Below are positions 1-64,000 of a stretch of DNA of 64,000 nt, piece by piece. Within the stretch, counting starts at the first letter, position 1. Each line of letters opens with the position of its first letter. The notes beneath the pieces were generated by a model. That model was not told the DNA's origin, searched no databases, and saw only the letters and a list, made by a program, of their open reading frames with translations. This DNA is from Bdellovibrio sp. (GTDB taxonomy: Bacteria; Bdellovibrionota; Bdellovibrionia; Bdellovibrionales; Bdellovibrionaceae): contig JAKFCY010000002.1 of the NCBI GenBank assembly GCA_036676395.1, positions 1,056,001 through 1,120,000 of the forward strand, read 5' to 3'. Made by a program: the position numbers and the translations under genes.

Positions 1-209
1 ATCTCAACGTTTTCAACATTTGGAACTTCAAATTTTTCGCCAGACTTGAAAGTGCGCTCTAAGTTTTGTCCAGTTAATAAATTTCTTAATTTTGTGCGTG
101 AGAACTGATTTCCTTTTCCCGGTTTAACGTGTTGGAAATCAACGATCACATAAGGATTACCTTCAACCATGATTTTTAAATTTTTTCTAAAATCTGCCGT
201 TTCGTACAT
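1..209 (-). CDS. efp: Elongation factor P (5' part; runs off the window edge)
   Basis: Not in the ORF track. Hand translation from ATG at 209: [47 protein letters not shown]..., with the EF-P KPGKG loop; GGAG RBS upstream. Confidence 0.97.
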
Positions 210-264
210 ACATACTCCAAAGTATTATTTATTTAAATATCTCATGAGTTTAGCTGCTAACGAG

Positions 265-1125
265 CTAGTTGTGAACTAATCGCTCGTTTTGCATGGCGAT
301 TATTCTGCGCAGCAGTAAATCGAGAGCTTTTTGTTTTTTCTCGATGATAAGTGCTTTTTTAGATTCAGAAATTTTTGATTCTGCTTTAGGGCGTATTTTT
401 TCAGCAGTTTCGTATTGCGAAAGCTTGAGTAAACGCGACTCGATTTCAGAATGAGCTCCGAATTCAGATTTGCATTCATAAAGCAATTTAAGCGCTTTAG
501 CGTAATCTTGGCGCATAGAAAAGGCATCTATCAAAGATAAAATACGCTCTAGTTTTGGCGATATTTGCCCAAACGGAGCCGTGCTTGGCTCTGGCGCAGA
601 TGGTTCTGGAACTTCAGCCATTTTATTTAACGATTGGGCTGAGAAATCCTTATCTGCATCGATGTCATCATCAGCAGTCAGCATTTCTAATTTTGCCACT
701 GCTTTGCGCGCCACTGGGTGCGTTTGATTAAACATTAATACTTTTTTAAAATCAGCTAACGCTTGTTTGTGGCGGCCCATGCGCACATAAAGATCAGCAC
801 GCATAAGGTAAGCTTGCCAGTTTTGCGGGGCTAGGCGAATCGATTTTCCGAGCAAGGCTTCAGCTTCGGGAAAATGATTTCTTGTTTTTAAAATGCGAGT
901 TAAAATTAACATTCCGCTGACAGAGTTTGGATGAAAATGTAAGCCCTTTTGAAGAATGTCATAGGCTTCATCAGTCATGTCTTTTTCTAAGTAAAGATCA
1001 GCTAATTGGGGAAAAGATAACGAACGTGGATTTTGCTCAAGCTCTGCTTGTAGGCTTTCGATTTTCTTCGTAGATAAATCTTTTTTAGGCATTCCATCTT
1101 GTGTCATCTGAATTAATTCTGGCAT
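265..1125 (-). CDS. Tetratricopeptide-repeat protein
   Basis: Several TPR-like helical pairs (LADLYLEK..EAY..LQKGL..HP; AYLMRADLY..GR..QALADFKKVL). Confidence 0.8.
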   Translation of the reverse strand: MPELIQMTQDGMPKKDLSTKKIESLQAELEQNPRSLSFPQLADLYLEKDMTDEAYDILQKGLHFHPNSVSGMLILTRILKTRNHFPEAEALLGKSIRLAPQNWQAYLMRADLYVRMGRHKQALADFKKVLMFNQTHPVARKAVAKLEMLTADDDIDADKDFSAQSLNKMAEVPEPSAPEPSTAPFGQISPKLERILSLIDAFSMRQDYAKALKLLYECKSEFGAHSEIESRLLKLSQYETAEKIRPKAESKISESKKALIIEKKQKALDLLLRRIIAMQNERLVHN

Positions 1126-1157
1126 TATATTGATTATGCTGCAAGCGTATATAGTAG

Positions 1158-1706
1158 GTGAAGATTATGATTATTTTAGGAATTGACCCAGGGTCACGAT
1201 TTTTAGGTTTTGCAGCGCTTGAAGTAACGAGTGCACAGCCACTTATCATGAAACCCCTTGAATACGGCGTTCTTAAATTTAACGCCGATGAAAACCTAAG
1301 CCAAAGATTATTAGAAATTGGCGAAGGCATTGCTGATCTAATGAAGAGTTACAAACCAGATCAGATGAGCTTAGAAAAAATCTTTTTAGGAAAAAATGCG
1401 GATAGCGCTTTTAAATTAGGTCACGCTCGTGGTGTGGTGATTTACGAAGCCCTAAAGGCAGGTGTCGAAGTTCATGAATACGCAACGCGTGTTGTGAAAA
1501 AAGGCATTACTGGCAACGGGGGATCTGAAAAAGAGCATGTGCGCTTAGTTGTGCAGAATCTTTTAAAACTTCCGCCGGTTAAATCTTTAGATGCCTCTGA
1601 TGCCTTGGCGATGGCTTGTTATCATGCTACACAATTACGTTTTACAGCGCTTAAGAAAACTATCGCAAAAGCGACCGGTAAGTCTAAAGGAGAGATATCA
1701 GCATGA
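1158..1706 (+). CDS. ruvC: Holliday junction resolvase RuvC (start may be ATG 1167)
   Basis: ILGIDPGS motif, KLGHARGV, DASDALAMA; first gene of ruvCAB. Confidence 0.97.
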   Translation: MKIMIILGIDPGSRFLGFAALEVTSAQPLIMKPLEYGVLKFNADENLSQRLLEIGEGIADLMKSYKPDQMSLEKIFLGKNADSAFKLGHARGVVIYEALKAGVEVHEYATRVVKKGITGNGGSEKEHVRLVVQNLLKLPPVKSLDASDALAMACYHATQLRFTALKKTIAKATGKSKGEISA

Positions 1707-2296
1707 TCGGATTTTTAGAAGGTACAGTATTTGATGTAACCGCTGATAATTTTATTTTAAAAGTAAATGGCGTGGGTTACGAAATCATGGCCACGACGCA
1801 AACTTTATCTGATGCCCAGGTTTTGATGGGGCAAACTTTACCGTTATGGATTTATTCGCACGTGCGTGAAGATGCGTTTTCACTTTTTGGTTTTTTGACA
1901 AAACCAGAAAAAGAATTTTTCATGCAATTATTAAAAGTAAACGGCATAGGGCCGAAGATGGCTTTAACCGCAATGTCTGGCGCGCCAATGGCGCAAATCC
2001 AAACTTGGATTGAAGCCGGCGACGCCAAAGCTTTATCGGGTCTTCCTAAGATCGGTAAAAAAACGGCAGAACAAATCGTTTTAACTCTTCAAGGCAAACT
2101 TGTGATTATTGAAACTAAAGGTAAAGCCGGTGTTAAAGCCAGACCTGAAACTCACAGACAAATTGCTTCGGCTTTAGTGAATTTAGGTTTTAAGTCAAAT
2201 TTAGTAGAGCAATTTGTTGATTCAGTTCCTGTAAGCGCCACTTTAGAAGATGGCGTTCGCCAAGGATTACAAAAATTGACTGGCCAGACGTTATGA
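1703..2296 (+). CDS. ruvA: Holliday junction branch migration protein RuvA
   Basis: MIGFLEG, VNGVGYEI, VREDA, VNGIGPK, GIGKKTA-like HhH motifs. Confidence 0.97.
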   Translation: MIGFLEGTVFDVTADNFILKVNGVGYEIMATTQTLSDAQVLMGQTLPLWIYSHVREDAFSLFGFLTKPEKEFFMQLLKVNGIGPKMALTAMSGAPMAQIQTWIEAGDAKALSGLPKIGKKTAEQIVLTLQGKLVIIETKGKAGVKARPETHRQIASALVNLGFKSNLVEQFVDSVPVSATLEDGVRQGLQKLTGQTL

Positions 2297-3291
2297 CAAG
2301 AATTATTGAATCGGGTCAATTCGAGGCCGAAACAAAATGGGAAAACAAACTTCGTCCGCAAAAGTTCGAAGAGTTTCCTGGCCAAGATGAAGTTAAAGAA
2401 AAACTTAAAGTGTTTTTGCAGGCGGCAAAAAACCGTAAAGAGCCACTTGATCACACGCTGTTGTTTGGCCCACCAGGATTAGGTAAAACTACGCTTGCGC
2501 AAATTATCGCCCATGAATTAGATGTTGAAATTAAAATCACTTCAGCTCCGGCGATTGATAAAAAAGGTGATTTAGCAGCCATTTTAACAAGTTTAAAACC
2601 ATTTTCGATTTTATTTATTGATGAGATTCATAGATTGCACACTTCGATTGAAGAGTATTTGTATACAGCAATGGAAGACTATTACATTGATATCGTGACG
2701 GGCGAAGGTTTAGGGGCGATGTCGATGAAATTTCAATTAGCCCCGTTTACTTTGATCGGTGCTACGACACGTGCAGGGTTATTAGATAATCCATTTCGCG
2801 ATCGTTTCGGTATTCAAGAGCGTTTACAGTTTTATGATAAAAGCTCGTTACAGCAAATTTTAATTCGCTCAGCTAAATTACTAGAATTAGAAATGGAGCC
2901 CAACGGCGCTGAAGAAATCGCTCGCCGTGCGCGCGGAACTCCGCGTGTAGCCAATCGTTTGTTAAAACGTGTGCGTGATTATGCGCAAGTTAAAGGTAAC
3001 GGCGTGGTTACAGAAAAAATCGCTTTATATGCCCTTGATCAATTAGGGGTCGATAAACATGGCTTAGACGATATGGATCGTCGTATTTTAAAATTAATGG
3101 CAGAAAAATATGAAGGCGGCCCAGTGGGAATTGAAACCATGGCAGCAGCTTTGGGTGAAGACCGCGAAACGTTGGAAGAAGTTTACGAGCCTTTCTTAAT
3201 TCAAGAAGGCTTAATTCAAAAAACACCTCGCGGAAGAACATTGACCCAGTATGCAAAGGACTTAGATGTTTTTTCAAAAAACAATTCGTAA
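2293..3291 (+). CDS. ruvB: Holliday junction helicase RuvB
   Basis: LRP, GPPGLGKTT, FIDEIHRL, GATTRAG, RGTPR, EPFL..TPRGR motifs. Confidence 0.99.
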   Translation: MTRIIESGQFEAETKWENKLRPQKFEEFPGQDEVKEKLKVFLQAAKNRKEPLDHTLLFGPPGLGKTTLAQIIAHELDVEIKITSAPAIDKKGDLAAILTSLKPFSILFIDEIHRLHTSIEEYLYTAMEDYYIDIVTGEGLGAMSMKFQLAPFTLIGATTRAGLLDNPFRDRFGIQERLQFYDKSSLQQILIRSAKLLELEMEPNGAEEIARRARGTPRVANRLLKRVRDYAQVKGNGVVTEKIALYALDQLGVDKHGLDDMDRRILKLMAEKYEGGPVGIETMAAALGEDRETLEEVYEPFLIQEGLIQKTPRGRTLTQYAKDLDVFSKNNS

Positions 3292-4171
3292 AACAGTAGA
3301 AGTAAAAGGTGTCGGCATTCACTCAGGCGAACCGTGCACATTACGTTTTAAACCAGCTCCGGCAAACACGGGTGTCTATTTTATTCGCGCCGATTTGCCA
3401 GGAAAACCATTTTTAAAAGTTTCAGCCACCAACGTGCAGGCTGTCAGTTACCAAACCGTTGTGGGTGGTGATATGTTTAAGGTGGCAACGATTGAACACT
3501 GTGTTTCATCGTTATCAGCCTTAAGAATTGATAATATATATATTGAATTAGACGGTCCAGAGATTCCGATCTGCGATGGCAGTTCAATTTATTTCACACA
3601 AGCTTTAATGAACGCAGAACTTATCGAATTAGATGAGCCCAGAAAATACTGTTATATCACTGAACCGATCAGTTATTCTGAAGGCGATAAACATGCCTAC
3701 GTGCTTCCATATTACGGGTTACGTATTGCTGTGACTATTGATTTTCCGCATCCTGTGATCGGTAAAGAAACTATTGATTTAGAAATTACCGAACAATCTT
3801 TTGCCCGTGAAATTGCACCAGCAAGAACTTTTGGATTTTTAAAAGACGTCGAACAATTAAAAGCCTCTGGTTTAGCTAAGGGTGGTTCATTAGATAATTG
3901 TATTGTGTTGGATGACACTAAAGTGATTAATCCAGATGGTTTACGTTACAAAGATGAATTTGTTCGCCATAAAGTATTAGATGCCTTAGGCGATTTAGTG
4001 ACTTTAGAAATGCCATTGATGGGTCATTTAATTTTACATAAAGCAGGTCATGATATTATGAACAAATTAGTTCGTAAAATCGTATCCCAACCGCAAAGCT
4101 ACCGTTTTGTTGAATTAGGCGCCGATGTGTCAAGCGAGATGAAAAAATTCTCTCAGTGGAGCGTAAGCTAA
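3266..4171 (+). CDS. lpxC: UDP-3-O-acyl-GlcNAc deacetylase
   Basis: GVGIHSG, TIEH, EIPICDGS, ARTFGF, EFVRHKVLDALGD, KAGH motifs. Confidence 0.98.
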   Translation: MFFQKTIRKTVEVKGVGIHSGEPCTLRFKPAPANTGVYFIRADLPGKPFLKVSATNVQAVSYQTVVGGDMFKVATIEHCVSSLSALRIDNIYIELDGPEIPICDGSSIYFTQALMNAELIELDEPRKYCYITEPISYSEGDKHAYVLPYYGLRIAVTIDFPHPVIGKETIDLEITEQSFAREIAPARTFGFLKDVEQLKASGLAKGGSLDNCIVLDDTKVINPDGLRYKDEFVRHKVLDALGDLVTLEMPLMGHLILHKAGHDIMNKLVRKIVSQPQSYRFVELGADVSSEMKKFSQWSVS

Positions 4172-4175
4172 AAAC

Positions 4176-4610
4176 ATGGGGATGAAGTTATCTCCTGCAG
4201 CTGATGTTTTTGTTTTAAATTCAGAAAATAAAGTTTTATTAGTCAAAAGAACCGACAACGGTTTTTGGTGTTTGCCTGGTGGCAAGCAAGACCTTGGCGA
4301 AACACCGGCAGAATGCGCCGTTCGTGAATGTTTCGAAGAGTCAGGTTATAAAGTTAAAATCACAGGTTTATTAGGCGTGTACAGCTCGCAATGTTACGAA
4401 TACAAAAATTACCCCTGGAAAGACAACGAGTTCTGCCATGTCTGTTATCGCGCCGAAGTGATTGGTGGCGAACCGACTTTATCGCATGAAACCAGCGAAA
4501 TCGGCTGGTTTGCAGAAAACGAAATTCCACCTTTGTCAGACGGGCATGATGTGCGCATAGCGTTTGGATTTAAAATGCGTAACGAAAAATTCAACGGCCA
4601 TTTCGAATAA
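4176..4610 (+). CDS. NUDIX hydrolase
   Basis: Nudix box GGKQDLGETPAECAVRECFEESG. Confidence 0.92.
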   Translation: MGMKLSPAADVFVLNSENKVLLVKRTDNGFWCLPGGKQDLGETPAECAVRECFEESGYKVKITGLLGVYSSQCYEYKNYPWKDNEFCHVCYRAEVIGGEPTLSHETSEIGWFAENEIPPLSDGHDVRIAFGFKMRNEKFNGHFE

Positions 4611-4615
4611 ATAAA

Positions 4616-4672
4616 TGCTTATAAAACGACACTCGGGGTTTCAGTCAACATTGTTGACCTAAACCCCGAGCG
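4616..4672. repeat. Intergenic palindromic element, copy 1
   Basis: TGCTTATAAAACGA followed by the 43-bp imperfect palindrome CACTCGGGGTTTCAGTCAACATTGTTGACCTAAACCCCGAGCG (4630-4672); homologous to 16709-16765. Confidence 0.8.
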
Positions 4673-4733
4673 AAAAAAATGACACATTATTATTCACTTG
4701 TGGAAAGGTTTTAATTCTTTAAAACTGCTTGGC

Positions 4734-5144
4734 ATGGCTTTTAAAAAAGTGAATGAAAATACGCCGTTTACTAAAGCGGTGATTAAGATGGTTAAAAAGA
4801 TTCCTAAAGGAAAAGTGGCTAGCTACGGGCAAATCGCCAAGATTTCGGGGAACGCTGGTGGTTCGCGTGGGGTTGCGTGGATTTTACATGCGTGTTCGAA
4901 GAAGTATAGACTGCCCTGGCATAGGGTGGTTAATTCGCAAGGTAAGATCTCTTTTGATAAAACGACGAAAGAATTTAGAAACCAGAAAAATCTTTTGCAA
5001 AAAGAAGGCGTGGTTTTTTCTGACAGCAGCGTGGTTAATTTTAAAAAGTTTCGCTGGAGTAAAATGAAGGCTCCGAAAAGAAAAATTTCGGCGGCTATTT
5101 CTGGTGAAACACCGGCAAAAAAACAGCCTAAAATGTTTGGATAA
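4734..5144 (+). CDS. Alkyltransferase-like (MGMT/YbaZ/Atl1 family) protein
   Basis: IPKGKVASYGQIA...PWHRVVN; Trp replaces the active-site Cys, as in ATL proteins. ATG 4734 preferred over TTG 4698. Confidence 0.9.
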   Translation: MAFKKVNENTPFTKAVIKMVKKIPKGKVASYGQIAKISGNAGGSRGVAWILHACSKKYRLPWHRVVNSQGKISFDKTTKEFRNQKNLLQKEGVVFSDSSVVNFKKFRWSKMKAPKRKISAAISGETPAKKQPKMFG

Positions 5145-5147
5145 ATT

Positions 5148-5486
5148 ATGAAATATAAAATGTATGGAATTCCTAATTGTGACACGGTTAAAAAAGCGCG
5201 CGTGGCTTTAGAGAAAAAGAAAATTGATTATGACTTTGTTGATTTTAAAAAGACTCCACCAACTGCTGATGATTTAAAACGTTGGGAAAAAGCTTTTGGT
5301 GAATTGCCGGCGAATAAAAAAGGGCCTACTTTTCGTAAAATTAAAGAAGAATTTGAGTCGGCAAGTTATCATGAACAGGTTAATTTATTGTTAAAAAACA
5401 GTTCAGCAATCAAACGGCCAATACTTGAGTCAAATAGCAAAGTAGTGTGTTTTGGCTATGATGATGAGATTTATAAAAAAATTTAA
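5148..5486 (+). CDS. ArsC/Spx (YffB-like) family protein
   Basis: YGIPNCDTVKKAR ... IKRPIL. Confidence 0.9.
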   Translation: MKYKMYGIPNCDTVKKARVALEKKKIDYDFVDFKKTPPTADDLKRWEKAFGELPANKKGPTFRKIKEEFESASYHEQVNLLLKNSSAIKRPILESNSKVVCFGYDDEIYKKI

Positions 5487-5575
5487 ACCCGTTGACCTTA
5501 GCGTCACGAATTAAGAAACGCATATACCTAGACACATTTCTCGATGGGCATACGATATGATTGGAGGACTTGTTT

Positions 5576-6874
5576 ATGGACGGCACCACAGTTAACGCCC
5601 TAGAGATTATCAGAGATATATATAATGTCGATCAGCTATTGTCCGGTAAAAAATATATTCGCGAGTTAGTAAAAAGATTAGCACAAACTTTGAAAGTAAA
5701 ATTTGTTATGGTTGGACATGCGATTGAACCATTCGCGAAAAGTGTTCAAACAGATTATCTATTTGCGAATGGAAAATTTGTCGACAATGTCATTTACGGA
5801 CTTGAAGGAACGCCGTGCACAGAAGTTTTATGTGGAACGCGCGTGAATTGTTACAGCGCGAATGTGCAAGCGCAATTTCCTCATGATCAGATGCTCAAGG
5901 ATATGAATGTTGAATGTTATATGGGAGCACCTTTTTTACATACGGATGGTGGTCTGATAGGGTTACTGGTCATTATGGATGACCGTCCTTTTCAGGATTT
6001 AGATTTGGCCACAGCTGTTGTTGAATTTTTTGCAGCTCGTATCGGAACTGAGTACCGCAGATTAGCCGCTGAAGAGTCGTTAAAGCGAAGCAATGTAGAT
6101 TTAGAAAAACTTGTCGAGACGCGCACTAAACAGCTTATCTCGCAAGAAAAATTGGCCACGATTGGACGTATAACTTTGGGAATTGCTCATGAGCTGAAAA
6201 ATCCGTTGAATATAATTATCAACGGTTCAGAACTTTTGCAGGAATCGGGTGTCGACGCTGCGGATCGCCGACGCACATTAGATATGATTCGCCAACACGG
6301 GCTTCGGGCAAATGATATTATCACTAGCATGCTTAAACAGGCTAGACAGGATGCGGACATGACGCCAGAGAGCGTGGATATGTCAAATTTACTTAGGCAC
6401 GCTTTGGATGTTTTCTTAAAATCGATGACTGATTTAGATCTCAAAGCAAAGCTCACTCAGAAAATTAATATCGCACCGCAAGTGCAGGCAAACCTGATTG
6501 ACGTGCCAGCGATCGAACGAGTTTTCATTAATATCATAGATAATGCAGCTTATGCTCTTGGCGAAAAATTACTTAAATCACCATCATCGTTTAAACCCGA
6601 ATTGCAGGTTGAACTGAGTTTTCAAAACTCACGCTGTCGAATTCGCGTCAGAGATAATGGCATTGGCATACCCACAAAACATCTGACACATGTTTGTGAT
6701 GAATTTTACACAACGAAGCCGCCTGGCGAGGGAACGGGCTTAGGTTTATGGGTTGTAAAACAGAATATAGAAAAAAACCGCGGATCTATTAAGATTGAAA
6801 GCCGTGAAAATGAATTTACTGAAGTTGTCATCGAGCTACCAGCACAGGGGCGTGTGGCCGAGGTTGGTTTATGA
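5576..6874 (+). CDS. Cytoplasmic sensor histidine kinase with an N-terminal GAF-like domain
   Basis: AHELKNPL H-box, NIIDNA N-box, DNGIG, FYTTKP, GTGLGL; LEGTPC..V GAF-like input; GGAGG RBS before ATG 5576. Confidence 0.92.
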   Translation: MDGTTVNALEIIRDIYNVDQLLSGKKYIRELVKRLAQTLKVKFVMVGHAIEPFAKSVQTDYLFANGKFVDNVIYGLEGTPCTEVLCGTRVNCYSANVQAQFPHDQMLKDMNVECYMGAPFLHTDGGLIGLLVIMDDRPFQDLDLATAVVEFFAARIGTEYRRLAAEESLKRSNVDLEKLVETRTKQLISQEKLATIGRITLGIAHELKNPLNIIINGSELLQESGVDAADRRRTLDMIRQHGLRANDIITSMLKQARQDADMTPESVDMSNLLRHALDVFLKSMTDLDLKAKLTQKINIAPQVQANLIDVPAIERVFINIIDNAAYALGEKLLKSPSSFKPELQVELSFQNSRCRIRVRDNGIGIPTKHLTHVCDEFYTTKPPGEGTGLGLWVVKQNIEKNRGSIKIESRENEFTEVVIELPAQGRVAEVGL

Positions 6875-7278
6875 CGGCAACCACTCCTTTAGATATTGTG
6901 ATGGTTGATGATGAATCTAGTGTGGGAACTTTATATGAAATGAAATTTCGTAAGCCGATTCAAAAAGGCCATATTCGCTTTCACTTTTTTGAAAATGCAA
7001 AAGACTGCTTAGATTACCTTAAACAATCACCGAGGCATCATGGGTCGGAAGTGCTGCTAACTGACATCAACATGCCTGAAGTCTCTGGGTTTGAATTGTT
7101 AACTAAAGTTAAACAAAATTTTCCAGACATTAATGTCTTTATGATGAGTGCTTATGACGATGAGTCGAGTATTCGAAAATCGATGCAGCTGGGGGCGAGT
7201 GGTTATTTCACTAAGCCTGTAAATTATAAAGAGCTGCAATCTCGGATAGAGGCTGATTATGGAGTCAGCCTCTCGTAA
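6871..7278 (+). CDS. Single-domain response regulator
   Basis: VDDE, TDINMP, SAY and KP receiver motifs; ATGA overlap with the kinase. Confidence 0.93.
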   Translation: MTATTPLDIVMVDDESSVGTLYEMKFRKPIQKGHIRFHFFENAKDCLDYLKQSPRHHGSEVLLTDINMPEVSGFELLTKVKQNFPDINVFMMSAYDDESSIRKSMQLGASGYFTKPVNYKELQSRIEADYGVSLS

Positions 7279-7342
7279 TTTCACTTATGCCTAAAAGCTG
7301 TGCATAAATTCCATAGCTCAAGCCTTCAAAAAATTAGATTAA

Positions 7343-7386
7343 TTGCCCTTTTTGAGAGGCGCTGGTAGCTTCGTGGTCTCTCAAAA
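7343..7386 (+). promoter_or_regulatory. Putative sigma70 promoter of ald overlapped by an inverted repeat
   Basis: TTGCCC-N17-TAGCTT (7343-7371) with an extended TG; TTTTGAGAG (7350-7358) and CTCTCAAAA (7378-7386) form a dyad. Confidence 0.45.
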
Positions 7387-7453
7387 TTTAACCACGCGAG
7401 CGCCTTGGGTGTGAGCGGGAAAAAGTCGTGCTTAATGCACGCAGGAGTACAGT

Positions 7454-8560
7454 ATGATTATCGGAGTTCCAAAGGAAATTAAAATCAGCGAAAACCGCGT
7501 TGGTATGACTGAAGCGGGTGCTAAACAGTTCACTAAAGAGGGTCACAAAGTGATCATCGAAAAAGATGCTGGTGTTGGCAGCGGTATTACGAATGAGCAA
7601 TACGAAAAAGCTGGCGCAACTATCATTGATACTAAAAAAGAAGTTTACGCTAAAGCTGATATGATCATGAAAGTGAAAGAACCACTTCCTGCTGAATATG
7701 AATTAATGCGCGAAAACCAAATCATGTACACGTACCTTCACTTAGCTGCTGAACCTGAATTAACTAAAGTGTTATGTCAGAAAAAAGTTAAAGCGATCGC
7801 TTACGAAACTATTCAATTAGAAAATGGTTCTTTGCCATTATTAACTCCGATGTCTGAAGTTGCAGGCCGCATGGCAACTCAGGTTGGTGCTTTCTATTTA
7901 CAAAAAGATCACGGTGGCAAAGGTATTTTATTAGGTGGTGTAACAGGAGTTATGCCAGGTAAAGTAACGATCATCGGTGGTGGTGTTGTAGGAACAAATG
8001 CCGCGAAAATGGCCGTAGGTCTTGGCGCACAAGTTACAATCTTAGACGTATCAACGGCTCGTTTAGAGTACTTAGATGATATTTTTCAAGGTCGCGCACA
8101 AACTTTATTCTCTAATGCAAAAAATATCGAAGAAGCAGTTCTTGATTCTGACTTAGTTGTTGGTGGTGTACTTATCACTGGTCACAAAGCTCCGACATTG
8201 GTGACTAAAGACATGATCTCAGGAATGAGAAAAGGTTCTGTAGTTGTAGACGTTGCGGTTGACCAAGGTGGTTGTATCGAGACTTGCCGTCCGACTTCAC
8301 ACACGACACCAACTTATGAAGTTGATGGCGTAATCCATTACTGTGTACCTAATATGCCAGGTGTTGTGCCTCGTACTTCAACTTACGCTTTAACTAACGT
8401 AACTTTAAAATACGGTTCAATGATCGCAGCTATGGGTGTTGAAGATGCTATCGCTAAAAACAAACCTTTAATGAAAGGTTTAAATGTTTACGGCGGCTAC
8501 GTATGTTACGAGCCAGTAGCTAAAGATTTAGGTATGGAATACCGTCCGTACAAAATCTAG
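7454..8560 (+). CDS. ald: Alanine dehydrogenase
   Basis: [41 protein letters not shown]. Confidence 0.98.
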
Positions 8561-9289
8561 TTAGTATGCTATCGCAGTGTTGCCCCAGTCTTCAGTTTTG
8601 ATCAGGGGCACACGGTGTATATGTAATCTCAGTAAAACCTCTTTATGAGGGTGATTAAATTTGGCCATACGTGATTGCACGATGGCCATTTTTATTTGTG
8701 GCAGGTTCTTTAAGAGTAAATCGCTGGTGCTTGTGCGGCTGCCGTGATGACCTAACAGTAAGTAATCAATTTTGTGCGTTTTAAGGCGATTAGCCCAGGT
8801 TTTTTCCATCTTTTTAGAAGAGTCGCCCGGGATTAAAATATTTTTGTATCTGTACACCAAAGAGCTATCGTTCTTATTCGAAAAATCACTGGGTTTAAAG
8901 ATACGCTCTTGCTGTAAGTCATCCGACTTTGCACATAAGGGAATCTTGCGGGTTAAACGTTTTGCGGGAATCGATGTGTGATCAAGCTCACTCCAGCAGA
9001 TTTTAGGAATATATTTAACCAACATCGAATAATAAGCGTAATGATCTAAATCTGGATGCGATAAACTTAAAGTGTTTTGTTTGTTTTTGCAGAGTTTTAA
9101 AAATAAATTCTGATTTTTTCTCCAGGGCCCGAGTTCGCCGCCAAAATCAAAGTGCTTACATTCATCAGGTGTGACGGCAGTGATCCATTGCCCTTGGCCA
9201 ACATTCCAAAAGATCACGTATAAATACGATGATTTATTTGCACATATAGTCGAATGCAGAAATAGCCAAAAAAATATTAATTTAGACAT
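8561..9289 (-). CDS. ComEC/Rec2-type metallo-beta-lactamase domain protein
   Basis: NVGQG, SHPDLDH, NDSSLV, GD, GHHGS, HPH motifs of the ComEC C-terminal domain. Confidence 0.85.
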   Translation of the reverse strand: MSKLIFFWLFLHSTICANKSSYLYVIFWNVGQGQWITAVTPDECKHFDFGGELGPWRKNQNLFLKLCKNKQNTLSLSHPDLDHYAYYSMLVKYIPKICWSELDHTSIPAKRLTRKIPLCAKSDDLQQERIFKPSDFSNKNDSSLVYRYKNILIPGDSSKKMEKTWANRLKTHKIDYLLLGHHGSRTSTSDLLLKNLPQIKMAIVQSRMAKFNHPHKEVLLRLHIHRVPLIKTEDWGNTAIAY

Positions 9290-10173
9290 GTCACTGGCTT
9301 TCTTGTGAAATAATTTAAAAATAAGTGAAGCGCGATAATTAATACCCAGTTAATAAAAATCATTTTTTCGCTATCGTAAGGGCGAAAAATCACGGTGAGT
9401 TCAAGTTTAGATAAAATCATATTCAAACTAACTATTAAAAAATCGAATATTGAGCCTAAAAATGGAAATAGAAATACAGCTAAAGCGAGCGGAAATAAAA
9501 CGTACTCTAAAAATTTAGTGAAAAGGGTGGAGACCCCGATGGATGCCGGTTGTGGAATACCAATAAAATTAAATGTCGCTAAGTATTGAAAATAGAAAAT
9601 AGAATTTTTTAAAAACGAATTTGCCTTGGCGAAAAAATAACCGATCACACTTAAAGTCAGGGCTGCAATCCAGCTCATTTGCAGCGATAAAGAATTGATC
9701 CACGCTGGCGAAAGGATTAAACAAATCAAACCCGACACTAAAACTAGGTTTTCAGTTTTCCATTTTAAATTTATTTTTTCAATAACTGCTAAAATGAGCA
9801 GCGCTATAAAACTGCGCATGATGGGCGGATTGAAATTGCAAATGCCACAGTACAAAAATAAGAGCGAAAATGTAGCTACTTTGTTACATAATAAATATAG
9901 AATTATTTTTCGCAAAATCATGAGGTGAGATGCCGATACAACAAATAAATGAATTAGCCCCGACGCGATTAATAAATTCGACTGCGCAGGGTCAGAAAAG
10001 TTTTTTCCGCACACTAAAGCTTGTAAGGATTCAAAAGATCTTACATGGTCGGACGCTGCTTCAACACAAGCCGAATGGAGTTGTGAACAAAATCCGATCA
10101 AAAAATCAATAACCGAAAAGCGGATGGTGTGTGATATTAACACTATGTAGATTAAAATATAGACGAAGTTCAT
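9277..10173 (-). CDS. comEC: ComEC/Rec2 competence membrane domain protein
   Basis: Multi-pass membrane protein with GLIHLFVVSASH (consensus GxxHxxxxSGxH), PPIMRS and SLQMSW. Confidence 0.8.
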   Translation of the reverse strand: MNFVYILIYIVLISHTIRFSVIDFLIGFCSQLHSACVEAASDHVRSFESLQALVCGKNFSDPAQSNLLIASGLIHLFVVSASHLMILRKIILYLLCNKVATFSLLFLYCGICNFNPPIMRSFIALLILAVIEKINLKWKTENLVLVSGLICLILSPAWINSLSLQMSWIAALTLSVIGYFFAKANSFLKNSIFYFQYLATFNFIGIPQPASIGVSTLFTKFLEYVLFPLALAVFLFPFLGSIFDFLIVSLNMILSKLELTVIFRPYDSEKMIFINWVLIIALHLFLNYFTRKPVTCLN

Positions 10174-10426
10174 GCGTTCTATGCAATTGCAAAGCGCACA
10201 AATTTAAGATTTCTAAAATTTTTTTTAAGATTTATTGGCTTTTTTAGAAATGATTAATTTAATCAAATACTTAACTGAGGTTGAATTATAAGCAAATCGC
10301 TGAAAACACTGATAATCAACGGGTCCAAAGTCCAGAAACATGAGTTAATAACATTTTATGTGGATAAGTCGGATAACTTTATTGAATTAGGTTCAAGAGT
10401 TGAGTTTAATTATATCAGGGGGCGAC

Positions 10427-10867
10427 ATGAGATTTTCACTTCTTATCACTTTACTATTTTTTTCATTTTTCAGCTGCCAGTCAATGAGCAGGAATTCTAA
10501 GTCAACAATTTCGGCGCCTAAAAAAACTGTGTCTACTAAATCGCCAGCGACAAAAATTGCAAAAAAAGTAGATACAGTTAAGCAACCTGCTGTAAATCCA
10601 GCGTTGGGGCAAAAAAGTATTTACGAAGAGTTAACCGGAAAAAAACGCGTGTCTGCGAAAAAAGCACCAACTCGTATTTTAGAACTGGCACGTGATGCGA
10701 AATGGAAACGTGATTACGTTACCGCGCTTAAAAGATACAACACGATTATAGTTAAATATCCAAAATCAAAAGAAGTGCGCCAAGCGTATTTAGATAAAGC
10801 AGCTTTGTACCGCGAGATGGGCTTATTGCAACAATCTAAATACAATATGGAGAAGGCTAAAAAATAA
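10427..10867 (+). CDS. Lipoprotein with a C-terminal TPR (BamD/CpoB-like)
   Basis: Signal peptide ending FFSC; DYVTALKRYNTIIVKYPKS TPR-like motif. Confidence 0.65.
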   Translation: MRFSLLITLLFFSFFSCQSMSRNSKSTISAPKKTVSTKSPATKIAKKVDTVKQPAVNPALGQKSIYEELTGKKRVSAKKAPTRILELARDAKWKRDYVTALKRYNTIIVKYPKSKEVRQAYLDKAALYREMGLLQQSKYNMEKAKK

Positions 10868-12441
10868 TGATTTGTCGCTTTAGAAAAAGCATCTTTGTAA
10901 CGGCAGCAGCAATCAGTTTTATTTTTCTTCCAGCCTTGAGCCAGGAAGACCCTGCTGCGCCATCTGCGCCTCCTCCTCCTCCTCCTGCGGCTCCAGCTGG
11001 TCAAGAGATGCCGGCAAGCCGGCCTAAATATGATATCGAATTAAATAAAGACAGTAGTTCATTTGTTCCGGATCCAGATTCGTTAGATCCGTTACCTTTA
11101 AAAAAAGAATCGTTAAAAGAAGACGATGAGCCTGTATTAGATGACATCAAATCGATTCTTAAAACTAAGGCTAAGAAGCCAAAAGCAGGTGCTGCTAAGC
11201 CTGGTGATGGTGCAGCTGCGGCTCCGGTAAAAAAAGCCAAGAAAAAAGTTACACGTAAAAAAGCTAAAAAATCTGCGCCGGTTGTTGATACTTCGAACTT
11301 ATCACCAGATGATCCAGATTTGGCTTTAGAACAAAAATTTAACGACATCTATAATAAGTATAATATCAATCCTACTTCTGATGATGTTTGGGGAGCCGCC
11401 TCAAGCAAAGCCGCTCAAGTGTATGACGTGCAAAAAGGCGATACGTTATTTACGATCAGCCGCACATTATTTGGTGATCCTCAATTTTGGCCAAAAATTT
11501 GGGCCTTAAACAATGGCGGCATTACAAATCCGCATAACATTGCGCCCGGAACTAAAATTTATTTTTATCCAGGTGATGGTGGAGCAGCCCCGTCAATGTC
11601 TGTGGGGAGTGAGTCTCCTGAACGTGCGGCATGGGTTGATCCTGATGCGCCCGTTATTCGTGATACGACAACGAAACAAAACACCGAATTTAATAAATTA
11701 GTTCAAGAAGGTGTTAAGGGTAAAACTGACGTGCAAAATATTCCGCCGAGTTTTCCGCCCTTTTCGGTGAGCTCGAAATATTTTGCGGCGGCTAAGTCGA
11801 CAAAATTTTTAATTACACCGGCAGCTGAAATCGTAGATCGTGATCCGGAAAACCCTTTTATTTTAACTTCGTCGATAATCACGACTGAATATAAGGTGAT
11901 GGAAAAAAATGCGAACTCGTTAGTTTGTAAAGATAACCAGTATGTTCCTGCGGTTCTTAAGATTGGCAAGAATGCAAAGCCCGGCCGCTACAGTATGTTG
12001 GTGCAAGAGAGTTTTAACTTTGGTCAGCTAAAACGTACGTATATTTATCGCATTATCGGCGAAGCGGATGTGGGCAGTGATGAATCGCTTCGTATTTCTC
12101 AGTGTATTAAACCGGTCAATACGGATGTGTTGCTGGTAAGCAGCGAAGATCTTGCTGAAGTAAAACCGCCGAGTGAGTTAATTCCCAATACCCGTTCACA
12201 GATTATTGAAGGTGTTGAAGTGAATGCTCAGCAGTATTATTATGCTCATCAATATGTGATCTTAAACATGAGTCAGTTGCCAGCCCTTGAAGGCGCTGAT
12301 TTAAAAGTCTATTCGGCATCAGCCGGTGGCGTCGTCGGAGAGATTCGTATTTTAAAACGCACGGGCACTATGGCTATTGGCTATGTGATGAATAACGATG
12401 ACCTGGTTCAGGTGGGTGATCGGGTGATTATTCCGGAATAG
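10867..12441 (+). CDS. Secreted LysM peptidoglycan-binding domain protein
   Basis: Signal peptide, Pro/Lys-rich linker, YDVQKGDTLFTIS...WPKIWALN..ITNPHNIAPG. Confidence 0.88.
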   Translation: MICRFRKSIFVTAAAISFIFLPALSQEDPAAPSAPPPPPPAAPAGQEMPASRPKYDIELNKDSSSFVPDPDSLDPLPLKKESLKEDDEPVLDDIKSILKTKAKKPKAGAAKPGDGAAAAPVKKAKKKVTRKKAKKSAPVVDTSNLSPDDPDLALEQKFNDIYNKYNINPTSDDVWGAASSKAAQVYDVQKGDTLFTISRTLFGDPQFWPKIWALNNGGITNPHNIAPGTKIYFYPGDGGAAPSMSVGSESPERAAWVDPDAPVIRDTTTKQNTEFNKLVQEGVKGKTDVQNIPPSFPPFSVSSKYFAAAKSTKFLITPAAEIVDRDPENPFILTSSIITTEYKVMEKNANSLVCKDNQYVPAVLKIGKNAKPGRYSMLVQESFNFGQLKRTYIYRIIGEADVGSDESLRISQCIKPVNTDVLLVSSEDLAEVKPPSELIPNTRSQIIEGVEVNAQQYYYAHQYVILNMSQLPALEGADLKVYSASAGGVVGEIRILKRTGTMAIGYVMNNDDLVQVGDRVIIPE

Positions 12442-12461
12442 TTATTGAAACAACTACGGTT

Positions 12462-13313
12462 ATGAAAAAAGCCGTACTGTTTAAAGCCCTGCAAAGACAT
12501 TTAGGATTCCGTAATCCGGATTCTATCTTACAAATCACACCTGAAATTATAAATAAGCTGGCGCCGCAAGAATTGATCTTGAGTGAGCGTTATTTGCTGA
12601 GTCTAAAAGACAAAGGCATTCAGTTTACTTATCCGGGCGATGCGCTTTATCCCGCAAGTTTTTATCAAATGTTAGAGCCACCATTATTTTTAGAGTACGT
12701 CGGTGAGCCCGTGTGGATGCATAAACAAATTCTGGCCATTGTCGGCGCGCGAAAAATTCATCCGTTTACAGATCGTTGGCTGCGCTTTGAGATTCCACTG
12801 TTTTTAGAAGCTAGGCCTGATATAGCCATTGCCAGCGGTGGCGCTGTTGGCGTTGATCAGTGTGCGCATACTGTGGCGATTAAATCAGATCGGCCGACGA
12901 TTGTGGTCTTGCCGTGCGGGTTAGAGAATTTGTTTCCGAAAAATTTAAATACATTGAAGAAATTAGTTTTGCAAACGGGTGGATGTTTTTTATCTGAATT
13001 CGAGAGTGAACAAAGTGTGCGTAAACATCTTTTCTTTTTTCGAAATCGTTTAATTACCGCGTTAGCGCAAGTCACGATGGTGGCGCAGGCTGAAAAAAAG
13101 AGTGGAAGTTTTCTTACAGTTCATCACGCACTTCAAAATGGACGCACGATGGTAACTCTTCCTGCGCATCCGATGATGTTTGAATTTTCTGGAAACCAAC
13201 ATTTAATGCGTGAAGGGTGTTTCTATGTGCTTACAAACAAGGATTTGCTTAATTTTTGGGAGGCTGAATGTTGGTCTGGTCGGGGTTTGACACTAGATAT
13301 AGACCGCATTTAG
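12462..13313 (+). CDS. dprA: DNA-processing protein DprA/Smf
   Basis: YP..F....PPLFL, AIVGAR, SGGAVGVD, FRNRLI, KSGS. Confidence 0.92.
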   Translation: MKKAVLFKALQRHLGFRNPDSILQITPEIINKLAPQELILSERYLLSLKDKGIQFTYPGDALYPASFYQMLEPPLFLEYVGEPVWMHKQILAIVGARKIHPFTDRWLRFEIPLFLEARPDIAIASGGAVGVDQCAHTVAIKSDRPTIVVLPCGLENLFPKNLNTLKKLVLQTGGCFLSEFESEQSVRKHLFFFRNRLITALAQVTMVAQAEKKSGSFLTVHHALQNGRTMVTLPAHPMMFEFSGNQHLMREGCFYVLTNKDLLNFWEAECWSGRGLTLDIDRI

Positions 13314-13404
13314 TTAAATTGCTTGACCCCTGCCACTAGGTCTAGTGAAGGCAGTGACTAAGGTCAATATTCTTCAGAAAAGTGAAATAATCTAAAAAAA
13401 CCTA

Positions 13405-13434
13405 TTGAGAAAAAAAGAAAGATGCATCTAAAAT
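13405..13434 (+). promoter_or_regulatory. Putative sigma70 promoter of the downstream sRNA
   Basis: TTGAGA-N18-TAAAAT ending 6 nt before the structured RNA at 13441. Confidence 0.55.
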
Positions 13435-13440
13435 AATAAT

Positions 13441-13555
13441 AAGGGAGGGGCGATGTGGTCATGGATGACCCTGGTTGTATGGATGCAGCTACATCGTTCC
13501 GTTTTTCTTAAATTTAAAAATTACAAAGACGAAGTCACTCTTCGTCTTTTTTTTT
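13441..13555 (+). ncRNA. TwoAYGGAY-like / CsrA(RsmA)-binding small RNA candidate
   Basis: Closing stem GGGGCGATGT/ACATCGTTCC encloses two hairpins, each with an ATGGAT loop (13461-66, 13479-84); followed by an intrinsic terminator. Confidence 0.72.
13525..13555 (+). terminator. Intrinsic terminator
   Basis: AAAGACGAAG-TCACT-CTTCGTCTTT followed by a T run. Confidence 0.85.
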
Positions 13556-13577
13556 GTCTTTTTTCTATTCGGGATTC

Positions 13578-14675
13578 TTACGATAATTTTTTGTGAATTT
13601 GGTTAGCCGATACGACAGCGAAAATAAAATTCGCCACCCATGGGCCCATGTAAGGTGGAAGTCTTTGGCTGCGTGATAAGCCTTCGAAGGCAATGTAAAC
13701 AATAAAGTACCCGACGATAAAAGCCACCGACACCACAAAGCCGGATGACTTGCCAGAACGGCGATCGTTGATGACTCCGTAACCAACGCCGACTAACCCG
13801 AAAATCAAGCAGGCAGCGGCTAAGGCGAATCTTTTGTGAAACTCAACAGCGAAGCCGACCTTTTCATTATCTTTGAGTGTGGCGTCGTTTAAGCGCTCTT
13901 GTAACTCGTTATAGTTTAATGAGGGCGGAGATTTTTTACGTTCTTCAAATTTAACCGGATCGTTTAATAAAACATCGTAAGAATCAAATTCAACGACAGT
14001 GTGAGCCTGGCCGCGACGATGAATCTGGCCTTTGAATAAACGCAACAACACGCTGTGACCTGGGTTGTCTAAATCAGGAATGATATGACCTTGCGGTGCG
14101 ATGATGGTTAAGGGCGAACTTGGATTTTTATCATCGTAAATAAATAAATCCTGAAGTAGGCCTTCTTCTGAATTCACTTTATTGGCGTAAATCACCATAT
14201 CAAAAAAGCCTTCTGAAAAAGTGCCCTCTTTGATGCTGGCAGCGGCTTTGGTGTTGCCAAGGTGAGTGATTAATAATTCGAATTGGCGATTTCCCCATGG
14301 GGCAACATAGAATGCAGTTTGCGCTGAGAGAACACTGATCACCAAAGCAAAGGCTACGGCCGGAGCCAGAATTGTGCCCCCGTGATAGCCAGCGCCTTTA
14401 AGGGCGATGATTTCAGAATCAAGAGATGCGCGGTTGTATGTCATCAGAATCGCAAACAGCAGCGACATCGGTAAGATCATCGGTAAGAATGAAATGCTCA
14501 TATAACCCATGATGTCTAAAATAAATGAAAATTTAATTCCATGAACTAAGACGAATTCAGTTAGACGAAGGGCTTGAAACATCAACAAGATCGAAATAAA
14601 TACCAACACACCCAGAATAAAGGTGGGAACCATTTCAGAGAGTAAATAAAAAAATACGCGGCGTGATTTCCACAT
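13578..14675 (-). CDS. lptF: LPS export ABC permease, LptF/LptG family (LptF-like)
   Basis: 3 TM + beta-rich periplasmic domain + 3 TM; LPMSLL, DSEIIAL, EFHKRFAL motifs. Confidence 0.85.
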   Translation of the reverse strand: MWKSRRVFFYLLSEMVPTFILGVLVFISILLMFQALRLTEFVLVHGIKFSFILDIMGYMSISFLPMILPMSLLFAILMTYNRASLDSEIIALKGAGYHGGTILAPAVAFALVISVLSAQTAFYVAPWGNRQFELLITHLGNTKAAASIKEGTFSEGFFDMVIYANKVNSEEGLLQDLFIYDDKNPSSPLTIIAPQGHIIPDLDNPGHSVLLRLFKGQIHRRGQAHTVVEFDSYDVLLNDPVKFEERKKSPPSLNYNELQERLNDATLKDNEKVGFAVEFHKRFALAAACLIFGLVGVGYGVINDRRSGKSSGFVVSVAFIVGYFIVYIAFEGLSRSQRLPPYMGPWVANFIFAVVSANQIHKKLS

Positions 14676-14735
14676 CTCGAGATAGTATAAATAATTTCTT
14701 TGCTATCGTCATTGGTTGGATTCTAGAATAGACCT

Positions 14736-15536
14736 ATGGATAGAGTACTTATCGTCACAGAAGAAGCCGTTTTTGCCTCGCATGTAGAAAAAACTCTGAT
14801 CGAGGTCGGCTTTGAAGCGGCTTTATTGAATAACGAAAATGGTTTGCAGCATAAAATTTTTGAATTCCAGCCAGATATTGTTGTTGTAAAAGGTGGTTCG
14901 GCCAAGCTTTCTTCGATGCGCGTTGGCCAAGTTTTAAAAGAAATCATCAAATACCAAGGTAAAGTCATTCTGATTTTAAATAAAAATCAAAACATTGATC
15001 CCCATGATATTAACCGCGTAAAAATGGATTATTTGTTATTTGAACCAGTTGGCGCAGTTAAAGTAGTTTCTCATGTTTTGAACCTAGTCACCGAACATCG
15101 CGATGCTATTCGTGGGCGTCTGCAGAAAATCGCTGACAGTGATCCCAACTTTCGCAAACAAGAAGAAAACTTTATGGTTTCTGGAAAAAATGCGGATCAC
15201 GAGATGATTCATGTGACCGGTAAGGCAGATAAAACCGCAGTGACCCATGTTAAAAGTAAAGAAGGCCTCGCTCACGAAGAGATGCAGCATATCAAGGAGC
15301 AGTTCGAGAAAGAATTGATTGATAATGAGGCGTTACACCACAAGAAAATAGAGGCTTACGATAATGCTATCAGTAATCTCGATGCAGACTTGAAGTTAGG
15401 CCATAAAAAGAGGCATGCTAATGAGAAGCAAAAGGCATTACGCAAGGAGCTTCTGGTTGATCCTGGCCAAGAAAAGTTGGACAGTCTAGATCAGGATCGC
15501 CGAAAGTTTGCGATCGCTTTAACAAAAAAGAGGTAG
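14736..15536 (+). CDS. Hypothetical protein with a degenerate N-terminal receiver-like domain
   Basis: RVLIVTEE..FQPDIVVV..VILI..EP receiver topology without the canonical phospho-Asp; charged helical C-terminus. Confidence 0.55.
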   Translation: MDRVLIVTEEAVFASHVEKTLIEVGFEAALLNNENGLQHKIFEFQPDIVVVKGGSAKLSSMRVGQVLKEIIKYQGKVILILNKNQNIDPHDINRVKMDYLLFEPVGAVKVVSHVLNLVTEHRDAIRGRLQKIADSDPNFRKQEENFMVSGKNADHEMIHVTGKADKTAVTHVKSKEGLAHEEMQHIKEQFEKELIDNEALHHKKIEAYDNAISNLDADLKLGHKKRHANEKQKALRKELLVDPGQEKLDSLDQDRRKFAIALTKKR

Positions 15537-15566
15537 GTCGCGCCGCAGGCGCACAAAGGGGTAAAC

Positions 15567-15890
15567 GTGGCAAAAACACAACCAGTAACAGATTCAAGTT
15601 TTCAAACTGACGTATTAAACTCTTCAACTCCAGTTCTTGTAGATTTCTGGGCTGAGTGGTGTGCACCCTGCCGCGCTCTAGGTCCAAAACTAGAAGAAGT
15701 CGCTACTGAATTAGAAGGTAAAGTTAAAATCGTAAAAATGAACGTTGATGAAAATCCAGCGACACCAGGCCAATTTGGTATTCGCGGAATTCCAGCAATG
15801 CTTTTATTCAAAGACGGAAAACAAGTGGGCGAGTTAGTTGGAAATCATCCAAAAGAACGCATCACTGAATTTTTAACGACGCACGCTTAA
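15567..15890 (+). CDS. trxA: Thioredoxin
   Basis: VLVDFWAEWCAPC, GIPA. Confidence 0.97.
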   Translation: MAKTQPVTDSSFQTDVLNSSTPVLVDFWAEWCAPCRALGPKLEEVATELEGKVKIVKMNVDENPATPGQFGIRGIPAMLLFKDGKQVGELVGNHPKERITEFLTTHA

Positions 15891-15927
15891 TTGCACTTAA
15901 TTTAAAAAATTAGTTTAGGAAAAAGTC

Positions 15928-16194
15928 ATGAGCCAAACAGTAAAAGTAACAATGGTTAAAAAAAATCCGTGTCCTTATTGTGAACGGGCTATGACTTTTT
16001 TCGATAACCGCGGCATCAAAGTAGACATCATTGATTTAACTGGAAAACCAGACGAGTTAATGGAGTGGAAAACGAAAACCGGGTGGATGACAGTTCCAAT
16101 CATCATGATCAATGATCAACTTATCGGTGGATACACTGATCTAAAAGCCTTAGACGAAGAGGGCAAGTTAAATCCTCTTTTAGGCATCGCCTAA
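15928..16194 (+). CDS. Glutaredoxin
   Basis: CPYC, TVP, IGGYTDL. Confidence 0.95.
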   Translation: MSQTVKVTMVKKNPCPYCERAMTFFDNRGIKVDIIDLTGKPDELMEWKTKTGWMTVPIIMINDQLIGGYTDLKALDEEGKLNPLLGIA

Positions 16195-16593
16195 ATAAAT
16201 TAAGTTAAATCTTTTTTGCAATCCGGATGCATTGTTCTTTAATCCCATTCTGGCTAGATTGCGTGCTAGTTTTGATCTCGCGCTCGATGCTGAAACTAAA
16301 AGATTAAATCGACATCTTTCCTCATAGGTTAAGCGAAGCTTTCGCGAAATAGTCTCAGCTTTTTTGCGAGAGAGGCCTTTCTTGTTTCTAAAAATGCGAC
16401 TTAAATGGATCGGGTCGAGTTTAAGATCTGCCGCGAATGAGCGTAAAGAGTAAAATGAATTGGTTTTTCTACGTAAGTGAAACTCTTCTTTAAGAATATT
16501 AATATAAAGCAATCTATCCATGACTAAGGATTTTTTTTGCTCACGATTTTTAGCATAGGCCAATTTTGATTTCATCTTTTTTTGATCGTTCAT
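16180..16593 (-). CDS. Short HTH protein (TIGR02147-type N-terminal domain only); start uncertain
   Basis: RRKTNSFYSLRSFAADLKLDPIHLSRIFRNKKGLS; paralogue of 58225-58617. Confidence 0.7.
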   Translation of the reverse strand: MNDQKKMKSKLAYAKNREQKKSLVMDRLLYINILKEEFHLRRKTNSFYSLRSFAADLKLDPIHLSRIFRNKKGLSRKKAETISRKLRLTYEERCRFNLLVSASSARSKLARNLARMGLKNNASGLQKRFNLIYLGDA

Positions 16594-16676
16594 GCGGAAT
16601 GATAGATGCAAAAAAAGCGGCATAACTCTCAGTTGTTTTTAGATCAGTAGAGTGACGAGAATGATGGTGGTCCGGC

Positions 16677-16703
16677 TTATCGGATCTAATAGCGGATGTT
16701 TTA
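16677..16703 (-). promoter_or_regulatory. Sigma28 (FliA)-type promoter
   Basis: Minus strand TAAA-N15-TCCGATAA; one mismatch to the TAAA-N15-GCCGATAA consensus. Confidence 0.75.
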
Positions 16704-16708
16704 GTAAT

Positions 16709-16765
16709 TGCTTATTAAACGACGCTCGTACTTTGGGACTACATTGTAGTCTGAAAGTACGAGTG
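16709..16765. repeat. Intergenic palindromic element, copy 2
   Basis: TGCTTATTAAACGA followed by the 43-bp palindrome CGCTCGTACTTTGGGACTACATTGTAGTCTGAAAGTACGAGTG (16723-16765). Confidence 0.8.
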
Positions 16766-16776
16766 CCGAAAAGGGT

Positions 16777-17793
16777 CTAACTTAATAGTTTTTCTAAATG
16801 GGATTTGAATTCGATGGGTTTTTTGTGAATTTTTACCTGGTCGAAAACTTCTCGGGCTTTTGGTGAGGCTAATCTTAATTGGCTTAACCATTGTTTGGTG
16901 CGTGCTGTGGCGAAGTGATCATTTACATAGATGGTGCAAGCGTTGAAGAACGGTACGATTAAGGCTAGAGATTCCTCTTTGTTTGTAGAGAGGTTGTCAT
17001 TTGGAAATTCAGTTATCGCCTTAGCTGCTAAGTGGGCTTTTATATCTTTAAATATATATGGATTTCTTAGAGCCCCGCGGCCGATCATGAAATCTTGGCA
17101 GTCGGTTTCGGTTTTGCATTTTTCGAAATCGCCGATATTCCAGATTTCTCCGTTGGCGATGATTTTTACTTTTGTGGTCTGTTTGATTTTTGGAATCCAT
17201 TCCCAGTAGGCTGGTGGCTTGTAGCCGTCGGTTTTTGTTCGGCAATGAACTGTAACCCACGTTGCACCTGCGTCTTCGCAGGCTTTGACGTTATCTAAGC
17301 TTGCGCTTGGATCATCGAAGCCTAATCTTACTTTGGCGGTGACGGGTGTTGATAGCGGAACTGCTTTTCTAACTGTTTCTACGATTTTAAAAACTCGGTC
17401 GGTGCATTTTAGTAAACTGGCACCGCCGTCGTGGCGATTTACGGTTTTTGCTGGGCAGCCGAAATTGAGATCGATGCCTAGGGCTCCCATTTCATGGGCG
17501 CGCAATGCGTTTTCGGCTAAGGGGCCGGGTTGTCCGCCTAAGAGTTGCACGAATACGGGAGTTCCGCTTCTGGTTTTTGAACCCGTGGCTAATTCTGGAC
17601 AATTGCGTTCGAAAACTTTGTACGGGTGAAGCTTGTCGGTGACGCGTAGAAATTCGGTCACGCATTGATCGATGCCGCCAAGACTAGTTAGTAAATCACG
17701 CATGGCCCAATCAGTTACACCTTCCATCGGAGCGAGAAAAAGTTTTGCTGGGGCGGTGCCCTGATTTTGACTAGGTGACATGTTAAGCGACAT
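16777..17793 (-). CDS. dusC: tRNA-dihydrouridine synthase (DusC-like)
   Basis: LAPMEG, IDLNFGCP, KVRLG, HCRT, NGEI, MIGRG. Confidence 0.88.
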   Translation of the reverse strand: MSLNMSPSQNQGTAPAKLFLAPMEGVTDWAMRDLLTSLGGIDQCVTEFLRVTDKLHPYKVFERNCPELATGSKTRSGTPVFVQLLGGQPGPLAENALRAHEMGALGIDLNFGCPAKTVNRHDGGASLLKCTDRVFKIVETVRKAVPLSTPVTAKVRLGFDDPSASLDNVKACEDAGATWVTVHCRTKTDGYKPPAYWEWIPKIKQTTKVKIIANGEIWNIGDFEKCKTETDCQDFMIGRGALRNPYIFKDIKAHLAAKAITEFPNDNLSTNKEESLALIVPFFNACTIYVNDHFATARTKQWLSQLRLASPKAREVFDQVKIHKKPIEFKSHLEKLLS

Positions 17794-17807
17794 GCCTTAG
17801 GTAATAG

Positions 17808-18260
17808 CTATTTTTGTCCGAGTTTGCAAATGTGTTCGAATTCGGCTTTGGTCACAGGGCTTACAGAAAGTCGGCCTTGCTTGAGTAAAATCATCTCTTT
17901 TAGCTTAGGGTCGTGTTTAATTTGATCTAAGCTTATGAGCTGCTTAAAAGTGCTGTGATATTTAATTTCAGTGCAAAACCAGATTGGTTTTTCTTTGGTA
18001 GCTTTTTCAGCGTAGTATTCTGATTTTTTATCAAATTGGAGTTTATCTGGTTGGGCTAACTGGCTGACCTCGGCGATGCCGATGACTCCAGAAGGCTCTG
18101 CATTTGAGTGATAAAATAGAACTTGATCGCCAATTTCCATGCTTTGCATGAAATTGCGAGCCGTGTAGTTACGCACACCTGTCCACCAAGTGGTTTTGTC
18201 TTTTTTTAGATGCTCAATCGAGAATACATCAGGTTCTGATTTCATTAGCCAATACTTCAT
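17808..18260 (-). CDS. EVE domain protein
   Basis: YWLMKSEP, WTGVRNY, FYHSN, RLSVSPV. Confidence 0.95.
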   Translation of the reverse strand: MKYWLMKSEPDVFSIEHLKKDKTTWWTGVRNYTARNFMQSMEIGDQVLFYHSNAEPSGVIGIAEVSQLAQPDKLQFDKKSEYYAEKATKEKPIWFCTEIKYHSTFKQLISLDQIKHDPKLKEMILLKQGRLSVSPVTKAEFEHICKLGQK

Positions 18261-18327
18261 AACTTTATTGCTAACACAGCTTATTGAAGATTTGCATCTT
18301 TAACTTCTTAGGTTAAGATTTTGGCTC

Positions 18328-19188
18328 ATGAAAAAAGCAGTAAAATCGACAAAAACTAATGTTAAATCAAAAGTGAAAACAAACGCTAATTATACTTTAA
18401 TTACCGGAGCTTCTTCGGGAATTGGTGAACAGCTTAGTTATCTATTAGCCAAAGAAAATAAATCTTTAGTGCTTGTGGCTCGTCGTTTAGAGCGCCTTAA
18501 AAAAATTCAGGCGCAATGTATGAAATTGGGCGCTGCTGATGTGCAAATTTTTTCTTGTGATGTTGCTGATAAAAAATCTGTTTTATTAGCTGCTAAGAAA
18601 ATTAAATCTACTGTCGTGAATAAAAAATCTCTTCAGGTGGGTACACTGATTAACAATGCGGGTTTAGCTGCGGGCACAGAATTAGTGCAAGCTGCTAAAA
18701 CGCGTGATTGGGATCAGATGATTGATACCAATGTAAAAGGCCTGTTGTGGCTTACGCGTGAATTTTTTGATTCAATAATTTCTGAGCAAGGTCATATTGT
18801 GAACATGGGTTCAGTGGCTGGTCGCCTAGTTTATGAAGGTGGCGCCGTGTACTGTGCAAGCAAATTTGCGGTGCGTGCTTTATCTGAAGGCTTTCGTATG
18901 GACCTTAAAGGCACGGGTGTGCGAGTGACAAACATCGAGCCGGGAATGGTGAACAGTGAATTTAGTCTAGTTCGCTTAGGAAATCAGCAAAAAGCCGATG
19001 CGATTTACTCTGAAATGTCGCCGCTGAGCCCCTTGGACATCGCGCAAAATATTTTGTGGTGTTTGAGTCAACCTGCGCATGTTAATATTCAAGAGCTTGT
19101 TATTTATCCGACCGATCAGGCCAGCGTTGGCCAAGTAGTTCGCGGTGAGAAAAGTATTAAGAATTTAAAGTCTAAAATTAAAATCTAA
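18328..19188 (+). CDS. NADP-dependent SDR oxidoreductase (YdfG-like)
   Basis: TGASSGIG, NNAG, YCASK, IEPGMV. Confidence 0.92.
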   Translation: MKKAVKSTKTNVKSKVKTNANYTLITGASSGIGEQLSYLLAKENKSLVLVARRLERLKKIQAQCMKLGAADVQIFSCDVADKKSVLLAAKKIKSTVVNKKSLQVGTLINNAGLAAGTELVQAAKTRDWDQMIDTNVKGLLWLTREFFDSIISEQGHIVNMGSVAGRLVYEGGAVYCASKFAVRALSEGFRMDLKGTGVRVTNIEPGMVNSEFSLVRLGNQQKADAIYSEMSPLSPLDIAQNILWCLSQPAHVNIQELVIYPTDQASVGQVVRGEKSIKNLKSKIKI

Positions 19189-19200
19189 AAGGAAATAGTT

Positions 19201-20595
19201 ATGAGCGAATTTCGTATTGAAAAAGACACTATGGGTGATGTTAAAGTTCCGGCCACGGCGTTGTGGGGCGCCCAAACTCAACGTTCAACTGAAAATTTTA
19301 AAATCGGTGGCGATCGTTTTCCGCGAGAGATGATTAAAGCCCTAGGCGTTTTGAAAAAATGTGCGGCGATGACAAACGCTGATCTTGGATTATTAGATAA
19401 AGCCAAAGCAGAATTTATTATTAAAGCGGCTGATGAAGTCATTTCTGGAAAACTTGATGCGCACTTTCCATTAGTTGTTTGGCAAACTGGTTCAGGCACA
19501 CAAACAAATATGAACGCGAACGAAGTGATCGCCAATCGCGCGATGACGATGCAAAATTTGACTTTGCCAAATAAAGCGGTTCATCCAAATGATGACGTGA
19601 ATAAAGGTCAAAGTTCTAATGATACATTTCCGACAGCGATGCATATTGCAGTTGCTGATCAATTACATTCTCGACTTATTCCGATGATGCTAAAGCTTCA
19701 TAAGGCTTTAGAAACAAAGTCTGCTGAATTTAAAGATATCGTAAAAATTGGCCGTACTCACTTGATGGATGCTACTCCATTAACTTTAGGTCAGGAATTT
19801 TCTGGTTACACGACACAAATGAAAAATGGCGTTCAGCGTATCAAAAATACTTTACCGCATGTGCATGAATTAGCATTAGGTGGAACCGCAGTCGGTACGG
19901 GATTAAATACTCATATTGATTTTCCGAAAAAAGCTGCGGCAGCAATTGCGGCTGAAACGCATATTCCGTTTGTGACAGCTCCTAATAAATTTGAAGCATT
20001 AGCTTCGCATGATGCTTTAGTTGAATTGCATGGTGCTTTAAAAACTGTGGCTGTGTCATTGATGAAAATTGCCAATGACATTCGTTTGTTAGGATCTGGT
20101 CCGCGTTGTGGCTTTGGTGAATTAAATTTGCCAGAGAATGAACCAGGGTCTTCAATCATGCCTGGTAAAGTAAACCCAACACAATCTGAAGCAATGACGA
20201 TGGTGTGCGCTCAAGTTCTTGGCAACGATGTGGCTGTAAATGTTGGTGGAGCTACCGGACATTTTGAACTAAATGTTTTTAAACCAGTTATTGTGTTTAA
20301 CTGCTTAAACTCAATTCGTTTAATCGCGGATGCGTGCGAAAGTTTCACTGATCACTGTGTTGTTGGCATTACAGCAAACACAGCTCAGATTAAAAAACAC
20401 TTAGATAACTCTTTAATGTTAGTCACAGCACTTAATCCGCACATCGGTTATGACAACGCGGCAAAGATCGCCAAGACCGCACATAAAAACGGAACGACTT
20501 TAAAGGAAGAAGCTGTTAAGCTAGGGTTATTAACTGCCGAAAAATTCGATGAAGTTGTTCGTCCTGAAACAATGATTTCTCCACTCGGTAAATAG
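19201..20595 (+). CDS. fumC: Class II fumarate hydratase
   Basis: [25 protein letters not shown]. Confidence 0.99.
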
Positions 20596-20619
20596 AACAG
20601 TCAAAAGTTAGGTAAATAA

Positions 20620-21498
20620 TTGAAGAAACTTAATCCGTTATTAGCAAAGTCGACATGGTTGGAATCTGGTGACATCAAACCTTATGTGTTTGTGCGCCCA
20701 GAAAATCAGATTGCTCAGCCGGGGACTCGTCATCATTTGGATTGGTTTATTCATGAACCTATTTATAAAAATCCGTTAAATTTAAATGAGCTTCCTTTTG
20801 CCGATGCGATTTATCAAATCGAGTGGAAGTCTTTTGGTAAACAAGACTTAGCGATTCCGCGTTGGGTATTTTATGACTGCGCGGCGATGCCTGGCTTTAT
20901 TGCCGGTTTTGCCGGTCGCACATCGAAATTACCAAAACAATTAGTTAAAGATCTTGGAATTCCAGAATCTGAAGAATGGTGTCCGTTATCTTTATTTATT
21001 ATTATTCCGACGATGCACAAAGGGGAGTGGGTGGCCTACGATCTTTGTTCGGTGAATTCATTTTTACCGAAAGAGCAGCAGTACCACGGCCTTGGCTTTT
21101 TATCTAAGGCGTTTGCTTTATGGTATGCCAACGTTGAGCAGTGCTCGGGCATGACCCAGTGGGGATCACCATCATTAAAATTACATTCACACTACGGCCA
21201 CTTAGAATTAATTGGTTCGTATGCTCCGCTACACACGCACGCAAAAACGATGACCTATCGTTGTGATGTGAATACCGATTGTTGGGAAAAGTTTTTTACT
21301 AAAGAAGAAGATATGGCATTTCTTGAAAAATGTGCCCCTTCTGGAAAAACGATTGATCCAAAAAGTGAACAGTCGATGATTGAAATGCAAAATTTAATAC
21401 AGCAAAATCTTGGCCCTTATTATTTAAGTGCTACCGAAATTGCTAAACAAGAATTAACAGCGCCTTTAACAGTGTATCATTTAAAGAAAGAACGCTAG
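20620..21498 (+). CDS. Hypothetical protein
   Basis: 292-aa ORF with TTG start filling the gap between fumC and the next gene; globular composition, no motif recognised. Confidence 0.7.
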   Translation: MKKLNPLLAKSTWLESGDIKPYVFVRPENQIAQPGTRHHLDWFIHEPIYKNPLNLNELPFADAIYQIEWKSFGKQDLAIPRWVFYDCAAMPGFIAGFAGRTSKLPKQLVKDLGIPESEEWCPLSLFIIIPTMHKGEWVAYDLCSVNSFLPKEQQYHGLGFLSKAFALWYANVEQCSGMTQWGSPSLKLHSHYGHLELIGSYAPLHTHAKTMTYRCDVNTDCWEKFFTKEEDMAFLEKCAPSGKTIDPKSEQSMIEMQNLIQQNLGPYYLSATEIAKQELTAPLTVYHLKKER

Positions 21499-21526
21499 GC
21501 TTTGCCTAGACAGAAGAGAGAAAATC

Positions 21527-21964
21527 ATGGCTGAATTAACGTTACCCGCAGTTGCTAAATCGTTCCACACTCATTGCAAAAAATGTGAAGGCGATCGTTA
21601 TCACATCGTTTTAGCTCACACATCTCCGACAAAAGCGAAAATCGAATGTGAAGTTTGTAAATCACGTAAAACGTACACATTGCCTAAAACGGGAAGCGCT
21701 TCTCCAAGTGCAGTTCGTTTAAGTGCTAAAGGTACAAAAGCTAAAGCTAACTCTGCAAAATCGCACACAGGCCAATACGAAGTTTATAATTCAAACCGTA
21801 TGGCTGATGAAGCGACTCCTTATTCAATCAAAGGCAGCTTTAAAGAAACACAAAAATTAAACCATGCTAAATTTGGTATTGGTTTTGTGACTAAAACTTA
21901 CGACGAAAAAATCGATGTGATTTTTTCTGACGAAGTTCGCACGTTAATGCAAAACCGCAAATAA
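21527..21964 (+). CDS. Zinc-ribbon plus PcrA/UvrD-Tudor-like domain protein
   Basis: CKKC...CEVC N-terminus; C-terminal FKETQKLNHAKFGIGFV..KIDVIF. Confidence 0.6.
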   Translation: MAELTLPAVAKSFHTHCKKCEGDRYHIVLAHTSPTKAKIECEVCKSRKTYTLPKTGSASPSAVRLSAKGTKAKANSAKSHTGQYEVYNSNRMADEATPYSIKGSFKETQKLNHAKFGIGFVTKTYDEKIDVIFSDEVRTLMQNRK

Positions 21965-21996
21965 TCTTACACTAATTATCAGTATAGTTATCTATC

Positions 21997-24006
21997 GTGA
22001 ATAAGTGGACCCAAGGACTCAATCCAGAGCAAGGCGATGCTGTGAACCATAATCACGGCCCGCTGCTTATTTTAGCCGGAGCCGGCTCGGGTAAGACTAC
22101 GGTTTTAGTTTCACGCACGGGGCGTTTGATCGACGAAAAAATCGCCAAAGCCGAAGAGATCTGCGTTTTAACTTTTACGAATAAGGCCGCGCGTGAATTA
22201 AAACACCGCGTGCAAGTTAAAGTCGGGATTAAATCAAAGGGGCTATGGGCTGGAACCTTTCATTCGTTTGGTTTACAGCTTTTGCGTAAAAATCATAAAC
22301 TGTGTGGTTTGCCAGCCCAGTTCGGTATTTTAGACCAATCTGATTCGCAGGCGGTTTTGAAAGACCTAGCTAAAAATCTGCGTAACACCACTAAAGATAA
22401 ATTCGATTTTTCAAAAGTCTTAGAACTAGTAAATCAACTGCGCGCTAAAAAAACTTTACCTGTTGAATTAGAAGAGTATCACGAAATGGCGATGGCTTTA
22501 ATGCCTGGCTATGAAAAAGAACTCTTACGATTAGGCGTGGTGGATTTTGAAGGTTTATTATTAGAACCTTTAAGATTATTTCAAAAACATCCTGAAGTTT
22601 TGGTGCAGACGCAAGAGCGCTTTAAGCAGATCATGGTCGATGAATTTCAAGATACGAATCAAGAGCAGATGAAATTAATTCGCGCGATTTCAGATTCGCA
22701 CACCAATCTTGCGGTCGTAGGTGATGATGACCAATCGATTTACGGTTGGCGTGGCGCCGAGATTCAGAATATTTTAAATTTTCCGAAAGAATTTAAAAAC
22801 TGCCAGGTGATTAAATTAGAGCGTAATTACCGGTCGAGCGAAAACATTTTAGATTTAGGCAATGCCGTTATCGCTAAAAATGCAAAACGTCATGGTAAAG
22901 TTTTACGTTCTGAAAAAGCCAAAAAAATTGAACACCAAAAACCAGAGGTCTTTGTTTTAGATAACGAAGATGACGAAGCCGACTTTGTTTGTCGCGAAAT
23001 TCAAACAATCAAAGCTGCCGGTGGTAAAAATCGTGATATCGCGATTTTATATCGATCTAACACGCAAGGTGCCTTTATCGAAACCAGTTTGCGCAAAGGC
23101 CAAATCCCTTACAGCATCACTGGTGGCACTTCGATCTTTGATCGTAAAGAAGCCAAAGACTGGTTAGCGTATTTAAAACAATCTTTAAACGATGATGAAG
23201 TTTCGTTTCGCCGGATCGTGAATCTACCGCCACGTGGTTTGGGTGAAAACACTTTAGATAAGCTGATGGCTTACGCTGAAGAAGTTGAGCTGAATTTGCC
23301 GCAAGCTTCGAAAAAATGGGATAAAGCGGGGCTTCCTGAAGATAAAGGTAAAATCTTAGATAATTTTAATGAATGGATGTGGACGTTTCCGCAACGTCTG
23401 TTAGATGACACTTCAATTGGTGAAACCATTTCTAAACGTTTTGAATTTCTGGTGCGTGAAATTGGTTACCGTGACCACATGATCAAAAACTCTGAAGGCA
23501 TGGCCTTTGATAAAAAATGGCAAGTCGTTGAGATCGTCGGCCGAATTTTAGAAAGTTATGTGGGGCGCCGTGAACCTTCGATTGGCACGCTGAAAGATTT
23601 CGTCGATAGCATGCAGCTTCGTGATGATGTCGGTAATGAAGAAGTAAAAGACGAAGTGCAGTTGATGACGTTTCATGCCTCGAAAGGTTTGGAATTTCCG
23701 AATGTCATTTTAGTGGGTGTTGAAGAAGATTTGCTTCCGCATAAACGTTTAGGCGGTGATATCGATGAAGAGCGCAGACTTTTTTACGTTGGCATCACGC
23801 GGGCGCAAGAAAAGCTGACTTTAAGCTATTGTCGTCAGCGAAAAAAGCAGGGTGTGGTTCGGCCGGTGTCGCCATCGCGGTTTTTACTAGAGGTAGATCA
23901 AAGTCTTGTTGTGTGTCACGAAATGGGAAACCGTCCCGTTTCGGCCGATGAGCGTGAAGATCTTGTTAAGAACTTTTTAGCTAAATTTGATTCTGCAAAA
24001 AAATAA
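21997..24006 (+). CDS. UvrD/Rep/PcrA family 3'-5' DNA helicase
   Basis: AGAGSGKT, TFTNKAA, VDEFQDTN, GDDDQSIY, NYRS, TFHASKGLEF, EERRLFYVGITRA. Confidence 0.97.
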   Translation: MNKWTQGLNPEQGDAVNHNHGPLLILAGAGSGKTTVLVSRTGRLIDEKIAKAEEICVLTFTNKAARELKHRVQVKVGIKSKGLWAGTFHSFGLQLLRKNHKLCGLPAQFGILDQSDSQAVLKDLAKNLRNTTKDKFDFSKVLELVNQLRAKKTLPVELEEYHEMAMALMPGYEKELLRLGVVDFEGLLLEPLRLFQKHPEVLVQTQERFKQIMVDEFQDTNQEQMKLIRAISDSHTNLAVVGDDDQSIYGWRGAEIQNILNFPKEFKNCQVIKLERNYRSSENILDLGNAVIAKNAKRHGKVLRSEKAKKIEHQKPEVFVLDNEDDEADFVCREIQTIKAAGGKNRDIAILYRSNTQGAFIETSLRKGQIPYSITGGTSIFDRKEAKDWLAYLKQSLNDDEVSFRRIVNLPPRGLGENTLDKLMAYAEEVELNLPQASKKWDKAGLPEDKGKILDNFNEWMWTFPQRLLDDTSIGETISKRFEFLVREIGYRDHMIKNSEGMAFDKKWQVVEIVGRILESYVGRREPSIGTLKDFVDSMQLRDDVGNEEVKDEVQLMTFHASKGLEFPNVILVGVEEDLLPHKRLGGDIDEERRLFYVGITRAQEKLTLSYCRQRKKQGVVRPVSPSRFLLEVDQSLVVCHEMGNRPVSADEREDLVKNFLAKFDSAKK

Positions 24007-24015
24007 TAAGCCGTT

Positions 24016-24086
24016 GTTTCAGACTGATACGGTTTTGTAAACAAAGAGAATAATAATCCTTCAAAAATTGTCAAATATGCCGACAA
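24016..24086 (+). promoter_or_regulatory. Palindromic operator plus sigma28-type promoter of fibre gene 1
   Basis: GTTTCA-GAC-TGATAC (24016-30); GCCGACAA (24079-86) lies 7 nt before GTG 24094. Confidence 0.7.
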
Positions 24087-24093
24087 GTTACCT

Positions 24094-27000
24094 GTGGTGA
24101 ACGTACGTTGGCAGATCAAAAATCTGAATCTTTTTGCAATCGTGTTTGTATTCATATTTATGAATACACTATCAGTTTTTGCCGCACCAAATCGCACAAC
24201 CTATCAAGCTAAAATTGTAAAACCAGATGGCTATCCCCTTGAATCTTCGAGTGTAAATTTTAAATTTACGATTTTAGATCCAACCGGAAGTTGTATTTTA
24301 TATGCTGAGACTTATTCTTCAGTGAATATGTCTACAACTGGCGGATTAATTTCTTTCTCATTAGGGTCTGGAGTTAAAACATATCCAGTATCAGCGACGA
24401 CTTTTGAACAGGTTTTTTCTAATATCACGCCGACGTTATCTTGTGATGCCGGTGGGCCTCCAAGTTATTCTCCGGCCAGCAGTGATGCGCGAAAAATCGT
24501 GATGCAGTTTCATGACGGCGCTGGTTGGCAAACCTTACCAGCGATGAGTATTAATGCTGTGCCCTATGCAATGTATGCCAGTGAAGCTTCTAGCTTGAAT
24601 GGTAAAACTGATGCTGACTTCGTTCAACTTGCAGCGATGCCAACGTGTTTAACGACAGAAGCGCTTCATTACAACGGCACTAGTTTTTCGTGCGTGAATA
24701 CAGCAAGTGTTTCTGCAGCGGCAGTGGTTTCTGCTTTAGGTTATACTCCGGCAGATGCGGTGAGTGTGACAGCGCTAAGCTCTTCGCTAGCGACAACAGA
24801 TTCGGCAGTGTCTGCTGTATCAGCTTCTGTTTTTTCAGTCGCCGCTAATGTCGCTTCAGTTTCTTCAAGTGTGTTTGCTGTTTCTTCGACGGTTTCATTA
24901 TTAGCTAATACAGTTTCTGCGATCACGTCTTCGCAATGGACATCCAGCGGAACAGCAGTTTATTACAATTCTGGAAATGTGGGAATCGGCACAGATAATC
25001 CCATCACCACGTTGGAAGTGAACGGAGCAATTACGGCGACGAATGGTGCGGGCACATTAAATTTACGTGCAGGTGCTGTGCAAGATCACACTTACATGCA
25101 ATTTTTTGCTCGCAGTGCCAGTCCAACAACGCGAACAGGTTATTTTGGCTATCCGTCAGTCGGCACGAATCAGCTGAATATCTTTAATGAAACTGCAACT
25201 GGTGCTATTGGATTTGGAACTAGTGGAACCTCTCGCATGGTGATTACTTCTGCCGGCAATGTCGGTATTGGTTTACTGGCTCCAGTAACTAAATTAGAAG
25301 TTTCTGGCGGTGTGCGAATCAGTATGGAAGCCGCAGCTTGTAGTGTAAGTTACGCCGGAACTTTACGTTATAATTCTGGCTTAGTCGAATATTGTAATGG
25401 CGCTTCATGGTCAGCATTTGGTGTAGCCGGTGCAGGAATTACTTTAGTTAATGGTTCATCTTCGGGCACACAAACTTTTGTAACAGGAATTAGCGGAACT
25501 AATTTTAATATTACGACAAATAACGGAGTTCACTCGTTTAATATTCCGTTAGCAGCATCAGCTTCTGTGACTGCAGGTTTGTTATCGAATGCAGATTATG
25601 TAACTTTTAATAATAAAGTAAGTGCAACTTCATCTTCAGTGATTTCTGCATTAGGCTATGCGCCAGCAAGTGCATCAACAGTGGCAACTGTTCAGGCAGA
25701 TATTAACTCAGTGTCTGCAGCGGTTGCTGCAACAAACACAAATGTTGCAGCAGTGTCTTCAACTGTGGCCGCATTGCAATCTTCTGTGACTTCATTATCT
25801 TCAAATACGGCGGCAAGTTTTGCGGCTATTACTTCTTCGCAATGGGTAACGAGTGGTTCAACGATTAATTATTCGGCAGGTAGTGTGGGTGTGGGTACTG
25901 CGGCTCCAGTGACTAAACTAGAGATCGCAGGTGGTGTTAAAATTAGTATGGAAGCCGCAACTTGTGCTGTAAGTTTTGCTGGTACTTTACGTTATAACTC
26001 GGGTTCAGTTGAATTTTGTAATGGCACGACTTGGGCCGCTTTCGGAGTTTCAACTTCAGGTTTAACTTCGTTAAATGGATCTAGTTCACAAACGCAAACT
26101 TTTGCAAACGGCGCAACAGGTACTCAGCCTGCATATGTTACGGCAAATGGAGTTCACATTTTAAATATTCCGTTAGCGGCCACTGGTTCTGTGACTGCGG
26201 GTTTATTATCAAATGTTGATTACGTTTCATTTTCAAATAAAGTAAATGCAACAAGTGCAGCTATTATTTCTGCTTTAGGTTATACTCCTGCAAATAATGC
26301 AGCTTCAGGCACTTATGCCGTTAAATCTAATAATTTATCTGATTTAACATCAGCAACCGTAGCGCGAACTAATTTAGGCTTAGGATCGATCTCTGTATTA
26401 AATTCGGTTGATCTAAGCGGATCACAAGCGACAGGAACTTTGGCAGCAGCAAGACTACCGGCATTTAGTGGTGATGCGACCAGTTCAGTAGGTTCTGCGA
26501 TTTTAACTTTAACTTCGGTTGGTTCAGGAGTAACAAGTGGATCGCAATACACGAAAGTCACTGTTGATGGCAAAGGCCGCGTAACAAGTGGCGCGCAGTT
26601 GTCTGTAACAGATGTAACAACCGCTTTAGGTTATACTCCGGCAAGTGCTTCGGCATCTACGCAGTGGGTAACCAGTGGTACTACTATCAATTATTCAGCT
26701 GGTAATGTCGGGATCGGCACAGCTGCTCCGCAGGGCCCGCTACATATTTTATCAAGTTCACCGAATGCCATTGTTTTAGAAAGATCGAATTCTAATAATT
26801 CGCATATTGAATATAAAAATACCGCAGGTAGTGTTTACGCGGGATTAAACTCTGGGGGCTCTTATGCCATCGGGCCAAATTTGAATTTATCATCAAGCCC
26901 TTTTCTTACAGTGACTAGTGCTACAGGTAATGTGGGGATTGGTATTGCATCACCGCAAGAGCAGCTGCATTTAAGCAGAGTTTTAAAATTTACGAATAGC

Positions 27001-29562
27001 GTTGGAGTAAGTAACTTTCGTGCGCCAACAGCAGATAGTTTCAGGATTTTTAACCACGACGACCAGAGCACTGGTAATGCTTACGGCACTGGTGATAATA
27101 ACGCGATTATTTTTGAAAATGTCGACAGTAATAATCCGGCACCAGATGACAGTTTTTATTTTATAAATCATGGATCGGCTGGACCTGTGCTTGCCTTGGC
27201 CATTAAGGGAAGTGGCAATGTCGGTTTAGGCCTAACAAACCCAACTGCTAAATTACATTTAACTTCTGGTTCGACTTCAATTGCGCCAGTGAAACTGACA
27301 GCGGGTAATTTATTATCAGCTCCGCAATCGGGAGCGATTGAGTATGACGGAACATCTTTTTACGTAACTGATGGTGCAAATTCGCGTAAAGCTCTTCTTA
27401 CTGATACAAATGGTTATTACGCTGTTAATACTCTGACATCTGCCGGTCATATGATTTTAGCACCGACGGGTTCAGTTTTTGTTTCTTCGACCGCTGTTTC
27501 AACCAACTCGAACACTGGCGCATTAGTAGTGAGTGGCGGAGTAGGTGTTGGCGGAAATATTAACGCCGCTGGAAACATTTCAACTACTGCAAATATGCAA
27601 GCGGCGTCGATCACGGCGACCAGCGGATTTATTTCTCCGTATATTGCTGGTGGTGTGGCCTCAGGTGGTGCGATCACAATTGATTCAACGACAAATGCCG
27701 GTAAAGGAAATATTTATTTAAATCCTAATGGCGGCAAAGTAGGTATTGGTTATAATTCACCAGCCGGAAAACTTCATATCGGTGGATCACTGTCTGGAGC
27801 TTATCGTTCATGGATGGATAACGGTATACTGATTGGAAAATCTGGTGATAGTGATGGTGGTTACTTTGGTCTGAAAGACGAAGGCGTGAATCGTCAAGAT
27901 ACCGTGATCGCCTGGGGCGATGATGCGACTGAAACTTTAAGATTTATTCATACTGCAAGTGGTGGCGCTTCTGACGGTGCTGAAGCCATGCGAATTACGG
28001 CTGCCGGCAATGTCGGTATCGGAACATCAGCACCTGCCCAGAGATTATCGGTGAACGGTGATATGGGTATTACCGGTGATTTGAAAATGAATGGTAACGA
28101 TAGCTATATTTGGACCAACGGAACAGGTACAGGATATACAGGAATTTGGGATACAGCTAATTCTAGACCATTACTTTTTACTTCTGAAAATTCAGGCAAC
28201 GTAGGTATTAAAACGACAGCTCCAATTACAGAGCTAGATGTCAGCGGAAGTGTTTTGGTTCGTGGGCAAAATATTTTTATGAGTCATGATGCTGGTACAA
28301 ATGTGAATAATGATTATTTTAATTACGATGATAATGCAGTTTTGGGTACTGGCGGCGTGTTTTCGTTCTTTGCAGATTCTGCGCGTGGCCTAAGTTGGAC
28401 TGGCGCGAACGGTGCTATAGCAGCTCGGGCTGGGTATTTCGTAAATAACGTATCTATCGGAACATCAGCAACGACGAGAAACCTTGAAGTGAATGGTTCA
28501 ATCAATGCCGGTGGTATGGTGGCAGAGACTTTTACTTTCGGAATCGATGGCACTGTGAATGGAACGTGGGCTATTGGCTCTTTATCAAATAATGGAACTG
28601 TCGTGCATGCAACGTTTGATCTTCACGTGCATAACGGAAGCACGATTGATGCGTTGAAGTTTCAAGTAAGTCTTCCGACTTATTCAAATGGAACTTTCTA
28701 TTCAGGCTGGCAAGAGCTTCCGGTCGCATTTGGAAGCTCGGCATGGAATGGTCAGAAAAACTATGTTGTTGATGTGTTGCGTACGTCGGCCTCTTCAGGT
28801 AATCCGATTTTCTTTCGTGTCAGAAATAAAGGCGGGAATGGATCAGCTTCAAGTATGAAAGTGCGTATGACTTATAACAGTGATCAAACTTTTACCCGTA
28901 TCACTCACCAAAATACTGTCGGTACTGCATTTAATGCAGGAACTGCTGCAGCCGGTGGTCCGGTTGATGGTATGTATGGAGCGCTCGAGTATTCATTTCC
29001 GGTAGCTATTGGTCAGGGCTGGAAACCAACAAATCATGATGGTCTATTTGTTAAAAACAGTGGTTATGTCGGTATCGGCACAAGTACTCCAAGCGAGATG
29101 TTAGAAGTCAGTGGCAGTGTGAAAGCCACATCTTACTTATACACTTCTGATCGCAGATTAAAAAAAGATATCATCACTTTGCCAGATGCTTTAGCTAGCG
29201 TCTTAAAACTTCGCGGGGTAAATTTCGTTTGGAAAAACAATAATGAAAAAACCGTGGGTTTTATCGCGCAAGAAGTTGAAGAAGTTTATCCTGAACTGGT
29301 AAAAACTGATAAAGTCTCAGGTTTTAAAGCGGTTCAGTACGGAAATATCGTAGCAATTTTAGTTGAAGCGATTAAACAAGAAAACAAAGAGCGTTTAGAG
29401 GCGCAAAATCGCTGTGAAGCTCAAATTGCAAACGTGCAACGTTCAGTGGCTAGTGTCAGTGATAAATCGGATGCGCGTATTAATCAGCTTGAAAAAGAAA
29501 ATCAAGAGCTTAAAAACCGCTTAGAAAAAATCGAGAAATTCTTAAACGAAAAAGTAAAATGA
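24094..29562 (+). CDS. Giant secreted tail-fibre-like adhesin 1 with C-terminal S74 chaperone (MAT-like)
   Basis: 30-aa signal peptide; TTYQAKI..PDG..INAVPYAMYA N-domain; about 11 GxVGIGT repeats; YTSDRRLK...GFIAQEVE S74 domain plus coiled coil. Confidence 0.9.
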   Translation: MVNVRWQIKNLNLFAIVFVFIFMNTLSVFAAPNRTTYQAKIVKPDGYPLESSSVNFKFTILDPTGSCILYAETYSSVNMSTTGGLISFSLGSGVKTYPVSATTFEQVFSNITPTLSCDAGGPPSYSPASSDARKIVMQFHDGAGWQTLPAMSINAVPYAMYASEASSLNGKTDADFVQLAAMPTCLTTEALHYNGTSFSCVNTASVSAAAVVSALGYTPADAVSVTALSSSLATTDSAVSAVSASVFSVAANVASVSSSVFAVSSTVSLLANTVSAITSSQWTSSGTAVYYNSGNVGIGTDNPITTLEVNGAITATNGAGTLNLRAGAVQDHTYMQFFARSASPTTRTGYFGYPSVGTNQLNIFNETATGAIGFGTSGTSRMVITSAGNVGIGLLAPVTKLEVSGGVRISMEAAACSVSYAGTLRYNSGLVEYCNGASWSAFGVAGAGITLVNGSSSGTQTFVTGISGTNFNITTNNGVHSFNIPLAASASVTAGLLSNADYVTFNNKVSATSSSVISALGYAPASASTVATVQADINSVSAAVAATNTNVAAVSSTVAALQSSVTSLSSNTAASFAAITSSQWVTSGSTINYSAGSVGVGTAAPVTKLEIAGGVKISMEAATCAVSFAGTLRYNSGSVEFCNGTTWAAFGVSTSGLTSLNGSSSQTQTFANGATGTQPAYVTANGVHILNIPLAATGSVTAGLLSNVDYVSFSNKVNATSAAIISALGYTPANNAASGTYAVKSNNLSDLTSATVARTNLGLGSISVLNSVDLSGSQATGTLAAARLPAFSGDATSSVGSAILTLTSVGSGVTSGSQYTKVTVDGKGRVTSGAQLSVTDVTTALGYTPASASASTQWVTSGTTINYSAGNVGIGTAAPQGPLHILSSSPNAIVLERSNSNNSHIEYKNTAGSVYAGLNSGGSYAIGPNLNLSSSPFLTVTSATGNVGIGIASPQEQLHLSRVLKFTNSVGVSNFRAPTADSFRIFNHDDQSTGNAYGTGDNNAIIFENVDSNNPAPDDSFYFINHGSAGPVLALAIKGSGNVGLGLTNPTAKLHLTSGSTSIAPVKLTAGNLLSAPQSGAIEYDGTSFYVTDGANSRKALLTDTNGYYAVNTLTSAGHMILAPTGSVFVSSTAVSTNSNTGALVVSGGVGVGGNINAAGNISTTANMQAASITATSGFISPYIAGGVASGGAITIDSTTNAGKGNIYLNPNGGKVGIGYNSPAGKLHIGGSLSGAYRSWMDNGILIGKSGDSDGGYFGLKDEGVNRQDTVIAWGDDATETLRFIHTASGGASDGAEAMRITAAGNVGIGTSAPAQRLSVNGDMGITGDLKMNGNDSYIWTNGTGTGYTGIWDTANSRPLLFTSENSGNVGIKTTAPITELDVSGSVLVRGQNIFMSHDAGTNVNNDYFNYDDNAVLGTGGVFSFFADSARGLSWTGANGAIAARAGYFVNNVSIGTSATTRNLEVNGSINAGGMVAETFTFGIDGTVNGTWAIGSLSNNGTVVHATFDLHVHNGSTIDALKFQVSLPTYSNGTFYSGWQELPVAFGSSAWNGQKNYVVDVLRTSASSGNPIFFRVRNKGGNGSASSMKVRMTYNSDQTFTRITHQNTVGTAFNAGTAAAGGPVDGMYGALEYSFPVAIGQGWKPTNHDGLFVKNSGYVGIGTSTPSEMLEVSGSVKATSYLYTSDRRLKKDIITLPDALASVLKLRGVNFVWKNNNEKTVGFIAQEVEEVYPELVKTDKVSGFKAVQYGNIVAILVEAIKQENKERLEAQNRCEAQIANVQRSVASVSDKSDARINQLEKENQELKNRLEKIEKFLNEKVK
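25387..25484 (+). repeat. 98-bp perfect direct repeat shared with 32107-32204
   Basis: Base-by-base identical from GAATATTGTAATGGCGCTTC to CAAACTTTTGTAAC in fibre genes 1 and 2. Confidence 0.9.
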
Positions 29563-31025
29563 AAAAGCTTTTAGTTTTATTGCTTTTCATGCCCATGTTG
29601 ATCGCAATTAATAACCTGACTGATGGTTTTCGTATTGCTGCCAATGGCGGCGAAACAAGAGTTTACGCCAAAGACGGTGGGGCGCAAGGCGCATGTTACG
29701 CCGTCAAAAATCATCATGCGACGAATGATTTATTTGTGCCGACAAAATCCACGGCAGAGTGGACTTCATTTGTTAGTAATACTCCAACATTTGTAACTAA
29801 AACTTTATGTCAGCCAAAATCTTGTCTTGAAATTAAAAATTTAATGGGAAATCCCGCCGATGGTTTATACACCATCGATTCTGATGGTGACGGTGCGAAT
29901 ACCGCGTACCAAGCTTATTGTGATATGACCACTGATGGCGGTGGCTGGACCAGAATTTTTCGTCATCATCTGCAAGGCGGATATTTTGCGACGGTCTCTG
30001 GTGCTATCACTGCAAATATTGCAACCCCGACGGCAGATCTGTATTCAGTGTTAGATAAAATTCCTGATTTTTTAGACAGCGGAAAATATAAATTTCGCCA
30101 AACCTGGCCAGGTTATGCAAAGAAAAATATTTGGCTGCAATCGACTAATCCACTTTTGGATGTGGATGCGGCAGGAGTTGTAGCAATTGCGGTGAATGCC
30201 CATAGTGATACTAGACAGCTTTACTGGGGCGGAATTGAATTGGGTAACGGAACTCATAGCGCAACTAACGGAAACGCCTCTTTGTTAGATGGATCTGTTG
30301 AACATACCAATTGGTTTTACGGCATAGGGCAAGCCTCGGTTTGGAATTCGGGAATTCCTGCAGACACCTCAGTGTCTTCGCTTGGTGTAAGTGAAACCGT
30401 TTTATGGATTAAAGATGAAGGTGTCTACGCGTATCGTAATTCATGCAAAGCGATTTTGGATGCGGGTGAGTCAACCGGAAATGGACTTTACACGATTGAC
30501 CCGGGCAGTATGGGTTCACCGCTTCAAGTTTACTGTGACATGACCAGCGATGGTGGTGGCTGGACGCGAGCTTTTTATCACACAGCCTCGGGATCGCTTT
30601 TTGTGAACAATGCAGAAGCGCTTTCAAGCAATCAGGCAGCACCACTGACGACAACAAAATATTCTATTTTAAGTCGCCTGTCAGGATTTTTGCGTGCCGG
30701 AAAATTTGAATTAAAAATAGATTGGCCAGCTAGTCCGAATCCGAATATTAGAAATTGGTGGACACAAACTAGTGATTTTACTTCGCAACCCGTGGCAGGT
30801 TATATCGGCGTTTCAATCGGCACATCAACCCAAGGTTGGGGCGGGCTAGAGTACGGAACTCCGGGCACAACGCTTGCCGATGGTTCGGTGGGAACAGGTT
30901 CTTATTGGTATGCGATAGGTTTAAATGCACTTTGGGGAGCAAACAATCCGGGGTTGCCTTCGTCGGAAGAAGTCGCTGGCGCGCCAGACACTGGCGTGCC
31001 CCGAGTCGAACTCTGGGTTAAGTAA
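29559..31025 (+). CDS. Secreted protein with two fibrinogen-like (YCDxxxxGGGW) domains, copy 1
   Basis: Signal peptide; two SC..I...G.Y.ID...YCDMT.DGGGW units; ATGA overlap with fibre 1. Confidence 0.88.
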   Translation: MKKLLVLLLFMPMLIAINNLTDGFRIAANGGETRVYAKDGGAQGACYAVKNHHATNDLFVPTKSTAEWTSFVSNTPTFVTKTLCQPKSCLEIKNLMGNPADGLYTIDSDGDGANTAYQAYCDMTTDGGGWTRIFRHHLQGGYFATVSGAITANIATPTADLYSVLDKIPDFLDSGKYKFRQTWPGYAKKNIWLQSTNPLLDVDAAGVVAIAVNAHSDTRQLYWGGIELGNGTHSATNGNASLLDGSVEHTNWFYGIGQASVWNSGIPADTSVSSLGVSETVLWIKDEGVYAYRNSCKAILDAGESTGNGLYTIDPGSMGSPLQVYCDMTSDGGGWTRAFYHTASGSLFVNNAEALSSNQAAPLTTTKYSILSRLSGFLRAGKFELKIDWPASPNPNIRNWWTQTSDFTSQPVAGYIGVSIGTSTQGWGGLEYGTPGTTLADGSVGTGSYWYAIGLNALWGANNPGLPSSEEVAGAPDTGVPRVELWVK

Positions 31026-31046
31026 TCTTAACATGATTTAGGTTTT

Positions 31047-31118
31047 GTTTCATTCTGAAACAGTCCAGTAAACAAAAAACAAAATTAATCTTCATTTTAA
31101 TGTCAAAAATACCGACAA
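31047..31118 (+). promoter_or_regulatory. Palindromic operator plus sigma28-type promoter of fibre gene 2
   Basis: GTTTCA-TTC-TGAAAC (31047-61); ACCGACAA (31111-18) lies 7 nt before GTG 31126. Confidence 0.7.
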
Positions 31119-31125
31119 GAATACT

Positions 31126-34100
31126 GTGATGGACGTTGCTGGAACCACTAAAAATTTGAATGTTTTTAGATTGTTAGTCGTTTTTATTTTTTTAAACGCG
31201 TCGCTAGCTTTTGCCGGTCCAAATCGCACAACTTATCAAGCCAAAATTATGAAGCCTGATGGTTACCCCTTAGAAGCTTCAACCGTAAATTTTAAATTTA
31301 CAATTTTAAATCCAGTGGGCGATTGTATTTTATATGCTGAAACTTATTCTTCAGTGAATATGTCTTCAACAGGTGGATTAATTTCTTTTGCTCTGGGTTC
31401 TGGAGTAAAAACTTATCCAGTATCGGCTACAACTTTTGAACAAGTTTTTTCTAACATCACACCAAGTTTATCTTGTGATGCCGGTGGCCCTGGGAATTAT
31501 GTGCCATTGGCCAGTGACTCAAGAAAAGTTGTTATGCAGTTTCATGACGGTGCAGGATGGCAGACACTTCCTGCAATGAGCATCAATGCGGTACCGTATG
31601 CGATGTATGCCAATGAATCTTTAAAATTAAATGGCAAAGCTGACACTGATTTTGTGCAGGTCGCAGCGATTCCGACATGTCTATCAACTGAAGCCCTTCA
31701 GTATAACGGAACCAGTTTTTCATGTATAAGTACGACAAACGTTTCTGCAGCCGCTGTTGTTGCAGCTCTGGGTTACACGCCGGCAACGGGTGCAAGTGTT
31801 ACAGCACTTTCTTCTTCGTTATCAACAACGGATGCAACTGTAGCTTCGGTTTCATCAGCAGTATTTTCTGTATCTTCAACGGTGTCAACTTTAGCAAGCT
31901 CTGTAGCGGCAAGTTTTACTTCGATCACTTCATCGCAGTGGTTAACCAGTGGTACGGCGATTTCATATGATTCTGGATTTGTCGGTATCGGCACAGCATC
32001 ACCTATTACGAAATTAGAAGTTTCTGGCGGTGTGAAAATCAGTATGGAATCTGCAGCTTGTGCTGTTAGCTTTGCCGGAACTCTACGTTATAATTCTGGT
32101 TTAGTTGAATATTGTAATGGCGCTTCATGGTCAGCATTTGGTGTAGCCGGTGCAGGAATTACTTTAGTTAATGGTTCATCTTCGGGCACACAAACTTTTG
32201 TAACTGGTATTAGCGGAACTAATTTTAATGTTACGACGAATAATGGAGTTCACTCGTTTAATATTCCGTCAGCAGCATCAGCTTCTGTGACCGCGGGTTT
32301 ATTATCGAATACTGATTATGCCACATTCAGTGCGAAAATGAATGCAACTAGTGCGGCAGTAGTTGCAGCAATGGGTTACACGCCGGCAAATTCAAGTACG
32401 GTGGCAACGATTTCTTCTAGTTTAAATACGGTTTCTTCGACGGTGACTAGTTTAACTAATTCTACGGCAGCGAGTTTTGCGGCGATCACTTCGTCGCAAT
32501 GGGTAACGAGTGGTTCAACTATTAATTACATGGCAGGCGCTGTAGGAATTGGAACAACGAATCCAGGTGCGTTATTAGATTTAACTGCCGATCTTGGCAG
32601 TGGACCATCGCTAAATATATATAATACGAACACATCTGATGGTCGCTCAGTCATTCATTTTCGGAATGATAGAGTTTTAAGTCAAAGATACGAAGTGGGT
32701 ATTGACCCAGGTGGTTCAACTACAAAAAATTTCGCTGTTCGTGATTTGACAGCCTCAGGTTCACCAGTGCGCTTTGCGATTGCGCCTAATGGCAGAGTAG
32801 GTATCGGCACAACAAGCCCGCTTGCACCGTTAGATGTTTCAGGAACTATTCGCAGTGCGATTACTGCTGATGGTAATTTTTTTACATTGCAAAGAACAGG
32901 AAATAGAATTCACTATGTGCAAGGCACAGGGCAACTTTTACGCTTAAATTCTGATAGCCCTACGACTTATGATTTTCAATTAGATGCGACAAACGGAAAT
33001 ATTTTTATGGCCACAGGTTTTGGTCATGTCGGTATAGGTATCGCATCACCCAATGCGAAATTACATTTAGCTTCTGGTTCAACGACAGTCGCTCCGTTAA
33101 AAATAACTTCAGGCACATTATTATCAGCCGCACAAGCTGGTGCGGTTGAATACGATGGGTTTTATTATTATATCACTGATGGAGCGGGCACGCGCCGCGC
33201 GATTGCAACTGTCGCTAATCCGGGAACATATGATAATGCTTCTGTGATTTCATCATCAGGAAATATTTCGCTGGTGCCGGTGGGATCAGTTGTTGTTTCA
33301 AGTACAACAGCTTCAACGAATTCAAGCACTGGCGCCTTAGTCGTTACCGGTGGTTTAGGTGTTGCCGGAAATATTTATTCTTCGGGAACAATTATTACAA
33401 ATTCAACAATGCAAGCCAGTTCTGTCACTGCAACATCGGCCATGATTACCCCGATTATTTATGGTGGTACCGGAGTTTCTGGAAATTTACGTTTAGAATC
33501 GACGACGAATGTAACTAAAGGAAATATTATCTTAGCGCAGGGCTCGGGTAATGTGGGTATTGGTCAAGCTACTCCGTTGGCTAAACTTTATGTTGATGCG
33601 GATGGGATGTCGCCGAACACGCCAATGCCGGGATCAGTCGCAGTTTTTGATAATGAAGCGGCTGATATGAATATTTCATTAATGACGGCCCCACACCGTA
33701 AAGCTTCAGTTTATTTTGGTAATACCGGAACTGCTTCACGCGGAGCTGTTAGTTATCAGTTTAATTCACAAAGTTATTTAGATAAAATGCATTTCGATGT
33801 AAATTCATCAACTCGCCTGTCGATTACAGGCAGTGGCGCCGTCGGTATCGGAATCACGACTCCATTGTATCCTTTAGATATCGCAGCCTCTGGAACGCTT
33901 CCATTACGCGTTCAAAGTACGACTGACGGAAACAGTGCGGGCATCAGATTTGACACAAAAGATTCTGGAGCTTCTGCAAGAGTGGGTTATTTGAGTTGGA
34001 TTCCGGCTCTTGGTACGAACCAAAGTTATTTTGATTTTGTAAATCAAACAGGAACTTCGTTAATGAGTGTACGAGCTGATGGTAATGTCGGCGTGGGCGT

Positions 34101-36609
34101 AGCCGCTCCGAATGCCAGACTTCATTTAGCTTCAGGTTCAACAACAGTTGCTCCGCTAAAATTAACTGCCGGAACTTTATTAGCTTCACCAGCCTCAGGG
34201 GCCATCGAATATGATGGTACGTATTTATATTTAACTGATGGCACAAATTCTCGTAAGGCTATTTTAACTGATACGGGCGGAAATTACGCGATTAATCACC
34301 TGACTTCTGCAGGCAATATTACAATGACTCCAAATTCATCTGTCATTGTTTCTTCAACGGCGGCTTCAACAAATTCACAAACCGGTGCCTTGGTGGTAAA
34401 AGGTGGCCTTGGTGTAGCCGGAAATATTTATTCAAGTGGAACAATCGTTACCTCTTCGAATATTGAAGGTAATGGCATTAAAACTAAAGGCACAACGGCG
34501 TATTTAGAAATGCACGATACAAACACTTTGTATTCAGCAAATCCGCAATCGGCGCTCGTGTTCAGAGATAGCGGAAATTCGCAATATAGTTTTATCGGGC
34601 CAAGTAATGGTTCAATGATATGGAACAGTTGGTTGCCAATCGAATTAGATACCACTGGTGGTGTTGATTTATATGTAAGTCTAAATGGTAAAGTGGGTAT
34701 TGGAACATCGTCACCAACTAGTAATTTAGATATTAACCCTGTTGGTTACATTGCTGATAATACCTCGGCATTAAAAGTTGGTGGATCGGTTTCGGCTCCG
34801 ATTTCAGGAAGTTACGGAAGTTCAAAAATTTCACTGAGCGCAAATTATGTAGGTTACGGCGCAGGCCCGCGCGCGATTAATCTTTATCCGTCTACGCAAG
34901 TTGACGGGCATGGTATTGGTTTATCAAATGGCTTAACAGAACTTTATAGTAACGGAAATTTTGGTTTCTTTGTTAGACCAAATCGTGCGGATGTGAATGG
35001 AACATACACTTCAACTGAAGTGGTCCGAATGACTTCGACGGGGCGTATGGGTATCGGAACCAGTGCGCCAGCAACACAATTACATATTAAAGGAACTGGT
35101 CCGTATATAGCTTTTGAAGACTCAGAAGATCCTAATGGTTCATATGGTAGTATTACACAGTTTCAAAACGGCAACATGTTCTATGATGCAGATTTTAATA
35201 ATACGGCAACTCCGGGTGGTCATGTTTTTAGAACAGACGGCGGCGCAAATACGATTATGACTATGACCAGTTCAGGTCATGTGGGTATTGGTACGATCGC
35301 GCCAGAAGTTAATCTACATGTTAACAGTGCTACTACGCCGCATGTTTCAGGAACTGAACTGCTTCGTTTAACGGCGCCTCATCTAGGTGCAACGATAGGT
35401 AGCGGCGGAATTTTAAAATTCACAAATAATGTGGCTACAGCAGATGCTGCCGCTATTAGAACTTATACTCACGGAGCGAATGACGTTTCATTAAAATTTA
35501 TGACTGGATACGGATCTGGAACTTTGCAAGACCGTATGACAATCGCTAATAATGGTAACGTCGGTATCGGTACGGCCACGCCAGCACAGAAATTATCTGT
35601 CGTCGGTGATGTATCTGTAACTGGTCAGCTCACTTCAAAAGATTTCTTTGAAAAGACAGTTAACATTGCAGATGGCTGGGCCATCGGCGATTATGTTGAA
35701 ATCGTGCAAGGCTGGCCAAATGGTGCCGGGGCTTCAAGTAATTGGGAAGTTCACGTCGGCGGTACGCGTGGTAATTGGACTGAAGGCACGACTTACCTAA
35801 TCACAGGAACGCATGCTGTTGGCAATGCATGGAGAGAAGCACCTCATAGTTCAGAGAGTGGCTACACTGGCGGTAGTAAATGTTTTACTGTTGATATTAA
35901 TGGTAATGCAAATTCACCGCAATTTAGAATCAGAGCCATAAAAGCCAGCGCTAGTTGTGGTACGGCTGGGGCAGTATTGCCGTTAAATTTCAGAATACGA
36001 TCACTTGGAAATAATGCAACTTGGACAAGTTTGTCTGCAACGGGCACCGGCGCAACCGTTGTTGGTATGCAGCCTATGGGATTATCTTGGAATGTTTATA
36101 CAGGCAATCCGCAAGGCAATGGTAATTTGGCCATTCATGCAAATAGTGCCGGTAATGTCGGTATCGGAACAACTGCACCAAGTGAAAAACTAGAAGTCAG
36201 CGGCAGTGTGAAAGCTACAGCTTATTTATACACTTCGGATGAACGTTTGAAAAAAGAAATTGTCACTTTGCCTGATGCGCTGACAAAAGCTTTACAGCTT
36301 CGCGGTGTGAATTTTGTCTGGAGAAATAACAACGAAAAAACTGTGGGCTTTATTGCCCAAGAAGTTGAAGCCGTTTATCCAGAGTTAGTAAAAACCGATA
36401 AAGTTTCTGGGTTTAAAGCTGTTCAATACGGTAATATCGTAGCCATTTTAGTTGAAGCCTTAAAACAAGAGCACGAAGAGCGCGTCAGATCAGTGGCTAA
36501 CGTGGCTGAAAAATCTGAAATGCGCATGAATCAACTTGAAAAAGAAAATCAGGACCTTAAAGCGCGTCTTGAAAAACTAGAAAAATTCTTTAGCGAAAAG
36601 ACAAAATGA
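31126..36609 (+). CDS. Giant secreted tail-fibre-like adhesin 2 with S74 chaperone
   Basis: Same N-domain; about 12 GxVGIGT repeats; YTSDERLK S74 domain very similar to that of fibre 1. Confidence 0.9.
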   Translation: MMDVAGTTKNLNVFRLLVVFIFLNASLAFAGPNRTTYQAKIMKPDGYPLEASTVNFKFTILNPVGDCILYAETYSSVNMSSTGGLISFALGSGVKTYPVSATTFEQVFSNITPSLSCDAGGPGNYVPLASDSRKVVMQFHDGAGWQTLPAMSINAVPYAMYANESLKLNGKADTDFVQVAAIPTCLSTEALQYNGTSFSCISTTNVSAAAVVAALGYTPATGASVTALSSSLSTTDATVASVSSAVFSVSSTVSTLASSVAASFTSITSSQWLTSGTAISYDSGFVGIGTASPITKLEVSGGVKISMESAACAVSFAGTLRYNSGLVEYCNGASWSAFGVAGAGITLVNGSSSGTQTFVTGISGTNFNVTTNNGVHSFNIPSAASASVTAGLLSNTDYATFSAKMNATSAAVVAAMGYTPANSSTVATISSSLNTVSSTVTSLTNSTAASFAAITSSQWVTSGSTINYMAGAVGIGTTNPGALLDLTADLGSGPSLNIYNTNTSDGRSVIHFRNDRVLSQRYEVGIDPGGSTTKNFAVRDLTASGSPVRFAIAPNGRVGIGTTSPLAPLDVSGTIRSAITADGNFFTLQRTGNRIHYVQGTGQLLRLNSDSPTTYDFQLDATNGNIFMATGFGHVGIGIASPNAKLHLASGSTTVAPLKITSGTLLSAAQAGAVEYDGFYYYITDGAGTRRAIATVANPGTYDNASVISSSGNISLVPVGSVVVSSTTASTNSSTGALVVTGGLGVAGNIYSSGTIITNSTMQASSVTATSAMITPIIYGGTGVSGNLRLESTTNVTKGNIILAQGSGNVGIGQATPLAKLYVDADGMSPNTPMPGSVAVFDNEAADMNISLMTAPHRKASVYFGNTGTASRGAVSYQFNSQSYLDKMHFDVNSSTRLSITGSGAVGIGITTPLYPLDIAASGTLPLRVQSTTDGNSAGIRFDTKDSGASARVGYLSWIPALGTNQSYFDFVNQTGTSLMSVRADGNVGVGVAAPNARLHLASGSTTVAPLKLTAGTLLASPASGAIEYDGTYLYLTDGTNSRKAILTDTGGNYAINHLTSAGNITMTPNSSVIVSSTAASTNSQTGALVVKGGLGVAGNIYSSGTIVTSSNIEGNGIKTKGTTAYLEMHDTNTLYSANPQSALVFRDSGNSQYSFIGPSNGSMIWNSWLPIELDTTGGVDLYVSLNGKVGIGTSSPTSNLDINPVGYIADNTSALKVGGSVSAPISGSYGSSKISLSANYVGYGAGPRAINLYPSTQVDGHGIGLSNGLTELYSNGNFGFFVRPNRADVNGTYTSTEVVRMTSTGRMGIGTSAPATQLHIKGTGPYIAFEDSEDPNGSYGSITQFQNGNMFYDADFNNTATPGGHVFRTDGGANTIMTMTSSGHVGIGTIAPEVNLHVNSATTPHVSGTELLRLTAPHLGATIGSGGILKFTNNVATADAAAIRTYTHGANDVSLKFMTGYGSGTLQDRMTIANNGNVGIGTATPAQKLSVVGDVSVTGQLTSKDFFEKTVNIADGWAIGDYVEIVQGWPNGAGASSNWEVHVGGTRGNWTEGTTYLITGTHAVGNAWREAPHSSESGYTGGSKCFTVDINGNANSPQFRIRAIKASASCGTAGAVLPLNFRIRSLGNNATWTSLSATGTGATVVGMQPMGLSWNVYTGNPQGNGNLAIHANSAGNVGIGTTAPSEKLEVSGSVKATAYLYTSDERLKKEIVTLPDALTKALQLRGVNFVWRNNNEKTVGFIAQEVEAVYPELVKTDKVSGFKAVQYGNIVAILVEALKQEHEERVRSVANVAEKSEMRMNQLEKENQDLKARLEKLEKFFSEKTK
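32107..32204 (+). repeat. 98-bp perfect direct repeat shared with 25387-25484
   Basis: Identical to the fibre 1 copy. Confidence 0.9.
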
Positions 36610-38069
36610 AAAAGCTTCTAGTTTTACTTATCTTTTTGCCAATGCTGATCGGGATTAATAACCTGACCGATGGTTATCGTATTCCTGCAGCAGGTGGATC
36701 GACTAGAATTTATGCCAAAAATGGTGGAGCTCAAGGGGCTTGTTACACTGTTCAGAATAATCATGCGACAAATGATTTATTTGTTCCGACGAAGTCTGTT
36801 GCTGAGTGGACAGCTTTTATTGCGGGAACTCCAACATTTGCAGCTAAAACTTTATGCCAGCCAAAATCATGCAAAGAAATTATGACTCTGATGGGAAGCC
36901 CGGCTGATGGAGTTTACACCATTGATTCAGATGGTGCCGGAGTGGGCACTTCTTATCAAACTTACTGTGATATGACCACAGACGGTGGCGGTTGGACGAG
37001 AATTTTTCGTCATCATGTAGCTGGTGGATATTTTACGACTACATCTGATGCGATCACGAAAAACACCAATGATGCAAATAATAATTTATACTCGGCATTA
37101 AATAAAATTCCTGATTTTGTTAGTAATGGAAAATACCGCTTTCGTATGAATTGGCCGGGTTACCCGCAAAAAAATATTTGGATTCAGACAACGAATCCGC
37201 TGGATGACGTAGATGTAGCGGGTGTTATTCCGATTGCAGTAAATACCTTTGCGCAGACTAGATTACTTAACTGGGGTGGCATTGAATTGGGTAACGGAAC
37301 ACATGGCCCAACCAATGGTGATGCTTCATTGATTGATGGATCTATTGAACACACTAATTGGTTTTTTGCCATTGGTAGTGATGCTGCTTATTCTACTCCG
37401 CCGGGAATTCCGGCCGATACGCCGCTTGCAAGTGGTGGGGTTTCTGAAACGGTGTTATGGATTAAAGAAGATGATGTTGTCGTGTCTTACAACTCGTGTA
37501 AAGCTATTTTAGATGCAGGAGCTTCAACAGGTTCAGGCATTTACACCATTGATCCGGGAAGTCTTGGTTCGCCTATTCCAGTTTATTGTGACATGACCAC
37601 AGACGGTGGCGGCTGGACAAGAGCTTTTTATCATACGGTATCAGGTGCTTTGTTTGTAAATAATGCCGAAGCATTAAATAGCAATCAAAGTGCACCATTG
37701 AATACGATTAAATACTCAATCTTAAATCGCCTTTCTGGATTTTTACGAGCGGGAAAATACGAATTAAAAATAAACTGGCCAGACAGTGGAAGCACGGCGC
37801 GCAATTGGTGGACACAAACCAGCAACTTCACCTCGCAACCTGCGGCTGGTTATGTCGGCGTTGCCATTGAGTCTACAAGTAATTTTTGGGGCGGGCTTGA
37901 ATTCGGAAACGAAGGCACAACATTAGCTGATGGATCAGTGGGTAGTGGAACCTGGTTCTATTCTATCGGGGCGCAAACAAATTGGGGAACGCCAGATGGG
38001 CTGCCGGCTTCGGATCAAATTTTTGGTTCTGGGGTTGGTGTGCCTAAAGTCGAACTTTGGATCAAGTAG
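36606..38069 (+). CDS. Secreted protein with two fibrinogen-like domains, copy 2
   Basis: Colinear paralogue of 29559-31025; ATGA overlap with fibre 2. Confidence 0.88.
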   Translation: MKKLLVLLIFLPMLIGINNLTDGYRIPAAGGSTRIYAKNGGAQGACYTVQNNHATNDLFVPTKSVAEWTAFIAGTPTFAAKTLCQPKSCKEIMTLMGSPADGVYTIDSDGAGVGTSYQTYCDMTTDGGGWTRIFRHHVAGGYFTTTSDAITKNTNDANNNLYSALNKIPDFVSNGKYRFRMNWPGYPQKNIWIQTTNPLDDVDVAGVIPIAVNTFAQTRLLNWGGIELGNGTHGPTNGDASLIDGSIEHTNWFFAIGSDAAYSTPPGIPADTPLASGGVSETVLWIKEDDVVVSYNSCKAILDAGASTGSGIYTIDPGSLGSPIPVYCDMTTDGGGWTRAFYHTVSGALFVNNAEALNSNQSAPLNTIKYSILNRLSGFLRAGKYELKINWPDSGSTARNWWTQTSNFTSQPAAGYVGVAIESTSNFWGGLEFGNEGTTLADGSVGSGTWFYSIGAQTNWGTPDGLPASDQIFGSGVGVPKVELWIK

Positions 38070-38070
38070 T

Positions 38071-38143
38071 GTTTCATTGTGAAACGAAAACTTAAAGATT
38101 TCGCGCCAAAAAAGTTTTATAAAAGCGTCAAAAATACCGACAA
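38071..38143 (+). promoter_or_regulatory. Palindromic operator plus sigma28-type promoter of fibre gene 3
   Basis: GTTTCA-TTG-TGAAAC (38071-85); ACCGACAA (38136-43) lies 7 nt before in-frame GTG 38151. Confidence 0.7.
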
Positions 38144-38150
38144 GTTAAGA

Positions 38151-41100
38151 GTGAAAAGTAGACGTTGGCAGGATAAATTTCTGAACCATTTTGCGTTTTT
38201 ATTTTTTGTGTTTACAGTGTTAAACACATTCAGTGCCTTTGCTGGTCCAACACGCACAACTTATCAAGCTAAAATTGTTAAACCTGATGGTTACCCACTT
38301 GAAGCCTCGAATGTAAATTTTAAATTCACGATTTTAGATCCTTCAGGAAGCTGTATTCTTTTTGCTGAAACTTATAATTCAGTGAATATGTCTTCAACTG
38401 GTGGGTTAATTTCTTTTTCACTGGGTGCTGGTGTAAAAACTTTTCCGGTCAGTGGTACAACGTTTGAACAAGTTTTTTCTAATATTACACCGAACATGGC
38501 TTGTGATACGGGTGGTGCACCTGCAGTTTATACGCCGATGGCCAATGATGCCCGTAAGATCGTGATGCAGTTTCATGATGGTTTAGGTTGGCAAACACTG
38601 CCTGCAATGAATATCAATGCTGTGCCTTACGCGATGTATGCCAATGATTCGCAAAAATTTAATGGCATGGTTCCATCTGAATTTGTACAAGTGTCGACTA
38701 TTCCAACATGTACAGCTTCAGAAGCTTTACGCTACACAGGTTCAGCTTTTCAATGTGTAACCGCGGGTGGTGAATCTGTTTCTTCTGGTTCTGTCATCAC
38801 AGCTCTTGGTTACACGCCGGCAGACAGTGCAACTGTATCGACAGTTTCTACTTACGCATCGAATGTAAGTTCAACGGTGTTTTCAGTTTCTTCGACGGTT
38901 TCATCATTTCAATCATCAGTGGCGGCCAGTTTTTCAGCCATCGTAAATTCACAGTGGATAACAAGTGGCACAGCTCTTGGTTATGATGCGGGTCGAGTTG
39001 GTATTGGCACTTTAAATCCTGCTTATAATTTACATGTCATGCAACCGGTGAGTGGTCCAACCAGTGTGACTATCGATGCTTTTTCAGGAACGCCCGGAAT
39101 TTATTTTCGTAAAGCTAACGGTACGGCAGCTACTCCTCAGGCCGTGTCAAACAGCACAGCTCTTTTAGAAATTGCAGCAGTTGGGCACGGGCAAACTGCA
39201 TACCTTTCAAGTTCAGCGGCAAAAATGATTATGGCCGCCGAAGAAGATTGGACAGACGCAACAGGTGCAGCATCAATTCGTTTTCACACGCGTGGTTCAA
39301 GTACGACAGCTGCTTCACTAGAAAGAATGCGCATCGATAAAAATGGTAACGTCGGTATTGGCACTGTTACGCCAATGACTAAGTTAGATGTTTCAGGTGG
39401 TGTGCGGATCAGTATGGAAGTTGCAGCCTGTGCGGTAAGTTTTGCAGGTACGCTTCGTTATAATTCTGGTGTTGTCGAATATTGTAATGGATCAGCGTGG
39501 ACTCAATTTGGAATAAGTGGTGCAGGTATCACAGCGTTGAACGGTTTAGTTTCTGGATCGCAAACTTTTGCGCTTGGAAATTCAGGAACGTTACCAAATA
39601 TTTCTTCAACCGGTTCGGTTCATACTTTTAATTTTCCGTATGCGGCTTCAGCAGGTGTGACTTCAGGTTTAATTTCAAACACTGATTACGCAACTTTTAA
39701 TAACAAACAATCAGCTACAAGTGCCGCGATGATTGCAACACTTGGGTATACTCCGGCAAATGCTGTGAGTGTAACAACTCTTTCTTCAACGGTAGCAACC
39801 ATGCAGGCCTCTGTTGCTACCATCACAAGTTCACAATGGGTAACCAGCGGGACTGCGGTTTATTACAATGCAGGTAACGTAGGTATAGGCACAAGCTCTC
39901 CGACGTCTCGCTTAGATTTATCAGCTAATGCTGTTGTTGATGCCAACACTTTAACGTTTAGTAATTTAACTCAAAGTACAAATGTCATTCTGCGCACAAA
40001 AGACTATATGAATAATTTAGGCTGGCAAATCGCAGCAGCCGGTGGTTCGCAAGAATTATTTCATATTCGTGATGGCGCAGGTAACCCAAGATTATTTATT
40101 AACACAGCTAACAACACAATGGGTGTGGGTGCTGCAAGCGCTACCGCAAGATTACATATTACTTCTGGTACAGCCGCTATTCCTGCCTTCAAATTTACTT
40201 CTGGTACTTTAGTAACTACACCACAATCAGGTTCGATGGAATTTGATGGGTTTAATTTTTACTTAACAGATACCTCGGGAATTCGCCGCACGATTGCGAC
40301 AGGAGCAAGTTCTAGCAGTATTGATAATGCTTCAATAATTAATTCATCAGGTCATATCACGATGGTTCCACAAGCGGGATCAGTGATCGTGTCGAGCACA
40401 ACGGCCAGCATAAATTCGGCAACGGGTGCGCTTGTTGTTAAGGGTGGAGTTGGTGTATCAGGCGATGCTAATATTGCCGGTACCGTAACCGCTGCCAATG
40501 CCATTTTAGGTTTATCGACTGGAATGGTTGGCATTGGTGCTTCAACGCCAACGACAAAACTAGATGTTAGATCTGAAGGTGCGCTCAAAGTCGCGCGTAT
40601 TCAATACAGCGGTACAGGTTTTGCGACGCAACCCAATTTAGAAATGTTTCGCTCGCGTGGAACCATTGATTCGCCAACTGCAGTTTTAGCTAATGATGTT
40701 TTAGGTTCTTGGTCTGCCATCGGTCACAATGGTGTATCGTTTGGTGCAGGATCAACAGCTGGAATTTTAATTCGCGCTACACAAAATTTTTCGGGGACCA
40801 GTGCTGGGTCATATATGACATTTAATACGACGGCCTCAGGCACATCGACTCAAGTTGAAAGAATGCGTATTGATAATCTGGGTAATGTCGGTTTAGGTAC
40901 GACAGCTCCAGATGCGCGTTTAGATGTGGTAGGCGCAATTAAAATTACCGGATTTTCATCCGGAACTTTCATGTATGTAAATGATAATGCCAGTAGTGGT
41001 ACGCCGTTAAATGACGGTGCCCGTTTCATTTACGATGGTAATGCCTTCGGCGGTAACTATGATGCCGTTGTTTTTGAAAAAACAGATGCAAATAATGTAG

Positions 41101-42515
41101 TTCCTGATGGGGGAATTTTATTTGCCAATCGGGGCTCAGATAATATTCGGCAGCCGGCGCTGGCCATTCGCGGTACGGGTAACGTGGGTATTGGTACTGT
41201 GACTCCCACTGCAGGATTACACATTTCAACAACCGGAACCTCAACGCGTGCTCTTCGCATTGTAGCGACGACTTCAGCTACAGGGGGATATGCCGAAGCT
41301 CAATTTGCATCTGATGCGCGCGAATATCGTATCGGTGTGGGTAATTCGAGTGAAGTTTCGCACGACGTTGCCGGCAAATATTATCTTTACGATGGAGCCT
41401 CAAACACGATGCGTATGGTTGTGAATAGTATGGGTAATATCGGTGTTGGCACGCCAAATCCTGGAGTTCCATTACAAATTAATACGAGCGCTCCTTCTGC
41501 TAATCCACATCCTTACAGAGTGGGTTTTTTAGTTAACGGAGAAGGAACAAATCTGACGGGGCGTATTGGGTTGCGAGTTGCATCAGATATTGAGACCCCA
41601 TATATATTAGCGCACAGAAGCCGTGGTACTCTCGATGCGCCAACGGCCGTACAAACTGGCGATGTGTTGTTGTCAATTTTGCCTATCCCCTATGATGGTA
41701 CGTCATATGGAACTTATGCATCTGAAATTAGATTTGCAGCTTCAGAAAATTGGTCGCCAACGAATAAAGGATCGGACATTGTTTTTAAAACTGTTCCTAA
41801 TGGCCAAGTCAGCCAGATAACAGCTGTTAAAATTTCAAATGATGGTTTTGTAGGTATTGGCACAGCTAGTCCGCAAAGAAAACTTCATGTGTCTGGAGAT
41901 GCAACCATTAATGCTATTCTTGGTGGTGAAAATAACGGTTCAGGAAACTTTCACCTTGATGCCTGGAGCTCAGGAGCCGACCGTTCAGTGTATTTGAATT
42001 GGTCAAGCGGAACAGGTGGAGCCAAAGTCGGTAACGGAAGTTCTACATGGGGCCCGATTGCGGCTTCGGCGTTTAATGTGTCATCAGATAGACGTTTGAA
42101 AGCAAATATTAAACCCATTGAAAATTCGTTAGAGAAAATTTTAAAAATTGATGCTGTTACTTTCACCTGGAAAGAATCCTCTCGTCATAAAATGGAAGGC
42201 GAACGTATTGGTTTAATTGCTCAAAATGTTGAAAAAGTATTTCCGCAAGCGGTTAAATTAGATCACAGTGAAAATGCTTTACCAGGTGGTACGAGACTGG
42301 TGAATTATCCAGACTTAGTTTCGCCAATCATCGCTGCAATTAAAGAATTTTATTCTTTATGGATTAATGATTCAAAAGATTTACATCGTGAAATTGCTTC
42401 GGTTAAACAAGAAAATGAAACGCTTAAATTAGAAAATATCGAAAAAGAAAAACAGCTCAATGATATTCGTGCCTACCTGTGTGCCAAGGATCCGAAAGCT
42501 CCGATCTGCCAATAA
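38151..42515 (+). CDS. Giant secreted tail-fibre-like adhesin 3 with S74 chaperone (start moved from 38079)
   Basis: Shared N-domain; about 9 GxVGIGT repeats; SSDRRLK...GLIAQNVE; ends CAKDPKAPICQ. GTG 38151 gives a 31-aa signal peptide like the paralogues. Confidence 0.88.
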   Translation: MKSRRWQDKFLNHFAFLFFVFTVLNTFSAFAGPTRTTYQAKIVKPDGYPLEASNVNFKFTILDPSGSCILFAETYNSVNMSSTGGLISFSLGAGVKTFPVSGTTFEQVFSNITPNMACDTGGAPAVYTPMANDARKIVMQFHDGLGWQTLPAMNINAVPYAMYANDSQKFNGMVPSEFVQVSTIPTCTASEALRYTGSAFQCVTAGGESVSSGSVITALGYTPADSATVSTVSTYASNVSSTVFSVSSTVSSFQSSVAASFSAIVNSQWITSGTALGYDAGRVGIGTLNPAYNLHVMQPVSGPTSVTIDAFSGTPGIYFRKANGTAATPQAVSNSTALLEIAAVGHGQTAYLSSSAAKMIMAAEEDWTDATGAASIRFHTRGSSTTAASLERMRIDKNGNVGIGTVTPMTKLDVSGGVRISMEVAACAVSFAGTLRYNSGVVEYCNGSAWTQFGISGAGITALNGLVSGSQTFALGNSGTLPNISSTGSVHTFNFPYAASAGVTSGLISNTDYATFNNKQSATSAAMIATLGYTPANAVSVTTLSSTVATMQASVATITSSQWVTSGTAVYYNAGNVGIGTSSPTSRLDLSANAVVDANTLTFSNLTQSTNVILRTKDYMNNLGWQIAAAGGSQELFHIRDGAGNPRLFINTANNTMGVGAASATARLHITSGTAAIPAFKFTSGTLVTTPQSGSMEFDGFNFYLTDTSGIRRTIATGASSSSIDNASIINSSGHITMVPQAGSVIVSSTTASINSATGALVVKGGVGVSGDANIAGTVTAANAILGLSTGMVGIGASTPTTKLDVRSEGALKVARIQYSGTGFATQPNLEMFRSRGTIDSPTAVLANDVLGSWSAIGHNGVSFGAGSTAGILIRATQNFSGTSAGSYMTFNTTASGTSTQVERMRIDNLGNVGLGTTAPDARLDVVGAIKITGFSSGTFMYVNDNASSGTPLNDGARFIYDGNAFGGNYDAVVFEKTDANNVVPDGGILFANRGSDNIRQPALAIRGTGNVGIGTVTPTAGLHISTTGTSTRALRIVATTSATGGYAEAQFASDAREYRIGVGNSSEVSHDVAGKYYLYDGASNTMRMVVNSMGNIGVGTPNPGVPLQINTSAPSANPHPYRVGFLVNGEGTNLTGRIGLRVASDIETPYILAHRSRGTLDAPTAVQTGDVLLSILPIPYDGTSYGTYASEIRFAASENWSPTNKGSDIVFKTVPNGQVSQITAVKISNDGFVGIGTASPQRKLHVSGDATINAILGGENNGSGNFHLDAWSSGADRSVYLNWSSGTGGAKVGNGSSTWGPIAASAFNVSSDRRLKANIKPIENSLEKILKIDAVTFTWKESSRHKMEGERIGLIAQNVEKVFPQAVKLDHSENALPGGTRLVNYPDLVSPIIAAIKEFYSLWINDSKDLHREIASVKQENETLKLENIEKEKQLNDIRAYLCAKDPKAPICQ

Positions 42516-42593
42516 CCTGAGAAACTAGACCAGTAAGCGATTCACCTTGAGGCAAAACCTGTTTCGAATTGAGTCAATTCCTGCATCTAAAAT

Positions 42594-42621
42594 TCATTAA
42601 CAAATTCAATTATTCCGATAA
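42594..42621 (+). promoter_or_regulatory. Sigma28-type promoter of fibre gene 4
   Basis: TCCGATAA (42614-21) lies 7 nt before in-frame GTG 42629. Confidence 0.68.
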
Positions 42622-42628
42622 GTTAAGA

Positions 42629-45600
42629 GTGAATTTACCGCCACGCAAGAATAAAACTCTTTCGATGTTTTTATTTTTCGTATTCATTTTTATGAATGCG
42701 ATGTCTGCTTTTGCGGGACCACGACACACGACCTATCAAGCAAAAATTATTAAACCCGATGGGCTTCCGCTAGAAGCAGCAAGTGTTAATTTTAAATTTT
42801 CTATTCTTGATCCAGCAGGTGCTTGTGTTGTTTATGCTGAAACTTTTTCTTCAGTGAACATGTCAGGGGCGGGCGGGTTGATTTCTTTCTCGCTAGGTTC
42901 TGGAGTTAAAACTTATCCTGTAAGTGCTACAACTTTTGAACAAGCGTTTTCAAACATTACTCCAAGTTTGTCTTGTGATGTTGGTGGGCCAGTAAGTTAT
43001 TCTCCGCTTGCCGATGATGTTAGAAAAATCGTGATGCAGTTTCATGATGGTTTAGGTTGGCAAACATTACCCGCAATGAATATCAATGCCGTACCTTACG
43101 CAATGTATGCAAACGATGCGCAAAAATTAGGTGGCGTCAGTGCCACAGCTTTTGTGCAAGATACAGATCTAGCGACATGTGCTGGCGGTCAGGCTTTATT
43201 TTATAACGGCACAAGTTTTTCTTGCGTTGCAGTTGGTGGTGGCGGAGTGACTTCTTCGACGATCTCTACAGCACTGGGTTACACCCCGGCAGATGATGCT
43301 GGCGTTGCAACGATTGCTTCAAATGTTTCTAGCGTATCGACCACTGTATTTTCTGTTTCATCAACAGTGGCCAGTTTATCAAGCTCTGTTTCAACATTAT
43401 CTAACACGGTGGCTGCTTCTTTTGCGGCGATTACTAATTCGCAATGGATAACCAGTGGCACAACGATTAGTTACACCAGCGGCAAGGTCGGTATCGGCAC
43501 GAGTGATCCAAAAGGTGCGTTAGATATAATTTCATCGGGCACTACGAATTTAGGCAACGTTGTAAATCTGCCATTACAACTTCGTGGAAGTGGTAGTGAT
43601 ACTACGGCGACAGGTTTAGCGATATATAATCCAAGTAATCCGACAGGTTCTTATTTTGGTATTACTTTTTTAGGTGCTTCTTTTACCGGAACGCGATTAG
43701 GCGTACCAAATCTGAGTAATGGTGTACTCTTGTACGGTAATTCTGCGGGATCACAGGCTGTATCTTTCGTAGCCATCGGAACTTCAACTGCGGCTCCTAT
43801 TTATCTATCAACGAATAACGTTGTCCGCCAAACGATCGCACCTTCTGGCTATGTCGGTATTGGAATAACTACTCCGGTTACAAAACTAGATGTCAGCGGT
43901 GGTGTGCGTATCGGTATGGAAGCAGGTTCTTGCGCAGCAGATTTAGCGGGAACACTAAGATACACTTCGGGCAATGTTGAATATTGTAACGGCACAACAT
44001 GGCAAGCTTTCGGCACAGCTGGCGCAATTACCAGTTCGTCAATTGCAGCAGCGCTCAGTTATACTCCGGCAAATACAACAACCGTAGAAACATCATTTAC
44101 AACATTAACAAATTTATTTAATACGACAGGCACTTCAGTTACAACGCTTACAAGCACAGTTAATAATTTATCTTCATCATATACTATTTTAGCTTCAGCA
44201 GTTTCTGGTATTACAAGTTCACCGTGGGTTACAAGCGGAACAGCGATTAGTTATTCAGCTGGAAATGTCGGTATCGGAACTAGTGCGCCAACAAAGTTAT
44301 TTCAAATCAATTGGTCACCTTCAGCTAGTTGGGAAATCCAGCATGAATTCGATGTTGCCAGTAATGGTCCGGCGCTTAATTCTGCATACAATCTTGGTCC
44401 TGCCGGTGAAGGTCGGTTTAATTTTTCTAAAGCACGTGGCACCATGGCTAATCCAACCGGTGTTTTAAATAATGATTTTTTAGGAACTATTTCTTTTCGC
44501 GGTGCTAATGCATCTGGAACACTTTTACATGCAGCCATTATTCGCGCGATCGCGGCACAAGATTTTGTAAATACATCTGCTGGATCACATTTAGTTTTTC
44601 AGACATCAAGTTCTGGATCAGCTACGCCGTCTGAAAAAGTCAGAATCGATTCGCAAGGTAACGTCGGTATCGGCATTACATCTCCAATCGCGGCATTAGA
44701 TATCAAAGCAGGAACGTCTTCTTCGGCAGCATTAAAATTAACTTCAGGTACTTTATTAACTTCGCCGCAATCAGGAGCTATCGAATACGATGGTTTTAAT
44801 TTTTACAAAACAAATGGCGCTGGTGTGCGTAGTGTGATTGGTTCTTCTGAAGTATCTTCAACAATGAGTTTGATGGACTCAGGCGCGACATTCGGTTCAG
44901 GTCATAAAACGGTCATGGGTGGATATGATCCCAATGGTTTAGTCTGGCATATTGGTGTGAGTGGTACTCAAGCTTTAGATATTAATTCTCGTTATCCAGG
45001 TGGGCCGATCACGATGACTATTGGTGGCTCTGAAATGATGCGCGTGATGGGAAGTACTGGTTTTGTCGGCATCGGCACTCAGACTCCAACTCAAAAATTA
45101 GACGTGCATGGTTACATGCGCTCGGCTGCAGGTTCTGGTGGAACACCAACTGATGGCGGACGCTTATATTTTGCCACGAATTCTTCAGGGCCAAATTATG
45201 ATTTATCTTATGTTGGTGGCTACACTGATCAGGCAGGTAATGATGGATCTGGTGCTGGTTCTCGCGGTGGACTTGTTTTTGCCACAAAATCTACAACCGG
45301 GGCCTCTGCTGCGACTGAAAAAATGCGTATCGATTTAAACGGTCAACTTGGATTGGGTATAGATGTTCCGCTTGTTCCCTTGCATGTACAAAAAGATGCG
45401 CCCAGTGGTTTAGTTGCTTATTTTCAAGGTGTCGGCTCGGGAGGAACCATTGTCGGAACAAATTCAAGCTATCCGACTTCGGGCGGTTTGGTGCAAGGTA
45501 TTGATGCTACTGGTGCGGTCGGTACGTTAGCCTTAAATCCAATAGGTGGATTGGTAGGTTTAGGCACGGCATCGCCTCAAGGTAAATTCAACGTCGATCT

Positions 45601-47362
45601 TATAACTGGCATTAATACCAGTGAAGTTATTCAGGCCTACACATTTTCTTCTTCTGCAATTTGGGGTTTACGTTTATCACAGCGAAATAACAACAATGTA
45701 ATTTCGTATGACTGGAAAACCAGAAATGCCTCATCGACTGATATTTTAGCTATGACCATGGCCGCTTCTGGCCTAATTGGAGTCGGAACAAATGCGCCTC
45801 AAAAAGGTTTGCATGTGGTCTCGGGTGCAATGGTTGGAACAACCGATGGTTTTCCGACAGAATATGCATCAGTACATAACGAATTTAATTCTGGCGTATT
45901 AAAAAAATGGACAGAAACTTCTGGCAACCATGTGAATGCCGGAACATATTCATTGGTATCTCCTGTATCTAATAGTGCCAAGGCCAGTCACAGCTTAGTA
46001 AATATTTTATTCATGGATGTAGCTTCGGGCGTGACAGTGACCGGTTCAAATCATAGTTTTTATAATTTTTCTTCACGTAATAGATACGCAGCTAATACCG
46101 ATAATGGCCATGTGAATTTAATGGTTGGTATTCGCAATGAATACGGCCACGAAAACAGTGTTCCGGCAAATTCTCCAACAACAAGCCAAATATACGGGGC
46201 TTTATTTGTTCCGAATGCGTTTACCGGTACGATTTCTAATTTGTATGATCTTTATATCAGTGCGCCGACTGGCACTGGTACGATAGGTCAGCATTATTCT
46301 ATTTACCAAGCCGCTACGAGCGCCACGAACTATTTTGCTGGGCGTACTGGTATAGGCACTTCAGCTCCGGATGGTTCATTGCATATTGTGACTTCGTCAT
46401 TACAGTCGAACTCTCCAGCGTCGGGAATTTTCTTCGGAAAAAGTTTAGCTGATGATTACCAAATGCAATTAACTCAAAATGGCGGCACACCTCATATTGA
46501 TTTTAGTCGTCTTTCTGGCCGCGACTATGATGCACGAATTTCAACTCCGGCAAACAGCACTTTATCTTTAGGAACAGCGTCGCAAAGTATGTTGTTAAAT
46601 TTATTTAATAGTTATGTAGGTATTGGCACGTTGACTCCGACCCGAGCCTTGCAAGTAGGAACAACTTCAGGCTGGCAAGATGGTTCAGGAATTTTAATTA
46701 AAGGTTCAAATCCTGGAGTTGAATTTGCCGATACACAAACTGTTCCCCAACGTTGGTTAGTCGCCAACGGTGTGACTGTACCCAACGATGGAAATCTTGG
46801 CTTAGCGTTCAATGTAAACACCAGTACGCATAATATCGTAGTCACATCAGGTGGCTTAGTCGGGATCGGCACGTTAACTCCCGATGATAAATTTATGGTG
46901 TATAACGGAGTATCAACTGGCCGCTATACAACGACCGGTTGGACACACGTTTCTGATGCAAGATACAAACATGACATCAGCTCGTTAAATAATTCGTTAG
47001 AAAAAATTCTGCAACTTCGCGGGGTAGAATATAAATTTAACAATGATCCAGAAAATAAAAATCAATTAGGCTTCATCGCCCAAGAAGTTGAACCGATTTT
47101 TCCTGAAGTTGTTTCGACTGATAAAAAAGGTTTCAAATCGATGGTGTACAGCAATCTAGTCGCACCATTGGTCGAGGCCGTGAAATCACTGTATGTCCAA
47201 TTAAAAGAAAATAGTCTCGAAACGAGACAAAATTCTCGCGACATAGCATCGCTTCAGCAAGAAAATGAAAAACTTAAAAACGAAAATCTGCAAAAAGCCA
47301 AAGAACTTGACGACGTCAAATCGCGCCTAGAGCGTATTGAGAAAATGTTAAATTCTAAGTAA
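42629..47362 (+). CDS. Giant secreted tail-fibre-like adhesin 4 with S74 chaperone (start moved from 42569)
   Basis: Shared N-domain; about 11 GxVGIGT repeats; VSDARYK...GFIAQEVE; 29-aa signal peptide from GTG 42629. Confidence 0.88.
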   Translation: MNLPPRKNKTLSMFLFFVFIFMNAMSAFAGPRHTTYQAKIIKPDGLPLEAASVNFKFSILDPAGACVVYAETFSSVNMSGAGGLISFSLGSGVKTYPVSATTFEQAFSNITPSLSCDVGGPVSYSPLADDVRKIVMQFHDGLGWQTLPAMNINAVPYAMYANDAQKLGGVSATAFVQDTDLATCAGGQALFYNGTSFSCVAVGGGGVTSSTISTALGYTPADDAGVATIASNVSSVSTTVFSVSSTVASLSSSVSTLSNTVAASFAAITNSQWITSGTTISYTSGKVGIGTSDPKGALDIISSGTTNLGNVVNLPLQLRGSGSDTTATGLAIYNPSNPTGSYFGITFLGASFTGTRLGVPNLSNGVLLYGNSAGSQAVSFVAIGTSTAAPIYLSTNNVVRQTIAPSGYVGIGITTPVTKLDVSGGVRIGMEAGSCAADLAGTLRYTSGNVEYCNGTTWQAFGTAGAITSSSIAAALSYTPANTTTVETSFTTLTNLFNTTGTSVTTLTSTVNNLSSSYTILASAVSGITSSPWVTSGTAISYSAGNVGIGTSAPTKLFQINWSPSASWEIQHEFDVASNGPALNSAYNLGPAGEGRFNFSKARGTMANPTGVLNNDFLGTISFRGANASGTLLHAAIIRAIAAQDFVNTSAGSHLVFQTSSSGSATPSEKVRIDSQGNVGIGITSPIAALDIKAGTSSSAALKLTSGTLLTSPQSGAIEYDGFNFYKTNGAGVRSVIGSSEVSSTMSLMDSGATFGSGHKTVMGGYDPNGLVWHIGVSGTQALDINSRYPGGPITMTIGGSEMMRVMGSTGFVGIGTQTPTQKLDVHGYMRSAAGSGGTPTDGGRLYFATNSSGPNYDLSYVGGYTDQAGNDGSGAGSRGGLVFATKSTTGASAATEKMRIDLNGQLGLGIDVPLVPLHVQKDAPSGLVAYFQGVGSGGTIVGTNSSYPTSGGLVQGIDATGAVGTLALNPIGGLVGLGTASPQGKFNVDLITGINTSEVIQAYTFSSSAIWGLRLSQRNNNNVISYDWKTRNASSTDILAMTMAASGLIGVGTNAPQKGLHVVSGAMVGTTDGFPTEYASVHNEFNSGVLKKWTETSGNHVNAGTYSLVSPVSNSAKASHSLVNILFMDVASGVTVTGSNHSFYNFSSRNRYAANTDNGHVNLMVGIRNEYGHENSVPANSPTTSQIYGALFVPNAFTGTISNLYDLYISAPTGTGTIGQHYSIYQAATSATNYFAGRTGIGTSAPDGSLHIVTSSLQSNSPASGIFFGKSLADDYQMQLTQNGGTPHIDFSRLSGRDYDARISTPANSTLSLGTASQSMLLNLFNSYVGIGTLTPTRALQVGTTSGWQDGSGILIKGSNPGVEFADTQTVPQRWLVANGVTVPNDGNLGLAFNVNTSTHNIVVTSGGLVGIGTLTPDDKFMVYNGVSTGRYTTTGWTHVSDARYKHDISSLNNSLEKILQLRGVEYKFNNDPENKNQLGFIAQEVEPIFPEVVSTDKKGFKSMVYSNLVAPLVEAVKSLYVQLKENSLETRQNSRDIASLQQENEKLKNENLQKAKELDDVKSRLERIEKMLNSK

Positions 47363-47391
47363 CAATCAAATTATATTTTGCTCTATGAGCT

Positions 47392-47418
47392 TAACCAAAG
47401 TGCTAGAAATTCCGATAG
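47392..47418 (+). promoter_or_regulatory. Sigma28-type promoter of fibre gene 5
   Basis: TAAC-N15-TCCGATAG, 7 nt before in-frame GTG 47426. Confidence 0.65.
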
Positions 47419-47425
47419 GTTAGCT

Positions 47426-50400
47426 GTGAATACGGCTCGTAAGCAGATGCGTTTTTTATTGTTAGTTGCGGTCGCGACAATGTTGTTGTCGGCAATTAAC
47501 ACTTTTGCAGGCCCAGGGCATACAACCTATCAAGCAAAAATTATTAAACCCGATGGATACCCCCTTGAAAATTCAAGTGTGAATTTTAAATTTACTATTT
47601 TAGATCCGGCCGGTGCGTGTATTTTATATTCTGAAACTTATTCTTCGGTGAATATGACTTCAACGGGCGGATTAATTTCTTTCTCGTTAGGATCAGGTGT
47701 AAAAACTTATCCTGTATCAAGCCCGACATTTGAAGATGTGTTTTCAAATATTACTCCTAACTTATCTTGTGATGCTGGCGGTCCTGTAAGTTATTCGCCG
47801 TTAGCAACTGATACCAGAAAAATCGTGATGCAGTTTCATGACGGTGCCGGCTGGCAGACGCTTCCTGCAATGAATATCAATGCAGTACCTTACGCGATGT
47901 ATGCCAATGAAGCGCTGAAATTAAATGGCAAAGCCGATACTGATTTTGTGCAAGTATCAGTTGTGCCAACATGTACGGCCAGTGAAGCCATTCGTTATAA
48001 CGGCACAAGTTTTTCTTGTGTGGACGTGGGCGGCAGTGGAGCAGTCTCTTCGGGTTCAGTGATTACCGCTTTAGGTTACACTCCTGCTGACGGGGCAAGC
48101 TTAACCACAATCACTTCTAACGTATCGACTGTTTCATCAACAGTGTTTTCAGTTTCATCGACGGTTTCTTCATTAACAAATTCTGTGGCAGCCAGTTTTG
48201 CGGCGATCACTTCATCGCAGTGGCTAACCTCAGGCACGACCATCAGTTATCAATCTGGAAATGTGGGTATCGGTACATCATCAAATGTAACAAAACTAGT
48301 TGTATCAGGTGGTGTGCGCATCAGTATGGAGCCCGCATCGTGTGATGCAACCCTTGCCGGAACTCTACGTTATAATTCAGGGCTTGTTGAATTTTGTAAT
48401 GGCACAGTCTGGTCTGCATTCGGGGTGGCCGGTGCAGGAATCACGTCAGTGAATGGCTCAACTTCAGGGTCGCAAACTTTTGCCGCCGGAATCACCGGAA
48501 CTGTTTTTAATATAACTTCAAATAATGGTGTTCACACTTTTAATATTCCGTTAGCAGCTTCTGGTTCTGTGACTGCGGGATTATTATCAAATGCAGATTA
48601 CGCAACTTTCGCAAATAAAGTCAGTGCAACAAGTGCTGCCGTCGTTTCAGCTTTAGGTTATACACCTGCAAGTGCAACAACAGTTTCAGCTTTAACTTCT
48701 AATTTGGCAGCGGTTTCTGCCTCAGTTGCGGCGATCACTTCGTCACAATGGGTGACGAGTAGCACCTCAATTAATTACGTTGCAGGCAATGTCGGTGTCG
48801 GCACTGCAAATCCAACAGGATCTTTACATCTTGCTCTGAATAACTCGGGAACTGCAATGTCATCGATATCAGATGCGTTTATTCTGCAAAATAAAAATGC
48901 TGCGGCAAATGCTTTAACTTCAATAATGTTTGCCAATCAAGATGGTTTTGGTACGGGGCAGATCACAGCTTTACAAAACACAGGTAATTTCGGTTCGCAG
49001 ATAATTTTCGGTACAAAATCTGGCGTCGGTGGAGCATGGAATACTTCGCAAATGGTTTTAGATACAAATGGTCATGTTGGTATTGGCACATCGACTCCGC
49101 GGGCACGTCTTGATGTTTCGGGCAGTGTAGTCATTGGTAATCTTGCCGCCAATAATGCCTCTCTTACAATTTATACACCAGATAGTGGATCTGCTTCGCA
49201 TGGGGTTGTGCTTATCGATAAAGATGCTGGCTACGGATCATGGCAAAATCCATCAGGTCTTGATGGGATTGATGCAGATAGTTCGGGAACAGTCACAGGG
49301 TGGGGTCCACTTTATTTCAACTATTATTCAAGCGGCAATATTGATTTTAATAATGGCGGCGGTCACTCTTCATTTAATGGCGGCGTGGCGATCGGAATGG
49401 GAGACGCGCCAACTGCTAAATTGCATATCGCAGGTGGAACTTCTTCGACAGCAGCTTTAAAATTTGTATCTGGAACTCTGTTAACTACACCGCAAACAGG
49501 TGCTGTAGAATATAATGGGTTTAATCTTTATCTAACTGATGGCGCCGGTATTCGTAGAGCAATTGCCACGAGCTCTAGTTCTGGAACAATGGATAATGTT
49601 AGCAATATCAATGCATCGACTAACATGACGTTAACGCCGGTAGGATCCGTTATTGTGTCTTCGACAACGATATCAACATCAGCAAATACCGGAGCCCTGG
49701 TTGTCAAAGGTGGTCTTGGAGTGGCCGGAACAATCAACACCGCAGGAAGTTTGAATGTATCGGGAACAGCCGCGATTGCTGGATCACTGAATTTATCATC
49801 TATGACCAGCGGCAGTGTACTTTTTGCCGGAGCCAATGGAACAGTTACTCAAAATAATTCTAGTTTATATTGGGACGGGGCAAACAGACGTTTGGGAATA
49901 GGTACGAATGCGCCGCAAATGAAACTTCATGTTGCTTCAGGTCCAGTATTAATTGGCGCAAACATCGGCGGCTATTCAACCGAGGGGCTGATTGTAAATA
50001 CCAGCTCGCAAAGAAGTGATATTAGTTTTATGCATTCATCAACTGGTGTTACTCAGACGTCAGACGGTTTTAATATAGCCCTGGTTTTTAATAATGTTGA
50101 TTTTGATCTTCGTGAAAATGGTTACATGCGTTTTTTAACAAACAGTGCCGAACAAGTTCGTATTACTTCAACAGGTAACGTCGGTATAGGCACGACTGCT
50201 CCAACCCAAAAATTAGATGTGATGGGATATATAAAAACATCGAACTACGGATCCTCAGCTGGTTCTGCGGCGGGGTTGTATTTATACAGATCTCAGGGGG
50301 GCTCGGCAGGAGCTGAAGTTGCACCTGGAAATGGAGCCGGAGTTGGATTTCTTTCTTTTGCTGGTTATCGAGGTGACGCGACTCTGGGTACAGGAGCACT

Positions 50401-52222
50401 TATTGATGCTCAGACGCCGGTAGTTTCAGGGGCTTGGACAACTTCATCCACTCCTGCTTATCTGCGTTTTTTAACAACTGATGTTGGATCAACGGCAGGT
50501 GTTGTACGCATGACGATCAAAGAAAATGGAGACGTCGGCATCGGTACGTCGACTCCGGGAGCGCGTTTGCAGGTAGCAACACCTGCAAGCGGAGGCGTAA
50601 ATAATCGCTGGGTTTCTGGTAATTCAAATGCTGATTTAATTGATATGACAGGCATCAATGGCGATATGTTTTTAGATCACAGTGTTGGCGCGCGCATGAC
50701 CGCTTCAACATCAACGACATTAAATCATGCAGCGACATTTAAAATTGATGGCGCACCAAATATAGATGCTGCCGCTTCTTCGACATTAACTGTAAATAAT
50801 CTCTACGCCCTATGGGTTGAAGAGGGCACATCACTTTTCGGCGGTAATATTGGCGTCGGAGTTTCAGGAACTCCGTCTTCATACGGCCATGGTGGAACAA
50901 ATAAATTTATCGAAATTCAAAACCCAGGCACCACTGTAAATGCACAATCGCACTTATTTTTAACGACAGGCGTGTCTGCGATTAGTGGAACTTCAATTGG
51001 AACCTTAACATGGGCCCAGCCAAATGTTTCCAGCGCCAGAAAAGAAGTGGCGTGGATTAGTGCAAGTTCTGACTCTGCCAGTGGCGCAGCGCCAGCAGCA
51101 AATTTTCAAATTCATACTCGCTCTATGACTGATGCCTCTCCGATTGAGCGCATGCGCATAACCGCTTCGGGCCGGGTAGGTATCGGGGTATCAAATCCTA
51201 TCACATTATTTTCAAACGTCGCTGCCACGGCTAATCATGCGAATGTCGGTGATCAGGGTGGCACAGGTGAAAATAGCCATTCACTGATTTGGTCTACTGC
51301 GGGAGCTGGTTATTCTGCAGCCATCGTGAATACTTCAATTTCACCCGGAGCTAACGGGTTAAACCTCAGAACTTTGGGTGCAACGTCGAATTACACGATT
51401 CTTTCAGCCGGCGTCGGTGTAAGTTCTACGGCAAATAGTTATGATGTTCTGACTGTAAAAGCGAACCGACAAGTCGGCATCAATCAAGCTTCTCCATTGG
51501 GAACTTTAACAGTTAACGGAACATTTTCACTTCAGCCATCGACGAATAACCATATTTATATGGAATTTTATGCACGCACTGCAACGCCAACAACACGCTC
51601 AGGCTGGTTTGGTTATGGTGCATCGGGAACAAATTTACTTTCAATCACTAATGAAACTGCCGGGCATATTAATATTGATCCAGAAGGTGGCGGTTTCGTA
51701 GGTGTTGATAACATAAATCCAACGCGCTTACTGCACGTCGGAAATTCAGCCATTGCGGCCGGAACACCGGTGGCTAATTTTCAAAATGCTGATGGAACCT
51801 GTACATTAACGCCAGCAGCTGCGGGTTCGGGAATTGCCTGTTCTTCAGATGAACGATTAAAAGAAAACTTTATTGATGTTGGCGGAACTAAAGCCTTAGA
51901 AAAAATATTAAAATTCCAAGCCGTAAGTTACAATTTTAAAACAGCAAAAGATTCTGACCGGCACACAGGTTACCGCGCTCAACAGGTCCAAAAAATATTA
52001 CCCGAGATCGTGCGTACGGATGACAATGGTTTTTTTCAGGTTTATTACGATGCGCTCATCCCATGGATCACCGAGGCCATTAAAGAAATGTATTCTTCAC
52101 AACAAACGCAAGCGCGCGAGATCGCTTCAGTGAAGGCCGAGAACGCTGAAATCAAAGCAGAGAATGCGAAACTAAAAGAACGTCTAGATCGCTTAGAAAA
52201 AGCATTCAACGACAAAAAATAG
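47426..52222 (+). CDS. Giant secreted tail-fibre-like adhesin 5 with S74 chaperone (start moved from 47378)
   Basis: Shared N-domain; about 11 GxVGIGT-like repeats; CSSDERLK...GYRAQQVQ; 28-aa signal peptide from GTG 47426. Confidence 0.88.
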   Translation: MNTARKQMRFLLLVAVATMLLSAINTFAGPGHTTYQAKIIKPDGYPLENSSVNFKFTILDPAGACILYSETYSSVNMTSTGGLISFSLGSGVKTYPVSSPTFEDVFSNITPNLSCDAGGPVSYSPLATDTRKIVMQFHDGAGWQTLPAMNINAVPYAMYANEALKLNGKADTDFVQVSVVPTCTASEAIRYNGTSFSCVDVGGSGAVSSGSVITALGYTPADGASLTTITSNVSTVSSTVFSVSSTVSSLTNSVAASFAAITSSQWLTSGTTISYQSGNVGIGTSSNVTKLVVSGGVRISMEPASCDATLAGTLRYNSGLVEFCNGTVWSAFGVAGAGITSVNGSTSGSQTFAAGITGTVFNITSNNGVHTFNIPLAASGSVTAGLLSNADYATFANKVSATSAAVVSALGYTPASATTVSALTSNLAAVSASVAAITSSQWVTSSTSINYVAGNVGVGTANPTGSLHLALNNSGTAMSSISDAFILQNKNAAANALTSIMFANQDGFGTGQITALQNTGNFGSQIIFGTKSGVGGAWNTSQMVLDTNGHVGIGTSTPRARLDVSGSVVIGNLAANNASLTIYTPDSGSASHGVVLIDKDAGYGSWQNPSGLDGIDADSSGTVTGWGPLYFNYYSSGNIDFNNGGGHSSFNGGVAIGMGDAPTAKLHIAGGTSSTAALKFVSGTLLTTPQTGAVEYNGFNLYLTDGAGIRRAIATSSSSGTMDNVSNINASTNMTLTPVGSVIVSSTTISTSANTGALVVKGGLGVAGTINTAGSLNVSGTAAIAGSLNLSSMTSGSVLFAGANGTVTQNNSSLYWDGANRRLGIGTNAPQMKLHVASGPVLIGANIGGYSTEGLIVNTSSQRSDISFMHSSTGVTQTSDGFNIALVFNNVDFDLRENGYMRFLTNSAEQVRITSTGNVGIGTTAPTQKLDVMGYIKTSNYGSSAGSAAGLYLYRSQGGSAGAEVAPGNGAGVGFLSFAGYRGDATLGTGALIDAQTPVVSGAWTTSSTPAYLRFLTTDVGSTAGVVRMTIKENGDVGIGTSTPGARLQVATPASGGVNNRWVSGNSNADLIDMTGINGDMFLDHSVGARMTASTSTTLNHAATFKIDGAPNIDAAASSTLTVNNLYALWVEEGTSLFGGNIGVGVSGTPSSYGHGGTNKFIEIQNPGTTVNAQSHLFLTTGVSAISGTSIGTLTWAQPNVSSARKEVAWISASSDSASGAAPAANFQIHTRSMTDASPIERMRITASGRVGIGVSNPITLFSNVAATANHANVGDQGGTGENSHSLIWSTAGAGYSAAIVNTSISPGANGLNLRTLGATSNYTILSAGVGVSSTANSYDVLTVKANRQVGINQASPLGTLTVNGTFSLQPSTNNHIYMEFYARTATPTTRSGWFGYGASGTNLLSITNETAGHINIDPEGGGFVGVDNINPTRLLHVGNSAIAAGTPVANFQNADGTCTLTPAAAGSGIACSSDERLKENFIDVGGTKALEKILKFQAVSYNFKTAKDSDRHTGYRAQQVQKILPEIVRTDDNGFFQVYYDALIPWITEAIKEMYSSQQTQAREIASVKAENAEIKAENAKLKERLDRLEKAFNDKK

Positions 52223-52328
52223 AACTCCCCACAGCCTAAAGTCGAGGTCAAGAGTTACAGAGTTTAAAATTGAGATCTGTTTAAAATAACGTTATGTTTT
52301 AACTAGGCGCAGCCTAGTTAGGAAACTG

Positions 52329-53180
52329 ATGAGTTTTGAAGTTTACAAACCAACGTATAAGTCTCTTTTTCGTAAAATTGCTATTGGTTCTTGGTGGAAC
52401 GCCGGTGATCCTTCTGTGTACGGTATGGTCGATGTCGATATGACAGAAGCTTTAAAATATATTGAAAAAATTAAGAGCGAAAAAAATGTATCGCTCACGC
52501 CGACGCATCTTGTGGGGCAGGCTGTGGTTGAGTGTTTAAAAGTTCGCCCTGAAGTGAATTCAATTATGATTCGCCATCAAATTTATTACCGAAAAAATAT
52601 CGATATTTTTTTTCAGGTCAATATCGAGGGTGACGACGCTGGTGATAAAACGGCAAAAGCTGAATTGTCTGGTGTGACACTTCGTAAATTACAAAACAAA
52701 TCTATTTTTCAATTGGCTGAAGAGTTAAAAAACAAAGGCACTAAATTAAAGAAAAATAAAGAGGGTGAATTGATGAAAGTTCGCTCGACGATGCATTTAA
52801 TTCCTAATAGCATCATGAAATACGTTTTACTTGGAACTTCATTTTTAAATTTCGATTTGGGTTTGCCACTGCACTGGTTCGGTGTGCCGAAAGATCCATT
52901 CGGAGCCATTATGATCACCAGCGTGGGTTCAATGGGTATTGATTGGGCGTTAGCGCCGTTGTGTCCGTACTCACGTTCGCCGATGTTATTAGCTATTTGT
53001 GCTGTTAAAAAATCACCGGTGGTGATTGAAACAGAAGGCCAGGCAGATCGCCTTGAAATTCGGCCAACGATGAAAGTCGGAGTTACTTTTGATCATCGTT
53101 ATATCGACGGTGTGCATGCGGCAGATATGTTACGTGTGTTTAAAGAGTGTTTTGCAAATCCAAGTAAATACTTCGGCTAA
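52329..53180 (+). CDS. Stand-alone 2-oxoacid dehydrogenase E2-type acyltransferase catalytic domain
   Basis: ITSVG and TFDHRYIDG motifs; no lipoyl or E3-binding domain. Confidence 0.85.
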   Translation: MSFEVYKPTYKSLFRKIAIGSWWNAGDPSVYGMVDVDMTEALKYIEKIKSEKNVSLTPTHLVGQAVVECLKVRPEVNSIMIRHQIYYRKNIDIFFQVNIEGDDAGDKTAKAELSGVTLRKLQNKSIFQLAEELKNKGTKLKKNKEGELMKVRSTMHLIPNSIMKYVLLGTSFLNFDLGLPLHWFGVPKDPFGAIMITSVGSMGIDWALAPLCPYSRSPMLLAICAVKKSPVVIETEGQADRLEIRPTMKVGVTFDHRYIDGVHAADMLRVFKECFANPSKYFG

Positions 53181-53812
53181 GGAAAAAACATATCACAGTT
53201 CATTTTTTCAGCACGGATATGATAGTCTTTTCCTTCGAATTTGAATTTTAATTCTTCTGCATGTAAGAACATGCGGGTCGTCTTATACATCGCACCCATT
53301 TTGGTATTATAATTTTCATCGTTGTAACGAGTGTCACCCATAATGGCATGTTTTACTAAAGCTGCATGTTTTCTGATTTGGTGCTGTCGGCCAGTTTTAA
53401 TTTCGCATAACACTTCAGTGAAATATTGGTTGGTGCGCACCACTTTGACATGAGTGATACAGTTTTTACGCTCACTGCTTTTACCTTGTGGGTTTTTGCG
53501 GCCTTCGGCTTTATCAGATAAAGGCAGATCCCAGGTTAGAGCTAAAGCTTTATCATTCCAGCCACCGCGAAGCAGGGCGCGGTAAATTTTTTGACCCGAG
53601 CTTAATGATTTACTTAAGCTTTCGTGAAGCGCAGGATCACGAGCGACAACGACAAGGCCGCTGGTTTGCTGATCAATACGGTTAACAAAACTTTGTGGAA
53701 GTTTTCGCTCTAAAAGCCAATCTGAAAGACTAGGCTTTTCATTGTGTACAGAAACACCTTCAGGTTTGCCAAGTACGATAAAAAAAGCGTTGTCCTCTAG
53801 TATTGAAATCAT
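53177..53812 (-). CDS. RluA-family RNA pseudouridine synthase
   Basis: KPEG, NRIDQQTSG, TGRQHQIRKH, GDTRY, LHA. Confidence 0.92.
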   Translation of the reverse strand: MISILEDNAFFIVLGKPEGVSVHNEKPSLSDWLLERKLPQSFVNRIDQQTSGLVVVARDPALHESLSKSLSSGQKIYRALLRGGWNDKALALTWDLPLSDKAEGRKNPQGKSSERKNCITHVKVVRTNQYFTEVLCEIKTGRQHQIRKHAALVKHAIMGDTRYNDENYNTKMGAMYKTTRMFLHAEELKFKFEGKDYHIRAEKMNCDMFFP

Positions 53813-53853
53813 GGTACTATATACGAGTTAAGTAATTAAAAAGGCAAGGTATT

Positions 53854-54204
53854 ATGATGAATGAAGACGAAATCAAAGAGACCCCAGAAACTTCTACTGA
53901 GCAAACAGAAACTCCTAAGGAAAAAGTAAAAATTGAATTTCCTTACAGTGATGTTGTGCGCTCAATTACGCCAAAGGCCTTCGATGTGGCTGAAAACGTA
54001 GCTACTCAATGGAAAAACGACGAAAAATTTGATGTCGGTCTGTCAAATCCTTTAGCTGAAGTTGCAGCCGTTAAAGCTTTAGAAAAAGCTAAAGAAGTAG
54101 AAAAAAAGTTAGAAGAAAAAGGCGTCATCACCGCCGCTAAAATGGGTGTCGAGATCGCAAAACTTCAAGCTCAGTCAATTCTAGCAAAATTTAAGAAGCC
54201 TTAA
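53854..54204 (+). CDS. Hypothetical protein
   Basis: 116-aa ORF with host-like codons, co-oriented with bolA. Confidence 0.7.
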   Translation: MMNEDEIKETPETSTEQTETPKEKVKIEFPYSDVVRSITPKAFDVAENVATQWKNDEKFDVGLSNPLAEVAAVKALEKAKEVEKKLEEKGVITAAKMGVEIAKLQAQSILAKFKKP

Positions 54205-54209
54205 CCAAA

Positions 54210-54491
54210 ATGAACCGCGAAGAGCGTATTAAGACTATCTTAAAGCAGTTAAATCCAGTCGCTATCGAATTAAAAAACGATAGCGCTAAACATGCCAAGC
54301 ATGTTGACCACATGGGCGTTGAACCCACCGGCGAGACGCACTACAAATTAAAAATTGTCTCTGAAATCTTTGAAGGCCTTTCACGCGTGGACCGCCAAAG
54401 AAAAGTCTATGATCTGTTAAAAGACGAATTTACCTCGGGGCTTCACGCTTTAGAATTAAAAACGTTGTCTCCGAAAGAGCATAATGTCTAA
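54210..54491 (+). CDS. bolA: BolA family protein
   Basis: NDSAKH, ETHYKLKIVS..FEGLSRVDRQR.VY..L..EF..GLHAL. Confidence 0.95.
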   Translation: MNREERIKTILKQLNPVAIELKNDSAKHAKHVDHMGVEPTGETHYKLKIVSEIFEGLSRVDRQRKVYDLLKDEFTSGLHALELKTLSPKEHNV

Positions 54492-55773
54492 GTCTCCGAT
54501 ACTGGCGATTGACTTCGGAACCAGTAATTCGCTGGTAGGCTGTGTTTATAACGGCGAAAAAACCTTAGCCTTGCCTATTGATGATTTAAATTCTGATCCC
54601 ACAATGATGCGCACATTGCTCTATTTTCCAGAGCCTGACGTGTGTTACTACGGTCAGCGTGCCATCGATGAGTTTCTAGAAAACGATATGGACGGGCGGT
54701 TATTTCGCTCGTTCAAAACGCATTTACCGAATCAAGCGTACTTAGGAACAATGTTTAAAAACCGCGTACTTTCGTTAGAAAGTATTATCGGTTTATTTTT
54801 ACTCGAATTAAAAAAACGCGCTGAACTTGCGATCGGGCAAAAAGTCACTCACGTGGTGATGGGAAGACCTGCAAGATACTCGATGGATGAAGTGGCTGAT
54901 GGTTTTGCTCTTCACCGTATGGAAAAAGCCTGCCAGTTTGCAGGCTTCACCAATGTGCAATTTGTGCCAGAGCCTTTGGCTGCCGCTTTTGATTACCGCA
55001 GACAAGCTACTGAAGAAAAAACAATTTTGATCGGCGATTTCGGCGGCGGAACTTCAGATTTCACCATCATGCGAATTAACCCCAAAGAATTTAGTAAAAA
55101 AGATGTGTTATCTATCGAAGGCTGTCCGTTGGCGGGTGATGCTTTAGATAGTATTTTTATGTCGAATAAATTAAACGAATACTTCGGTGCAAAAACCAGA
55201 TACATGTTACCGATGTCATCGAATGTGATGACTATGCCTCCTGGGGTAACGACGCGTTTAAATCATCCAGCTCATATCGTGCATTTAAAAGATAAAGAGA
55301 CCTATGAATTCGTGCGCGAAGTCAGAAAATGCGCTTTAACTCCAAAAGATGCCGTGGGCGTTGATCGACTTTTCGTACTTATCGAAGACAATCAAATATT
55401 TCCGTTTTTTGAAAGCATTGAAGCCAGTAAAAAAGAGCTTTCAAGAGCTGATAAATCGAATTTTAAATTTCCGTATCCAGATATCGAAGTTTACGAAACT
55501 TTTTCGACCGAGCAATTTACAGCTTGGGCAGCAGATATCAAAAACAATATCATCCACGCGCTGGATCGTTCGTTGCAACAGGCAGGTTTGACTGAAAAAA
55601 ACATTGATTTGGTGTGTTTAACTGGCGGGACTTCAAAAGTTCCGTTAATTCGTGCCGAGTTCGAAAAACGCTTCGGCATCGAAAAATTGCAAACGCAGAC
55701 TGAATTTCATAGTGTAACGGCAGGCTTAGTTGAAGTCGCTCACTTATGGGAAAAAGGCCAAATCGTAAGCTAA
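54484..55773 (+). CDS. yegD: Hsp70-like ATPase, YegD type
   Basis: AIDFGTSNS, GRP, EPLAAA, DFGGGTSDF, TGGTS; no peptide-binding domain. Confidence 0.85.
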   Translation: MSKSPILAIDFGTSNSLVGCVYNGEKTLALPIDDLNSDPTMMRTLLYFPEPDVCYYGQRAIDEFLENDMDGRLFRSFKTHLPNQAYLGTMFKNRVLSLESIIGLFLLELKKRAELAIGQKVTHVVMGRPARYSMDEVADGFALHRMEKACQFAGFTNVQFVPEPLAAAFDYRRQATEEKTILIGDFGGGTSDFTIMRINPKEFSKKDVLSIEGCPLAGDALDSIFMSNKLNEYFGAKTRYMLPMSSNVMTMPPGVTTRLNHPAHIVHLKDKETYEFVREVRKCALTPKDAVGVDRLFVLIEDNQIFPFFESIEASKKELSRADKSNFKFPYPDIEVYETFSTEQFTAWAADIKNNIIHALDRSLQQAGLTEKNIDLVCLTGGTSKVPLIRAEFEKRFGIEKLQTQTEFHSVTAGLVEVAHLWEKGQIVS

Positions 55774-56030
55774 AAGTCGTTAAGCTTTTCCTTTAAGTCT
55801 TCAATAAGCGATCTAACTTTATCTAATTGCTCTTGTTCAGGGGATTTAGCAACGTGGTCATGATCATTATCTGACCATGAGCCCAAAGCAGATTTAAGGT
55901 CCGTCTGTAATGACGACCACTTAACCTTAGCCAAACCCTGTAGATCAGTGGGGTTTAAAGCTTTTTGGTCAGCTTTTTTAGCTACACTGCTTTTCGCTGT
56001 GCTTTTACTTTTGGACTTCTTGTTGCTCAT
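55770..56030 (-). CDS. Hypothetical protein
   Basis: 86-aa ORF convergent with yegD; Lys-rich N-terminus, helical C-terminus. Confidence 0.6.
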   Translation of the reverse strand: MSNKKSKSKSTAKSSVAKKADQKALNPTDLQGLAKVKWSSLQTDLKSALGSWSDNDHDHVAKSPEQEQLDKVRSLIEDLKEKLNDF

Positions 56031-56096
56031 TCTAAAGTTGTTTTGCCTTAGTCTTCTATGGTACTAATATCACTTCTAAAATCAAGGGGTTAATTT

Positions 56097-57773
56097 ATGT
56101 CTCAAGATATTATCTACACCATGAAAGGTGTTTCAAAAGTTTATCCACCGAACCGTTTTGTTCTAAAAGATATTTATTTATCATATTTTTATGGCGCAAA
56201 AATCGGCGTTCTTGGTCTGAATGGTTCAGGTAAATCATCATTGCTAAAAATTATGGCGGGTGTTGACACTGAATTTTTAGGTGAAGCATTTCCGGCAAAA
56301 AAGATGAAAGTCGGCTACTTAGAGCAAGAACCTAAATTAGATGAAACATTAAATGTTCGCGATAATATTTTTTCAGCAATGGGTGATCTGCCTAAATTAA
56401 TGAAAGACTACAACGCGATCAACGATAAATTTTCTGATCCTGATTTAGATCCGGACGAGATGAATACACTGATCGAAAAACAAGGCGACCTGCAAGAAAA
56501 AATCGAAGCTTTGGGCGGCTGGGAAGTCGACCAAAAAATCGAACTTGTTATCGATGCCCTACGTTGTCCAGAACCAGATTCTGAAGTGGCCCACTTATCA
56601 GGTGGTGAAAAACGCCGTGTAGCTTTAGCACGTTTAATTATGTCGAACCCTGATATTTTATTACTGGATGAGCCTACGAATCACTTGGATGCTGAATCGG
56701 TGGGTTGGTTAGAGCAATACTTAGCTAAATTTCCTGGAACAGTCATCGCCGTAACCCATGATCGTTATTTCTTAGATAACGTTGCGGGTTGGATTCTAGA
56801 ATTAGACCGTGGTGAGGGCATTCCTTGGAAAGGCAATTACTCTTCTTGGTTAGAGCAAAAAGACAAACGTTTAGCTTCTGAGCAACAGTCGCAAAGCAAA
56901 AAAGCTAAAACATTAGAGCGCGAGTTAGAATGGATTCGTCAGGGTGCAAAAGCCAGACAAAGCAAATCTAAAGCACGTATTCACGCTTACGAAGATTTAT
57001 TAAAAGAGCCATCAGCCGAAAAATTACAAGAGATGTCGATCTACATTCCTGCAGGCCCTCGCTTAGGTAATGTCGTTGTTGAAGCTCAAGGCGTGACAAA
57101 AGGTTACGGTAAAAAATTATTATTAGATGGCGTTGATTTCGTGATTCCTAAAGGGGCCATCGTTGGCGTTATCGGACCGAACGGGGCCGGTAAATCAACA
57201 TTATTCAAAATGATCACAGGCAAAGAAAAACCAGATTCTGGAACATTCAAAGTCGGTGAAACTGTAAAAATCGCTTACGTTGATCAAACGCGCGAAACCC
57301 TTGATCCGAATAAAACAATCTATGAAGAACTTTCTGGCGGCGCCGATCTTATTAAATTAGGTAACCGCGAAATTCCAGCGCGTCAGTACGTCAGCTGGTT
57401 TAACTTCTCGGGTTCAGACCAACAGAAAAAAGTAGGCACATTATCAGGCGGAGAACGTAACCGCGTGAATATGGCTAAAATCTTAAAAGAAGGTGCGAAC
57501 TTACTTTTACTAGATGAGCCAACAAATGACTTAGACGTAAATACAATGCGTGCACTAGAAGAAGCCTTAAACGAATTCGGGGGCTCTGCAATTGTGATTT
57601 CCCATGATCGTTGGTTCTTAGACCGCGTGTGTACGCACACCATGGCCTTTGAAGGCGATTCAAAAGTTTACTTCTACCCAGGCAGCTTCTCAGAATACGA
57701 AGAAGACCGCAAAAAACGCATGGGCGAAGACACTGCACCTAAACGCATCCGTTACAGAATGATTGATCAGTAA
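56097..57773 (+). CDS. ettA: Energy-dependent translational throttle ABC-F protein
   Basis: Two ABC domains; GAKIGVLGLNGSGKS, ELEWIR.GAKARQSKSKAR linker; 558 aa. Confidence 0.97.
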   Translation: MSQDIIYTMKGVSKVYPPNRFVLKDIYLSYFYGAKIGVLGLNGSGKSSLLKIMAGVDTEFLGEAFPAKKMKVGYLEQEPKLDETLNVRDNIFSAMGDLPKLMKDYNAINDKFSDPDLDPDEMNTLIEKQGDLQEKIEALGGWEVDQKIELVIDALRCPEPDSEVAHLSGGEKRRVALARLIMSNPDILLLDEPTNHLDAESVGWLEQYLAKFPGTVIAVTHDRYFLDNVAGWILELDRGEGIPWKGNYSSWLEQKDKRLASEQQSQSKKAKTLERELEWIRQGAKARQSKSKARIHAYEDLLKEPSAEKLQEMSIYIPAGPRLGNVVVEAQGVTKGYGKKLLLDGVDFVIPKGAIVGVIGPNGAGKSTLFKMITGKEKPDSGTFKVGETVKIAYVDQTRETLDPNKTIYEELSGGADLIKLGNREIPARQYVSWFNFSGSDQQKKVGTLSGGERNRVNMAKILKEGANLLLLDEPTNDLDVNTMRALEEALNEFGGSAIVISHDRWFLDRVCTHTMAFEGDSKVYFYPGSFSEYEEDRKKRMGEDTAPKRIRYRMIDQ

Positions 57774-57818
57774 GATCATATTAAATTGATCAGTAGGATC
57801 ATTGTTTAATAGATCAGT
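57762..57818 (+). repeat. Degenerate tandem repeat of the ettA 3' end (period 23-24 bp)
   Basis: ATTGATCAGTAAGATCAT (57762-79), ATTGATCAGTAGGATCAT (57785-802), ATAGATCAGT (57809-18). Confidence 0.8.
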
Positions 57819-57843
57819 CATCGTTAGATACAGATTCAAAAGT

Positions 57844-57877
57844 AAAAAAAGCAGTTGGGAAACCAACTGCTTTTTTT
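57844..57877. terminator. Bidirectional intrinsic terminator
   Basis: A7-GCAGTTGG-GAAA-CCAACTGC-T7. Confidence 0.9.
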
Positions 57878-57959
57878 ATCTAAAAACAGGTGAATCTGGC
57901 TAAGCCCGCATCAGAACTTACAACCCTTTTGCAGTGTCGCGAAGTATCGTTAAATTCTG

Positions 57960-58088
57960 CTCTGTATTTGGGTTTACACTTTTCAAACTACTTAAAGTCG
58001 GCGATACATCCGGTAAGTGTAAATCACCTGATGGCTCCGTTGAATAACCCAGCTTAGAATAACAAAAACTGTAAACCCAAATACAGAG
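57960..58088. repeat. Perfect 19-bp inverted repeat enclosing 91 bp
   Basis: CTCTGTATTTGGGTTTACA (57960-78) and TGTAAACCCAAATACAGAG (58070-88). Confidence 0.9.
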
Positions 58089-58224
58089 TGAGTTTTGATG
58101 GTGCCTTTGAAATTATCTTTGAAGTATCGTAAGACCCCGTATATTCGGAACTCGGATCGAAAATCACCCTGCGTAGCTAGATTGGTAATTTTATTGGCCA
58201 CAACTTTGAACACCAACTGTAACT

Positions 58225-58617
58225 ATGAAAAGAGCCGTCGATACAACACTAACAGATAAAATTACTATCTATAAAATACCTCAAGAAAATTTAGGCTATA
58301 TTAATTTACTTAAGCGCGGCTATGAATGGCGTAAAAAAAGAAATCCGCGCTACTCACTACGAAAATACGCTAAAGATCTTGAACTTACCCCCATGCATTT
58401 AAGTTATATCTTGCGAGGGCAAAGAGGGTTGTCGCGCAAAAAAGCTGAGGTTATTACAAAAGTTTTGCGATTGTCATACACAGATAGAAAAAAGTTTCTG
58501 CAGATTGTATCTGCTTTAAGTGCCAGATCGTTTAGAGAAAGAAATTTGGCACAGCTTGGTCTGCGGAACTCTTACTTCTTCTCAGGCGAAAGAACTTCGT
58601 CCGTGAAGGTTACATAG
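58225..58617 (+). CDS. Short HTH protein (TIGR02147-type N-terminal domain only)
   Basis: RKKRNPRYSLRKYAKDLELTPMHLSYILRGQRGLSRKKA; paralogue of 16180-16593. Confidence 0.75.
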   Translation: MKRAVDTTLTDKITIYKIPQENLGYINLLKRGYEWRKKRNPRYSLRKYAKDLELTPMHLSYILRGQRGLSRKKAEVITKVLRLSYTDRKKFLQIVSALSARSFRERNLAQLGLRNSYFFSGERTSSVKVT

Positions 58618-58940
58618 TAGAACTGATATTTTTTGTTTTGGGTTTCGGCCCATTTTTTTACAACCAGCACCATTTCATCGCGCACTTTTTCGCGTTCTTC
58701 AGGTAGGCGATCGCCGAAATATTCACAGTATACTGTTAAAGTAGAACCAGTTTCAGCCACCCACATCGGGCGGGCGAATATGTATTCTTTAGGCTGTGCC
58801 TGAAGCATGATCGGGAAAAGAGATTTTTCCATTTCAGTCTGAATTTTTTCAGCTTTTTTTTCTGCAAGCGTGAGCCAAGCTTCTTTAGAAAAGTAACCCA
58901 CACCTGCAATAAGAATTAAACTTGCGAAAAAGTATTTCAT
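58572..58940 (-). CDS. Hypothetical membrane-anchored protein
   Basis: N-terminal hydrophobic anchor; abuts the rodA stop codon. Confidence 0.65.
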   Translation of the reverse strand: MKYFFASLILIAGVGYFSKEAWLTLAEKKAEKIQTEMEKSLFPIMLQAQPKEYIFARPMWVAETGSTLTVYCEYFGDRLPEEREKVRDEMVLVVKKWAETQNKKYQFYYVTFTDEVLSPEKK

Positions 58941-60068
58941 CTAGAATAGGTATCTGCGGTAGGCGACCGAACTAATTAAACCCATGCCAAGCATTGTGGT
59001 TAACATTCCCGATCCACCATAACTTAACAGCGGTAGCGGTACACCCACGATCGGAAGTAACCCTATCACCATGCCGATATTAATAAACATATGCCAGAAT
59101 AAATACGCAGAAACCCCGACAACAACCAGTGCCCCGAATTTATCCCGCGCCCTGGCGGCAATTTCAAAACACACTAAAAATAAAAAGACAAACGTGGTGA
59201 GTACGGCAACGCTTCCGACAAAGCCCCATTCTTCAGATAACACCGAATAAATAAAGTCGGTGTGACGTTCTGGTAAGAATTCTAATTGTGATTGAGTACC
59301 CTGGCGAAAGCCTTTACCAAAAAACTGGCCAGAACCTACAGCAATACGAGACTGAATCGAGTTATAACCTTTACCCTGAGGATCTGAATCCGGAGAAATA
59401 AACGTATAAACACGATGTCTTTGATAATCTTTTAGAGCGTATTTCCACACCACGGGCAGGGCGATTAAGCCTAAACCCACAATTGTAACTAAAATACCTT
59501 TTCTAATTTTTACGAAAAATAATAAAGTTCCGCCGATTAACATTAACATCATCGCCGTTCCAAGATCTGGCTGTTTCATAGTTAAAACAAACGGCACAAA
59601 TAATAAAGCAAACGGAAACAGTAAATCGCGCATACCCATGCCAGGACCTTCGGGATTTCGATTAATTAAAATTTTAGATAAAACTAAGATCAGACACATT
59701 TTCATGGTTTCAGAGGGCTGGTATCTGAAAAAATGCAGATCAATCCAGCGTTGTCCGCCTAAAACCGTTTTTCCGAAAAAATCCACATAAACAAGAGCGC
59801 AGACGTTGACCACATACATTAACCACACAACGCGGTTAATCCATAAATAATCTAAAAACGTCATCACGAAAAAAATAGTCCAGCCCGCAGTCAGCCAGAC
59901 GATCTGCTGAATAAATAAAGTTTCAACTTCTTTTGAGTGCGGCCCATGAGTTGCGCTAAATAAATTAATAAGACCAATCACATTTAATGTAAAAATTAAG
60001 GCAATCAGGCGCAGGTCAATACGACTTAAAAAATTTCTCTCTGATACGTTTAATCCACCAATTGACAT
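58941..60068 (-). CDS. rodA: Rod shape-determining SEDS protein RodA
   Basis: GGQRWI, QPSE, QPDLGT, LPERHTDFI, PLLSYGGS. Confidence 0.97.
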   Translation of the reverse strand: MSIGGLNVSERNFLSRIDLRLIALIFTLNVIGLINLFSATHGPHSKEVETLFIQQIVWLTAGWTIFFVMTFLDYLWINRVVWLMYVVNVCALVYVDFFGKTVLGGQRWIDLHFFRYQPSETMKMCLILVLSKILINRNPEGPGMGMRDLLFPFALLFVPFVLTMKQPDLGTAMMLMLIGGTLLFFVKIRKGILVTIVGLGLIALPVVWKYALKDYQRHRVYTFISPDSDPQGKGYNSIQSRIAVGSGQFFGKGFRQGTQSQLEFLPERHTDFIYSVLSEEWGFVGSVAVLTTFVFLFLVCFEIAARARDKFGALVVVGVSAYLFWHMFINIGMVIGLLPIVGVPLPLLSYGGSGMLTTMLGMGLISSVAYRRYLF

Positions 60069-60077
60069 CTCTGTTCC

Positions 60078-62063
60078 TTAATCATTACTCGGTGCTACTG
60101 TCGGAGTTGCGGCACCTCTTGCATTTGGATTTTTCTTTAACGCCTCTTTAATAATATCGGGATGATACTTTTTAAAATACGCTTCGATGATATCGCGTAC
60201 GATAGGTGCAGCTCCGGTATTACCATGGCAACTGTGCTGTGCAAGGACTGCGACAGTAATTTCAGGCTTCTCGGCCGGAGCCCAAGCTATGTACCAGCCA
60301 TGATGGCGCATTTGTATCGGACGTGCTTCACAAGATTGATAAATTTGATCTGCCGAAAAACTCATAACCTGTGCGGTTCCGGTTTTTCCGGCCATTTCAA
60401 CGCCTGGTACTTTCCAGTGTCTTGCTGTTCCGCCACCGCTATTGGCCACGCGGCGCATAGCTTCTTTAACAATTTTAAACGTTGCTCGGTCAATTTTGTA
60501 GCCATTTGGCTGTGGTAAAGTCACATCACGAATTTCTGCAGGAAAACGTTCAAATAAAATTTTACCTTCGTGATCACTGACCTTTTTGACAATAAAGGGT
60601 TTTACAACTTTTCCTTCGGTAGCGATGGTGTTGTAAGCTACAGCCATTTGTAAAGGCGTCGCTGTTACATAACCTTGGCCGATCGCCATAGTTAAATTTT
60701 CTCCGGGTTGCCAAGGTTCACCAAGGCGGGCTTTTTTCCATTCAGAGCTTGGAAGTCTTCCCGGGGCCTCGCGGTCCATCTCGATACCAGTGCGCTGGCC
60801 AAGGCCGGTCAGACTAATGTAGTTATACATTTTATCCACGCCTAGCGAGATCCCCATTTTATAGAAGAACACATTCGAACTTTTTTCTAAAGCCGTATAA
60901 ATATCAATATTTCCGAAACCGTTTTTATTGTGATCATGGAAGTTACGATTACCAAACCAAAGTTTTGGCGGCGCTGATATAATAGTTTTATCGGTAATCA
61001 CTTTTTCTTGCAGAGCTGCAAGAGCTACTAACGGTTTAAATGTTGAGCCAGGCCAAAAGTGATCTTGAATCACTTTATTTCTGAATGGTTTCATAGGGTC
61101 TGTGCTTAATTTGCGCATGAGTTTTGCTGGTACATCTGTTGTAAAAATATTCGGGTCAAAGCTTGGCGAGTTTAACCAGGCTAAAATTTCGCCGTTTGAT
61201 TTCATCGCTACGACCGCGCCGATACGGTTCATTTTAACCATTGAATCGTAAGCCGCTAATTGTATGTCACGATCAATCGTAAGCATCGCACTATGACCAT
61301 GCGTAGGTTCGATATCTTTAATTTGTTCACCGTAAATATTCGGAATTTCAGTCACTGTTTGGCGACCATGGGCATCTACCTGAACAAAACTTACACCATC
61401 TTCACCACGGATTTTTTTCTCTAAGTGCTCTTCAAGGCCAGATTTTCCGACGATGTCACCTTGTTCAAAGTGTAAATCAGGCGCATTTTTTCTATTTAAT
61501 TTTTCGATTTCTTTTTTCGAGATCTCGCCCACATAGCCGAATAGCTGTGCGCCGTCCTCACGAAGAGGGTAATATCTAATAATCGACTCCCGAATCTCTA
61601 AACCCGGAAAATCTAAGCGAATACGTTTTAAACGAAACACTTCTTCGCGCGATAAGTTGTCTTTTAGGCGAATTAACGAAAATGGCCCATTAATCTTTTT
61701 ACTACGAAGGATTTTATCGGTTAATTTAGCAGGCTCTAGGCCGATGATAGGCGCTACATTTTCTGATAATAATTTTAAGTCTTCGATATATTGAGGTGAA
61801 ATTATGGCTTCAAAGCCCGGTAAATTTTCAACTAAGGCTTTGCCATCGCGATCAACTATTAAACCACGGGGGGCGATGATTTTAGTTTGTTTAACACGAT
61901 TTTTTTCTGAGTACTGGCGTAACTCACGGCCATTGATGATCTGTAACCACATTAAGCGCGTGCAAAAGATAACTACGGTAATGGCGACAAAAATATAAAA
62001 CGGGCGGTAACGGTTTAAAAAATCGCGAGCCTCTTCGGGATTACTAATATACTGGGTTCTCAC
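60078..62063 (-). CDS. mrdA: Penicillin-binding protein 2
   Basis: APRG.IVDR, PGSTFK (SxxK), SSN, KTGTAQ. Confidence 0.96.
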   Translation of the reverse strand: MRTQYISNPEEARDFLNRYRPFYIFVAITVVIFCTRLMWLQIINGRELRQYSEKNRVKQTKIIAPRGLIVDRDGKALVENLPGFEAIISPQYIEDLKLLSENVAPIIGLEPAKLTDKILRSKKINGPFSLIRLKDNLSREEVFRLKRIRLDFPGLEIRESIIRYYPLREDGAQLFGYVGEISKKEIEKLNRKNAPDLHFEQGDIVGKSGLEEHLEKKIRGEDGVSFVQVDAHGRQTVTEIPNIYGEQIKDIEPTHGHSAMLTIDRDIQLAAYDSMVKMNRIGAVVAMKSNGEILAWLNSPSFDPNIFTTDVPAKLMRKLSTDPMKPFRNKVIQDHFWPGSTFKPLVALAALQEKVITDKTIISAPPKLWFGNRNFHDHNKNGFGNIDIYTALEKSSNVFFYKMGISLGVDKMYNYISLTGLGQRTGIEMDREAPGRLPSSEWKKARLGEPWQPGENLTMAIGQGYVTATPLQMAVAYNTIATEGKVVKPFIVKKVSDHEGKILFERFPAEIRDVTLPQPNGYKIDRATFKIVKEAMRRVANSGGGTARHWKVPGVEMAGKTGTAQVMSFSADQIYQSCEARPIQMRHHGWYIAWAPAEKPEITVAVLAQHSCHGNTGAAPIVRDIIEAYFKKYHPDIIKEALKKNPNARGAATPTVAPSND

Positions 62064-62617
62064 GATTCCACCTCAGACGCATGATCAGTGCTGGTCGGTC
62101 CCCAATTTTGATTTGCTTGAAAACGATTATCTATAAATTCTAAGAATTTATAGACCGGAATACTAAACAAGAAATTACAGCCCATTTCTAACAGGCGGTG
62201 TAAAAAGAAAACCGGGGTAGGATTGGGCTCTAACCAGCGTGAGATCGTAATGTACGCAATAGCATAAAATAACGATGCGCTTGTAGTTAAGATCGAAAAA
62301 TAAAATAATGATGTCGAATGAATACGGTTTTTGAAAAACCAAACAAACAACAATAAAGCCACTAAGCTAGTCCATGCCATTTTCAGCGGAATATAAGAAT
62401 AACGGGTCATCACTAATCCCAAGAAATAGATAAAAAAGACGGCGCGAATCGAAGGCCATTTTAAGGCCACAAACACGATCATAATTAGCCATAATTGCGG
62501 GGCCGGAAAGGATCCCAGAACAAAAGGCCAAAAACTGGTTTGAAACGCGCAAAACGCGTAAAACACTAAAGTGAAAACTAAAAGTTTTAAAATAAGTAAA
62601 ATCGAGCTTCTAGACAT
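62060..62617 (-). CDS. mreD: Rod shape-determining protein MreD (divergent)
   Basis: Multi-TM protein positioned between mreC and mrdA. Confidence 0.7.
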   Translation of the reverse strand: MSRSSILLILKLLVFTLVFYAFCAFQTSFWPFVLGSFPAPQLWLIMIVFVALKWPSIRAVFFIYFLGLVMTRYSYIPLKMAWTSLVALLLFVWFFKNRIHSTSLFYFSILTTSASLFYAIAYITISRWLEPNPTPVFFLHRLLEMGCNFLFSIPVYKFLEFIDNRFQANQNWGPTSTDHASEVES

Positions 62618-62620
62618 TGT

Positions 62621-63505
62621 TTAGTTGTTGCCTTCAGGTTTTGTAGGCGTTTCAACTGCAGCCGTCGTCGTTTCAGGAAAAAAATCTTCATGAGCCGCAT
62701 CGATCACAACAAAAACTTCTTCAATCTTATTTGATTCAATAACTGGTTTTACATTCACGATTAAAGTGGCGCTTTTTGTTTTGCGCTCAACATCTGTGAC
62801 AACCGCTAGCGGAAAGCCCTTCGGAAAGATATTATCTAAGCCGCCAGTGACGATGATATCACCAGATTTTACATCTTCGGTGCGATCGATGTACTGCAAA
62901 ATGCCGCCATCTTTACTGGTGCCTTCGATAATACCGCGAGCCCGAGTTTTCTGTATCATAGCATCAAATACCGAATAACGGTCGGTGATCAGCATCACAT
63001 GAGACGTGTGTTCTGAAGGGCGAAACACATAGCCCACAGCCCCAGAAACAGTGATGACGGCCTGTAGGTGTTTAAGCCCGTGCTTTTTGCCTTTATTAAT
63101 TGTGATCGTCTTATGATCTGGCAGCATATCGCGGCCGATCACTTGCGCCGGTAGAAGCTCCATCTTAGTGTTTTTTTGAAAGTCTAAAATGTTTTTTAAT
63201 CGGGCAATTTCAATCTGACTTTCATCAAAAAGCTTAAGGCGAGTTTTGATTTCAGCTAATTCGCTCTGTAAGCGGGCATTATCTTTTTTGATATTCAGTA
63301 AATTGACATATTCAGAAGCTGTTCCACGAACACCTAAGCTTAATCCAGAGAATAAAGACTGAAAACCATCAGACAAAAAGCTTAAGGGCTGGGCAAACCA
63401 GCTTTCCTGAGTTTTTTTCTGCTCCATGTTAATTGAAATCAACGGCAGTAAGGCCATCAGTACAATGAGAATCGCTTTTTTGAAATTTATATTTAGAAAA
63501 TTCAC
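62621..63505 (-). CDS. mreC: Rod shape-determining protein MreC (start moved to GTG 63505)
   Basis: TM, coiled coil, AQVIGR, ITINKG, VTGGLDNIFPKG. The longer ORF start would overlap the divergent gene; GGAGA lies upstream of GTG 63505. Confidence 0.93.
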   Translation of the reverse strand: MNFLNINFKKAILIVLMALLPLISINMEQKKTQESWFAQPLSFLSDGFQSLFSGLSLGVRGTASEYVNLLNIKKDNARLQSELAEIKTRLKLFDESQIEIARLKNILDFQKNTKMELLPAQVIGRDMLPDHKTITINKGKKHGLKHLQAVITVSGAVGYVFRPSEHTSHVMLITDRYSVFDAMIQKTRARGIIEGTSKDGGILQYIDRTEDVKSGDIIVTGGLDNIFPKGFPLAVVTDVERKTKSATLIVNVKPVIESNKIEEVFVVIDAAHEDFFPETTTAAVETPTKPEGNN

Positions 63506-63628
63506 AGTAGAAAATTTCTCCTGAACTAACGGTAACAAATTACTTGCAGATTTCAACACTAAGTTTAATGATATTCGTCTGCGACGATGAAATATTTTTC
63601 GCAGACATTTTTTAAGGAGCGCAACTAC

Positions 63629-64000
63629 ATGTCGAAACCTACGTTTATTAAACAAGTTAAAACTGCATTATCTGGCGGTAAAGCCATCAATGGTAAAGGT
63701 ATTGTTGCTATGGTCATTTTCGGAATGATCATTTTAACTTTCGTTCTTTCAGATTACTCAACTCGTGGTACTGGCGGCTTAGGCATCGGTGCTGCAGCTG
63801 AAGTGAATGGCGAAATTATCACTCTTAAAGAATTTCAAGAGCAAGAAAGCCGTATTGCTAACTATTATGCCCAGTTTTTCGGTGGCAAAATCGACAATGA
63901 ATTTCAAATAAAGCAAATTCGCTCTGAAGCCATCAACGAATTAGTAAATAACTCGCTAGCGGCGCAAGCAGCAGAAGGTCAAAAAATCTTCGCTACTGAT
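63629..64000 (+). CDS. SurA N-terminal domain / PpiD-like chaperone (5' part; runs off the window edge)
   Basis: Not in the ORF track. AAGGAG then ATG 63629: MSKPTF...IVAMVIFGMIILTFVL...AAEVNGEIITLKEF...AINELVNN. Confidence 0.8.
   Translation, partial: MSKPTFIKQVKTALSGGKAINGKGIVAMVIFGMIILTFVLSDYSTRGTGGLGIGAAAEVNGEIITLKEFQEQESRIANYYAQFFGGKIDNEFQIKQIRSEAINELVNNSLAAQAAEGQKIFATD

Follow-up and report, generated by a model that had tools for sequence, protein, structure and literature searches.

Proteins of the CsrA type bind GGA-bearing hairpin loops as dimers (ANGGAN in the RsmE structures, as summarized in a section of PMC7652899), and each half of a CsrA dimer holds one motif (as stated in an excerpt of PMC4333381). 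Two kinds of antagonist are discussed for them: small RNAs such as CsrB/CsrC and RsmX/Y/Z, and the protein FliW, whose binding in B. subtilis requires CsrA residue N55 (according to the accessible part of 10.1101/2020.07.02.184341). A 2015 survey reports that FliW and sRNA modules are anti-correlated and assigns the delta-proteobacteria to FliW (excerpted text of PMC4682653), and a 2026 Geobacter paper, in its accessible sections, still calls FliW species sRNA-less for CsrA (PMC13407953). A 2020 review, in its available portion, states that joint action of FliW and an sRNA on CsrA remains to be determined in any species (PMC7652899). The nearest described RNA motif by shape is TwoAYGGAY: two hairpins on a common basal stem with GGA in both loops, put forward as a CsrA binder and unvalidated (excerpt of PMC4333381). 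It is listed for gut samples, gamma-proteobacteria and Clostridiales (partial text of PMC2864571), and in Pseudomonas it is multi-copy and mobile-like, the available part of that report making no mention of Bdellovibrio (10.64898/2026.09.22.753630). In Bdellovibrio itself, CsrA of B. bacteriovorus represses a leader with a GGA hairpin when placed in B. subtilis (PMC13443453). The literature and motif surveys searched, which mostly did not cover subscription papers, held no description of a Csr sRNA in Bdellovibrio or of the RNA reported here, and the literature searched held no demonstration of FliW and an RNA antagonist paired on CsrA.

The window analysed here is a stretch of 64,000 nt from a Bdellovibrio genome (3.4 Mb, 99% complete; G000 below). 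Between its dprA and lptF genes, at about 13441-13506 of the + strand, lies a conserved element, the core of a probable small-RNA gene. An earlier sequence-only reading had drawn attention to this gap; what it overlooked, and what gives the case its interest, is that the CsrA of this organism is of the FliW type. The features are as follows, in window positions:

12462-13313, + strand: ORF of dprA/smf, the upstream neighbour (PF02481, E 6.7e-49).
13378-13400, + strand: A-rich block with TGAAA, 5′ of the -35 box, in the consensus of 82 distinct upstream regions (alignment A1); likely a UP element or regulator site.
13405-13434, + strand: sigma70-like promoter TTGAGA-18-TAAAAT, kept in relatives, which would start the RNA at 13441-13442.
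13441-13506, + strand: predicted small RNA of about 65 nt, a three-way junction (fold, covariation, covariance models R1 and R2).
13442-13447, + strand: AGGGAG in the 5′ leader, seen in the sequence and possibly a third GGA site; family f6 is without it.
13447-13500, + strand: basal stem P1, 13447-56 with 13491-500; its core GGGCGRTG/CRTCGYY is invariant except for wobble changes.
13457-13470, + strand: hairpin P2, ATGGAT loop at 13461-66 (fold and covariation).
13473-13490, + strand: hairpin P3, ATGGAT loop at 13479-84 (fold and covariation).
13502-13506, + strand: U-run directly 3′ of P1; likely the RNA 3′ end, with P1 as terminator stem.
13525-13556, both strands: two-way terminator-like hairpin confined to close relatives; it probably terminates lptF and may be a backup for the RNA.
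13453-13596, + strand: 47-codon ORF with its start inside P1, judged not a conserved gene.
13578-14675, - strand: ORF of lptF/yjgP, the convergent downstream neighbour (PF03739, E 4.9e-81).

The earlier description of a three-way junction, with a basal stem, two hairpins and ATGGAT loops, is borne out at these positions, and so is its choice of the + strand: the predicted folding energy of the 66-nt core (13441-13506) is -24.8 kcal/mol (z -2.96) for the + strand, compared with -13.2 (z -1.31) for the - strand, and all one-sided changes in P1 exchange G-C with G-U, A-U with G-U, or U-A with U-G. AYGGAY words are numerous in the genome (n = 3,936); three pairs of them form neighbouring hairpins and, by eye, a basal stem encloses this pair only. 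Relatives keep the fold. In an 84-row sequence alignment 99.0% of cells are paired and there are 19 double changes, values that 0 of 500 shuffles and none of the slid registers reach. A wider, model-fitted alignment (66 distinct rows) has double changes in 4 of 4 P2 pairs and 6 of 6 P3 pairs, with 147 such cells against 47.7 in shuffles. P1 behaves differently: its 8 core pairs have no double change over 65 sequences, only wobble changes. (Alignment A3 leaves out L065, whose core is identical to that of the window.)

The promoter-like site that had been pointed out is present, and although taken alone it is near chance (2 against 1.5 expected in 1 kb), it is conserved across homologs: 110 of 131 distinct homologs have a TTG...TAnnnT site at a suitable distance, compared with 6% of shuffles. 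At the other end, 126 of 131 distinct cores have a U-run just after P1, with 5 or more T in 8. The strong terminator that had been proposed exists in the window as a hairpin at 13525-49 with a T tail, but it does not hold as a family feature: by script, a second terminator lies 8-90 nt downstream in 2 of 112 homologs (a similar one was seen by eye in L023). We infer a transcript about 65 nt long, from a start near 13441 to the U-run, P1 being a terminator stem whose loop is branched. The length of 115 nt once suggested fails as a family norm, since P1 and the U-run usually end the element; in the window genome an RNA of that length would arise by read-through to 13555. Contigs from RNA libraries (8 of 22 runs, other strains) run past both predicted ends, and such contigs show no ends, strand or level.

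How widespread is the element? BLAST of the region gave strong matches in 22 of 24 same-genus genomes, and a pattern scan of genome contigs gave at least 119 loci, at least 116 of them the full element (L102, L114 and L144, chance matches of the full-element pattern, were dropped). Almost all of the full-element loci listed bear the title Bdellovibrio, Pseudobdellovibrio or one of their families; they include named B. bacteriovorus strains (L062, L063, L088) and a few with other taxon labels but the same neighbours. Two such contigs, labelled Streptomyces griseus (L068) and Bacillota (L145), carry the element beside a Bdellovibrio-like lptF and are probably misbinned or mislabelled. Among the 116 matches listed, dprA upstream and lptF downstream are both present at 81 and one of the two at 31; two contigs are too short, and at two loci the element is inverted. 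A first covariance model found the element in 92 of 151 Bdellovibrionales genomes. The second model drew on 70 hits, some of them distant, and scored 95 of 151 genomes as strong matches (E of 4e-6 or below), most of these 95 having contributed to the model. By family the strong matches fall in f1 (31 of 32 genomes, including that of the window), f2 (24 of 26), f4 (2 of 2), f6 (25 of 31) and f12 (13 of 30), with none in f3, f5, f7-f11 or f13. The window genome has one strong copy and nearly all relatives have one per genome. Outside the order, 122 genomes of the phylum gave no match better than E 0.0013, and a search near lptF in five genomes without a match found no element. Weak matches in G032, G075 and G061 proved to be plain hairpins without GGA loops and were rejected. 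The neighbours differ in f2, f6 and f12, a same-strand histidine phosphatase gene being frequent in f2 and f12 (73 of 113 flanking ORFs scanned). One homolog, L190 (G111), is a longer version of the RNA, with a 61-nt interior and extra GGA motifs. The element is a real, undescribed, order-wide RNA family that is missing from Rfam.

Comparison with known families gave likenesses in parts and membership in none. At gathering and E-value thresholds, Rfam models matched the window and 12 homolog loci only with terminator-like chance hits; in particular, the TwoAYGGAY, CsrB and RsmY-type models that had been suggested as a check gave no family match, the Csr/Rsm models being without a match in the window and in the 12 loci. 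RF01731 (gathering threshold 43 bits) had no match in the window, in 13300-13620 at E up to 10, or in the rest of the genome, and none at the element in five relatives or in the 12 homolog loci; 14 control genomes were also without a match, so that this comparison has no positive control. The TwoAYGGAY label does not survive for a further reason: AYGGAY stands in both loops in only 6 of 131 distinct cores, the window among them, while the loops are mostly AAGGA and in general ANGGAN with N mostly A. The shared topology aside, the element is about 65 nt against 168 model positions, belongs to a different phylum, and is single copy with its own promoter and U-run, whereas the Pseudomonadota form occurs in tens of copies, as doublets and with flanking repeats. 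With CsrB/CsrC and RsmX/Y/Z it shares GGA hairpin loops, a stand-alone gene and a predicted competitive binding to CsrA (on the accessible accounts in PMC7652899 and PMC4682653), but it has two loops plus one 5′ GGA where those RNAs have many sites, its fold is branched and closed, with the basal stem directly next to the U-run, and it coexists with FliW and an N55-type CsrA. Bacillaceae-1 (RF01690) likewise has, on its reverse strand, two predicted CsrA-motif hairpins outside the Gammaproteobacteria (excerpt of PMC4333381), but it belongs to another phylum and its model does not match the element. On these sequence comparisons the element would have a decoy-like function and the TwoAYGGAY topology and is a member of neither Rfam family, the RF01731 comparison being one without a positive control. 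Two other identities were tried and rejected: a Y RNA (no TROVE gene in the genome; control positive in 2 of 14) and a tRNA or tmRNA (ARAGORN found 0 in the window, and a tRNA origin of P1 is not supported).

The loops are the part of the element that points to CsrA. Across the family they read A(N)GGA(N), the CsrA site, with N taking all four bases and A most often. The full-element scan pattern leaves loop 2 free, and all 78 distinct cores so found carry GGA there. A non-circular test used a genome-wide pattern made of P1 and the U-run only, with the f6-type 5′ end; it returned 52 loci, 50 of them titled Bdellovibrionales or its families, with 47 distinct interiors, of which L300 and L328 were chance and were left out (n = 45). 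A(N)GGA is present in the second arm in 45 of 45 and in both arms in 37 of 45, compared with 4% for shuffles, and loop 1 is without GGA in 8 of 45. Fifteen viral matches to P1 alone (12 distinct) were considered as homologs and rejected: 0 of 12 have A(N)GGA in both arms. Losses do occur. In 6 of 21 f2 genomes and at least 6 of 13 f12 genomes, leaving out the cut locus L205, GGA has gone from loop 2, which reads AGAAU or the like; the CsrA of these genomes is ordinary, and AGAAU-type loops recur in separate families. One genome, G159, keeps the promoter, stems and U-run with neither GGA. Loop counts by constrained folding and by half-sequence misjudge some rows, in which GGA falls in a stem arm (G159, G143, G161) or the element is mis-parsed (L204), and the losses given here rest on separate counts and reading by eye. 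Loss of the loops in relatives had been named as what would speak against the RNA, and covariation as a check; the loops are kept, and P2 and P3 covary.

Absence of csrA had been named in the same way, and csrA was found, in a flgL-csrA-fliW block of the window's genome. Its product keeps R44 and N55, and the closest chain is 5dmb_D, from a FliW-CsrA complex (5dmb, in the accessible part of 10.1101/2020.07.02.184341). With its loops conserved, its stems covarying and csrA in the genome, the stand-alone structured RNA gene with CsrA-type loops that had been proposed is upheld. The block, N55 and GGA hairpins in a flagellin leader recall the CsrA-FliW-flagellin switch of B. subtilis, C. jejuni and Geobacter (on partial texts of 10.1101/2020.07.02.184341, PMC13407953 and PMC7652899), a switch whose species are, by contrast, described as without CsrA-antagonist sRNAs (accessible sections of PMC13407953). 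The leader in question precedes the flagellin gene at C3:31937 (- strand) of G000: it has three ANGGAU motifs ahead of the SD, two of them in hairpins of at least 4 pairs, and ranks first in a crude CsrA-target list drawn from 2,990 crude gene calls; in the genome's six further flagellin leaders ANGGAU motifs are fewer or absent. The C3:31937 leader is predicted to be a textbook CsrA target.

Among the 151 Bdellovibrionales genomes csrA is present in 140 and fliW in 130, and among the 95 with a strong RNA match csrA is present in 93 and both genes in 85. The two exceptions, G057 and G148, have the RNA and flagellins and lack csrA, fliW and an flgL ortholog; because that ortholog is absent although flagellins are present, assembly gaps are the likely cause. 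Conversely, 47 of the 140 csrA genomes have no strong match, so CsrA systems can do without the RNA, and the co-occurrence does not discriminate, since the nine genomes with neither csrA nor RNA are mostly in groups that lack the RNA anyway. Five genomes, all f6, are without flagellin, and 5 of 5 keep csrA and the RNA. In 4 of these 5, fliW is absent and CsrA is without the N55 segment and changed at residue 43, and in 3 of these 4 at least one loop is without GGA (G101 is ambiguous). The pattern fits a flagella-independent partner of CsrA, and it also fits an RNA with a second, CsrA-independent duty. The four are the small genomes of L277-L280 (G101, G105, G117, G159), in which csrA is relocated and adjoins genes that we take, from their resemblance, to be prmA and rsmE.

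The best reading of the element is a minimal CsrA decoy RNA that acts beside FliW, to which we give a probability of roughly 60%. A sigma70-like promoter of its own would yield an RNA of about 65 bases ending at the U-run, the junction would hold two A(N)GGA loops side by side for one CsrA dimer, and the RNA's competitors for CsrA would be the flagellin leader and other mRNAs. FliW would report filament assembly, and the RNA would be a separate, flagellum-independent, sigma70-driven input to CsrA. The covarying structure, the conserved loops, the promoter-like site, the single copy, the presence of csrA and fliW and a flagellin leader with the same loops all favour a decoy; neighbours that vary between families, the inverted orientation at 2 of the 116 loci listed and retention in flagellin-less genomes favour a stand-alone gene. 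Against a decoy stand the losses of GGA from one loop, G159 with neither and the csrA genomes without the RNA. The fixed sequence of P1 also counts against a plain decoy, which needs no set stem sequence, and with two or three sites, far fewer than CsrB-type RNAs have, high abundance would be needed for the RNA to have an effect. As a small, single-copy candidate found across the order and in B. bacteriovorus, where CsrA is active (PMC13443453), the element makes the question of FliW plus an sRNA testable; it is possibly also a control point of the predator's switch between attack and growth.

The alternative that survives best keeps the binding to CsrA and changes its purpose: the RNA would not be mainly a sink but a scaffold or guide, P1 recruiting a second factor (a nuclease or other protein) or pairing with RNA. 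The invariance of P1 and the persistence of the RNA with one or no GGA loop suggest as much, and a 2026 preprint reportedly describes an sRNA that guides CsrA to targets in E. coli (10.64898/2026.08.12.744399). But P1 is fully paired, complements of its strands are not enriched near 2,990 crude start regions (12 vs 16.2 expected; 4 vs 16.2), and a Ro60/TROVE gene is absent; we regard this as possible but unlikely. Slightly more doubtful is a combination of both ideas, in which CsrA would have two antagonists at once (FliW and a 65-nt RNA) and the invariant P1 would dock a second factor, making a CsrA ribonucleoprotein of a new kind, which in reduced lineages would persist after the loss of flagella and even of the GGA loops.

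If CsrA is taken out altogether, the GGA loops of a structured RNA could serve another protein or protect the RNA, leaving CsrA-controlled translation unaffected. G159 without both GGA motifs, the recurrence of AGAAU-type loops and a distribution that does not track csrA loss would all agree with this. The loops, however, are a CsrA site with free N, like those of the flagellin leader in the same genome, and at least one GGA loop is present in 45 of 45 in the P1 and U-run set, so that we consider such a role rather improbable. Less probable again is a cis element, that is, a CsrA-responsive terminator or leader for a neighbour (the dprA 3′ end or a downstream gene). Its position is fixed in f1 (both neighbours at 81 of the 116 loci listed), it often lies upstream of the same-strand histidine-phosphatase gene in f2 and f12, and the RNA-library contigs extend beyond both predicted ends; yet the downstream gene is convergent in the window, a promoter-like site accompanies the element everywhere, its neighbours change between families and two loci are inverted.

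That the locus has no ORF, as had been stated, is incorrect: an SD-like GGGAGG and the ATG at 13453 open a frame of 47 codons, and a start codon in P1 (ATG in 124 of 131 cores, GTG in 7 of 131) stands behind a G-rich, SD-like run in relatives too. A small-protein mRNA, for instance for a leader peptide or a type I toxin, is nevertheless very improbable: the homologous ORFs range from 1 to 83 codons, their interior is off-frame in 39 of 131, the peptides are unrelated between families, and the start codon is buried in P1, where the A-to-G change also keeps a G-U pair. Least probable of all, a TwoAYGGAY-like dispersed mobile repeat with no dedicated role would explain the common topology and the change of locus between families, with TwoAYGGAY elements that look mobile in Pseudomonas as a precedent (in the accessible part of 10.64898/2026.09.22.753630), but it is largely refuted by one strong match per genome and stable synteny in f1, and the conserved promoter and the lack of an RF01731 match also speak against it.

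For B. bacteriovorus HD100 some comparison with published transcripts is possible. The strain's APsRNA1-7 and merRNA are, like the element, intergenic sRNAs of the same order (available text of PMC3627812). In supplement rows of that paper lptF is Bd2471 and smf is Bd2472; 0 of the 8 attack-phase sRNAs fall in the gap between them (2,374,931-2,375,102), and the element is not in the gene-linked TSS table. Its sRNA list, as available, is restricted to RNAs enriched in attack phase, all of at least 98 nt. The hit-locus sRNA of another paper (PMC3818213) lies elsewhere, and the intergenic-transcript lists of that paper may include the element.

Several other sites were seen along the way. In the window, 13323-13370 forms an imperfect hairpin 3′ of dprA; the relatives viewed also have its palindromic core (CACTAG..CTAGTG type). 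Elsewhere in G000, the two genes at C2:334737-336424 that we take, from sequence motifs and gene order, to be flgI and flgJ directly adjoin each other, so that no spacer for an APsRNA1-type RNA exists there. Two further GGA hairpins, with AGGAA and AAGGAU loops, lie at C2:880440-880520 on the - strand, where two + strand genes leave a short gap; the pair runs into the end of the upstream gene and is possibly a terminator, or else a further RNA that binds CsrA. Three GGA hairpin-like motifs at C2:1337690-1337770 (+) occupy a 500-nt gap upstream of a gene for 335 aa. Finally, the leaders at C3:524090 (+) and C2:283070 (-) each have a GGA hairpin over the SD and are possible non-flagellar CsrA targets; from their first residues, we take the proteins to be a Lon-like protease and a DivIVA-type protein, respectively.

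Follow-up and report, generated by a model that had tools for sequence, protein, structure and literature searches.

The closest described relatives of the genes reported here are the mosaic adhesive trimer (MAT) fibres of Bdellovibrio bacteriovorus HD100, in particular the S74 subgroup exemplified by Bd3182, for which self-cleavage has been demonstrated at S782 (Caulton et al. 2024, PMC10769870). Members of the family are described there as fibres intertwined as trimers over their full length, with a conserved, beta-rich N-domain of ~130 aa immediately behind the signal peptide. HD100 encodes 13 S74 MATs of 760-1660 aa and, as listed in Supplementary Table S1 of that study, at most two of them are adjacent, judged by gene number (bd0704/0705 and bd3266/3267). 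Contiguous MAT genes, with a MAT content that varies between related strains, have been described in Peredibacter sp. HCB2-198, a different genus in which MATs were chosen by GenBank annotation; the accessible text of that report notes no module-level or breakpoint analysis (PMC13147790). A self-cleaving intramolecular chaperone of the same kind is found in phage S74 fibres and spikes, such as the K1F endosialidase and the T5 L-shaped fibre (PMC10769870).

We analysed a 64,000-nucleotide stretch of Bdellovibrio sp. DNA (GCA_036676395.1, JAKFCY010000002.1:1056001-1120000), hereafter the window. We consider it probable that the locus represents five S74-type MAT fibre adhesin genes arrayed on the chromosome of a Pseudobdellovibrio-clade predator, with two fibrinogen-like, lectin-type genes translationally coupled to the first two, and that this repertoire is diversifying by module recombination. 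The locus provides additional members of the known MAT family and extends that family to the Pseudobdellovibrio clade; it overturns nothing.

ORF calling placed the array at 24094-52222, with five co-oriented fibre genes of 1478-1827 aa, all on the + strand (Table 1). This agrees with the five long co-oriented genes claimed in an earlier note made from the sequence alone, which had the same end coordinate and a start (24016) 78 nt upstream of the first start codon. The genes do not form the contiguous row implied there, since a gene with fibrinogen-related domains (FReD) follows each of genes 1 and 2; both FReD genes were missed by the earlier note. The array shares the N-domain (behind a putative signal peptide), a modular shaft and the S74 SDxxxK motif with the HD100 S74 fibres described in PMC10769870, and is unlike them in joining five fibres of ~1450-1830 aa in one array, in its coupled FReD genes and in belonging to a clade that includes epibiotic predators.

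Table 1. Features of the fibre array, in window coordinates; LC001 is the closest relative compared.
Feature	Position	Strand	Details
MAT fibre gene 1	24094-29562	+	1822 aa; N-domain aa 20-179; 9 true linkers
MAT fibre gene 1, C-terminus			S74 from Ser1685 (SDRRLK); C-terminal coiled coil
MAT fibre gene 2	31126-36609	+	1827 aa; N-domain aa 19-180; 11 linkers; S74 from Ser1704 (SDERLK)
MAT fibre gene 3	38079-42515	+	1478 aa from first possible start; N-domain aa 45-206; 8 linkers; S74 Ser1336 (SDRRLK)
MAT fibre gene 4	42569-47362	+	1597 aa; N-domain aa 39-199; 9 linkers; S74 from Ser1462 (SDARYK)
MAT fibre gene 5	47378-52222	+	1614 aa; N-domain aa 35-194; 7 linkers; S74 Ser1490 (SDERLK)
FReD gene 1	29559-31025	+	488 aa; two fibrinogen-related domains behind a hydrophobic N-terminus and an N-domain of ~65 aa
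FReD gene 2	36606-38069	+	487 aa; 70% aa identity to FReD 1
FliA (sigma-28)-like -10 element ATGCCGACAAG	24077-24087	+	CCGACA, 8 nt, then GTG of fibre gene 1
FliA-like element, fibre gene 2	31109-31119	+	AWNCCGAYARG pattern
FliA-like element, fibre gene 3	38134-38144	+	ahead of probable GTG start 38151
FliA-like element, fibre gene 4	42612-42622	+	ahead of probable GTG start 42629
FliA-like element, fibre gene 5	47409-47419	+	-35-like TTAAC at N16; probable GTG 47426
Variable site, gene 1	25688-25903	+	window aa 532-604 = LC001 aa 532-774, ~170 aa extra there
Replaced cassette, gene 2	33366-34098	+	aa 748-992; 46% nt identity to LC001
Replaced cassette, gene 3	41430-41904	+	window aa 1118-1276 = LC001 aa 1095-1379; 28% nt identity
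Insertion site, gene 4	44673-44707	+	LC001 has one extra linker-to-linker module, 87 aa

Right after a putative signal peptide, all five fibres carry a conserved N-domain that matches the NCBIfam model Bdello_MAT_N (NF053851) at 153-162 bits (cut-off 60 bits), covering 159-162 of the 162 profile positions and confirming the common N-domain of about 150 aa noticed earlier. The candidate signal peptides, picked by eye, consist of a basic stretch and 12-15 hydrophobic residues followed by AFA|GP or VFA|AP, and the N-terminal ~265 aa of the genes are 65-77% identical to gene 1. At the other end, a Pfam search detected Peptidase_S74 (PF13884) in 5/5 genes (E 2.4e-14 to 5.5e-19; 53.8-68.6 bits, cut-off 22 bits), with SDxxxK at the domain start and 124-143 residues from its Ser to the protein end. 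The S74 chaperone of the earlier note is thus real, and the two curated models together uphold its assignment of the genes to the S74-type MAT family. In the PDB, sequence matches were to solved trimeric pieces of bd2133 (8ond, E 9.4e-7) and Bd3182 (8ojn, E 0.0035) as well as to the tip of the T4 long tail fibre (6f45), and tail-fibre PHROGs match the shaft plus the S74 domain. The tip module of gene 1 (aa 1305-1656) gave protein-atlas matches of 0.93-0.94, all to unnamed or 'adhesin' clusters, a lead only.

Within these proteins, the linker pattern G.[VIL]G[IVL]G occurs 10, 11, 8, 9 and 7 times in proteins 1-5, against a mean of ~0.1 per protein (maximum 3) in residue shuffles and a single match in 10749 aa across the 32 other window ORFs; the gene 1 match at aa 1148 is no true linker. 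Counting linker-delimited segments yields 8-12 modules per protein, near the 9-12 first estimated, and the mosaic build proposed for the fibres holds.

The 30 flanking ORFs are housekeeping genes by Pfam (ruvCAB, lpxC, uvrD, mreC, PBP2, rodA and others), and the scan found no capsid, terminase, integrase, baseplate or sheath gene among them, the first three being absent as previously stated. That the S74 domain and shaft modules match phage tail-fibre families would fit a decayed prophage or tailocin tail-fibre region, a reading to which we give next to no credence: the flanking ORFs hold no phage genes, tRNA or Rfam matches were not found, all five genes have the N-domain specific to MATs, and the chromosomal position is the same in four genomes. 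Unlike phage S74 fibres, the array genes are chromosomal, with a putative Sec signal, a predator-specific N-domain and no virion. Pfam detected neither a recombinase nor a reverse transcriptase domain in the window ORFs, and just three inverted pairs were present, all weak (20-38 nt, 71-85% complementary). An invertase shufflon was therefore rejected, given the few weak inverted repeats, the lack of a recombinase and the uniform orientation of the genes, as was a diversity-generating retroelement, given the lack of a reverse transcriptase domain in the window ORFs.

Each fibre gene is preceded by a FliA-like element. The pattern AWNCCGAYARG has 6 matches in the window, compared with 0.82 expected, and five of these directly precede the five fibre genes; the CCGAYA element is kept in the relatives LC001 and HCB154. 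These elements resemble the attack-phase FliA consensus reported for B. bacteriovorus, TTAAG-N16-CCGATA (PMC3627812), and CCGAYA stands in 5/5 fibre genes. At the N16 spacing, gene 5 has TTAAC, with 4/5 consensus bases, and genes 1-4 have CTTCA, TTCAT, TTTAT and TCATT, which are weak (2-3/5 bases). With the -10 element only 8 nt before the GTG, a leaderless transcript would be implied. The real starts of genes 3, 4 and 5 are probably the GTG codons named in Table 1, and the gene 3 counterpart ORF in LC001 begins at the codon matching the one proposed here. The element before each gene would point to attack-phase expression of the fibres. Scans of the array for sigma-70 promoters and terminators did not rise above shuffles (38 vs 40.5, 19 vs 19.3, 19 vs 23.8 and 14 vs 11.0).

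The array occupies the same site after uvrD in three Pseudobdellovibrio-clade relatives, namely the metagenome bins LC001 and concoct_18 and the complete genome HCB154. A mis-join of co-existing strains in LC001 or concoct_18 could mimic some differences. The closest relative, LC001, is 88-91% identical at the nucleotide level in collinear blocks and keeps the gene order, with dS of 0.2-0.5 in most modules (uvrD 0.33, fumarase 0.40). When the array was compared with LC001 in sliding windows, 11/284 had no match and 16/284 had a non-collinear best match.

Four module-sized cassettes were replaced or inserted between the window and LC001 in an otherwise identical module order, which is what the comparison across relatives proposed in the earlier note produced. 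Modules at aa 808-985 of gene 2 share 26-36% aa identity with LC001 at saturated dS, and six 200-nt windows of that cassette are without a match in LC001; dS is also saturated in gene 3 aa 1119-1255 and reaches 1.2-1.5 in FReD gene 1 aa 1-290. The right edge of the gene 2 cassette lies 17 nt from a linker, the edges of the gene 3 cassette 3 and 60 nt, and those of the gene 4 site 16 and 50 nt; at the gene 1 variable site the right edge is 24 nt away and the left 191 nt, at an ALGY(T/A)PA motif. Since dN/dS is 0.03-0.42 in every measurable module, we see no sign of diversifying point substitution. In a tblastn search of six variable segments against the window and 51 loci, no donor for the replaced cassettes was found (best match 63% aa), and a blastn comparison of the array with loci outside synteny reached at best 84% nt identity across 125 nt. 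One fibre gene of Ca. B. qaytius has counterparts of the gene 4 and gene 5 tip modules of the window next to each other, at 66% and 63% aa identity.

Differences from LC001 extend beyond cassettes. Codons ~32-300 of FReD gene 2 are nearer to LC001 FReD gene 1 than to LC001 FReD gene 2, with 8 consecutive sliding windows showing a non-collinear best match. LC001 FReD 1 is 85-91% identical to window FReD 2 over its first two-thirds and 90-92% identical to window FReD 1 over its last third; by these identities, one of the FReD genes is a chimera of both copies. Fibre gene 5 closes the array in the window. A sixth fibre gene is present in LC001 only and absent from the window; by its N-domain it clusters with the fourth gene of the HCB154 array. 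Each of the five N-domains pairs with its positional counterpart in LC001 (SH-aLRT 95-100), which indicates that there has been no recent homogenisation.

It is very improbable that the array is stable and that these differences are assembly artefacts of metagenome bins, arising from repeats or co-existing strains. LC001 and concoct_18 are metagenome-assembled and the region is repetitive, but the array copies, at 65-85% nt identity in self-comparison, are too distant to mislead an assembler, no counterpart of the replaced cassettes occurs in the sequence compared from either genome, and every reading frame is open. The complete HCB154 genome also differs, its module content being largely different.

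The earlier note had proposed recombinational module exchange driven by constant linkers. The cassettes, the FReD chimera and the sixth gene show that the array does change by recombination; the role of the linkers as drivers fared less well. Of the eight cassette edges in the window-LC001 pair, six are no more than 60 nt from a linker (P=0.007) and the other two 130-190 nt away, and in a second genome pair 10/22 edges were near linkers compared with 6.0 expected, a marginal enrichment (P=0.05). This enrichment favours the GxVGIGT linkers being recombination substrates for frequent, ongoing shuffling among the five array genes, as do the eight true linker pairs that share 15-19 identical bases and the 'A' module, which between genes 1 and 2 is 85.5% nt identical over 401 nt (vs ~70% elsewhere between copies) and whose best matches in LC001 cross over between these genes. 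RecA-type exchange usually needs roughly 20-30 nt of identity. Linker DNA falls below this, with a median in-register exact run of 5 nt (1128 pairs of 48 linker-regex sites) and, between true linkers, no run beyond 19 nt. The replaced cassettes lack a donor in the array, no long tract above 90% identity joins the copies, and the positional pairing of all five N-domains and the conserved module order likewise count against frequent shuffling; we regard it as unlikely, with a small chance of being right. The unit of S74 end, FReD gene and N-domain, repeated at 69% nt identity over 2979 nt, is evidently an older duplication. Because shared linker DNA reaches at most 19 bases, the linkers are taken here as marks of the junctions and not as drivers of exchange. 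That junctions sit mostly at linkers would more likely reflect that a fibre can fold only if it is joined at module borders; short microhomology between linkers may assist.

The FReD genes that accompany the first two fibres begin at an ATG overlapping the upstream fibre TGA (ATGA), FReD 1 on gene 1 and FReD 2 on gene 2. FReD 1 matches Pfam Fibrinogen_C in two stretches (E 1.7e-15), and both proteins match NCBIfam GGGWT_bact (NF040941), which carries the YCDxxxxGGGW motif, in two stretches each at 125.9 and 122.4 bits (cut-off 30 bits); further sequence matches were to tenascin, XEEL/intelectin and FIBCD1. The predicted structure of FReD 1 (pLDDT 87.3, pTM 0.85) gave 142 Foldseek matches in the PDB at E<=0.001, the best being FReDs over ~220-240 columns, including FIBCD1, tenascin, ficolins and tachylectin 5A, with a TM on target of 0.5-0.63. 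The model thus indicates that the FReD genes encode proteins of a lectin-type fold. They resemble the known FReD lectins (FIBCD1, ficolins, tachylectin 5A, tenascin and intelectins) in the motif and the whole-domain fold, with a loose structural fit (rmsd 5-7 A, 14-19% identity), and differ from them in being bacterial and in carrying two domains per chain behind a ~65 aa N-domain. FReD relatives, including larger multi-domain forms (~740, ~930 and ~1190 aa), are found in Bdellovibrio, Bacteriovorax, Peredibacter and Halobacteriovorax. The word 'fibrinogen' is absent from the main text and readable supplement text of PMC10769870 and from the accessible text of PMC11656739, and among the papers listed by literature searches none joined fibrinogen-like proteins with these predators, a result that does not prove absence from print.

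One arrangement would be a two-part adhesin, in which the first fibres act with their coupled tandem-FReD proteins, a separately encoded lectin riding on the fibre or being deployed with it, while the whole FliA-controlled array serves as a repertoire of exchangeable cassettes with which a lineage of epibiotic predators tunes its surface recognition. ATGA or near-abutting coupling of fibre and FReD gene in 4/4 genomes with the array counts for it, and this coupling represents one origin and one duplication, because the four genomes share one orthologous locus. It is also favoured by the S74 end beside the FReD gene, whose conservation within the clade far exceeds that of the N-domains, by the persistence of the FReD gene when the adjoining tip cassette is swapped, and by a match of the protein labelled F1 to phrog_16097, a tail-fibre part (E 2.4e-24). 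A fibre carrying a FReD tip was not found, PF13884 being present in none of the best 120 of 163 longer FReD relatives, a weak result as long proteins crowd the word filter. A joint model of FReD 1 residues 40-488 with three copies of the C-terminal 183 aa of gene 1 scored 0.12 (mark 0.32), which lends no support to a complex and speaks neither way on binding. On balance, we hold the two-part adhesin to be quite unlikely.

Surface display, trimer state, self-cleavage and prey binding of the array fibres would follow by analogy with the work on B. bacteriovorus HD100 (PMC10769870), and so would a part in prey recognition. HD100 roles in invasion may not transfer, since an epibiotic lifestyle is described for the relatives P. 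exovorus JSS and Ca. B. qaytius (PMC11656739). Alternatively, the fibres could be surface appendages for substrate attachment, biofilm or envelope structure, their variation being unrelated to prey. Single-gene deletions in HD100 gave small or no predation defects (PMC10769870), and Peredibacter has more MATs yet a narrower prey range than HD100 (PMC13147790), both of which favour such a role. Against it, MAT fibres are located on the surface of the predator, where one of the family binds glycans of the prey (PMC10769870), an attack-phase-type element precedes every fibre gene, and the companion FReD genes have a predicted lectin-type fold. We therefore judge the non-prey role improbable and retain an adhesin repertoire that diversifies by module recombination as our working model.

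In this model, each fibre gene would be expressed in the attack phase from its own FliA-like element ahead of a GTG start. The signal peptide would export the fibre and, as in HD100, the conserved N-domain would anchor it on the predator surface, with the observed string of linker-delimited modules as the shaft. The S74 chaperone would aid trimer folding and then cleave off at the Ser of the SDxxxK motif, baring the tip. Comparison with the relatives shows that recombination replaces, inserts or deletes whole modules, converts stretches between copies and adds or removes genes, with junctions mostly at linkers, for which foldability is the favoured reason.

For prey recognition by Bdellovibrio-like predators, the leading candidates at present are MAT fibres, and prey range matters to the use of these predators against resistant bacteria. 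The locus offers a clean natural comparison, in which related arrays differ by whole modules, a converted gene segment and one gene. Whole modules differ between the arrays and diversifying point substitution leaves no sign, so that the repertoire seems to evolve in the manner of phage tail fibres. In the classic picture of T-even phages, reported by Tetart et al. in 1998, distal fibre and adhesin specificity segments are exchanged between conserved short motifs. The coupled fibrinogen-like genes and the attack-phase-type element before each fibre gene provide concrete leads.

Seven genes, all on the forward strand, occupy the interval, five of them large and two small. All five large proteins matched Pfam Peptidase_S74 (E 2.4e-14 to 5.5e-19) and NCBIfam NF053851, the N-domain of the "mosaic adhesive trimer family chimeric fiber protein" (153-162 bits; cut-off 60), bearing out the earlier note, made from the sequence alone, both in its S74 family call and in its mosaic description of the fibres. 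The five large co-oriented genes that it described are indeed there, but it missed two small fibrinogen-like genes (FReD 1 and FReD 2, after genes 1 and 2), and its starts and module counts were slightly off. In each fibre the S74 domain starts at SDxxxK, with 124-143 residues after the serine, and the N-terminal ~265 residues of the other fibres are 65-77% identical to those of gene 1. The linkers that delimit shaft modules, searched as G.[VIL]G[IVL]G, occur 10, 11, 8, 9 and 7 times in genes 1-5, compared with ~0.1 per protein in residue shuffles and one match in 10749 aa of 32 other window ORFs. Housekeeping genes (ruvCAB, lpxC, uvrD, mreC, PBP2, rodA and others) account for the 30 flanking ORFs, none of which is phage-like, as the first reading had it; tRNA and Rfam searches gave no matches. 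Two adjacent, slightly overlapping reverse-strand ORFs (8561-9289, 242 aa; 9277-10173, 298 aa; Pfam Competence, ComEC, in the second only), near dprA (12462-13313), could be a single competence channel gene called as two ORFs or a genuine split.

Array genes, differences from relatives and promoter-like elements (window positions; aa, residues of the window protein)
Feature	Position	Counterpart	Strand	Basis
Fibre gene 1, 1822 aa	24094-29562		+	ORF, Pfam Peptidase_S74 and NF053851
Fibre gene 2, 1827 aa	31126-36609		+	ORF, Peptidase_S74 and NF053851
Fibre gene 3, 1478 aa	38079-42515		+	ORF, Peptidase_S74 and NF053851
Fibre gene 4, 1597 aa	42569-47362		+	ORF, Peptidase_S74 and NF053851
Fibre gene 5, 1614 aa	47378-52222		+	ORF, Peptidase_S74 and NF053851
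FReD 1, 488 aa	29559-31025		+	Fibrinogen_C, GGGWT_bact
FReD 2, 487 aa	36606-38069		+	Fibrinogen_C, GGGWT_bact
Gene 1 difference	aa 532-604	LC001 aa 532-774	+	protein/DNA alignment
Gene 2 difference	aa 748-992	replaced in LC001; 46% nt; modules 808-985 26-36% aa identical	+	alignment
Gene 3 difference	aa 1118-1276	LC001 aa 1095-1379	+	alignment
Gene 4 difference		one additional 87-aa module in LC001, linker to linker	+	alignment
CCGAYA-type element before gene 1	24077-24087		+
CCGAYA-type element before gene 2	31109-31119		+
CCGAYA-type element before gene 3	38134-38144		+
CCGAYA-type element before gene 4	42612-42622		+
CCGAYA-type element before gene 5	47409-47419		+
AWNCCGAYARG inside gene 4	43637-43647		+	pattern match
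Tips of genes 4 and 5, adjoining in one Ca. B. qaytius fibre gene	45770-46852 and 51170-51844	L030 7985-9397		aa match

The locus adds new members to a known family. The mosaic adhesive trimer (MAT) family was defined in B. bacteriovorus HD100, with 21 members (13 with and 8 without S74, all with the N-domain) that are surface displayed, one binding Proteus-type glycans; the authors suggested that independent tip folding may help "tip swapping", their Table S1 has at most two S74 genes adjacent, and a supplementary table after it contains a P. exovorus member (PMC10769870). A review describes MAT composition as differing among strains (PMC13689555), and a Peredibacter genome paper counts 29 MATs, of which 20 are contiguous (PMC13147790). 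Earlier publications therefore already cover the family, its occurrence in this clade and gene clustering; in the MAT and predator papers searched we found no comparison, module by module, of a single array in related genomes, no FReD partner genes and no promoter-like element before each gene.

One scan of the N-domain alignment against species-representative genomes returned 51 loci, all from Pseudobdellovibrio or Bdellovibrio sp. records or Bdellovibrionota bins, the closest being the metagenome bin LC001 (97% aa in the gene 1 N-domain). Collinearity (88-91% nt) between the window and LC001 contig JAKFBS010000004.1 begins at the dus gene, takes in uvrD and reaches as far as the end of gene 5. 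The contig encodes fibre 1 (1992 aa), FReD (491), fibre 2 (1828), FReD (486) and fibres 3-5 (1581, 1688 and 1598), followed by a sixth fibre gene without counterpart in the window. Apart from the array, LC001 has ~1.1 kb extra (merged 980-2649 vs window 16194-16778), including a 344-aa ORF whose N-terminus is hydrophobic; window 15536-16777 has no ORF of at least 150 aa. In the complete genome of Pseudobdellovibrio sp. HCB154, uvrD is followed by a fibre (1764 aa), a FReD (491) and fibres of 1715, 1733, 1446 and at least 385 aa, a layout identical in the bin concoct_18. HCB154 carries at least 21 N-domains, in clusters of 1, 2, 5, 2, 1, 1, 1, 3, 2 and 3, and Ca. B. qaytius at least nine (1, 1, 2, 1, 1, 1, 1 and 1), both lower bounds from ±10 kb around pattern matches; these cluster sizes make tandem fibre arrays usual in HCB154, with the uvrD array the largest. 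According to PMC11656739, both P. exovorus JSS and Ca. B. qaytius prey epibiotically, without invasion.

The earlier note had also proposed comparing array content across relatives, and protein and DNA alignment of the seven gene pairs of the window and LC001 revealed four module-sized (cassette) differences besides the one gene more in LC001. Most modules have dS of 0.2-0.5, in line with uvrD (0.33) and fumarase (0.40); in the replaced cassettes dS reaches saturation, and in FReD 1 codons 1-290 it is 1.2-1.5. These high-dS segments therefore go back to a far older common ancestor, meaning that they came in by recombination and not through rapid point change. dN/dS is 0.03-0.42 in all measurable modules. 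LC001 FReD 1 is 85-91% identical to window FReD 2 over its first two-thirds and 90-92% identical to window FReD 1 over its last third, and in a sliding scan (284 windows against LC001; 16 with a non-collinear best match, 11 with none) eight consecutive FReD 2 windows matched LC001 FReD 1 best. The unit of S74 end, FReD and next N-domain also shows an older duplication (69% identity over 2979 nt). In the N-domain tree each of the five window genes is paired with the LC001 gene at its own position (SH-aLRT 95-100), and the sixth LC001 gene groups with the fourth HCB154 array gene, which fits loss of a sixth gene in the window's lineage. A cysteine-containing "A" module is 85.5% identical over 401 nt between gene 1 (25288-25688) and gene 2 (32008-32408), compared with ~70% between copies elsewhere, and its best LC001 matches cross over between the two genes; it may be an older conversion tract.

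The pattern of differences supports the recombination idea of the earlier note, but not the mechanism it suggested, in which linkers could drive the exchange. Six of the eight cassette edges between the window and LC001 are at most 60 nt from the start of a linker (permutation P=0.007), the other two falling, by eye, at the short conserved motifs ALGY(T/A)PA and GALVVxGGxGVxGN; in a second independent pair, HCB154 and concoct_18 (11 low-identity blocks, after leaving out one at the alignment start), 10/22 edges were near linkers (6.0 expected, P=0.05). Across 48 regex sites, the median exact in-register DNA run is 5 nt, with 15-19 nt attained by eight true linker pairs; the sole longer run (54 nt) is at a non-linker site within the shared "A" module. 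Such runs are microhomology; RecA-type exchange usually needs longer matches. No cassette donor was found in the array or the 51 N-domain loci, no invertase-type repeats in the window, and no recombinase or reverse transcriptase among its ORFs by Pfam. We propose that cassettes would be supplied through recombination with diverged alleles or other loci, and that junctions at module borders would persist since the fibre stays foldable; linker microhomology may aid the exchange. Across the clade most module content differs (137 modules, 31 shared families, 38 singletons), and the tip modules of genes 4 and 5 adjoin within one Ca. B. qaytius fibre gene (66% and 63% aa), a case of module re-assortment between species.

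Aligning the regions upstream of the five fibre genes uncovered a common element, AWNCCGAYARG, with six matches in the window (0.82 expected), all on the forward strand and five directly before fibre genes. CCGAYA is followed by exactly 8 nt and then GTG (24094, 31126, 38151, 42629 and 47426), also at the matching LC001 and HCB154 sites; the ORF-tool starts of genes 3-5 are therefore probably too far upstream, and LC001 ORF starts agree with the downstream GTGs. The element is similar to TTAAG-N16-CCGATA, a FliA consensus reported for 92/140 attack-phase promoters of B. bacteriovorus in a regulon that includes "cell-surface anchors" (PMC3627812); -35 parts are weak in 4/5 window fibre genes. 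With a -10 element 8 nt upstream of the start codon, the transcript would be leaderless and GTG-initiated. The FReD genes lack a CCGAYA element, and the ATG of each overlaps the TGA that ends the fibre gene before it (ATGA).

Each FReD protein has two matches to Pfam Fibrinogen_C and two to NCBIfam GGGWT_bact (125.9 bits for FReD 1, 122.4 for FReD 2; cut-off 30), and the two are 70% identical. A structure model (33 sequences; pLDDT 87.3, pTM 0.85) shows two globular halves behind a short N-terminal domain, and Foldseek against the PDB returned fibrinogen-related domains (FIBCD1, tenascin-C/R, ficolins, tachylectin 5A, angiopoietins) over ~220-240 columns with TM on target of 0.5-0.63, but at rmsd 5-7 Å and 14-19% identity; a PDB sequence search also matched tenascin, XEEL/intelectin and FIBCD1. 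FReD genes are confined to the uvrD array among the 51 N-domain loci and present in all four genomes with that array. The S74 C-terminal region before FReD is nearly invariant across the clade (81% mean column identity, long runs identical in 6/6 sequences: window 29011-29559 and 36100-36606, and relatives' loci L001 15344-15892, L021 8962-9468, L002 14651-15199 and L010 2514-3062), and the N-domains of FReD-adjoining fibres are only ~67% identical to those of HCB154.

The boldest reading, a two-part adhesin of fibre and lectin (FReD), strikes us as unlikely. One complex prediction run gave no verdict, and no fused fibre-FReD form was seen among the 120 longer FReD relatives listed. No paper on fibrinogen-like proteins in these predators was among the matches listed in the literature searches. 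Full-length relatives (55-57% identical), named "fibrinogen-like YCDxxxxGGGW domain-containing protein", occur in B. bacteriovorus and Bdellovibrio sp. NC01, with larger versions (~930 and ~1190 aa) in Bacteriovorax, Peredibacter and Halobacteriovorax; tandem fibrinogen-like proteins of ~490, 740, 930 and 1190 aa are named across these four genera (P0025-P0051, P0121-P0182). From these sizes and names, secreted multi-FReD proteins look like a general trait of Bdellovibrio-like predators.
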